From NCBI GenBank assembly GCA_024679065.1, contig JAGIQG010000009.1, positions 81,344,001-81,408,000 of the forward strand: a stretch of DNA of 64,000 bases, given 5' to 3'. Position numbers and translations under genes: made by a program. The notes beneath the pieces were generated by a model, which did no database searches, had not been told where the DNA came from, and was given only the letters and a program-made list of their open reading frames with translations. Positions 1-64,000 of the stretch are shown in pieces. The stretch comes from Sphyrna mokarran (lineage: Eukaryota). Every line of letters begins with the position of its first letter. Within the stretch, counting starts at the first letter, position 1.

Positions 1-14
1 ATGGCTGAAATCAT
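1..14 (-). CDS. IGKV: Start of leader exon of Ig kappa cluster A (MISAI...), running off the left edge
   Basis: Reverse complement ATGATTTCAGCCAT is identical to the leader starts at 14247(+) and 49619(-), and it is preceded by the same promoter. Confidence 0.85.
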
Positions 15-72
15 GGTGTGTGCTCGTGTCCCTGTGCCTGGTTACTGATAAACTCTCCCTTCACTGGGCTCT

Positions 73-168
73 GCTTTATAAAGCTGCAGCCTGTGAGAGT
101 CTCACTGCCTGTTCCTCAGTTTGTAAATGGTCTGACCCAGAGAAACCACGTCAGCACTTTTCACTTCC
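73..168 (-). promoter_or_regulatory. V promoter of cluster A: TATA, degenerate octamer, CRE-like site, Ets-IRF element
   Basis: TATAAA 75-80(-), ATTTACAA, TGACGTGG and GGAAGTGAAA 159-168(-); same layout as in B and C. Confidence 0.65.
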
Positions 169-574
169 TCTTCTTCTCTCTCCAGAGTGTCTGAGGGACA
201 GAGACTGAGGGACAGAGACTGAGGTACAGTGACCCTCAGTCTCTGTCCCTGAGACTTGTCCCTCAGATTCTCTCTCTCATTCTCTCGATATCTCGACCTT
301 CACTCGCTGTCTCTCTCTCTCTCTCTCTCATTCTCAGTCTTTCTCTCTCGATATCTGTCCCTCAGTCTCTGTCTCCCTCGCTCTATTGATACGTCTCCCT
401 CAATTGCTGTCTCTTTCACTCCATTAATCTCTGTTTCTATCCCCCACCCTCTCACTGTCTCTGTTTCTTGTCCTTCCTGTCCCACATTGTTTATTTACCC
501 TCTCATTCACTCTTTCTTTTTCTCTCCTTATTCTCCCTCCCTCTATTCCTCAGTTTTTCCTTCACTTTATCTCA

Positions 575-2330
575 TAGAGTCATTGAGGTTTACAGCAAGG
601 AAACAGGCCCTTCAGCCCCACTTGTCCATGCTGCCCTTTTTTTAAACTCTTTACTCCAGTTGCTGCATTTGGCCCATATCCATCGATACCCATCTTACCC
701 CTGTGACTGCCGAAATGCTTTTTAAAAGACAAAATTGTACCTGCCTCTGTTACTATCTTTGGCAACTTGTTCCAGACACTCACCACCCTCTGTGTGAAAA
801 CATTGCCTATTTGGACACTTTTATATCTCTCCCCGACTCGCTTTAAACATCTGTCCTCCTGTTTTAGAATCCCCAACTTTGAGAAAAAATATTGATTGTC
901 ATGTTGACCTATGTCCCTCATTACATTATAAACCTCTTTAAGGTCACCCTTCAGTCTTCCACGCTCCAGACAAAAAAGTCCCAGTCGATCCAGCCTCTCC
1001 TGATAACCCAAACCATCAAATCCGTAGCATTCTAGTCTTTTCTGCACTCTTTCTAATTTAATAATTTTTTTCTATAACAGGGTGACCAGGACTGTACACA
1101 GTATTCCAAATGTGGCCTTACCAACGTCTTGTACAACTTCAACATAATGTTCTGACTCCGATATTCCATGTTCTGACTAATGAAAGCAAGCATGCCGAAT
1201 GCCTTCTTCACCCTTTTGACAACCTGTGACTCCACCTTCAAGGAGCTATGAACATTTACCCCTCAACCTTTTTGTTCTGTAACTCTCCCCAGTGCCCCAC
1301 CAGTAACTAAGTAAGTCCTGCCTTGGTTCAATCTACCAAAATACATCACCTTACATTTATCGAAATTAAACTGCAGCTATCATTTGTCAGCCTATTAGTC
1401 CAATTCCTGTTGCAATCGGAGATAACTTTCTTCACTGTCCACTATGCCACCAGTCTTAGTGTCATCTGCAAACATATTAATCATATCTCTATATTCTCAT
1501 CCAAATCATTAATATAAACGACAAATCACATTGACCCAGCATCGACCCTTGTGGAACATCACTCATTCTCTTTGTTCCTCTGTATTCTCACCTCACTCTG
1601 CCCCAGAAGAGGTGCCATCCTCCTGGGATCCACTCTGTCAGTCCCCTCACAATCTGATATGGTTCAATAAGATCACCTCTCATTCTTTTAAACTCCAATG
1701 GGTTTAGGCCCAACCTATCCAACTTTTCTTCAAATGATAACCCCTCACCCCTCAATATGTTGAGTGAACCTTCTCCGAACTGCTTCAAACACAATGATAT
1801 CCTTTTTCAAACAAGAAGACCTAAACTACTACACGCAGTATTCCAGATGTCATCTCAGCAAGACCCTGTACAACTGCAGTAAAACTTCCCTATTTATATA
1901 TTCCATTCTCCTTGTAATAAACACCAACATTCCGTTTGTCTTCCTAATCACTTGCTGTAGCTGCAAACTAACTTGTTGTGATTCATGTCCCAGGACAGCC
2001 AGATCCCTCTGTAGCACCGAGTTGTGCAATCTCTCTCCCTTTCTATAGCTTACTGCTTTTCTATTCTTCCTGCCAAAGTGGACACCTTCACATCTACCCA
2101 GGTTGTAGTCCAAGTGTTTAGCCATTTCCCCTGTCTCTATCCCTTTGCAGACTCTCCACCTTGTCTTGATAACTTACTTTTGCACCAATCTTAGTGTCAT
2201 TGGGACATTAGTTCCATTCATTCCCTTCATCCAAGTCATTGATATGGATTGTGAATAGTTGTGGTCCCAGCATTGATTCTAACAGAAATCCCCTAATTAC
2301 AGTTTCCAACCCCAAACAATCATTTATCCC
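575..2330 (-). mobile_element. Two decayed CR1-type LINE 3' fragments
   Basis: Translations such as LYKTLVRPHLEYCVQ, ERLDRLGLF and FTQRVVSVWN, with stops and frameshifts. Confidence 0.85.
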
Positions 2331-2385
2331 TCCCTCATATGTACAATAGAAAGAAACTGCTCCACATCGACCATGATGTCCATGT

Positions 2386-2753
2386 CCCACTGGAGCCTCC
2401 AATAGGGACCAGTAAACACGGGCCTCTTTCCCACTGGAGCTTCCATCAGGGACCAGTAAAAATGGGCCTCCTTCCCACTGGAGCCTCCAGCAGGGACCAG
2501 CACACATGTGCCTCCTTCCCACTGGAGCCTCCAATAGGGACCAGTAAACATGGGCCTCTTTCCCACTGGAGCCTCCAATAGGGACCAGTAAACATGGGCC
2601 TCTTTCCCACTGGAGCCTTCAATAGGGACCAGTAAACATGGGCCTCCTTCCCACTGGAGCCTTCAATAGGGACCAGTAAACATGGGCCTCCTTCCCACTG
2701 GAGCCTCCAATAGGGACCAGTAAACATGGGCCTCCTTCCCACTGGAGCCTCCA
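2386..2753. repeat. 44-bp minisatellite, about 8 copies
   Basis: Unit actggagcctccaatagggaccagtaaacatgggcctc(c/t)ttccc; period 44 (2521 to 2565). Confidence 0.95.
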
Positions 2754-3529
2754 GCAGCTGAGCTTCAAACTCATCCTCTCCATCACATCGGCCTCTTATT
2801 TCCACATCATTGTCCGTCTGTACACTATATCATTCCCTTAAGCACAGTAACCCTTATCGCTGCATGTCCCACCTACTAACTATTATTCTGATATCCTCTC
2901 CCAACTCCCTCATCCATATCCATAAACCCCAGCTTGTCCCAAATGCTTGTCCCAAGTGGGTCCAGACTCTGTCTCACACCAAGTGTCGTTCCAGCACCAC
3001 TCCTGATCTTTATGATCAAGCCCTGACCTCACTGACCTGTTACCTCTGATCTCAATGCTGTCCAATTCCCTCCATGGCCTCACTCCTCCCTACCCCTTTG
3101 TCCTGGTCCAGATTCACATTTCTCCCTCACCTTCCATCTATTGACTGTGCTCCCTGGCCCATCGCTGCTTCCTTCATCCCACCATTGACAGCAGAGTCTT
3201 CAGATACCCAGGTCCTGCTTTCTGTCCTCCCATCCTTAATCCCTCCGCTCTCCAAATCTTTCTCCCCATCAAATTCTTTTACCCCAGCCTTCGATCTCTC
3301 TTCCTAAACGACTCCCAGCCTCTCCTCCATTCCTCTTATGCTGCTCTGTGAAACATAATGGGCTATGTTGTACACTACGGTGCTGCATAAATTGAGGTTC
3401 TGTGTGGATTTTGGTTGGGGACAGTGGTGAAGGCTCTTGCAGTCAAATATCCTGCTGACAGGATCCAGACTTCAACACACAGAATGGGACATTGTGTAAA
3501 GTAGGAATTATTAAAAATGTATTCATTGA

Positions 3530-4440
3530 CGGGATGTGGGTGTCACTGGCTGTCCCAACATTTATTGCCCATCCCTAATTGTTCTTGCGAAGATGGTGAT
3601 GAACTGCCTTCTTGAACTGCTGCAGTCCATGAGGTATACACACATCCACAGTGCTGTTAGGGAGGGATTTCCAGGATTCTGACCCAGTGACAGTGCATGA
3701 ACAGAGATGTATTTCCATTTCAGAATGGCACATGGCTTGGAAGGAAATCTCCTGGTGATGTTGATCCCAGGGATCTGCTACACTTGTCTTTCCAGATGAT
3801 AGTGGCCGTGGTATTCAAAGGTGCTGCCTCAGGAATCTTAGTGAGTTCATGCAGGGCATCTTATAGATGGCACACACTGCTGCCACTGTTCGACAGTAGT
3901 GGAGGGATTTAATATTTGTGAATGGGGTGCCAATCGAGTGGGGCTGCTTTGTTCTGGATGATGTTGAGGCTTTTTGAGTGTTGCTGGAGCTCTACTCATC
4001 CAGACAAGTGGAGAGTATTCCATCACACTCCAGACTTGTGCCTTGGAGATGGTGGAGAAGCTTTGGAGAGTCAGGATGTGAGTTACTCGCTGCAGGATTC
4101 CTATCCACTGACCTTCTCTTGTAGCCATAGTATTTATAGGCTGGTCCAGTTCAGTTCCTGATCAATCATAACCAACAGGATTTTACAGTGGGGGATTCAG
4201 CGATGGTAATGACATTGAATGTCAAGGAGAGATGTTAAAATTCTCTCTTGTTGGAGAGGGTGATTCCGTGGTACTGATGTGGCATGAATGTTACTGCTTC
4301 AATATCTGAGGAGTTGTGAATGGTGCTGAGCATTGTGCAATCATCAATGAACATCCCACTTCTGAAGGTCATTACTGAAGCAGCTGAAGATGGTTGTGTC
4401 TCAGACACGACCCCGAGGAACTCCTGCAGTGATGTCCCAA
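3530..4440 (-). mobile_element. Decayed non-LTR retrotransposon (CR1/L2 group) 3' fragment
   Basis: STIYKAQVWSVMEYSPLVWM-like RT C-terminal motif; paralogous copies near 9490-10500 and 53360-54460. Confidence 0.65.
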
Positions 4441-4649
4441 AGCAATCTCCAAGTTTGGTGGCGTTTAAGAGATTAGTAGATAAGTTTATGGATGAAAGAG
4501 GAATGGTTTAGGTTAGAGGGTCACTGCTTGTTCCTAATTGGTCGGCGCAACATCGAAGGCTGAAGGGTCTGTTCTGCGCTGTAATGTTCTATGTTCTATG
4601 TTCTAATCTCAGATTGAAATCCGCTAACCACAACCATTTTTTCATCAGA

Positions 4650-4960
4650 TTGGTGGCACGGTGACACACTTGTTAACACGACTGCCTCACAGCGCCAAGG
4701 ATCTGGGTTCAATTCTTGGCAATGGTCACTGTCTGTGTGGCGTTCTCCTTCTCTCCCTGTGTCTGTTTGGGTTTCCTCCGGGTGTTCTGGTTTCCTCGCA
4801 CAGTCCGAAAGACCTGCTGGACTGTGCATTCGTCACGCTAAATTGTCCCTCAGTGTACCTGAACAGGTGCCGGAGTGTGGTGACTAAGAGATTTTCCTGG
4901 TAACTTCATTGCTGTGTTAATGTAAGTGTACTTGTGACACTAATACTTACACTTAAACTT
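4650..4960 (+). mobile_element. tRNA-derived HE1/V-SINE-like element
   Basis: ggcacggtg...gggttcaattc box A/B head and gtttcctccgggtg..ctggtttcctc core. Confidence 0.8.
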
Positions 4961-5019
4961 AATAGTCCAATAACCACAACCAATTTCGTTTACACTGGGT
5001 ATGATTTCAGCATGCGGAG

Positions 5020-6500
5020 AGTTTTCCCCTGATTCCCATTGGCCCGTGTTTTGTTAAGGCTCCTTGATACCACACTCAAATGCTGCCTTGTTGTCAAGGA
5101 GAGTCTCTCTCACCTCACCTCTGGAATTCAGCTCTTTTGTCCATGTTCGAAGCAAGGCTGTAATGAGGTCAGGAACTGAGTGACCCTGGTGAACACAAAC
5201 TGAGTGTCATTGAGCAGGTTATTGCTAGTAAGTGCCACTTGATAGAACTGTCAACAATTTAAATCAATTTACTGATGATTGAATATAGTTTGATGGAGCA
5301 GTAAGTGGCCAGGATAGATTTATCCTGTTTTTTAACGTACAGGACATATCTGGGCAATTTTCCACATTGCCAGATAAATGCCAGTGTTGTAGCTGTACTG
5401 GAACAGCTTGGCTAAGGGTGCGACAAGTTCTGGAGTGCAAGTCTTCAGGACTATTGCTGGATTGCTGTCAGGAGACAAAGTCTTTGTAGTACCCAATTGT
5501 AAATGTATCAGCATTTATTAAATTTTGCAGTGATGTGTGGGGCTCCTCCATCATTGAGAATGGAGATATTTGTGGAACCTCCTCCTCCAGTGAGTTGTTT
5601 AATTGTCCGTCACCATTCACGGCTGGATGTGGCAGGATTACAGAACCTTGATCTGACCCATTAATTGTGGGATAGTTTATCTCTGTCAATCACTTGCTGC
5701 TTCTGGTCCTGTGTTGAAGCTTCACTAGATTAATACCTCATTTTTCAGTTTATTTGCTGTTGCTCCTGCCATGCCCTCCTGCACTCTTCATTGAACCAGG
5801 ATTGATCCCCTGGCTTGGTGGTAATGGTAGAGTGGGGGATACGCTGGGCCATGAGGTTACACATTGTGGTTAAGTACAATTCTGCTGCTGCTGATGGCCC
5901 AAAGCATCTCATGGATGCCCAGTTTTGAGTTGCGAGATCTGTTTGAAATCTATCCCATTTAACACGGCGGTAGTGCCACACAACATGATGGACAGTATCC
6001 TCAATGTGAAGATGGGATTTTATCTCCACAAGAACTGTGCGGTGATCACTTCCACTGATACTGTCATGGACAGATCCATCTGCAGCAGGCAGGTTGGTGA
6101 GGATGAGGTGAAGTATGTTTCTCCCTCTTGTTGATTCCCTCCCCACCTGCCACAGTCCCAGTCTCGCAGCGATGTCCTTTAGGACCCAGCCAGCTCGGTG
6201 TGTGGTGGAGCTACTGAGTAACTCTTGATGATGGACATTGAAGTCCCCACCCAGAGTACATTCTGTGTCCTTCCCACCCTCAGTGCTTCCTCCAAGTGGT
6301 GTTCAACATGGAGGAGAACTGATTCATCAGCTGAGGCGGGGGCGGTATGTGGTAACCAGGGAAGTTTCCTTGTCCGTGTTTGACATGGTACCGAGAGACT
6401 ACATGGAGTCTGGAATGTTGTTGAGAATTCCCAGGATAACTCCCTCCTGACTGTATCCCACTGTGCCTTCTGTGCTGGGAGATTGGAGGTAGTGAACACG
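5020..6500 (-). mobile_element. Decayed non-LTR retrotransposon (endonuclease C-terminus to RT N-terminus)
   Basis: TRGRNILHLILTN...GSDHRTV (APE motifs), WFNEEC, VLKTCTPELVAPLAKLF. Confidence 0.75.
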
Positions 6501-8499
6501 GTTCACCATTTTCTCCCGTCTCAGTAACAAACATCCAGCTGCTCTGAGCTCCTTCTTTCACTTCCTCTGTTGGTTACGTTTCAATCTTCCGATCTGACAA
6601 TCTTTGCAGTTATTTTTGACACTGGGGATTTGTGCTGTGGTCTGAATCTCTAACAATAACTGTCCAATCAGTGAAAAGAACAACAGCTCAGAGCAGTCAG
6701 GACTGAGGAGCCAGGCTCACTGGGAAACACATTGGGAAGATCAAAGCCATGGTCTTCAGCTCCCAATACAAACTCCATCCCTCCCCCTTTGAAGTGTCTG
6801 ACACTGAACCACACGGTCCACAGCCATGGTGTCCTATTTGACCCTGAGATGACTTTCCCACCACATCATTCACTCCATCACTAAGAACACCTATGTCCAC
6901 CTTGGTAACATCTCCCGTGTGCCCCCTGCCTCACATCATCTTCTGGTGAAAATCTCATCCATGTCTTTGTTACCCTCTGAACGTTACTATTCCAATGCTG
7001 TCCTGGTCGACCTCACACCTACCACCCTCTGTAATCATCAGCTCATCCAGAACTCTGCTTCCTGGATCTGAACTCACACCAAATCCTGTTCACCCGTCAC
7101 TCTCTGTTCTCACTGACTTACACTGACCCCCGGTCCAGCAATGCCCTGATTTTAACATTCTCATTCTGCCTATCAAATCCCTCCCTATCCTGTACCCTCC
7201 CTGTCTCTGTAACCTCCTCCAAGCTGCCTACTTTAGTGTGCTCAGTAATCTTGGATATGTGACTCTCTATTCCTTCATCCAGGTCATTGAGCAATATAGT
7301 GAAAAGCTGAGGCTTCAGCACAGATCCCTGGGGACATCACTATTCACAGCTTGCTGATTGGAAAACACACACACATTATCCCTACTCTCTGTCTCCTATC
7401 TCTGAACCAATTCCTTATCAATGGCAAAGGCTTTCTTCAAATTCCAAACACTTTCATTTTTATTCACAGCCTCTCGTGAGGCACTTTCCCAAATGTCTTC
7501 TCGAAATGCATGGAAATAAGATCCAGAGATATTCCCTTATTGAGCACATTAGTGACTCATTAACAAATGTAAGCAGCTGAGTTGAATATGTCTGAATCTT
7601 TTAAAATTCGTGTTGACACTTTCTGATCAGTTCCTGTTTCTCACTCATTCTGTCTCTAATAAAATATTCCAGTCACTTTCCCACAATACACATTAAACCG
7701 AGTTCTCAGCTGTGAATGACTCGAGTAAAACAGCTAGTACAGACATGAGGGGCTGAATGGTCTCCTGTGTTTTAGATCTATCTGACTCCTTGACTGAAAC
7801 ATCTGGATTGGAATAGGAGATGGGCTGGAGGTTAAAGAATGAGTTGAAGGTAAACAGAGTGTTATTAGTGGGTCATGTCCAATATATATTTTGTCCATTA
7901 CTTCCTCGAAAAGATGGAGTCAAATTTTCTGAAAAACTAAGTGCCCATTGCGGCTGGAAAACAGGACATTTTCCCACCATTTTCTGGGCACATTTACTCA
8001 GTTGAAATGCCGGCACTCGGTATTTCACAAAATCTGCCAGGGATTTACACCAGTGGATGGGGTTAATCCCAACCGTGAGGCCTGGATCAACACTCCCTCA
8101 TCCCTGCCTTGCGATATCTTCCCCAATCTAATTCCCCACTCCCCCGATCACAGGCCCTGACCCCCCGCAACCGAATCTCACTTTCCCGAATCGACTGGCC
8201 TCCCAACCTCCCCCCAATCACCGGCCCCGTCTCCCCATGGACAACCCCATCCCTCTTTGCACAGTTGCCAGCCCCTGATGCCTTCCACAACTCTCCCTCC
8301 AATCAACAATACCAACCCCCACCCCTACTCCCCTTCCCCAACCGAATGCCTTCCCAATGGCTCCCACCCCCTCATCCCCCCAGTTGTCGGTCCCCTCCCC
8401 GATCGCCGGCTTCCCAATGGTTTCCTCAATTAGAAAGTTCCTGCTGAACTCAGCAACAATTCTGCACCCCACCCCCATCCCCCACCATCCTGAGCTTTC

Positions 8500-8640
8500 A
8501 AACAAACATCAGCGATGGAGTTGTGGAGAGACACAGAAAGAAACTTTAGTAAAAGTCAAACCAGCTTTCCTGTCATCGTCATTGCTTGTGCACTTTGACC
8601 CGAAGCAAACCATTCGGAATCATTTGTGGCCTCGCCGTAC
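8500..8640 (+). mobile_element. Gypsy pol fragment (RT-RNaseH connection)
   Basis: KHQRWSCGETQKETLVKVKPAFLSSSLLVHFDP; paralog at 57130-57270. Confidence 0.6.
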
Positions 8641-9218
8641 TTTGTGGGGGATGAACACACAGTCGATGGACAGTTGGGAGTGAGGTTCAGTCAGATATAG
8701 AAGGAAAAGTCGGTGAATCCAGCAGGCAGAGAAGACTTGGGCTTGATAAGGCACATGGGAAGATTGGAAGGCTAAACAGCATCCATTTTAATACAAGGAG
8801 CCTGTCTGATCAGGCAGGTGAACTTAGAGATTTGGGGAAATATGAGATTGTTGTAATCACTGAGATATGGTTGAAAGAAAGGCAGGACTGGAATCTCGAC
8901 ATTCCAGAGTATAGAAGTTCCAGGCATGATGGTGGTGGAGATGTTAGAGAGTATGTAAGAGATTAAAGAGACTATCACTGCAATAATGAGGCAGGATATG
9001 TTGGAACGCTCTTCAAATATGGACATATGGGTGGAGCTGAGAAATATAAAGAGCAATCATTGTATGGGATTGTTGCACAGCCCTCCCAACACTCAGAGGG
9101 AGATAGAGGAGCAGATATGTAGGCAAATCACAGAGAGAGGTGTGAGAGGAATAGGGCTATAGTAGTCGGGGATTTCAACCTCTCCAATATTCATAGAATC
9201 ACCTCAGTGTGAAAGGGC

Positions 9219-9434
9219 TGGCACGGTGGCACAGTGGTTAACGCTGCTGCCTCACAACGCCAGGGACCCAGGGTCAATTCCAGCATCGGGTCACTGTCTG
9301 TGTGGAGTTTGCATGTTCTCCCCATGTTTGTGTGAGTTTCCTCAGGGTGCTCTGGTTTCCTCCCACAGTCCAATGATGTGCAGGTAGACTGATTGGCCAT
9401 GCTAAATTGCTCCTTAGTGTCAGAGTGACTAACA
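9219..9434 (+). mobile_element. 5' part of an HE1/V-SINE, cut by the assembly gap
   Basis: ggcacggtggcacagtggtta head and V core; ends at the N-run. The matching 3' part is at 32877-32977(-). Confidence 0.85.
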
Positions 9435-9489
9435 NNNNNNNNNNNNNNNNNNNNNNNNNNNNNNNNNNNNNNNNNNNNNNNNNNNNNNN
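9435..9489. other. Assembly gap (55 N)
   Basis: N-run; the adjacent 9490-9800 is indel-rich relative to its paralog at about 54060-54385. Confidence 1.
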
Positions 9490-11348
9490 ATTCACAACTC
9501 CTCAATATGAACAGGAACATTCATGCCACTCATACCACGGAATCCATCTCCAACAAGAAGAATTTTAACATCTCCCTTGACCATTCACGTCATTACCATT
9601 GCTGATGCCCCACTGTCAAATCCTGTTGGTTATGATTGACCAGAACTTTTTTTGAATTGGACCAGCATATAATACTGTGGCCTACAAGAGAAGTCAGTGG
9701 ATAGGAAGCCTTGCAGCGGTAACTCACATCCTGATTCTCCAAAGCCTCTCCACATCTACAAGGCACAAGTCTGGAGTGTGATGATACTCTCCACTTGTCT
9801 GGATGAGTAGAGCTCCAGCAACACTCAAGAAGCTCAACATTATCCAGAACAAAGCAGCCCCACTTGATTGGCACCCCATTCACAAACATTAAATCCCTCC
9901 ACCACTGTCGAACAGTGGCAGCAGTGTGTGCCATCTATAAGATGCCCTGCATGAACTCACCAAGGTTCCTGAGACAACCATGACCACTATCATCTGGAAA
10001 GACAAGTGTAGCAGATCCCTGGGATCAACATCACCAGGAGATTCCCCTCCAAGCCACATGCCATTCTGAAATGGAAATACATTGAACATAGAACATTACA
10101 GCGCAGTACAGGCCCTTCGGCCCTCGATGTTGCGCCGGCCAGTGGACCCTCTAACCTAAACTATTCCAATATCATCCATATGCCTATCCACCGAACATTT
10201 GAATGCCCCCAAAGTAGGTGAGTCCACAACTGCTGCAGCAGGGCATTCCACGCTCTCACCACCCTCTGTGTAAAGCACCTGCCTCTGACATCCGTCCTAT
10301 AACTACCACCTCTTAATGTAAATACATCTCTGTTCATGCACTGTCGCTGGGTCAGAATCCTGGAAATCCCTCCCTAACAGCACTGTGGGTGTATGTACAC
10401 CTCATGGACTGCAGCAGTTCAAGAAGGCAGTTCTTCACCACCTTCTCAAGGACAATTAGGGATGGGCAATAAATGTTGGGACAGCCAGTGACACCTACAT
10501 CCCGTCAATGAATACATTTTTAATAATTCCTACTTTACACAATGTCCCATTCTGTCTGTTGAAGTCTGGATCCTGTCAGCAGGATATTTGACTGCAAAAG
10601 CCTTCACCACTGTCCCCAACCAAAACTGACACAGAACTGGAAATTATATAGCACCTTAGTATATAACATAGCCCATTATGTTTCACAGAGCAGCATATGA
10701 GGAATGGAGGAGGGGCTGGGGGTAGTTTAGGAAGAGAGATCAAAGGCTTGGGTGAAAGAATGGAGTTTGATGAGGAGAAAGATTTGAAGAGAGGGACAGA
10801 TGAAGGGTGGGAGGACAGAGAGCAAGGCCTGGGTGTTTGAAGACTCTGCTGTCAATGATGGGATGCAGGAAGCAGTGATGGGCCAGGGAGCAGAGTCGAT
10901 AGATGGAAGGTGAGGGAGAAATGTGAATCTGGAGCATGATAGGGGGGAGTGAGGCCATGGAGAGAATTAGAGGGCAATGAGGTCAGGGATGAAAGATAAA
11001 TGAGCTCAGGAGTGATTGATCACTGAGATCACGGGTGATAGATCAGTGAGGTCAGGGGTGATAGATCAGTGAGGTCAGGGGTGATAGATCACAGAAGTGG
11101 GGGTGGTGTTGGAACGACACTTGGTCTGAGATAGACTCTGGACCTACTGCAATTGGGACAAGATGAGGTTTATGGAGTGTGGATGAGGGGAGCTAGGAGG
11201 GGATATTGAAATAACAGAGTGAGCACGTTGGACATGCAGGGATAAGGGTTACTCTACTTCAGGGAATGATGTAGTGTCGAGACGGATAATGTTGTGGAAA
11301 TAAAAGGCCAACATGATGGAGAGGATGTGGAGTTTGAAGCTCAGCTGC

Positions 11349-11716
11349 TGGAGGCTCCAGTGGGAAGGAGGCCCATGTTTATTGGTCCCTATTGGAGACT
11401 CCAGTGGGAAGGAGGCCCATGTTTACTGGTCCACATTGGAGGCTCCAGTGGGAAGGAGGCCCGTGTTTACTGGTCTCTATTGGGGGCTCCATTGGGAAGG
11501 AGGCCCATGTTTACTGGTACCTATTGGAGGCTCCAATGGGAAAGAGGCCCATGTTTACTGGTACCTATTGGAGGCTCCAGTGGGAAGGAGGCCCATGTTT
11601 ACTGGTCCCTATTGGAGGCTCCAATGGGAAAGACGCCCATGTTTACTGGTCCCTATTGGAGGCTCCAGTGGGAAGGAGGCCCATGTTTACTGGTCCCTAC
11701 TGGAGGCTCCAGTGGG
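11349..11716. repeat. 44-bp minisatellite (cluster B copy)
   Basis: Reverse complement of the 2386-2753 unit. Confidence 0.95.
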
Positions 11717-11759
11717 ACATGGACATCATGGTCGATGTGGAGCAGTTTCTTTCTGTTAT

Positions 11760-13700
11760 ACAAATGTCATTGTCTTCTTTGTGGAAGTCACAAAATGGAT
11801 AAAGGGGAACTTATAGCCATGATGTACAGGGAATTCGAAAAGGTATTTGATAAATTACCACATCAAATGTTACTACACAAGATATGATGGTGCGTGGGTA
11901 ACATATTAGCATTGATAGAGGATTGGTTAGCTCACAAAAATGAGAGAGAGGGATAAATGATAGATTTGGGGTTGGGAAGCTGTGATTAGTGGAATTCTGG
12001 ATTAATCAGTACTGGGACCACAACTATTCACAATCCATATCAATGACTTGGATGAAGGGAATGACTTGAACTAATGTTCCAATGACACTGAGATAGGTGG
12101 GAAAAGTAAGTTATCAAGATGAGGTAGAGAATCTATAAAGGATAGAGGCAAGAGAAATGAGTGGCTAAACATGTGGAGTTCAACCTGTGTAAATGTGAAG
12201 GTGTCCATTTTAATAGGAAGAATAGAAAAGCAGTGAAATGGAGAGAGTTTGCACAACTTGGTGCTACAGAGGGATCTGGCTGTCCTGGGACATGAATCAC
12301 AACAAGTTAGTCTGCAGCTACAGCAAGTGATTAGGAAAACAAATGGAATGTTGGTGCTTATTACAAGGAGAATGGAATATAAAAATAGAGAAGTTTATTG
12401 CAGTTGTACATGGTCTCAGTGAGACCACATCTGGAATACTATGTACAATTTAGTTCTCTTTATTTGAAAAAGGGATTTCATTGTGTTAGAAGCAGTTCAG
12501 AGAAGATTCACACAACACATTTCTGGGTTGAGGGGTTATCATTTGAAGAAAAGTTGGAAAGGTTGGGCCTGAACCCATTGGAGTTTAGAAAAATGAGAGG
12601 TGATCTTATTGAAACATATCAGATTGTGAGGGGATTGACAGAGTGGATCCCAGGAGGATGCTGCCTCTTCTGGGACAGAGTGAGATGTGAGTACAGAGGA
12701 ACAAAGAGAATGAATGATGTGCCACAGGGATCGATGAAGGGTCCATTGTCATTTGTCATTTATATCAATGATTTGGATGAGAATATAGAAGATATGGTTA
12801 GTAGTTTTACAGATGACACCAAGACTGGTGGCATAGTGGACAGTGAAGAAAGTTATCTCCAATTGCAACCTGAATTGGACCAGTGGGCTGGCGAATGACA
12901 ACTGGAGTTTAATTTAGATAAATGCGAGGTGATATATTTTGGTAAATTGAACCGGGGCAGGACTTACTCAGTTAATGTTCGGGCATTGAGGAGAGTTACA
13001 GAACAAAAAAACTAAGGGTACGTGTTCATAGCTCCTTGGAAGTGGAGTCACAGGTGGACAGGGTGGTGAAGAAGGCATTCGGCATGCTTGGTTTCATTGG
13101 TTAGAACATTGAATACTGAAATCGAGACATTTTGTTGAACTTATAGAAGACATTAGTAAGGCTACACTTTGAATACTGTATATACTTTTGGTCACCCTGT
13201 TATAGCAAGGATATCATTAAATTAGAACGAGTGCTGAAAAGATTTATCGAGAATGGTACCGGGACTTGATGGTTTTGGTTATAAGGAGAGGCTGGAATTT
13301 TTCTTCTGGAGCATAGAAGGCTGAGGGGTGATCTTACAGAGATCTATAAAATAATGAGGGGCACAGATCAGCTAGACACTCAATATCTTTTCCCAAAAGT
13401 AGCGGAGTCTAAAACTAGAGGACATAAGTTTAACAAGACAAGGGAGAGATACAAAACTGCACAAAAGGGCAATTTTTTCACACTGAGGGTGGTGAGTGTC
13501 TGGAACAACCTGCCAGAGATAGTAATAGATTCAGGTGCAATTTTGTCTTTTAAAACACATTTAGACAGTTCCATGGGTAAGATGGGTATAGAGGGATATG
13601 GGCCAAACATGGGCAATTATGGTTACGGGTTTAAAAAAACTGGCAGCCTGGACACGTTGGGCTGAAGGGCCTGTTTCTTCCCTGTAAACCTCTCGGACTC
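11760..13700 (+). mobile_element. Decayed CR1-type LINE fragments
   Basis: FEKVFDKLPHQMLL, VPQGSMKGPLSFVIYINDLD, FTDDTK, FFTLRVVSVWN. Confidence 0.85.
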
Positions 13701-13709
13701 TATAACTTT

Positions 13710-14093
13710 ATGAGATAAAGTGAGGGAGGAACTGAGAGGAATAGAGAGAGGGAGAATGAGAAGGGAGAAAGAAAGACTCATTGAGAGGGTAAACAAAGAG
13801 AGTGAGACAGGAAGGACAAAAAAGTGAGACAGCAAGAGTGTTGTGGATAGAAAGAGAGACAAATGAAGAGTTACTCAGAGATTGAAAGAGACAGCAATTG
13901 AGGGAGTGATAGAGTGAGGGAGACAGAGACTGAGGGACAGATATCGAGAGAGAAAGACTGAGAATGAGAGAGAGAGAAACTGAGAGACAAATACAGAGAG
14001 AGAGAAAGAAAGAGAAACCAACGGCGAGTGAAGGACAGATTCTGAGGGACAGAGACTGAGGGACAGAGATTGAGGGATAGAGAGAGAAGAAGA
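13710..14093. repeat. GA-rich low-complexity tract upstream of the V promoter
   Basis: (GA)n and gagggacagagact units; mirrored at about 170-570 and 49775-50150. Confidence 0.8.
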
Positions 14094-14187
14094 GGAAGTG
14101 AAAGGTGCTGACGTGGTTTCTCTGGGTCAGACCATTTACAAACTGAGGAACAGGCAGTGAGACTCTCACAGGCTGCAGCTTTATAAA
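14094..14187 (+). promoter_or_regulatory. V promoter of cluster B
   Basis: GGAAGTGAAA 14094-14103, TGACGTGG 14109-14116, ATTTACAA 14134-14141, TATAAA 14182-14187, about 60 bp before the ATG. Confidence 0.7.
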
Positions 14188-14246
14188 GCAGAGCCCAGTG
14201 AAGGGAGAGTTTATCAGTAACAGGCACAGGGACACGAGCACACACC

Positions 14247-14295
14247 ATGATTTCAGCCATCCAGCTGCTCTGGTCTCTGGCATTCTGCATCGCAG
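14247..14295 (+). CDS. IGKV: Ig kappa leader exon, cluster B (MISAIQLLWSLAFCIA-G)
   Basis: Kozak-like caccATG, hydrophobic 16 codons plus 1 nt, phase-1 donor CAG|gtact, in frame with the V exon. Confidence 0.92.
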
Positions 14296-14481
14296 GTACT
14301 AATCTCTCTCCTTCCACCTTGAATATTTTCCTGCTCTCCATTTCAATCCAATTCTCCTGACTTGTGATTGAAGGGAAAATGTTGAAAGGAGAGGAACAGT
14401 CAGTGTCTTCAACAATATCTCATTGTACAGCCTCTTTCTGTGACAGTTCTCACTTCACTCTGTTTCTCTATTACCCCTCAG

Positions 14482-14780
14482 GTATCAATGGAGAGGTCAT
14501 CATGACCCAGACCCCCGCGGTGCTGTCAGTGAGCCTGGGCCAGACCGCCACCATCACCTGTACGGCCAGTGAATCTGTTAGCAGCTATGTGAGTTGGTAT
14601 CAACAGCGAGAAGGACAGAAACCGGCTCTACTGATCTATGACGCATCAACTCGATTCACAGGAGTATCTGACCGATTCAGTGGCAGTGGATCTGGGACAA
14701 GTTTCACCCTGACAATCAGCAATGTTCAGAATGAGGATGTTGCTGATTATTACTGTCAGCAAGGATACAGCTACTCACTA
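14482..14780 (+). CDS. IGKV: Ig kappa (type III/NS4-like) V exon, germline unrearranged, cluster B
   Basis: Acceptor ctcag| then [66 protein letters not shown], abutting a 12-RSS. Confidence 0.97.
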
Positions 14781-14808
14781 CACAGTGATACAGAGCCTTA
14801 CAAAAACC
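14781..14808 (+). other. V recombination signal sequence, 12-bp spacer
   Basis: CACAGTG-atacagagcctt-ACAAAAACC, perfect consensus. Confidence 0.98.
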
Positions 14809-14811
14809 CCA

Positions 14812-15235
14812 ACACACAGAGCACCACCTCCTGTACTGATACATCCCACAGTTTTATATAATATATAATAATGGACACACAGTCCCACCTCCTGTACTGA
14901 CACATCCCACAGTTTTATATAATATATAATAATGGACACACAGTCCCACCTCCTGTACTGACACATCCCACAGTTTTATATAATATATAATAATGGACAC
15001 ACAGTCCCACCTGTACTGACACATCCCACAGTTTTATATAATATATAATAATGGACACACAGTCCCACCTCCTGTACTGACACATCCCACAGTTTTATAT
15101 AATATATAATAATGGACACACAGTCCCACCTCCTGTACTGACACATCCCACAGTTTTATATAATATATAATAATGGACACACAGCACCACCTTCTGTACT
15201 GACACATCCCACAGTTTTATAAAATATATAATAAA
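14812..15235. repeat. 61-bp minisatellite x7 between V and J
   Basis: Unit cacagtcccacctcctgtactgacacatcccacagttttatataatatataataatggaca. Confidence 0.95.
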
Positions 15236-15509
15236 CACAAGAAAGGAAACTGAAAAAATTATTTGCACTGTCCGCTACACACTCCAGTCCCTGTCGTTTC
15301 CATTGCTCGCTGAAGGCCTCGAGTTTCCCTCTTACTCTCCATGTTCACACATGAAGAGCAGCTGAAAGATTTCTCGTCTTAAATTAGAATTCTCAACTCT
15401 CCCAATAAAACACAGGGATATTGAGAGTAACAGAGAGAGAGAAACAGGGAGACAGAAAGAGTGAGAGAGAAAGAGATGAGTGAGTGAGTGAGTGAGTCAG
15501 AGAGACAGA

Positions 15510-15548
15510 GGTTTTTGTACAGCTCCTGCACTGGAAGCTGTCAGTGTG
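15510..15548 (-). other. J recombination signal sequence, 23-bp spacer
   Basis: GGTTTTTGT-23 bp-CAGTGTG (heptamer CACACTG, one mismatch to consensus). Confidence 0.95.
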
Positions 15549-15583
15549 CCTTACGTTTGGTAAAGGAACCAAACTCAGACTGA
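15549..15583 (+). CDS. IGKJ: Ig kappa J segment, cluster B (LTFGKGTKLRL)
   Basis: FGXG motif after the 23-RSS; phase-1 donor A|gtaagt matches the phase of the C exon. Confidence 0.96.
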
Positions 15584-16119
15584 GTAAGTAAAGCCCAATC
15601 CTCCGTTATTAACCCTTTCAATGCTGAAACTTTCTCAAACACAAATACTGAATAGTTGAAGGTGTTAGTGAGGAAGTTACAGTCAATGAAATGGTTGATT
15701 GAAGAACATTGTGTAGAACAGGGAGTCCAGCTGTATTTCTTTCCTTCCATTCCCCCCTTTAAACAGCAAGATTTCAGTAAGCAGCTTTTACCCACCGTGT
15801 GGAGGAGATCTGGACGTTTGCAGACTGTGTTCACATTCCTGCAGCATGGAGTGAAATCACTCTCTAGACTCCTGTCGGTCTCAGTGTGACACACACAGGC
15901 AGAGTTTGATGTGAAGTTGAACTCTCTGTCTCACTCTCTGATATAACTGATCACAGCAGCAGCACAGTGAGACACCGAGGTGTCACCTGCCCCAGCTTTC
16001 ACTCTGCTCTCTCCACTCCCTGCTTCTCTCTTGCTGAAGTTCTGATGACAAACAGCCACAGCAGGGCTCACAATCCAGTGGCTTCAGTGTTCCAGGCTTT
16101 TGTTACTTTCTCTTTGCGA

Positions 16120-16205
16120 TGAGTTCAGGCCAATATTTATCCTGGATCCAACATCACTGAAAATGCTGATTGCTATATGTGGGATCTTGCTGTGTACATG
16201 TTGTA
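16120..16205 (+). mobile_element. Deu-domain SINE remnant in the J-C intron
   Basis: ggccaatatttatcc..caacatcact..gtgggatcttgctgtg resembles the Deu core and the copy at 20450-20710. Confidence 0.5.
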
Positions 16206-16399
16206 ACCAGTCCTCAGACAGGATCCCTCATTTGTTAACTTCCTGAACAGGATCCCAATTTTGTTTTCCTCTGGGTGAGGAATAATCAGCTGGAATCCTG
16301 CCCTCGATTGGTCACAACACAGATCATTTAAAATGGATCCCTTCACTGTGAAAACCTTACACAGTCCGTGTAGTTTTTTATTAGCCATTGAATCCCTAC

Positions 16400-19300
16400 A
16401 GTGCAGGAGGAGGATATTCAGTCCATTGACAGAATTATGAGAGACAGAGATAGGGTAGATATGAGGAAACTTTTCTCGTTAATCACAGAAGCAGCAGATT
16501 TTGAGAGACGTGAGGGAAATCTTTTCACCCGATTCTCCAAAAGAGCTTCTTACCCAGGCTCCCTGTAACCCTGCACATTTACCATTGCTAACCCACCTAA
16601 AGAACACACGAGGGGCAATTTAGCATGGCCAATCCATCTAACCTGCACATTTTCGCAATTACTCAGAGGGTAGTGAGGACATGGAATGCTCTGCCTGCAG
16701 CAGCTGTGGACTCACCAATTTTAAAAGCATTCAAATGGTCAGTGTATAGGCATAGGAATAATATTGGATTAGTTTAGGTTAGAGGGTCATTAGATTGGTT
16801 TCATTGGTCAGCACAACATTGAGGGCCGAAGGGCCTGTACTGCACTGTAATGTTCTATGTTCTATGCACATCGGAATTTTCCAGAAAATAGTAATTTTAC
16901 ATTCTCATCATTTACCTCTTGGCTCAGTCAGAATGCCATTGAAATTTACAGCACAGAAAGAAGCCCTTCAGCCCATCCTGTCTCTGCCGGCCATCAAGCT
17001 CCTAATTATTCTAATCACATTTTCCAACACTTGATTCATAGCCTTGTCGGCTTTGGAATTCCAAATGCTCATCTAAATGATTCTTAAATGTTGTGAGGGT
17101 TCCTGCCTCTAGCACCCTTTCAGGTAGTGAGTTCCAGATTCCCAACACCCTCTGAGTGAAAAGGTTTTTCCTACAATCCCTCAAAATCTTCTGCTTCTGA
17201 AATTAAATCTATGCTCCCTGGTTTTTGAATCTACTGCTCAAAGGGGAAAAGTTCCTTCGTATCTGTTCTATGTCTTCATAATTTGGATGTGCTGCAGTTA
17301 TACAGGGCTTTGGTGAGGCAGCACTGGGAATATTGTGCACAGTTTTGGTCTCGCAATCTCAGGAAGGATATTTTGCTCTAGAGAGAGTGCAGAGAAGGTA
17401 TCCCAGACAGATTCCTGTTATAATGGGACTGATGTATGAGGAGAGATTGAGCTGGTTAAGACTTATATTCACTGGAATTCAGAGGAATGAGGAAATATCT
17501 CATGCAGACTTATAAAATTCGAACAGGTTAGGGGGAATAGTGAGGTAAATACATGGGGTTTATGGGGTAAGAGTTGATGCAGACTCGATGGGCCGAATGG
17601 TCTCCGTCTGCACTTTAGAGATTCTATTGACCATGTCTGTGCCGGCCATTAAGTATCTATCGATTCTAATCCCATTTTCCAGCATTTGGTCCGTTGCTTT
17701 GTTTGCTTTGGAATTTCAAGTGCTCATCTAAAAGCTTCTTAAATGTTGTGAAGGTTCCCACCTCCACCATCCTTTCAGGCAGTGAGTCCCAGATTCCCAG
17801 CACCCTCTGAGTGAAAAGATTTCCCTCAATTCCCTCAGAATCTGTTGCCTCTGTGATTCAGGGGAAAAGTTTCCGGCTATCTACCCTATCCCTGTCCCTT
17901 GTAATTCTGTCTTTCTGCAGTTATACAGGGCCTTGGTGAGACCACACTGGGAATAATGTGTACAGTTTTATCCCATCATCTGAGGAAGAATGCTTTTGCA
18001 ACAGAGGAAGTGCAGCAAATGTTTACTGGAATGATTTCTGTGATAGTGGGATTGATGTAGGAGGAGAGATTGCATTGGTATTTTTTTTAACTTTATTTCT
18101 TAGTCACAAGTAGGCTTACATTCACACTGCAATGAAGTCACTGAGAAAATAGCCACATGGCCACATTCCGGTGTCTCTTCTGTCGGCGAATTTAACTTTG
18201 CCAATTCACCGAACCTGCACACCTTTTGGACTGTGGGAAGAAACGGTAGTACCTGGAGGAAACCTACGCAGACATGGGAAGAATGTGCAAACTCCACACA
18301 GACAGTGAGCCAAGCTGGTCATTGAACCTGGGCCTGTGACACTGTGAGTCAGCAGTGCCAACCACTGTGTCACCGTGCTGCCCCACTGCAGTTCAGAAGA
18401 ATGATGGGGATCACATAAAAACCTATAAAAGTCCAACGGGAATAGTCAGGAGAGATACAGAAAGCATGTTCCCAATGCTGGGAGTGTCCCGTTTGAAGCA
18501 TCATAATCTGAGAATATGGGGTAAACCTTTTAGGACTGAGGTGAGGAGAAATTCCTTCACCTAGAGAGGGATAAACCTGTGGAATTCACTATCACAGAAA
18601 GCAGCTGAGGACAAAATATTATACATTTTCAAGAAGGAGTTAGATTTAGCTCTTGGGGTGAATAGGATAAAATAATTTGGCGGGGAAGACAAGATCTGAC
18701 TCCTTATTGGATGATCAGCCATGACCATGATGAATAGTGGAACAGGCTCAAAGGGCCAAATGGCCTATTCCTGTTCCTATTTCCTGTGATTCTCTGCAGA
18801 CCAGTATTTATCACCCATCCCAAATTGCCCTGGTGAAGATGGTGCTGAGGTGATGGAATAAGTTCTACTCCAATGAGTATCAGCCCAACCTGCTCAACCT
18901 TTCCTCATAAGACAATCCCTTACTCAGTGGAATCAGCCCAGTGAACCATCTCTGAACTCTTTCCAATTCTACTATATCTTTCCTTAAGTACGGAGACCCT
19001 AAGTGTCCACAATATTCTCAGTGTGATTTTCCCAATGTGCTGGAGCAAAACATCCCTCCTTTTATACTCATCCTCATTGGAATGAAGAGCAACATTCCAT
19101 TTGCCTTCCTAATATTTTTCTGTTCCTGGATGCAAACACACCCAGATCACTCGATAGAATTTCTCCAGTTAACTAGTATTCTGCTCTATTCTCCTGCCAA
19201 AGTGGACAACCTCACATTTTCCCACATTATTCCCCATCTGTCGATGTTTCCCCACTCACTGAACCTATCTCTATTCCTTTTCAGACTCTGTATCCTCCTC

Positions 19301-20250
19301 ACAACATGCATTTCTACTTTTCATTTTATCATCAGCAAGTTTAGTGACATTCCTCTCATTCCTTCATCCAGCTCATTAATATAGATTGTAGAGTTAAACC
19401 CCAAACAACAACCATCTTCCTTTGTGCCGGGTACAACTCCAACCAGTGGAGAGTTTTCCCCTGATTCCCATTGGCTCCAGTTTTGTGAGGGCTCCTAGAT
19501 GCCACACTTGCTGAAATGCTGCCTTGATGTTAAGGACAGTCTCTCTCACCTCACCTCTGGAGTTCAGCTCTTTTGTCCATGTTTGAACCAAGACTGTAAT
19601 GAGATCAGGAGCTGAGTGATCATGGTGGAACACAAACTGAGTGTCAGTGAGCAGATTATTGCTGAGTAAGTGCTGCTTGGTATCGCTCTGGATATGTTCA
19701 GATCACATTGCTGATGATCGAGAGTAGACTGATGGGGTGGGTATTGTGTGGTTTGGATTTATCCTGTTTTTCGTGCAGTTCATAACCGGGTAATTTGTTA
19801 CAATGTTGTGTTGATGCCAGTGTTGTAGATGTACTGGAACAGCTTGGTTAGGGACACGGGAAGTTCTGGAGTGCAAGTCTTCAGGACCTCCAGGGAAGGT
19901 CGAGATGGATCATACACTAAGAACTTCTGGCTGAAGATTCCTGCAAATACTTCAGCCTTATCTTTTCTCCTGATGTGCTGGGTTTTTCCATCATTGAAGA
20001 TGGGAATATTTGTGGTGCCTCCTCCAGTGAGTTGTTTAATTGTCCACCACCATTCACGGCTGGATGTGGCAGGACTGCAGAGCTTAGATCTGATCCATAG
20101 GTTGTGGGATGGTTTAACTCTGTCTATCACTTGCTGCTTCTGCTGTTTGGCACACAGTCTCTGTGTTGTAGCTTCAGCAGGTTAACACCTCATTTTTCAG
20201 TATGCCTGTTGTTGCTCCTGGCATGTCCTCCTGCACTCTTCATTGAACTG
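16400..20250. mobile_element. Nested CR1, other LINE and SINE fragments filling the J-C intron
   Basis: (gttctat)n tails, LERVQRR and YEERL motifs, SINE at about 18090-18380(-), LINE RT fragment at about 19400-20250(-). Confidence 0.75.
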
Positions 20251-20449
20251 AAAGCAGCAGAGAATCCACAGAAACAGACTGATGTTTGTCTGATGTGTCT
20301 GTGTGTTTATTAGATGTGACTGAGCAGATAGCAAGTGCTTCAGCAGCAACAAAGATGTTTCTCTAGTTCACTTCCTACTTTCCCCATCCATTTCCAAAAT
20401 CTTCTTGGGGAAAGGGCCAGCACCTGTCATATCCCCCCTTAAACTACAG

Positions 20450-20710
20450 GCCACCCATCTTTCAGATGAGACAATCTGATATCTGCCCTCTCAGAGGGTG
20501 TGAAAGATCCCATGGTACTATTGGAAGAAGAGCAGGGGAGTTCACCCCGGTGAACTGGTCAATATTCATCCCTCAATCAACATCACTACAAATCTGCTTA
20601 TCTGTTCTTTCTCACTCTGTTCCCTGGGATCTGGCTGTGCGCAATGAGCTGTAAAACTCATTGGAACATTCTGAGGTGGTGACAGGTGCTATAGAAATGT
20701 AATTCTGTCT
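20450..20710 (+). mobile_element. Deu-domain SINE (SacSINE1-like) remnant
   Basis: gatcccatggtactattggaagaagagcaggggagttc..caatattcatccctcaatcaacatcact; family assignment recalled, not searched. Confidence 0.6.
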
Positions 20711-22024
20711 TTGAGATTGAAGATTCTCACCCATTCTCCACATACTCATACCCTCCAGAGTTCATGGGGTCATTCGGAGCAGTGACCCTGTCTGACCCCT
20801 GGACACTGAGACTAATTCTAGCCTCACCCTTGACCTCAGCCCAGTGCTGGACAGTAAGGTTTGAAATGAAATCTAGAAGTTTCTACACCAGCCAATGGGA
20901 ATCCTGTGTGAAGTGTGTTGATCCAAGTCTGCTCCAATGTTCTGGGATAAAATTCTCCTGATCTGTGTGTGATCTGAGGTTTCTTGAAGCTCAACTTGTT
21001 TCCCCCAGACAGACTGAGCAATAGTTCCAGCTTCCTGATTGGTTAACAGTCTCTTAAAGGGACACTGTGTCTTTAAATACTCTCACAATTAACCATTTCA
21101 GTGCTGAATTTGCAATAATCATCTTTACAGTTTCAGTAAGATTGCAAAATGATTTAACCAGCTTCAAATCAAACGTTTACCTTCAGACATGGAACTAATT
21201 TGAATTCAAATGTGCCACTTTCCCTCGGATTCCATCAGCTTTTAATTTTAAAAAGCGTGATCTATCCTCCAGTCCACCCATACCACACCAGTACCCAGAG
21301 AGGATTGGAAAATAATGGTCAGAGTCTCTGTTATTTCTTCCTGTTCTTCCCTTCACTTCCTGGGATACATTTCACCCGGCCCTGGGAATTTCTCCATTTT
21401 AAATGGTGATAAACGCATTAATAGCTCCTCGCTCACCATCATTATCCCATTAATTATTTCACAATCCCTCCTCTCCTGAACCACAATGTCAACTTTGTCC
21501 TTCCACACACAAGTTACCTTTTCGCTCTCTAATCAGCCCTATTTAATCCTTAGTTATTCTCTTTGCAATGTCCCATACTATTGCTTGATGAACATATATG
21601 TCCTGAACTCTATCTCCAGCTCGAATATCCTCCCACTGCTCTGACACTGATTTACCTTCAAGTCACTGTTTCCTTTCCATTTTGACAAATTCCAGTTTAG
21701 TGAAATTGACCTTTTCCCATTTAAAACGTTTACTCTTGATCGATCTTTCCCCTTTTCCGTAGCTACTCTAAATCTATTATGATCATTATTACCCAAATGC
21801 TCTCTCACTGATACACCTTCCACATGCTGAGTTTCATTCTCTAAAACTGCTAAAATTGCCCCTTCTCTTGTTGGGATTGTTCCGTACTGGTTAAAAAAGT
21901 TCCTCCAGAGTGGATTTTCGGAATTCTGCAACATCAAATCATTGACACTGATTTGATCCCAGTTAATATTCGGGTTGTTGAAAGGCTGAAAATGGCAGTG
22001 ATTAAAATTCCTTTTCTCTTTCAG

Positions 22025-22353
22025 CTCGTGAGAATTCACAACCCACGCTGACCCTGCTGCCCCCCTCCCCGGAGGAGGTCAAGACCAAGGGCACTGCCAC
22101 CCTGGTGTGCCTTGCCAATCACTTCTATCCCGATGAGGTGGAGGTGAAGTGGAAGAAGGACGGTGCAGCCATTTCCAACGGGGTTCAGACCAGCAATTAC
22201 CTGCGAGCTTCGGACAACACTTACAGCGTCAGCAGCCTGCTGACCCTCTCTGGCTCCGACTGGGAGTCCAACGCTCGCTTCTCCTGTGCCCTCACCCACG
22301 TGAGCCTCTCCTCTCCCCTCAGCAAGAGTGTCAGGAGTTCAGAATGTGCCTAG
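22025..22353 (+). CDS. IGKC: Ig kappa constant exon, cluster B
   Basis: Acceptor tttcag| then (T)RENSQPTLTLLPPSPEEVKTKGTATLVCLANHFYP..W..YSVSSLLTL..FSCALTH..SECA*; C1-set domain with the penultimate interchain Cys. Confidence 0.97.
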
Positions 22354-22726
22354 AGTGTTAGAGACAGTCCACAGAGGAGATACAACTTGGATAGAACAGG
22401 GGTGAGCTGGAAAGTAAAGATCATTGTCAGCATTGAATTACAACCCTCTTCCTGGGACTGGGTCTGAGACACTTCTGAGGGTCAGGGGTTAAAGAACATT
22501 GTTGGGATATTGTAGGGGGAGCTTTACTCTCTATTAACCCCGTGCTGTTCATTTATTGGGAGTGCTGAAGACTGTCAGCTGTACAAAAATAATGTGACCC
22601 TCTGAATTATCTGCTTTAGTGAACCAGACCTCCTTCCTGCTCACCCTGCAGTTACAATTGAAGCTTTAGTCACTGTTTAAAGAGAGAGGATTCTCATGTT
22701 ATTGAGAAAATCTCCACAAGTGTTTT

Positions 22727-22827
22727 AATAAACCTCCATTCTCCCTGTGAATTTCTCCAGCTTCCTCTGGCTGGGCTGTTTATTCAAGTCTTTTTTCTGT
22801 CAATGTCAATGTGTAAAAGGTAATAAA
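22727..22827 (+). terminator. Candidate polyadenylation signals, cluster B
   Basis: AATAAA at 22727-22732 and 22822-22827, both conserved in cluster C. Confidence 0.65.
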
Positions 22828-22954
22828 CATTAAGAATATTCAGTATATGTCTGGTGAGTGCTTTGGAAATGTCCCACCTCCCCATCAGCTGATTGGCTGC
22901 ATTTCACCAAGTGATTGTCCTGATTGGTTGCTTGGACTGTCAATCAATGACACA

Positions 22955-23214
22955 GTAAGCAGTCTGACAACACCCGGTTAAAGTCCAACAGGTTTATTTA
23001 GTAGCACAAACCACTCGCTTTCGGAGCACTGACCCTTCATCAGGTGAGAGGGAATTCTGTTCACAAACAGGGCATATAAGATATAAATTCAATTTACAAT
23101 TTTGTGTTTAATTGCCCTCTTTGTGAACAGAATAAACCTGTTGGACTTTAACCTGGTGGTGCGAGACTTCTTACTGTGTTTACCCGAGTCCAACGCCGAC
23201 ATCTCCACATCATC
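22955..23214. mobile_element. Penelope-like remnant with inverted ends, 12-bp target-site duplication and hammerhead-like core
   Basis: Inverted ggttaaagtccaacaggtttatt/aataaacctgttggactttaacc; ATCAATGACACA at 22943-22954 and 23215-23226; CTGATGA..GAAA on -. Confidence 0.6.
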
Positions 23215-23419
23215 ATCAATGACACATCAGCAGAAGATTGGATTCAAATCCAAACATCAGTTTGATCCGGAATCTCTTGAGTGACAAGATTGAAAACAGA
23301 AAAGAAACTGAAAGTTGCTGGGATTAAACCATCACAATTACAATTCTCCATCCCACGTTCACCACATTCCTCTTGACCTTCCCCTCTCACACGGTTTCAC
23401 GACTCCCATTGTTTCAAAT

Positions 23420-24160
23420 ACAAAGAACAAAAAAGAATCACTGCATCGGAAACAGGCCCTTCAGCCCTCCAGGCCTGTGCTCTCATTGGTCCAACTAGAC
23501 CGTTTGTTTGTATCCCTCCATTCCCAGTCTGCTCATGTGACGATCCAGGTAAGTCTTAAACGATCCCAGCGTGTCCACCTCCACCACCCTACTTGTTAGT
23601 GCATTCCAGGCCCCCACCTCCGCCTGTGTAAAAAACGTCCCTCTGATATCTGAGTTATTCCCCCTTCCTCTCACCTTCAGCCTATGTCCCATCATGATCG
23701 TCACCTCCGACCTTGGAAAAAGCTTTCCACTGTTCACCTTATCTGTACCCTTCATAATTTTGTACATCTCTATTAGATCTCCCCTCATTCTCCATCTTTC
23801 CAGAGAGAACAACCCCAGTTTACCTAATCTCTCCTCATAGCTAAGACCCTCCATACCAGGCAACATCCTGGTGAACCTCAAGGAGTAACTCTTGAAAACG
23901 GACATTGAATTCCCCACCCAGAGTACATTCTGTGTCCTTCCCACCCTCAGTCCTTCCTCCAAATGGTGTTCAACATGGAGGAGAACTGGTTCATCAGCTG
24001 AGGGGGACGTTATGTGGTAACCAGAGGAGGTTTCCTTGTCTGTGTTTGACATGGTACTGAGAGACTACATGGAGTCTGGAATGTTGTTGAGGATTCCCAG
24101 GATAACTCCCTCCTGACTGTATCCCACTGTGCCTTCTGTGCTGGCAGATTGGAGGTAGTG
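23420..24160 (-). mobile_element. CR1 3' fragment joined to an older LINE endonuclease fragment
   Basis: FTRMLPGMEGLSYEERLGKLGLFSLE; the 185-aa ORF is chimeric. Confidence 0.8.
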
Positions 24161-24239
24161 AACACGGTTCACAATTTCCTCCCGTCTCAGTAACAAACAT
24201 CCAGCTGCTCGAACTGGTACAGTAAAACGGTATTGACCA

Positions 24240-24815
24240 TTTCCTGGTGTCAGGTGTAGTGAGTGAGAGGGAAAAATTTAGACTGGGGACTCAAAATGTC
24301 ACTCAATGAAATTTTCAAATAATTAGAAAGATGAAAATGAATTAATTTGCTGCAAGTTATTTAAGCTTTCATCCAGGAGGGAGAGTGAGAGAGAGGAGAG
24401 AAAGACAGAAGCAGAGAGAGAGACAGAGTGAGAGAGAGACAGAGCGAGAGGGTTCCCCTCGGGGAGTTCCTGAGCAGTGACGGGCAGGGACTGAGGAAAT
24501 GGGAGTTTCAGCTGTTTAGATTGTTCCTGTCGGTGTCAGTCTCCAAGATTCCTCCCACCCCCTCCACTGCTAGTGTTTTTATTTCTTTTGAGTCTGAAAG
24601 TTTAATGATGTTCAGATAATTGTTCCCATCTCAGTAACAAATATTCGGCTGCTTCTTTCACTTCCTCTGTTGGTTACGTTTCAATCTTCCAATCTGACAG
24701 TCTTTGGGAAAATATTTCAAAATATATATATAAGAAGCGGATGGGCTCGCTGCACTGACAATTCCGGGCTCGGATCTGTATTCCGCCCGGATCCGGCCCT
24801 TAAGCTCTGATTGGT
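24240..24815. promoter_or_regulatory. Candidate 3' enhancer/promoter module, cluster B
   Basis: CAGGTG 24251, ATGAAAAT 24331, GGGGAGTTCC 24461-24470, GAGGAA, CAGCTG 24509, EICE 24656-24665(-); motif evidence only. Confidence 0.5.
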
Positions 24816-24994
24816 AAAATCGGGCCCAGAGTGAACTCTTTACAACAACAGCTTAAACTTTCAGATTGCTGAATCCATTCCCCCCTCGAGCAGAATGGAC
24901 CTTGTGTTTTTATTTCCAGAGAATCACAAATGGAACAACATTACCAGCAACTTTAAGAAGATTTTTATTCCCACACCATGGTCATGGTTTCGAA

Positions 24995-25320
24995 CCAAGT
25001 GGCACAGTGGTTAACACTGCTGTCTAACAGCTCCCAGGACCTGGGCTTGATTCCCGGTTTGGATCACTGTGGAATTTGCACATACTCCCCGTGTCTGCGT
25101 GGATTTTCTTTGGGTGCTCCGGATTCCTTCCACAGTCAAAGGTGTGTGGGTTAGGTTGATTGGCCATGCTAAATTGCCCCTTAGTGTCCCGGGATGTGGA
25201 GGTTAGAGAGATTAGTAAGGTTAATGTGTGGGGTCGCAGTAATAGGACGTGGGATGGGATTGTTGATGGTGTAGATTCGATGGGCCAAATGGACTCCTTC
25301 TGCACGTTAGGGATTCTGTG
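24995..25320 (+). mobile_element. HE1/V-SINE
   Basis: tRNA-like head, V core and gggattctgtg tail; paralogs at 38505-38830(-) and 62800-63130(-). Confidence 0.8.
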
Positions 25321-25989
25321 GAAAATGATTTAACCCCTTCAGGACCACTGTTATTTTCTACTTGTGGACAGGAGATCTGATATGGACACACAGATCAATA
25401 AGAACCTGACCTTTCAGCAAGAGACCTTTGAGATACAAAGATTTTATTGAAGATAAAGAATATGTGTTAATAAACATGTGGGACTTTTGATCTGGATTCA
25501 AAGCTACACACATCAGGAAGAGGGAGTTTCAATTTTGATCGTGGCAATTATGATTCTTACAAAGTTTAAAGGCTCAGGTTTGGGTCCTGAAATTGTTCTC
25601 AACAGGAAACGTTTATTGTGGAAGGTTTGAGAACAATTGACACAAATCCAAATGCTGAAAGCTTCTGTGCTGAAAGAAGAGTTTAAAATGTGTTTGTCTC
25701 TTCCCAAAATATAAATCCAAAAGTTTAATGGATGCAATTTGTAGCAGGGTTAAAGAAGGCAGCTCAACAATAAAACTATTCGTATCTGGAATCATTTTAA
25801 AATCACCAGCAACAATCTCCAGAGTTACTTTTGAGAGAATAGAATGTTGTTTGAGGTGTTATGACCCACACTGATGTTGAATGTGAAAGGATCTCAAAGC
25901 TCAGAATGGGAACATGGAACACTGGTTCTTAGCAGTGTAGATTTTCACTTTAGTATCCTGTGAGAAAAGTGTGTGAACCAGGGAGAAAT

Positions 25990-26702
25990 ATAGAACATAG
26001 AACATTACAGCGCAGAACAGGCCCTTCAGCCTTCGATGTTGCACCGACCAATTATGAAAAAAGCAATGACCCTCCAAACTAAACCATTCCCTTCTCTTCC
26101 ATAAACTTATCAACTAACCTCTTAAACGCCACTAAACTTGGTGCATATACAACTGCCGCAGGCAGGGCATTCCACTCCCTAACCACCCTCTGGGTAAAGA
26201 ACCTACCTCTGATATCCGTCCTATAACTATCACCCTTAATTTAAAGCTGTGTCCCCTCGTGCTAGCTTTCTCCATCCTAGGAAAAAGGCTATCACTGTCC
26301 ACCCTATCTAAAACTCTAATCATCTTATATGTTTCGATTAGGTCCCCTCTTAGCCGCCTCCTTTCTAACGAAAACAACCTCAAATCCCTCAGCCTCTCTT
26401 CATAAGACCTGCCCTCATACCAGGCAACATCCTGGTAAACCTCCTCTGTACCCTCTCCAATGCCTCCACATCTTTCTTATAATGTGGGGACTAGAACTGC
26501 ACACAATACTCCAAGTGCAGCGGCACTAGAGTTTTGTACAGTTGCAACATGACGTTGCGGCTCCGAAATTCAATTCCCCTACCAATAAAAGCTAAGACTC
26601 CGTATGCCTTCTTAACAACCTTATTGACTTGACTGCCTACTTTCAAGGATCTATGCACAAATACACCAAGATCCCTCCGTTCATCAACACTATTAAGAAT
26701 CC
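25990..26702 (-). mobile_element. 5'-truncated CR1 insertion specific to unit B
   Basis: (tagaaca)n tail, RT C-terminal motifs, AAATA duplication; empty site at about 37835 and 62175. Confidence 0.85.
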
Positions 26703-26749
26703 AAAATAGTCGAGTCTTTGTGTGAATAATTAATACAGAATATTCATTC

Positions 26750-27630
26750 ATAGAACATAGAACACAGATCACTACAGCACAAACAGGCCCTTCGGCCCAT
26801 AACTTGTGCCGATCATATTTATACTTACCAGGCCACAGAATTATCTATAACTCCCAATCCCATTAAATTCCATGTACACATTCAGAAGTCTCTTAAAAGA
26901 CCCCAGCGAGTTCGCCTCTGCCATACTGATGGCAACCGATTCCATTCACTCATCACCCCCTGAGTGAAAAACTTACCTCTAACATCACCCCTGTACTTCC
27001 CCCTCGCACATAAAACCTGTGTCCTCTCGTAGCGACCATTTCATCCCTGGGAAATACCCTCCAAGAATCCACTCTATCTATTCCTCTCAACATCTTATAA
27101 ACCTCTATCAGGTCGCCTCTCAACCTTCGTCTCTCCAGGGAACAGAGACCTAGCTCTCTCAACCTATCTTCATAAGGCATGTCCCCCAATCCAGGCAACA
27201 TCCTTGTAAATCTCCTCTGCACCCTCTCAATAACTTCCACATCCTTCCTATAGTGAGGTGACCAGAACTGCACACAATACTCCAAGTGGGGTCTAACAAG
27301 AGTTTTATAAAGTTGCAGCATTACCTCCTGACTCCTAAAGTCAATTCCTCTATTAATGAAGGCCAGTACGCCTTATGCCTTCTTGACCACATCCTCCACT
27401 TCAGGGCAGATTTAACAGACTTATGGACCCAGACCCCAAGATACATCTGCTCCTCAACACTGCCAAGACTCCTACCCTTGATATTATACTCCTTCATTCC
27501 ATTGGTCCTGCCAAAATGGACCACCACATATTTATCCGCGTTGAAGTCCATCTGCCACTTCTCCGCCCAGTCTTGCATCCTATCTATGTCTCGCTGCAAC
27601 TTCAGACATCCCTCCAGACTATCTACAACA
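26750..27630 (-). mobile_element. CR1 3' fragment shared by all units
   Basis: LQRDIDRMQDWAEKWQMDFN..LVRPHLEYCVQFWSP; paralogs at 36960-37790(+) and 61260-62135(+). Confidence 0.9.
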
Positions 27631-28268
27631 CATAAAAAGAAAACAAAACACACAAACTCTATAATACACAACAATGCATTTAACTAAATGCGTGAACTGA
27701 GGGCTAGACACACACACTATTACATGAAGCTCCCCCTTTCTTCTCAATCACCTCTGTTTCCTGAACATTGAGATTTCCCTTTGATCCAAAACAACATCCA
27801 ATATTCTGTAACTCTGAGCTAAATCCAGTGAATAATTATCCCACACAGGTTATATGCCAGCATTCGGGATCCCTGACTCCTTTACGGTGACAAACTCTCA
27901 TCGTGTGGGTCGGACCCTCACTGGTTATGTATTCAGTCCAAGGTGGGACAGAATGTTAAACATCGACACTAGCCCAGACCGAATGTCTCGGGTTGCAGTG
28001 GAGAGAACCCTGACCACAACCAGAAAGTTTCTGGAACAAAGCAATGGAACAATCCCAAGGGGAAGGGGGCAGGTGAACCTGGACACAGGAAAGAGCAGGA
28101 AAGTGGAGGATTCAGTGAGAAATCGAGGGGAGATGGTGAGAAAGCAGAATAAATGGAGGGAAGTAGGGAGGGTGACAGGAGCTGGTGAAACTGTTGGAGT
28201 TGAATAGTTAGTGTGTGTATTTGATGTCATCAGAGACTGTTGCTATCCAAAGTGATAGAGATGCTGAT

Positions 28269-31200
28269 TGTAATAAGTGGAGGAGACTGGATTTGGAAAT
28301 AACTAACTAAAGGCTTTACTGATGAGAAAAACTATTTCCAATGAAGGGTTTAACAACACAAGCAGACAGATCTATTACCAACAACATCCTGACTCCAACT
28401 GAAGCCTCCAGTCCCAGGAATGATCACCCTCACTCCCGATTGGCCCAGGTTCACATCCTCACAGTCCTTTGGCTCCGGTCTGGTCATGTGGCCTGTGAAG
28501 GATTGCCCCTTAAAGGGGCCAGGCTCACACACTCCTTCCCCTGGAACATCTTGGACTCCCTGTGATCAAACAAAAACTACAACAGTTAACACACAGGCAG
28601 AGAAACAACAATATTACAGGAGGGACACCAGGGAAAGACAGTTCTTCATGTCAGCTGGTCCAGAGATTTCTGGAACCTTGCGGAACGCTGCAACTCTATC
28701 AGGGGCACTTCAGCAGCCATCGATACAGGATCCACTGATGGGGTGGATGTGCTAACCATCTCTGGAGCTAGGCCCTGGGCAGCTCCTTTTCTCTGCCTCA
28801 CCCACCCAAGCCAGACGCTGCCTTGGCCACACGATGGACATGGAATTGTCTTGTTCAGAGGCTGGTACACACAAACTAGTTACGGGGCCCAATTGCTCAT
28901 CTCCTGGAGCTTGGTCTACTCTCTTGCGTAGGTAACCAATATGTTCCTTAACTCCACAGCCCTGTGTCTCCCCCAAATATGAGACTGGTCCTGTCTTCTC
29001 CACAACTGGGTCCACCATCCAAATTCCCACTCAACATGAGGTTGCCATCATTAAACAATCTGTCCCCTTTCTGAGAGTCACAATACTCTTTCTGAGACGC
29101 TCGCTGAGCCTCCATGACCACCATCACCCCCCTCCGCCCCTGCACCGACAAATTTGGGAACACTAAATCTAAACAGATACACAGGCACCGACCCATTAAC
29201 AACTCTGCGGGTGTGACCCCGACATGATTCTCTGGGAGGCAAGAGAGGAGATTGCAGAGCCTCTGGCTCTGATCTTCAGGTCCTCGTTGGTTACGGGTGT
29301 GGTTCCGGAGGAATGGAGGATAGCGAATGTGGTCCCATTGTTTAAGAAGGGGAAGAGAGACCTTCCAGGGAATTATAGGCCAGTGAGTCTTACTTCTGTT
29401 GTGGGCAAGGTATTGGAGAGAATTATTAGGGATAGGATTTATAGTTATTTAGAGAGAAATGAATTGATGGGGGATAGTCAGCATGGTTTCGTGAAGGGTA
29501 GGTCATGCCTTACTAACCTCATTGAGTTTTTTGAGAAAGTGACCAGAGAGGTGGATGGGGGTAAGGCGGTTGATGTAGTATATATGGACTTTAGTAAGGC
29601 TTTTGATAAGGTGGCCCATGGAAGAATTCTACAGAAAATGCAGATGTGTGGAATAGAGGGTGATTTAGCTAATTGGATTAGAAATTGGCTGGCAGATAGA
29701 AGACAGAGGGTGGTGGTTGATGGGAGATTTGCATCGTGGAGTTCGGTGACGAGTGGTGTGCCTCAGGGGTCTGTTTTGGGGCCCCTGCTGTTTGTAATTT
29801 TTATAAATGATCTGGATGAGGGTATTGAGGGATGGATCAGGAAATTTGCAGATGATACTAAAGTTGGTGGTGTGGTAGATAGTGAAGAGGGGTGTTTTAG
29901 TTTACAGAGTGACTTGGACAAGTTGCAGAGCTGGGCCGAGAGGTGGCAATTGGAGTTTAATGTGGAAAAGTGTGAGGTAATGCACTTTGGCAGGAACAAT
30001 AAATGTGTAGAGTATAGGGCTAATGGTAGGGCTCTTAATAGTGTTGAGGAACAGAAGGATCTTGGTGTATGTGTCAATAGATCCCTGAAAGAGGCAGTCA
30101 AGTGGATAAAGTTGTTAAGAAGGCATATGGAGTCTTAGCTTTTATTGGTAGGGGGATTGAATTTAGGAGCCGCAGCATCATGTTGCAACTGTACAAACCT
30201 CTAGTGCGGCCGCACTTGGAGTATTGTGTGCAGTTCTGGTCGCCACATTATAAGAAAGATGTGGAGGCATTGGAGAGGGTACAGAGGAGGTTACCAGGAT
30301 GTTGCCTGGTATGGAGGGCAGGTCTTATGAGGAGAGGCTGAGGGATTTGAGGTTGTTTTCGTTAGAAAGAAGGCGGCTAAGAGGAGACCTTATTGAAACA
30401 TATAAGATGATTAGAGGTTAGATAGGGTGGACAGTGATAGCCTTTTTCCTAGGATGGAGAAAGCTAGCACGAGGGGACACAGCTTTAAATTAAGGGGTTT
30501 GAGTTATAGGACGGATATCAGAGGTAGGTTCTTTACTCAAAGAGTGATTAGGGAGTGGAATGCCCTGCCTGCAGCTGTTGTAGATGCGCCAAGTTTGGTG
30601 GCGTTTAAGAGGTTAGTTGATAAGTATATGGAAGAGAAGGGAATGGTTTAGTTTGGAGGGGCATTGCTTTTTATTTTGGTCGGCACAACATCGAAGGCCG
30701 AAGGGCCTGTTCTGTGCTGTATTGTTCTATGTTCTATGTTCTATGTTCTATGACCCCAGTGATGGTGTGAGGTGTAGTGTTGTCGGACAGCAAATAACTG
30801 GCCAATCGCAATGGCAGCGGCCCATGAACCTGCTTCACATGGAGCCTTGAACATCAGCATGGCTCGCTCCACCAACCCATTCGAGGCAAGATGGTCGGGG
30901 GCTGGCCTGACATGACCAATCTCATTCGACTTGATCAAAGTCTGAGATTCATCAGTGTGAATGCTGCTCCGTTGTCTGATAGCAACACTTCAGGAAGACC
31001 ATGGATCACAAAGATCTGTCTCAGTTTATCAATGGTAAATGGAGGATGTGATGGGATCTCATGAGCTGATCGTCCAGTCACTTGGAATGAGCATCGACTA
31101 ACACCAGGAACATCTGTCCAAAACCTACATGAAGCCGTGACCAAGGGAGCGTGTTCACTGACGGAGATAACACTTGCTGAGTTGGACAACTCTCACACTG

Positions 31201-31925
31201 CCCAAACATTTGTTCAATGTCTCTGTCAATACCATAACTTCTGGCCAACACTTTCATTCTGTTCTGGCCAGGATGGGCATCATGTAACTCTTGGAGCAGT
31301 GGCCATGCCCAGGGGGTTGTATGCTGACACAGACCTCCCCCACAACAGCTCCCCCTCTTCACAGGGTATCTGGTCCCTGCAATGTAAATACAACTTCATT
31401 TGCTCTGCCTTGTCAAAGTGCCACCTTGTCAGTACCATTTTCTTGCTCTTTGCTAACATCAGCTCCCTATCTGTCCATGCCTGAATGTGGGCTGCTAAGA
31501 CAGGCAGGATGTCCAAATAATGCAGAGCCAATACTATCTCCTGTGGAACAGACGGTGACGGTATGGTCTGTGGTAGCGGCAGGCAGCTCAATGCATCTGC
31601 ATTTGAGATCTGTGTTCCTGGCCTATGCTGGAAGGTTTAGCCGTTTAGTGCCAGCAGCAATGCCCATCTCTGCACCCTGGCAGAGGCAATAGGTGGCACT
31701 GGCTTAATGTCCTGGAAAAGTCCCAACAATGGCTTATGGTCTGACACGATGGTGAAACGCCGCCCATAGACATATTGGTGAAATTTTTCACTGTGTGGAT
31801 AATTGCTGGGCTTTCTATGTCAATTTGTGAATATATTTTGTCAACATTTAACAAAGTCCTCGAAGCAAATGAATTTGGTCTCGCCATCCCATCTTCCAGT
31901 CTATGGGATAGAATTGGTCCAACTC
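28269..31925 (-). mobile_element. Decayed Gypsy/Ty3 LTR element: RNaseH, integrase, PPT, 3' LTR (28269-28531); interrupted by a CR1
   Basis: ILSH..FASRTL..YSQIDIE, LHDAHPG..CESC zinc finger, SDNGAAF, SNGLVER; PPT aggggaaggag followed by a TG...CA LTR. Confidence 0.85.
29224..30750 (+). mobile_element. 5'-truncated CR1 LINE with a largely intact RT domain
   Basis: NYRPVSLTS, QHGF, DFSKAFD, GVPQGSVLGP, FADD; frameshifted after about 30100; (gttctat)n tail. Confidence 0.95.
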
Positions 31926-31929
31926 CATA

Positions 31930-32870
31930 TCGTGTCATAGAGTCACACAGCACAGAAACAGGCCCTTCAGCCCACCATGTCTATGCTGACTACCCAATAC
32001 CAATCTATCCTAATTCCTTTTCCCAGTACTTGGTCCATGGTGATTGAAGAGCTTGTCCAGATGCTTCTTAAATGTACCGAGAGTTCCTGCCTCCACAACT
32101 CTCTCAGGCAGCACATTCCATATTTCCACCATTCTCTAGGTCAAAAATTCTTTCTCAAATCTTCTCTAAACCACTTCTCCCTCACCTTAAACCTATGCCC
32201 TCTGCTCTTACAGTCCGGTGCCATGGAGAAAAGTCTCTTACAACCTACCCTATCTATACATCTCATAATTTTGTAAACCTCTATGAGATCCTCTGTCAGC
32301 CTCCTCTGCTCCAGGGAAAACAATCCCAGTCTATCCAGTCTCTCCTCACAGCTGAAAGTTTCCATCCCAGGCAACATCCTGGTGATTCTCCCCTGCACCC
32401 TCACCAGTGCAATCACATCCTTCCGATAGTGTGGTGACCAGAACTGCGCACATTTCATCCACGGCCTAACCAATGTTTTATAAAGTTGTACCAAATCCTT
32501 CCCCCTCCCATATTCGAAATCCCCCCAGGTAATGAAGGCAAGCATTCCGATTGCCTTCTTCACCACACTATCTCCCTGTGCTGCCACCTTCAGAGATCCA
32601 TGGACTTTATACCAAGGTCCCTCTTCTCCTCAATACTCCCTCGGTACCAACTGTTCATTGTGTAAATCCTATCCTTATTAAATCTCCCAAAATGCATCAT
32701 CTCACACTTATCAGGATTAAATTCCAGGTTTCATTGCTCTGTCCACCTTCCCCATCCTGAAAATGCTCACCACTGACACTTCAACAACTTGCCCAACTTC
32801 ATTCCCGAGGATTAGGTTGACGTACTGACACAAAGAGCTCTCCTGGACTCACTTTACAAATTCCATCCTG
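31930..32870 (-). mobile_element. CR1 fragments
   Basis: LYKTLVRP..QFWSPHYRKD..EERLDRLGLFSLE. Confidence 0.8.
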
Positions 32871-32977
32871 TCTAATCATAGAATCCCGACAGTGCAGAAC
32901 TAGGCTATTCAACCCATCGAGCCCATACCAACAACAATCCCACCCAGCCCTGTCCCCATGATCCCATGTATTTACCT

Positions 32978-33077
32978 NNNNNNNNNNNNNNNNNNNNNNN
33001 NNNNNNNNNNNNNNNNNNNNNNNNNNNNNNNNNNNNNNNNNNNNNNNNNNNNNNNNNNNNNNNNNNNNNNNNNNNNN
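32978..33077. other. Assembly gap (100 N, probably of unknown size)
   Basis: N-run. Confidence 1.
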
Positions 33078-33194
33078 AGATAAATACAAAGAACAAAGAA
33101 TAAAACAGCATGGGAAACAGGCCCTTCGATCCAACGAGCCTGCGCCGCCACTTCGATGGTCCCACTTCTCCCCGTGATCCCTGTCATCCCTGTT

Positions 33195-36100
33195 TCTGTT
33201 GGACCAATTCTGTCCCATAGAATGGCAGATGGGATGGAGAGGCCAAATTCATTTTCTTCGAGGACTTTGTTAAATGTTAACAAAATGTACTCACAAATTG
33301 ACATAGAAAGCCCAGCAATTATCCACACAATGAAAAATTTCACCAATATGCCTATGGGCAGCATTTCACCATCGTGTCAGACCATAAGCCATTGTTGGGA
33401 CTTTTCCAGGACATTAAGCCAGTGCCATCTATTGCCTCTGCCAGGGTGCAGAGATGGGCATTGCTGCTGGCACTAAAGAGCTAAACCTTCCAGCACAGGC
33501 CGGGAACACAGATCTCAAATGCAGATGCATTGAGCCGCCTGCCGCTACCACAGACTATACCATCACCGCCTGTTCCACGGGAGATAGTATTGACTCTGCA
33601 TTATTTGGACACCCTGCCTGTCTCAGCAGCCCACATTCAGATGTGGCCAGATAGGGAGCTGATGTTAGCAAAGAGCAAGAAAATGGTACTGACTGGGCAG
33701 CACTTTGACAAGGCAGAGCAAGTGAAGTTGTATTTACATTGCAGGGACCAGATACCCTGTGAAGAGAGGGTGCTATTGTGGGGGAGGTCTGTGTCAACAT
33801 ACAACCCCCTGGACAGGGCCACTGCTCCAAGAGTTACATGATACCCATCCTAGCCACAGCAGAATGAAAGTGTTGGCCAGAAGTTATGGTATTAACAGAG
33901 ACATTGAACAAATGGTTGGGCAGTGTGAGAGTTGTCCGACTCAGCAAGTGTTACCTCCATCAGTGAACATGCTCCCTTGGTCATGACTTCATGTAGGTTT
34001 TGGACAGATGTTCCTGATGTTGGTCGATGCCCATTCCGAGTGACTGGATGATCAGCTCACGAGACCCATCACATCCTCCATTTACCATCGATAAACTGAG
34101 GCAGATCTTTGTGATCCATGGTTTTCCTGAAATGTTGCTATCAGACAACAGAGCAGCATTCAATCTGATGAATCTCAGACTTTGATCAAGTCTAATGATA
34201 TTTGTCATGTCAGGCCAGCCCCCGACCATTCTGCCTCGAATAGGTTGGTGGAGCGAGCCATGCTGATGTTCAAGGCTCCATGTGAAGCAGGTTCATGGGC
34301 CGCTGCCACTGTGAGCGGCCAGTTATTTGCTGTCCTATAACACTGCACCTCACACCATCACTGGGGTCATAGAAATAGAACATAGAACATAGAACATTAC
34401 AGTGCAGAACAGGCCCTTCGGCCTTCGATGTTGCGCCGACCAATTATGAAAAAAAAAGCAATGACCCTCCAAACTAAACCATTCCCTTCTCTTCCATAAA
34501 CTTAACAACTAACCTCGTAAACACCACCAAACTTGGTGCATCTACAACTGCCGCAGGCAGGGCATTCCACTCCCTAACCACCTTCTGGGTAAAGAACCTA
34601 CCTCTGATATCCATCCTATAACTACCACCCCTTAATTTAAAGCTGTGTCCCCTCGTGCTAGCTTTCTCCATCCTAGGAAAAAGGCTATCACTGTCCACCC
34701 TATCTAAACATCTAATCATCTTATATGTTTCAATAAGATCCCCTCTTTGCCGCCTCCTTTCCAACGAAAACAACCTCAAATCCCTCAGCCTCTCCTCATA
34801 ACACATGCCCTCCATACCAGGCAACATCCTGGCAAACCTCCTCTGCACCCTCTCCAATACCTCCACATCTTTCTTAAAATGTGGGGACCAGAACTGCACA
34901 CAATACTCCAAGTGCGGCCGCACTACAGTTTTATACAGTTGCAACATGACGTTGCGGCTCCGAAATTCAATCCCCCTACCAATAAAAGCTAAGACTCCGT
35001 ATGCCTTCTTAACAACCTTATCTACTTGACTGCCTACTTTCAGGGATCTATGCACATATACACCAAGATCCCTCTGTTCCTCAACACTATTAAGAATCCT
35101 ACCACTAGACTTATACTCTACACATTTATTATTTATTTACCATCGATAAACTGAGGCAGATCTTTGTGATCCATGGTTTTCCTGAAATGTTGCTATCAGA
35201 CAACAGAGCAGCATTCAATCTGATGAATCTCAGACTTTGATCAAGTCTAATGATATTTGTCATGTCAGGCCAGCCCCCGACCATTCTGCCTCGAATAGGT
35301 TGGTGGAGCGAGCCATGCTGATGTTCAAGGCTCCATGTGAAGCAGGTTCATGGGCCGCTGCCACTGTGAGCGGCCAGTTATTTGCTGTCCTATAACACTG
35401 CACCTCACACCATCACTGGGGTCATGCCGGGGTCACACCCGCAGAGTTGTTAATGGGTCGGCACCTGTGTACCTGTTTAGATTTATTGTTCCCAAATTTG
35501 TTGGTGGGGGGTGGGGTGTGACTCTCAGAAAGGGGACAGATTGTTTCATGATGGCAACCTCATGTTGAGAGGGAATTTGGATGGTGGACCCAGTTGTGGA
35601 GAAGACAGGACCAGTCTCATATTTGGGGGAGACACAGGGTTGTGGAGTTAAGGAACATGTTGATTACCTACGCAAGAGACCAGAGCAAGCTCCAGGAGAT
35701 GAGCAATTGGGATCCGTAACCAGTTTGTGTGTACCAGCTTCTGAACAAGACAATTCCATGTCCATCGTGTGGCCAAGGCAGCGTCTGGCTTGGGTGGGTG
35801 AGGCAGAGAAAAGGGGCCTAGCTCCAGAGATGGTTAGCACATCCACCCCATCAGTGGATCCTGTATCGATGGCTGCTGAAGTGCCCCTGATAGAGTTGCA
35901 GCGTTCCGCAAGATTCCAGAAATCTCTGGACCAGCTGACATTATGAACTGTCTTTCCCTGGTGTCCCTCCTGTAATATTGTTGTTTCTCTGCCTGTGTGT
36001 TAACTGTTGTACTTTTTGTTTGATCACAGGGAGTCCAAGATGTTCCAGGGGAAGGAGTGTGTGAGCCTGGCCCCTTTAAGGGGCAATCCTTCACAGACCA

Positions 36101-36320
36101 CATGACCAGACCGGAGCCAATGGACTGTGAGGATGTGAACCTGGGCCAATCGGGAGTGAGGGTGATCATTCCTGGGACTGGAGGCTTCAGTTGGAGTCAG
36201 GATGTTGTTGGTAATAGATCTGTCTGCTTGTGTTGTTAAACCCTTCATTGGAAATACTTCTTCTCATCAATAAAGCCTTTAGTGAGTTATTTCCAAATCC
36301 ACTCTCCTCCACTTATTACA
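33195..36320 (+). mobile_element. Gypsy remnant, unit C copy (3' LTR 36058-36320)
   Basis: Same RNaseH and integrase motifs; PPT 36047-36057, TGT...ACA LTR with AATAAA. Confidence 0.85.
34371..35134 (-). mobile_element. 5'-truncated CR1 flanked by a direct repeat of about 290 bp
   Basis: 193-aa RT C-terminal ORF; 34080-34370 is repeated at 35135-35425. Confidence 0.9.
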
Positions 36321-36959
36321 ATCAGCATCTCTACCACTTTGGATAGCAACAGTCTCTCATAACATCAAATACACACACTAACTATTCAACTCGAACAGTT
36401 TCACCAGCTGCTGTCACCCTCCCTACTTCCCTCCATTTATTCTGCATTCTCACCATCTCCCCTCCATTTCTCACTGAATCCTCCACTTTCCTGCTCTTTC
36501 CTCTGTCCAGGTTCACCTGCCCCGTTCCCCTTGGGATTGTTCGATTGCTTTGTTCCAGAAACTTTCTGGTTGTGATCAGGGTTCTCTCCACTGCAACCCG
36601 AGACATTCGGTCTGGGCTCGTGTCGATGTTTAACATTCTGTCCCACCTTGGATTGAACACATAACCAGTGAGGGTCCGACCCACACGATGAGAGTTTGTC
36701 ACCGTAAAGGAGTCAGGGATCCTGAATGCTGCCATATAACCTGTGTGTGATAATTATTCACTGGTTTGAGCTCAGAGTTACATAATATTGGATGTTGTTT
36801 TGGAACAAAGGGAAATCTCAATGTTCAGGAAACACAAGTGATTGAGAAGAAAGGGGTAGCTTCATGTAATAGTGTGTGTGTCCAGCCCTCAGTTCATGTA
36901 TATAGTTAAATGCATTGTTGTGTATTATAGAGTTTGTGTGTTTTGTTTTCTTTCTACAT

Positions 36960-37790
36960 GTTGTGGATAGTCTGGAGGGATGTCTGAAGTTGCAGTGAGA
37001 CATAGATAGGATGCAAGACTGGGCAGAGAAGTGGCAGATTTTTTCAACGCGGATAAATGTGTGGTGGTCCATTTTGGCAGGACCAATGGAATGAAGGAGT
37101 ATAATATCAAGGGTAGGAGTCTTGGCAGTGTTGAAGAGCAGAAGTATCTTGGGGTCCGGGTCCATAGGTCTGTTAAATCTGCCCCGCAAGTGGAGGATGT
37201 GGTCAAGAAGGCACATGGTGTACTGGCCTTCATTAATAGAGGAATTGAATTTAGGAGTCAGGAGGAAATGCTGCAACTTTATAAGACCCTTGTTAGACCC
37301 CACTTGGAGTATTGTGTGCAGTTCTGGTCACCTCACTACAGGAAGGATGTGGAAGTTATTGAGAGGGTGCAGAGGATATTTACAAGGATGTTGCCTGGAT
37401 TGGGGGGCATGCCTTATGAAGATAGGTTGAGAGGAGACCTGATAGAGGTTTATAAGATGTTGAAAGGAATAGATAGAGTGGATTCTTGGATGCTATTTCC
37501 CAGGGCTGAAATGGTCGCTACGAGAGGACACAGGTTTAATGTGCTGGGGGGCAAGTATAGAGGAGATGTTAGAGGTAAGTTTTTCACTCAGAGGTTGATG
37601 AGTGAATGGAATCGGTTCCTGTCAATGGTGGTAGAGGCGAACTCGCTGGGGTCTTTTAAGAGACTTCTGGATGAGTACATGGGATTTAATGTGATTGGGA
37701 GTTCCAGATAGTTCTATGGCCTGGGAAGTATCGATATGATCAGCACAACTTATGGGCCGAAGGGCCTGTTTGTGCTGTAGTGTTCTATGA
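36960..37790 (+). mobile_element. CR1 3' fragment (unit C copy)
   Basis: 226-aa RT C-terminal ORF. Confidence 0.9.
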
Positions 37791-39009
37791 TCTAGGAATG
37801 AATATTCTGTATTAATTATTCACACAAAGACTGGACTATTTCTCCCTGGTTCGCACACTTTTCTCACAGGATACTAAAGTGAAAATCTACACCACTAAGA
37901 ACCAGTGTTCCATGTTCCCATTCTGAGCTTTGAGATCCTTTCACATTTAACATCAGTGTGGGTCTTAACACCTCAAACAACATTCTATTCTCTCAAAAGT
38001 AACTCTGGAGATTGTTGCTGGTGATTTTAAAATGATTCCAGATCCGTATAATTTTATTGTTGAGCCACCTTCTTTAACCTGCTACAAATTGCATCCATTA
38101 AACTTTTGGGTTTATATTTTGTGAAGAGACAAACACATTTTAAACTCTTCTTTCAGCACAGAAGCTTTCAGCATTTGGATTTGTGTCAATTGTTGTCAAA
38201 GCTTTAAAAAGAAACATTTCCTGTTGAGAACATTATCAGGACCCAAACCTGAACCTTTAACTTTGTAAGAATTATAATTTTCACGATCAAAATTGAAGCT
38301 CCCTCTTCCTGATGTGTGTAGCTTTGTATCCAGATCAAAAGTCCCACATGTTTATTAACACATATTCTTTATCTTAGATAACATCTTTGTATCTCAAAGG
38401 TCACTTGCTGAAAGGTCAGATTCTTATTGATCTGTGTGTCCATATCAGATCTCCTATCCCCAAGTAGAAAATAACAGTGCTCCTGAAGGGGTTAAATCAT
38501 TTTCCACAGAATCCCTATCGTGCAGAAGGAGTCCATTTGGCCCATCGAATCTATACCATCAACAATCCCGTCCCATGTCCTATCCCTACAACCCCACACA
38601 TTTACCTCACTAATCTCTCGAACCTCCACATCCTGGGACACTAAGGGGCAATTTAGCATGGCCAATAAACCTAACCCACATATCTTTGACTGGGGAAGGA
38701 ATCCGGAGCACCCAAAGTAAATCTATGCAGACACGGGGAGAATGTGCAAATCCCACAGTGATCCAAACAGGGAATCAAGCCCAGCTCCTTGGAGCTGTTA
38801 TACAGCAGTGTTAACCACTGTGCCACTTGGTTCTAAACCATGACCATGGTGTGGGAGTAAAAATCTTCTTAATGTTGCTGGCAATGTTGTTCCATTTGTG
38901 ATTCTCTGAAAATAAAAACACAAGGTGCATTCTGCTCGAGGGGGGGAATGGATTCAGCAATCTGAAAGTTTAAGCTGTCGTTACAAAGAGTTCACTCTAG
39001 GCCCGATCT

Positions 39010-39580
39010 TACCAATTGGAGCGAAAGGGCCGGATCCAGGAATAATACCGATCCGAGCCCGGAATTGTCACTGCAGCGAGCCCATATGCTTCTTATATAT
39101 ATTTTGAAATATTTTCCCAAAGACTGTCAGATTGGAAGATTGAAACGTAACCAACAGAGGAAGTGAAAGAAGCAGCCGAATATTTGTTACTGAGACGGGA
39201 ACAATTATCTGAACAACATTAAACTTTCAGACTCAAAACAAATAAAAACACTAGCAGTGGAGGGGGTGGGAGGAATCTTGGAGACTGACACCGACAGGAA
39301 CAATCTAAACAGCTGAAACTCCCATTTCCTCAGTCCCTGCCCGTCACTGCTCAGGAACTCCCCGAGGGGAACCCTCTCGCTCTGACACTCTCTCTCTCTT
39401 GCTGCTTCTGTCTTTCTCTCCTCTCTCTCTCTCTCTCTCCTGGATGAAAGCTTTAACAACTTGCAGCAAATTAATTCATTTCCATCTTTCTAATTATTTG
39501 AAAAATTCACTGAGTGACATTTTGAGTCCCCAATCTAAATTTTTCCCTCTCACTCACTGCACCTGACACCAGGAAATGGT
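39010..39580. promoter_or_regulatory. Candidate 3' enhancer/promoter module, cluster C
   Basis: EICE 39159-39168, NF-kB-like GGAACTCCCC 39354-39363, E-boxes. Confidence 0.5.
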
Positions 39581-40619
39581 CAATACTGTTTTACTGTACC
39601 AGTTCGAGCAGCTGGATGTTTGTTACTGAGACGGGAGAAAATGGTGAACCGTGTTCACTACCTCCAATCTCCCAGCACAGAAGGCACAGTGGGATACAGT
39701 CAGGAGGGAGTTATCCTGGGAATCCTCAACAACATTCCAGACTCCATGTAGTCTCTCGTTACCATGTCAAACACAGACAAGGAAACCTCCTCTGGTTACC
39801 ACATACCGTCCCCACCTCTGCTGATGAATCAGTTCTCCTCCATGTTGAACACCATTTGGAGGAAGCACTGAGGGTGGGAAGGACACAGAATGTACTCTGG
39901 GTGGGGTATTCAATATCCATCATCAAGAGTTACTCCTTGTGGTTCACCAGGATGTTTCCTGGTATGGAGCGTCTTAGCTGTGAGGAGAGATTGGGTAAAT
40001 TGGGGTTGTTCTCCCTGGAAAGATGGAGAATGAGGGGAGATCCAATCGAGGTGTACAATATTATGAAGGATATAGATAAGGTGAACAGCGGAAAGCTTTT
40101 TCCAAGGCCGGAGGTGACGATCGCGATGGGTCACAGGCTGAAGGTGAGAGGAACGGGGAATAACTCAGATATCAGAGGGACGTTTTTTACACAGGCGGAG
40201 GTGGGGGCCTGGAATGCACTAACAAATAGGGCGGTGGAAGCGGACATGCTGGGATTGTTTAAGACTTACCTGGATCGTCACATGAGCAGACTGGGAATGG
40301 AGGGATACAAACAAATGGTCTAGTTGGACCAATGAGAGCACAGGCCTGGAGGCCAAAGGGCCTGTTTCCGATGCAGTGTTGTTTTTTTGTTCTTTGTATT
40401 TGAAACTATGGGAGTAGTGAGACCGTGTGAGAGGGGAAGGTCAAGCGGGAGGTGGTGAATGTGGGGTGGAGAATTGTAATTGTGATGGTTTAATCCCAGC
40501 AACTTTCAGTTTCTTTTCTGTTTTCAATCTTGTCACTCAAGAAATTCCAGATCAAACTGATCATTTTCAAATGGTTGATCATTGGATTTGAATCCAATCT
40601 TCTGCTGATGTGTCATTGA

Positions 40620-40880
40620 TGATGATGTGGAGATGTCGGCGTTGGACTGGGGTAAACACAGTAAGAAATCTCACACCACCAGGTTAAAGTCCAACAGGTT
40701 TATTCTGCTCACAAAGAGGGCATTTAAACACAAAATTGTAAATTATGTTCATATCTTTATATGCCCTGTTTGTGAATAGAATTCCCTCTCACCTGATGAA
40801 GGGTCAGTGCTCCGAAAGCGAGTGGTTTGTGCTACTAAATAAACCTGTTGGACTTTAACCTGGTGTCATACTGCTTCGTG
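40620..40880. mobile_element. Penelope-like remnant with hammerhead-like core (unit C copy)
   Basis: CTGATGA 40793-40799 ... GAAA 40814-40817; inverted terminal segments. Confidence 0.6.
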
Positions 40881-41005
40881 TGTCATTGATTGACAGTCCA
40901 AGCAACCAATCAGGACAATCACTTGGTGAAAGGCAGCCAATCAGCTGATGGGGAGGTGGGACATTTCCAAAGCACTCACCAGACATATACTGAATATTCT
41001 TAATG

Positions 41006-41106
41006 TTTATTACCTTTTACACATTGACAGTGACAGAAAAAAGACTTGAATAAACAGCCCAGCCAGAGGAAGCTGGAGAAATTCACAGGGAGAATGGAGG
41101 TTTATT
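41006..41106 (-). terminator. Candidate polyadenylation signals, cluster C
   Basis: TTTATT at 41101-41106 and 41006-41011. Confidence 0.65.
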
Positions 41107-41484
41107 AAAACACTTGTGGAGATTTTCTCAATAACATGAGAATCCTGTCCCTTTAAACAGTGACTGAAGCTTCAATTGTAACTGCAGGGTGAGCAGGAAG
41201 GAGGTCTGGTTTACTGAAGCAGATACTTAAGAGGGTCACATTATTTCTGTACAGCTGACAGTCTCCAGCACTCCCAATAAAGGAACAGCACGGGGTTAAT
41301 AGAGAGTAAAGCTCCCTCTACAATATCCCAACAATGTTCTTTAATCCCTGACCCTCAGAAGTGTCTCAGACCCAGTCCCAGGAAGGAAGAGAATTGTAAT
41401 TCAATGCTGACAGTGACCTTTACCCTCCCAGCTCACCCCTGTTCTATCCAAGTTGTGTCTCCTCTGTGGACTGTCTCTAACACT

Positions 41485-41813
41485 CTAGGCACATTCTGAA
41501 CTCCTGACACTCTTGCTGAGGGGAGAGGAGAGGCTCACGTGGGTGAGGGCACAGGAGAAGCGAGCGTTGGACTCCCAGTCGGAGCCAGAGAGGGTCAGCA
41601 GGCTGCTGACGCTGTAGGTGTTGTCCGAAGCTCGCAGGTAGTTGCTGGTCTGAATCCCGTTGGAAATGGCTGCACCGTCCTTCTTCCACTTCACCTCCAC
41701 CTCATCGGGATAGAAGTGATTGGCAAGGCACACCAGGGTGGCAGTGCCCTTGGTCTTGACCTCCTCCGGGGAGGGGGGCAGCAGGGTCAGCGTGGGTTGT
41801 GAATTCTCACGGG
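41485..41813 (-). CDS. IGKC: Ig kappa constant exon, cluster C
   Basis: Same C1 domain as B with a V>I change (NGIQ); intact acceptor and TAG stop. Confidence 0.97.
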
Positions 41814-44800
41814 CTGAAAGAGAAGAGAAGGAATTTTAATCACTGTCATTTTCAGACTTTCAACATCCCGAATATTAACTGGGATCAAATCAGTGTCAAT
41901 GATTTGATGTTGCAGAATTCTGAAAATCCATTCCAGGGGAACGTTTTTAACCAGTCCGGAACAATCCCAACAAGAGAAGGGTCAATTTTAGCAGTTTTAG
42001 GGAATGAAACTCAGCATGTGGAAGGTGTATCAGTGAGAGAGCATTTGGGTAATAATGATCATAATAGATTTAGAGTAGCTCCGGAAAAGGGGAAAGATCG
42101 ATCAAGAGTAAACGTTTTAAATGGGAAAAGGCCAATTTCACTAAACTGGAATTTGCCAAAATGGAAAGGAAACAGTGACTTGAAGGTAAATCAGTGTCAG
42201 AGCAGTGGGAGGATATTCGAGCTGGAGATAGAGTTCAGGACATATATGTTCATCAAGCAATAGTGTGGGACATTGCAAAGAGAATAACTAAGGATTAAAT
42301 AGGGCTGATTAGAGATCGAAAAGGTAACTTGTGTGTGGAAGGACAAAGTTGACATTGTGGTTCAGGAGAGGAGGGATTGTGAAAGAATTATTGGGATAAT
42401 GATAGTGAGCGAGGAGGTATTAATGTGTTTATCACCATTTAAAATGGAGAAATTCCCAGGGCCGGGTGAAATGTATCCCAGGAAGTGAAAGGAAGAACAG
42501 GAAGAAATAACAGAGACTCTGACCATTATTTTCCAATCCTCTCTGTGTACAGGTGTGGTATGGGTGGACTGGAGGATAGATCACACTTTTTCAAACTAAA
42601 AGCTGATGGAATCCGAGGGAAAGTGGCACATTCGAATTCAAATTATTTCCGTGTCTGAGGGTAAAGGTTTTGATTTGAAGCCGGTTAAATCATTTTGCAA
42701 TCTTACTGAAACTGTAAACAAGATTAGTACAAATTCAGCGCTGAAATGGTTAATACTGAGAGTATTTAAAGACACGGTGTCCCTTTAAGAGACTGTTAAC
42801 CAATCAGGAAGCTGGAACTATTGCTCAGTCTGTCTGGGGGAAACAGGTTGAGCATCAACAAACCTCAGATCACACACAGATCAGGAGAACTTTATCCCAG
42901 AACATTGGAGCAGACTTGGATCAACACACTTCACACAGGATTCCCATTGGCTGGTGTAGAAACTTCTAGATTTCATTTCAAACCTTACTGTCCAGCACTG
43001 GGCTGAGGTCAAGGGTGAGGCTAGAATTAGTCTCAGTGTCCAGGGGTCAGACAGGGTCACTGCTCCGAATGACCCCATGAACTCTGGAGGATGTGAGTAT
43101 GTGGAGAATGGGTGAGAGTCAGGATTAGGAATCTTCAATCTCAAAGACAGAATTACATTTCTATAGCACCTGTCACCACCTCAGAATGTCCCAATGTGTT
43201 TTACAGCTCATTGTGCACAGCAAGATCCCAGGGAGCAGAGTGAGAAAGAACAGATAAGCAGATTTGTAGTGATATTGATTGAGGGATGAATATTGACCAG
43301 TTCACCGGGGTGAACTCCCCTGCTCTTCTTCCAATAGTACCATGGGATCTTTTACACCCGCTGAGAGGGCAGATATCAGATTGTCTCATCTGAAAGATGG
43401 GAGGCCTGTAGTTTAGAGGGGGGATATGACAGGTGCTGGCCCTTTCCCCATGAAGATTTTGGAAGTGGATGGGGAAAGTGGGAGGTGAACTAGAGAAACA
43501 TCTTTGTTGCTGCTGAAACTCTTGCTATCTGCTCAGTCACATCTAATAAACACACAGACACATCAGACAAACATCAGTCTGTTTCTGTGGATTCTCTGCT
43601 GCTTTCAGTTCAATGAAGAGTGCAGGAGGACATGCCAGGAGCAACAACAGACAGACTGAAAAATGAGGTGTTAACCTGGTGAAGCTACAACACAGAGACT
43701 GTGTGCCAAACAGCAGAAGCAGCAAGTGATAGACAGAGTTAAACCATCCCACAACCAATGGATCAGATCTAAGCTCTGCAGTCCTGTCACATCCAGCCGT
43801 GAATGGTGGTGGACAATTAAACAACTCACTGGAGGAGGAGGCACCACAAATATTCCCATCCTCAATGATGGAGGAACCCAGCACATCAGTACAAAAGATA
43901 AGGCTGAAGCATTTGCAGGAATCTTCAGCCAGAAGTGCCGAGTGGATGATCCATCTCGACCTTCCCCGGAGGTCCTGAAGACTTGTGCTCCAGAACTTCC
44001 CGTGTCCCTAACCAAGCTGTTCCTGTACATCTACAACACTGGCATCAACACAACATTGTGATAAATTACCCGGTTATGAACTGTGCACAAAAAACAGGAC
44101 AAATCCAATCTACACAATAACCACCCCATCAGTCTACTCTCGATCATCAGCAATGTGATCTGAACATATCCAGAGCGATACCAAGCAGCACTTACTCAGC
44201 AATAATCTGCTCACTGACACTCAGTTTGTGTTCCACCAGGGTCACTCAGCTCCTGATCTCATTACAGTCTTGGTTCAAACATGGACAAAAGAGCTGAACT
44301 CCAGAGGTGAGGTGAGAGAGACTGTCCTTAACATCAAGGCAGCATTTCAGCAAGTGTGGCATCAAGGAGCCCTCACAAAACTGGAGCCAATGGGAATCAG
44401 GGGAAAACTCTCCACTGGTTGGAGTTGTACCCGGCACAAAGGAAGATGGTTGTTGTTTGGGGTTTAACTCTACAATCTATATTAATGAGCTGGATGAAGG
44501 GAATGAGAGGAATGTCACTAAACTTGCTGATGATAAAATGAAAAGTAGAAATGCATGTTGTGAGGAGGATACAGAGTCTGAAAAGGAATAGAGATAGGTT
44601 CAGTGAGTGGGGAAACATCGACAGATGGGGAATAATGTGGGAAAATGAGGTTGTCCACTTTGGCAGGAGAATAGAGCAGAATACTAGTAAACTGGAGAAA
44701 TTCTATCGAGTGATCTGGGTGTGTTTGCATCCAGGAACAGAAAAAAATTAGGAAGGCAAATGGAATGTTGCTCTTCATTCCAATGAGGATGAGTATAAAA

Positions 44801-47800
44801 GGAGGGATGTTTTGCTCCAGCACATTGGGAAAATCACACTGAGAATATTGTGGACACTTAGGGTCTCCGTACTTAAGGAAAGATATAGTAGAATTGGAAA
44901 GAGTTCAGAGATGGTTCACTGGGCTGATTCCACTGAGTAAGGGATTGTCTTATGAGGAAAGGTTGAGCAGGTTGGGCTGATACTCATTGGAGTAGAACTT
45001 ATTCCATCACCTCAGCACCATCTTCACCAGGGCAATTTGGGATGGGTGATAAATACTGGTCTGCAGAGAATCACAGGAAATAGGAACAGGAATAGGCCAT
45101 TTGGCCCTTTGAGCCTGTTCCACTATTCATCATGGTCATGGCTGATCATCCAATAAGGAGTCAGATCTTGTCTTCCCCGCCAAATTATTTTATCCTATTC
45201 ACCCCAAGAGCTAAATCTAACTCCTTCTTGAAAATGTATAATATTTTGTCCTCAGCTGCTTTCTGTGATAGTGAATTCCACAGGTTTATCCCTCTCTAGG
45301 TGAAGGAATTTCTCCTCACCTCAGTCCTAAAAGGTTTACCCCATATTCTCAGATTATGATGCTTCAAACGGGACACTCCCAGCATTGGGAACATGCTTTC
45401 TGTATCTCTCCTGACTATTCCCGTTGGACTTTTATAGGTTTTTATGTGATCCCCATCATTCTTCTGAACTGCAGTGGGGCAGCACGGTGACACAGTGGTT
45501 GGCACTGCTGACTCACAGTGTCACAGGCCCAGGTTCAATGACCAGCTTGGCTCACTGTCTGTGTGGAGTTTGCACATTCTTCCCATGTCTGCGTAGGTTT
45601 CCTCCAGGTACTACCGTTTCTTCCCACAGTCCAAAAGGTGTGCAGGTTCGGTGAATTGGCAAAGTTAAATTCGCCGACAGAAGAGACACCGGAATGTGGC
45701 CATGTGGCTATTTTCTCAGTGACTTCATTGCAGTGTGAATGTAAGCCTACTTGTGACTAAGAAATAAAGTTAAAAAAAATACCAATGCAATCTCTCCTCC
45801 TACATCAATCCCACTATCACAGAAATCATTCCAGTAAACATTTGCTGCACTTCCTCTGTTGCAAAAGCATTCTTCCTCAGATGATGGGATAAAACTGTAC
45901 ACATTATTCCCAGTGTGGTCTCACCAAGGCCCTGTATAACTGCAGAAAGACAGAATTACAAGGGACAGGGATAGGGTAGATAGCCGGAAACTTTTCCCCT
46001 GAATCACAGAGGCAACAGATTCTGAGGGAATTGAGGGAAATCTTTTCACTCAGAGGGTGCTGGGAATCTGGGACTCACTGCCTGAAAGGATGGTGGAGGT
46101 GGGAACCTTCACAACATTTAAGAAGCTTTTAGATGAGCACTTGAAATTCCAAAGCAAACAAAGCAACGGACCAAATGCTGGAAAATGGGATTAGAATCGA
46201 TAGATACTTAATGGCCGGCACAGACATGGTCAATAGAATCTCTAAAGTGCAGACGGAGACCATTCGGCCCATCGAGTCTGCATCAACTCTTACCCCATAA
46301 ACCCCATGTATTTACCTCACTATTCCCCCTAACCTGTTCGAATTTTATAAGTCTGCATGAGATATTTCCTCATTCCTCTGAATTCCAGTGAATATAAGTC
46401 TTAACCAGCTCAATCTCTCCTCATACATCAGTCCCATTATAACAGGAATCTGTCTGGGATACCTTCTCTGCACTCTCTCTAGAGCAAAATATCCTTCCTG
46501 AGATTGCGAGACCAAAACTGTGCACAATATTCCCAGTGCTGCCTCACCAAAGCCCTGTATAACTGCAGCACATCCAAATTATGAAGACATAGAACAGATA
46601 CGAAGGAACTTTTCCCCTTTGAGCAGTAGATTCAAAAACCAGGGAGCATAGATTTAATTTCAGAAGCAGAAGATTTTGAGGGATTGTAGGAAAAACCTTT
46701 TCACTCAGAGGGTGTTGGGAATCTGGAACTCACTACCTGAAAGGGTGCTAGAGGCAGGAACCCTCACAACATTTAAGAATCATTTAGATGAGCATTTGGA
46801 ATTCCAAAGCCGACAAGGCTATGAATCAAGTGTTGGAAAATGTGATTAGAATAATTAGGAGCTTGATGGCCGGCAGAGACAGGATGGGCTGAAGGGCTTC
46901 TTTCTGTGCTGTAAATTTCAATGGCATTCTGACTGAGCCAAGAGGTAAATGATGAGAATGTAAAATTACTATTTTCTGGAAAATTCCGATGTGCATAGAA
47001 CATAGAACATTACAGTGCAGTACAGGCCCTTCGGCCCTCAATGTTGTGCTGACCAATGAAACCAATCTAATGACCCTCTAACCTAAACTAATCCAATATT
47101 ATTCCTATGCCTATACACTGACCATTTGAATGCTTTTAAAATTGGTGAGTCCACAGCTGCTGCAGGCAGAGCATTCCATGTCCTCACTACCCTCTGAGTA
47201 ATTGCGAAAATGTGCAGGTTAGATGGATTGGCCATGCTAAATTGCCCCTCGTGTGTTCTTTAGGTGGGTTAGCAATGGTAAATGTGCAGGGTTACAGGGA
47301 GCCTGGGTAAGAAGCTCTTTTGGAGAATCGGGTGAAAAGATTTCCCTCACGTCTCTCAAAATCTGCTGCTTCTGTGATTAACGAGAAAAGTTTCCTCATA
47401 TCTACCCTATCTCTGTCTCTCATAATTCTGTCAATGGACTGAATATCCTCCTCCTGCACTGTAGGGATTCAATGGCTAATAAAAAACTACACGGACTGTG
47501 TAAGGTTTTCACAGTGAAGGGATCCATTTTAAATGATCTGTGTTGTGACCAATCGAGGGCAGGATTCCAGCTGATTATTCCTCACCCAGAGGAAAACAAA
47601 ATTGGGATCCTGTTCAGGAAGTTAACAAATGAGGGATCCTGTCTGAGGACTGGTTACAACATGTACACAGCAAGATCCCACATATAGCAATCAGCATTTT
47701 CAGTGATGTTGGATCCAGGATAAATATTGGCCTGAACTCATCGCAAAGAGAAAGTAACAAAAGCCTGGAACACTGAAGCCACTGGATTGTGAGCCCTGCT

Positions 47801-48275
47801 GTGGCTGTTTGTCATCAGAACTTCAGCAAGAGAGAAGCAGGGAGTGGAGAGAGCAGAGTGAAAGCTGGGGCAGGTGGCACCTCGGTGTCTCACTGTGCTG
47901 CTGCTGTGATCAGTTATATCAGAGAGTGAGACAGAGAGTTCAACTTCACATCAAACTCTGCCTGTGTGTGTCACACTGAGACCGACAGGAGTCTAGAGAG
48001 TGATTTCACTCCATGCTGCAGGAATGTGAACACAGTCTGCAAACGTCCAGATCTCCTCCACACGGTGGGTAAAAGCTGCTTACTGAAATCTTGCTGTTTA
48101 AAGGGGGAATGGAAGGAAAGAAATACAGCTGGACTCCCTGTTCTACACAATGTTCTTCAATCAACCATTTCATTGACTGTAACTTCCTCACTAACACCTT
48201 CAACTATTCAGTATTTGTGTTTGAGAAAGTTTCAGCATTGAAAGGGTTAATAACGGAGGATTGGGCTTTACTTAC

Positions 48276-48310
48276 TCAGTCTGAGTTTGGTTCCTTTACC
48301 AAACGTAAGG
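48276..48310 (-). CDS. IGKJ: Ig kappa J segment, cluster C
   Basis: LTFGKGTKLRL followed by a gtaagt donor. Confidence 0.96.
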
Positions 48311-48349
48311 CACACTGACAGCTTCCAGTGCAGGAGCTGTACAAAAACC
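48311..48349 (+). other. J 23-RSS, cluster C
   Basis: CACACTG-23 bp-ACAAAAACC. Confidence 0.95.
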
Positions 48350-48627
48350 TCTGTCTCTGACTCACTCACTCACTCTTCTTTCTCTCTCACTCTTTCTCTC
48401 TCACTCTTTCTGTCTCCCTCTTTCCCTCTCTGTTTCTCTCAATATCCCTGTGTTTTATTGGGAGTGTTGAGAATTCTAATTTGAGATGATAAATCTTTCA
48501 GCTGCTCTTCATGTGTGAACATGGAGAGTAAGAGGGAAACTCGAGGCCTTCAGCGAGCAATGGAAACGACAGGGACTGGAGTGTGTAGCGGACAGTGCAA
48601 ATAATTTTTTCAGTTTCCTTTCTTGTG

Positions 48628-49054
48628 TTTATTATATATTTTATAAAACTGTGGGATGTGTCAGTACAGGAGGTGGTGCTGTGTGTCCATTATTATATAT
48701 TATATAAAACTGTGGGATGTGTCAGTACAGGAGGTGGGACTGTGTGTCCATTATTATATATTATATAAAACTGTGGGATGTGTCAGTACAGGAGGTGGGA
48801 CTGTGTGTCCATTATTATATATTATATAAAACTGTGGGATGTGTCAGTACAGGAGGTGGGACTGTGTGTCCATTATTATATATTATATAAAACTGTGGGA
48901 TGTGTCAGTACAGGAGGTGGGACTGTGTGTCCATTATTATATATTATATAAAACTGTGGGATGTGTCAGTACAGGAAGTGGGACTGTGTGTCCATTATTA
49001 TATATTATATAAAACTGTGGGATGTATCAGTACAGGAGGTGGTGCTCTGTGTGT
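48628..49054. repeat. 61-bp minisatellite x7 between V and J, cluster C
   Basis: Reverse complement of the B array, with different variant units. Confidence 0.95.
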
Positions 49055-49057
49055 TGG

Positions 49058-49085
49058 GGTTTTTGTAAGGCTCTGTATCACTGTG
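49058..49085 (-). other. V 12-RSS, cluster C
   Basis: GGTTTTTGT-12 bp-CACTGTG. Confidence 0.98.
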
Positions 49086-49384
49086 TAGTGAGTAGCTGTA
49101 TCCTTGCTGACAGTAATAATCAGCAACATCCTCATTCTGAACATTGCTGATTGTCAGGGTGAAACTTGTCCCAGATCCACTGCCACTGAATCGGTCAGAT
49201 ACTCCTGTGAATCGAGTTGATGCGTCATAGATCAGTAGAGCCGGTTTCTGTCCTTCTCGCTGTTGATACCAACTCACATAGCTGCTAACAGATTCACTGG
49301 CCGTACAGGTGATGGTGGCGGTCTGGCCCAGGCTCACTGACAGCACCGCGGGGGTCTGGGTCATGATGACCTCTCCATTGATAC
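49086..49384 (-). CDS. IGKV: Ig kappa V exon, cluster C
   Basis: Protein identical to the cluster B V exon; intact acceptor. Confidence 0.97.
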
Positions 49385-49570
49385 CTGAGGGGTAATAGAG
49401 AAACAGAGTGAAGTGAGAACTGTCACAGAAAGAGGCTGTACAATGAGATATTGTTGAAGACACTGACTGTTCCTCTCCTTTCAACATTTTCCCTTCAATC
49501 ACAAGTCAGGAGAATTGGATTGAAATGGAGAGCAGGAAAATATTGAAGGTGGAAGGAGAGAGATTAGTAC

Positions 49571-49619
49571 CTGCGATGCAGAATGCCAGAGGCCAGAGCA
49601 GCTGGATGGCTGAAATCAT
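49571..49619 (-). CDS. IGKV: Ig kappa leader exon, cluster C (MISAIQLLWPLAFCIA-G)
   Basis: As in B with an S10P difference. Confidence 0.92.
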
Positions 49620-49678
49620 GGTGTGTGCTCGTGTCCCTGTGCCTGTTACTGATAAACTCTCCCTTCACTGGGCTCTGC

Positions 49679-49772
49679 TTTATAAAGCTGCAGCCTGTGA
49701 GAGTCTCACTGCCTGTTCCTCAGTTTGTAAATGGTCTGACCCAGAGAAACCACGTCAGCACCTTTCACTTCC
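49679..49772 (-). promoter_or_regulatory. V promoter of cluster C
   Basis: TATAAA, ATTTACAA, TGACGTGG, EICE 49763-49772. Confidence 0.7.
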
Positions 49773-50164
49773 TCTTCTTCTCTCTCTATCCCTCAATCTC
49801 TGTCCCTCAGTCTCTGTCCCTCAGAATCTGTCCTTCACTCGCCGTTGGTTTCTCTTTCTTTCTCTCTCTCTGTATTTGTCTCTCAGTTTCTCTCTCTCTC
49901 ATTCTCAGTCTTTCTCTCTCGATATCTGTCCCTCAGTCTCTGTCTCCCTCACTCTATCACTCCCTCAATTGCTGTCTCTTTCAATCTCTGAGTAACTCTT
50001 CATTTGTCTCTCTTTCTATCCACAACACTCTTGCTGTCTCACTTTTTTGTCCTTCCTGTCTCACTCTCTTTGTTTACCCTCTCAATGAGTCTTTCTTTCT
50101 CCCTTCTCATTCTCCCTCTCTCTATTCCTCTCAGTTCCTCCCTCACTTTATCTCATAAAGTTAT

Positions 50165-64000: not shown

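Follow-up and report, generated by a model that had tools for sequence, protein, structure and literature searches.

Light-chain genes are assembled by RAG, which joins V to J and deletes the sequence between the 12- and 23-spacer recombination signals (RSS), and the product is spliced to C. The closest described counterparts of the locus presented here are the NS4 clusters of the nurse shark and the type III (kappa) clusters of the horn shark, which, as far as the accessible text of the two reports goes, contain a single split V, J and C each (PMC2193156, PMC4279169). On the assembly side, inversions are described as common when short contigs are scaffolded with Hi-C data, and scaffolders break contigs at coverage drops (accessible part of PMC6719893); in an immunoglobulin locus, a false inversion adjacent to a gap was corrected by reassembly (PMC12090573, from the portion of the text available). 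A literature search conducted for the most part outside subscription papers yielded no published statement on the spacing or orientation of shark kappa clusters, and among the matches listed for keywords in the PMC12227049 supplements there were no kappa cluster rows.

The window, i.e., the whole stretch of 64,000 nucleotides from Sphyrna mokarran analysed here, has as its repeat unit the light-chain cluster of shark immunoglobulin kappa (NS4 type), with leader, V, 12/23 RSS, J and C. Two of these clusters are present in full and intact, whereas the window edges truncate two others; they are arranged in tandem with a spacing of about 21-28 kb, and the only one on the plus strand is that enclosed by two assembly gaps. 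In the preliminary description of this DNA, the repeat unit had been left unnamed. In the gap-enclosed cluster, the leader exon (14247..14295, +) is followed by a GT-AG intron of 186 bp and by a V exon with an open frame (14482..14780, +; Pfam V-set, E=1.5e-18). The V-J intervening sequence of 768 bp (14781..15548, +) starts with a perfect 12-spacer RSS at 14781, contains 6.8 copies of a 61-bp minisatellite and closes with a 23-spacer RSS that ends at 15548; then come the J segment (15549..15583, +), a GT donor and the C exon (22025..22353, +; open frame with stop, Pfam C1-set, E=8.5e-24), which was located by a relaxed motif scan together with the Pfam C1-set model. The second complete cluster runs on the minus strand, with leader, V, an RSS pair and J at 48276..49619 (leader ATG at 49619, V at 49384-49086, J from 48310) and its C exon at 41485..41813 (Pfam C1-set). 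It differs from the first at 0 of 297 nucleotides in V, 0 of 37 in J, one nucleotide in the leader and 4 of 330 in the C exon. A third unit is represented by its promoter and the start of its leader exon (1..160, −, ATG at 14, leader start at 2-14), deviates from 14100-14260 in its 160 bases by a single substitution and a single indel and continues off the left window edge, while the fourth contributes its 3' flank (56928..64000, −), including a SINE-free reference site near 57857; to judge from the offsets, its C exon should lie beyond the window.

Frames, splice sites and RSS are intact in both complete clusters, each of which has a single V, J and C on one strand and in the order V-J-C; scans of the window returned two J motifs and four RSS. 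From this anatomy, each cluster would be expected to work by RAG-mediated V-J joining and splicing to C. With a 12-bp spacer at V and a 23-bp spacer at J, the RSS are of the kappa type; the accessible part of a sterlet table gives 12/23 for kappa and 23/12 for lambda (PMC5985310). Among 32 matches in a protein search with the C region, 23 are named "kappa" (83-91% identity) and four "lambda", most of these names probably stemming from automatic annotation, and the kappa assignment of the C region is one by match names and identity. A spliced V-J-C protein in the database (P0001) has a C region that is 99% identical and is not tied to this locus. When the protein search was restricted to entries of near length, three matches were obtained, two of them labelled bacterial, and a PDB search with the C exon returned general immunoglobulin matches that carry no isotype information. 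An Rfam scan of the whole window gave no match at the gathering score, and a scan of 14000-14300 for bacterial promoters and terminators, which is inapplicable to vertebrate DNA, gave nothing.

The only runs of N in the window are the two assembly gaps, which have no strand: 55 N at 9435..9489 and 100 N at 32978..33077, the latter a round number and probably a placeholder instead of a measured size. Between them lies a block of 23,488 bp (9490..32977, +) with one complete kappa cluster in opposite orientation to both flanks. Of the alignments with a length of 1 kb or more, all nine that link the block to the remainder of the window are on the minus strand, all four between outside regions are on the plus strand, and the remaining three kappa units share one orientation. 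At 400 bp and 75% identity, two of 12 block-to-outside matches are on the plus strand, and both are dispersed repeats. The N gaps at both ends and the alignment strands bear out the preliminary description of a gap-bounded inverted block, and sequence comparison agrees with its proposal that flipping 9490-32977 produces a co-oriented array. The choice between mis-scaffolding and a real inversion, which it had left open, is shifted by the sequence towards the former. In our main reading, to which we assign a probability of roughly 0.85, the apparent palindrome would be an assembly error, the block having been placed backwards by scaffolding in an ordinary tandem kappa array. In this reading, 9434 runs straight into 32977 in the genome and then through the block in reverse, as the split SINE and its abutting flanks show; a likely route would be that an originally continuous sequence was broken within the SINE and the pieces were joined anew, with the scaffolding step setting the block backwards between two gaps. 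Its orientation may have been weakly constrained because it is short, because much of its left 9.6 kb is identical to the neighbour and because its right end resembles the neighbour's start. The palindrome would then consist of two paralogous clusters that face one another owing to the assembly.

At the left junction, the 5' part of the SINE (9215..9434, +; 76% identity to the whole copy at 24999-25188) is cut at the gap, and the other half of the split element lies at 32878..32977 (−; 74-76% identity to the corresponding 3' region in three whole copies). A SINE at 9219-9434 that is split across the gaps had been described before, and the split and the 3' part as the reverse complement of 32977-32878 stand, while the start has to be moved from 9219 to about 9215-9216. 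The stretch 8317-9214 matches 56928-57857 on the plus strand and 32505-32879 matches 58259-57857 on the minus strand, i.e., the two flanks meet at 57857 of a third copy, which has no SINE, just as had been claimed. When zero bases are taken as missing, the 13 bases ending at 9434 agree with those just ahead of the right half's start in three whole SINEs at 9, 8 and 7 of 13 positions; the other 34 offsets give at most 5, 5 and 6 matches. In a gapped alignment, the left end and the right start fall on the same reference position in one of the three whole copies, and in the other two the left end is 17-23 bases short of the right start. A join at 9434/32977 with no base missing is favoured by these comparisons, and up to about 20 missing bases are possible. 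Because the SINE halves fit with about zero missing bases and the flanks abut, 9434 and 32977 were formerly adjacent, and reversing the block restores sequence continuity at this junction as judged from the repeats. Against a mis-oriented block, it can be said that the 55-N gap occupies a junction with about zero missing bases and that the gapped alignment agrees with the zero-loss fit in only one of the three copies.

The same displacement is seen in a retroelement. The labels Gypsy and CR1-type are presumptive, taken from Pfam domains and the preliminary description. In the left flank (8317..9214, +; 80% to 56928-57857), a decayed RT-RNase H connection region of Gypsy type precedes a fragment of a LINE, and the RNase H continuation of this 5' part is found on the other strand at 31651..31935 (−; Pfam RT_RNaseH_2 positions 40-93, E=6.2e-7). 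In the 57-kb copy both pieces are on the plus strand, as stated earlier, with RT_RNaseH_2 positions 3-46 matching 57122-57292(+) and positions 40-92 matching 58345-58560(+). The piece at 8492-8680(+) gave no Pfam match at E<=1 and lies within the stretch of 80% DNA identity with the 57-kb copy; this DNA match and the Pfam match at 31651-31935 together uphold the claim that the region at 8500(+) resumes as RNase H at 31920(−).

The right-hand junction that a mis-oriented block would entail is not shown by the sequence. The reversed 9490 end does match up to 54384, and after about 77 bp more there starts a LINE tail similar to that at 33078 (86% identity over 63 bp); contrary to the short join of 9490 to 33078 that had been implied, this resemblance is no evidence of adjacency, the tail at 33078 being a common LINE end. 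Over its 106 bases, it shows 75 and 75 matches to other members of the LINE family versus 72 to the copy at 54455. It belongs to a short LINE 3' end adjoining a Gypsy-type RNase H region (33078..33187, −), with 110 bp between tail and RNase H versus about 3.9 kb in the intact copy. The genomic continuation beyond 9490 is outside the window. The contig end itself (9490..9783) carries errors like those of raw reads, namely 15 deletions, 4 insertions and 4 mismatches relative to 54384-54084; the two other copies differ there by 12 mismatches and one gap, and the indel burst is the sole such patch among 184 tiles.

A real inversion of the whole kappa cluster, heterozygous or fixed, with breakpoints in the SINE and upstream of 9490, appears unlikely to us. 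Both breakpoints would then be forks in the assembly graph, with gaps as the result, and homogenisation of the inverted copies could follow, as in the arms of a palindrome. A heterozygous inversion is expected to have a gap at either end, as is the case here, the tracts of perfect identity lie in the would-be inverted arms, and a minus-strand SINE with the shared core (54626-54726, 83%) is located 240-340 bp past the paralogue of 9490. The homology of this SINE, however, stops 18 bases before the break and leaves the 3' half uncovered, and inverted homology across both breakpoints is absent from the paralogous copy, which stood in for the block's own flank in the gap. Moreover, novel-junction bases are absent from the called bases at both breakpoints, although they could sit wholly within the gaps, and the 9490 end resembles a low-coverage read end and not a clean fork. 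The breaks are also devoid of RSS (scan with four sites in the window), which led us to reject a RAG-mediated inversion. Neither contig end reads through into spacer sequence (best 25-mers with 9-11 mismatches). Mis-orientation is favoured because there is no read-through and no inverted homology or RSS at the break, because the 9490 end is raw-read-like and because much of the left 9.6 kb of the block is a perfect copy of the next cluster. A real inversion with one breakpoint in a long identical repeat could also end both contigs at or near the breakpoint. Equally doubtful is a segregating polymorphism in which an intact V-J-C cluster, inverted at the SINE, faces a neighbour that shares a recently homogenised or chimeric V half; if true, inversional V-J joining between the facing clusters and gene conversion of the palindrome type would become possible, and the locus would offer a direct view of shark immunoglobulin cluster turnover. 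A true palindrome, created by fold-back duplication centred on the 100-N gap, would account for the inverted alignment of 16.5 kb with 97.5% identity overall, but divergence between the arms is highest close to the centre (6.7% at 30.7-31.9 kb), identity being confined to their far ends, and the SINE and the Gypsy-type region are split across the block; with the gradient running the wrong way and these elements split, we rejected it as highly improbable.

A separate question is posed by the identity between the block and its neighbour: part of the palindrome arm is 100% identical and the rest about 4.4% diverged, a feature missing from the preliminary description. Two tracts are free of differences, one of 4490 bp (9784..14273 versus about 54083-49593) and one of 3130 bp (15984..19113 versus about 47876-44747). 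Together they make up 7620 bp of repeat-rich, mostly neutral sequence, and from about 19.5 kb on, in the J-C intron, divergence is about 4.4%. The leader-V-J island at 14274-15983 is about 1% different, by substitutions that look real. Exact tracts followed by such divergence point to false duplication, a merged haplotype or very recent conversion. We lean slightly towards the V halves of block and neighbour being one locus shown twice, which is compatible with mis-orientation: two haplotypes may have been concatenated, one with a chimeric cluster that arose by unequal crossover in the J-C intron (at about 19.1-19.7 kb), or one paralogue may have been continued into the other by the assembler, and the window's cluster number would be one too high. 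Besides the change from zero differences to about 4.4%, this is suggested by the 3' flanks of the three copies, which are about equally diverged (5-9%), by the position of the contig end with read-like errors inside the identical tract, and by an exact 291-bp repeat (34080-34370 and 35135-35425) as a second sign of a mosaic. A single unequal crossover that yields both copies in tandem is disfavoured because it needs identical 3' flanks and those at 33.2-39.7 kb and 58.4-64 kb are not identical. The 1% island, on the other hand, would call for further conversion or a mixed-paralogue consensus, and both copies could be real if the 100-N gap hides further units. That both clusters are real neighbours, equalised by very recent gene conversion or a multi-unit duplication of at least 9.3 kb, is a tentative but serious competitor. 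The promoter is near-identical even in the third, far more diverged unit, which fits conservation or homogenisation, and about 50 NS4 genes per nurse shark genome, the figure in the accessible text of PMC2193156, would provide many templates; a very long tract or unseen units would be required, however, and the read-like end and the 291-bp mosaic would be left unexplained. That the block is a plain haplotig of 33078-54384 was rejected, as the 3' halves are 4-7% diverged; a private LINE (about 25991-26703) and the private SINE also speak against it.

Most likely, the giant palindrome is not a real genomic feature. If it is an artefact, this matters for curation: shark kappa cluster counts and orientations taken from this assembly would feature an inverted cluster and a giant palindrome, and the total may be too high by one. 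Should reads prove an inversion or a chimeric cluster, the locus would become a testable case of structural variation in an immunoglobulin array of cartilaginous fishes.

In its anatomy, the unit resembles the nurse and horn shark clusters. The leader intron of 186 bp has exactly the length given for split nurse shark NS4 genes in the available part of PMC2193156, and the C region shares 84% identity with horn shark kappa and with a light chain of the nurse shark, and at most 91% with kappa-like proteins of other sharks. The V-J intervening sequences (768 and 775 bp, with minisatellite) compare with 502-524 bp in nurse shark NS4 (PMC2193156, PMC4279169, as far as accessible). A length of about 500 bp is the typical nurse shark value and not a strict one; shorter forms have been reported. 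A short reversed contig between gaps is also what is described for Hi-C orientation errors, contig breaking being a known scaffolder step (accessible part of PMC6719893); unlike in those cases, Hi-C is only an assumption for the Sphyrna mokarran sequence. A parallel is CloseRead case 2, likewise an inversion beside an N gap in the assembly of an immunoglobulin locus, which, according to the available text, spans 1.5 Mb of a mammalian IGH locus and was resolved by means of reads (PMC12090573). The inversion described here, in contrast, measures 23.5 kb, is flanked by a gap at either end and is diagnosed from split repeats alone.

The window contains two runs of N, one of 55 bases (9435–9489) and one of 100 bases (32978–33077), and we refer to the segments delimited by them as L (1–9434), M (9490–32977) and R (33078–64000). 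Self-alignment of the window returned an inverted match of 16.5 kb between 9490–25990 and 54384–37837 at 97.5% identity. All nine alignments of at least 1 kb that link M to the outside are in minus orientation, and all four alignments of this length between outside segments are in plus orientation; at thresholds of 400 bp and 75% identity, plus orientation occurs in two of the 12 M-to-outside matches, both of which are dispersed repeats. M is the segment of deviant orientation in the window, and the inverted block between gaps proposed in a preliminary description is thus borne out.

That description also held that a SINE and a Gypsy pol are split across the gaps and that the SINE flanks rejoin at an empty site, and on all these points our analysis agrees with it. 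A SINE beginning at about 9215 ends at the first gap (9434), and its 3′ part, as found in three whole copies, is provided by the reverse complement of 32977–32878. The region 8317–9214 pairs with 56928–57857 in plus orientation and 32505–32879 with 58259–57857 in minus orientation; both flank matches converge on one base of the SINE-free copy (57857), which further and independently confirms the split SINE. In Pfam searches, positions 3–46 and 40–92 of the Gypsy-type RNase H model are both matched on the plus strand (57.1 and 58.3 kb), and positions 40–93 on the minus strand (31651–31935); the Gypsy-type piece at 8.5 kb is without a Pfam match and was assigned by DNA similarity. Each of the three whole SINEs fits the final 13 bases of L best when no bases are missing (9, 8 and 7 of 13 matched), and the other 34 offsets yield at most 5, 5 and 6 of 13; gapped SINE alignment gives zero loss in one of the three copies and allows 17–23 missing bases in the other two. 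Taken together, the split SINE, the converging flanks, the divided RNase H model and the 13-base fit show that 9434 and 32977 were once adjacent, with a loss of 0 to about 20 bases.

The corresponding join of 9490 to 33078 after about 80 bp, also part of the preliminary description, is not supported. The tail at 33078 is 86% identical to 54471–54533 over 63 bp, and two other family members match its full 106 bases equally well (75 and 75 matches vs. 72). Moreover, the distance from tail to RNase H is 110 bp at 33078 as opposed to 3.9 kb in an intact copy. As M equals R up to the error-rich end of M, a true continuation should be close to 100% identical, not 86%. The 100-N gap may conceal kilobases or entire units. 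Within R, 34080–34370 and 35135–35425 form a direct repeat, exact over 291 bp, that flanks a 755-bp LINE piece. The LINE, which M also carries at this position, comes after the first copy; after the second, the site is empty. Both copies are 7% from M. This looks like a join of insertion-bearing and insertion-free versions, and 33078–35134 may therefore stem from another unit.

Several other LINE elements were seen. An insertion at about 25991–26703, with an apparent 5-bp target-site duplication, is private to M; the site is empty in both R units. Reverse transcriptase frames without stops (Pfam RVT_1) at 55028–56602 (minus, 525 aa) and 29200–30135 (plus, 312 aa) suggest relatively young insertions. 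A LINE-like segment is common to four places at 94–100% identity (including 39606–39721, 56474–56589 and 6216–6800) and includes 116 identical bases in inverted orientation.

Judged by its predicted exons and signals, the repeat unit is an immunoglobulin light-chain cluster. In M, it comprises, all on the plus strand, a leader (14247–14295), a leader intron of 186 bp, V (14482–14780; Pfam V-set), a perfect 12-spacer and a 23-spacer recombination signal sequence (RSS) between V and J, J (15549–15583) and C (22025–22353; Pfam C1-set). Equivalent parts lie on the minus strand of R, from 49619 to 41485. Position 14, also on the minus strand, is the start of a third leader, and a fourth unit is represented by its 3′ flank at 56.9–64 kb. 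Once M is reversed, all leader starts are on the minus strand, with spacings of 28.2 kb and at least 21.4 kb. Reading frames are open and splice sites canonical in both complete clusters, whose V and J are identical; the leader differs in one base and C in 4 of 330. The sole leader difference (14274/49592) alters one residue (S vs. P), and one residue differs in C (V vs. I). Among 32 database proteins that match the C region, 23 carry the name of a shark kappa light chain (83–91% identity) and four carry lambda names. Two further proteins of spliced V-J-C form, P0001 (labelled Aeromonas veronii; C region 99% identical) and P0002 (labelled Salmonella enterica; 83%), are probably mislabelled records. 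A 44-bp tandem repeat (8.4 copies) lies upstream of each cluster (2385–2753, 11349–11717 and 52149–52517). In the third unit, the kappa promoter (1–160 vs. 14100–14260) is near-identical to the other two, although the adjoining 2.3 kb upstream are only about 82% identical.

The 97.5% average of the M–R match masks a step in divergence. M and R show no difference over 9784–14273 (4490 bp) and 15984–19113 (3130 bp). The leader-V-J island that separates these tracts differs by about 1%, a few differences occur at 19.1–19.7 kb, and from 19490 to 25990 the divergence is 4.4% (287 mismatches over 6484 aligned bases). Further 3′, M and the two R units (the first with its C exon at 41485–41813, the second represented by 56928–64000) are about equidistant, at some 5% for 26.7–29.2 kb and 6.7–9.5% in the RNase H region. 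M therefore has a C half of its own and a V half in common with its neighbor. A single unequal crossover with both copies kept in tandem would need a common 3′ flank in the two R units, and this is absent. Of the two simplest readings, we lean towards one locus displayed twice, be it as two haplotypes, one of them chimeric, or through an assembler jump, and the mosaic at the 291-bp repeat, as a second such sign, supports assembly trouble; the other, a very recent event that either converted a long tract or duplicated several units, is a more tentative explanation for the shared half.

As to orientation, we put the probability that M was reversed by an assembly artefact at roughly 85%. Gaps at both ends of M favor this. 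So does the fact that the two contigs stop at about the same base of a SINE that is old, resembling its relatives at only about 76%, and that neither contig end at the SINE break runs on into new sequence; the shared stop point may be the trace of an in-silico cut. The first 294 bases of M differ from R by 15 deletions, four insertions and only four mismatches (L vs. R at this spot: 12 mismatches and one gap), and among 184 paralogue-bearing tiles, gaps exceed mismatches only in two overlapping tiles at the start of M when tiles with at least five gaps are counted. The 9490 end thus appears to resemble a low-coverage long-read end, again in favor of mis-orientation. Furthermore, much of the left 9.6 kb of M is indistinguishable from R, and a scaffolder would have had little to orient by. 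A real inversion of M, perhaps polymorphic and with a freshly homogenised V half, is improbable: its contigs could likewise stop near the breakpoints if it ended in a long identical repeat, but a substrate is missing, as homology to the nearest minus-strand SINE at the paralogous site ends 18 bases short of the break and no RSS is present there. The giant palindrome is most likely absent from the genome itself. Precedents exist: scaffolding with Hi-C tends to invert short contigs, and contig breaking is a step that scaffolders perform (PMC6719893); in an immunoglobulin locus a false inversion adjoining an N gap has been corrected (PMC12090573).

The locus itself is of a known kind, with shark kappa V-J-C clusters arrayed in tandem; one contig has most likely been reversed, and half of one cluster may be duplicated. 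Cluster organization and rearrangement within each cluster are established from earlier work (PMC4279169, PMC12227049). A 61-bp minisatellite (6.8 copies; 14824–15234 and 48629–49042) directly follows the V RSS and brings the length of the V-J spacer to about 770 bp. In split nurse shark NS4 genes (PMC2193156), the leader intron likewise measures 186 bp, whereas the V-J spacer is 502–524 bp there and 768 and 775 bp, including the minisatellite, here.
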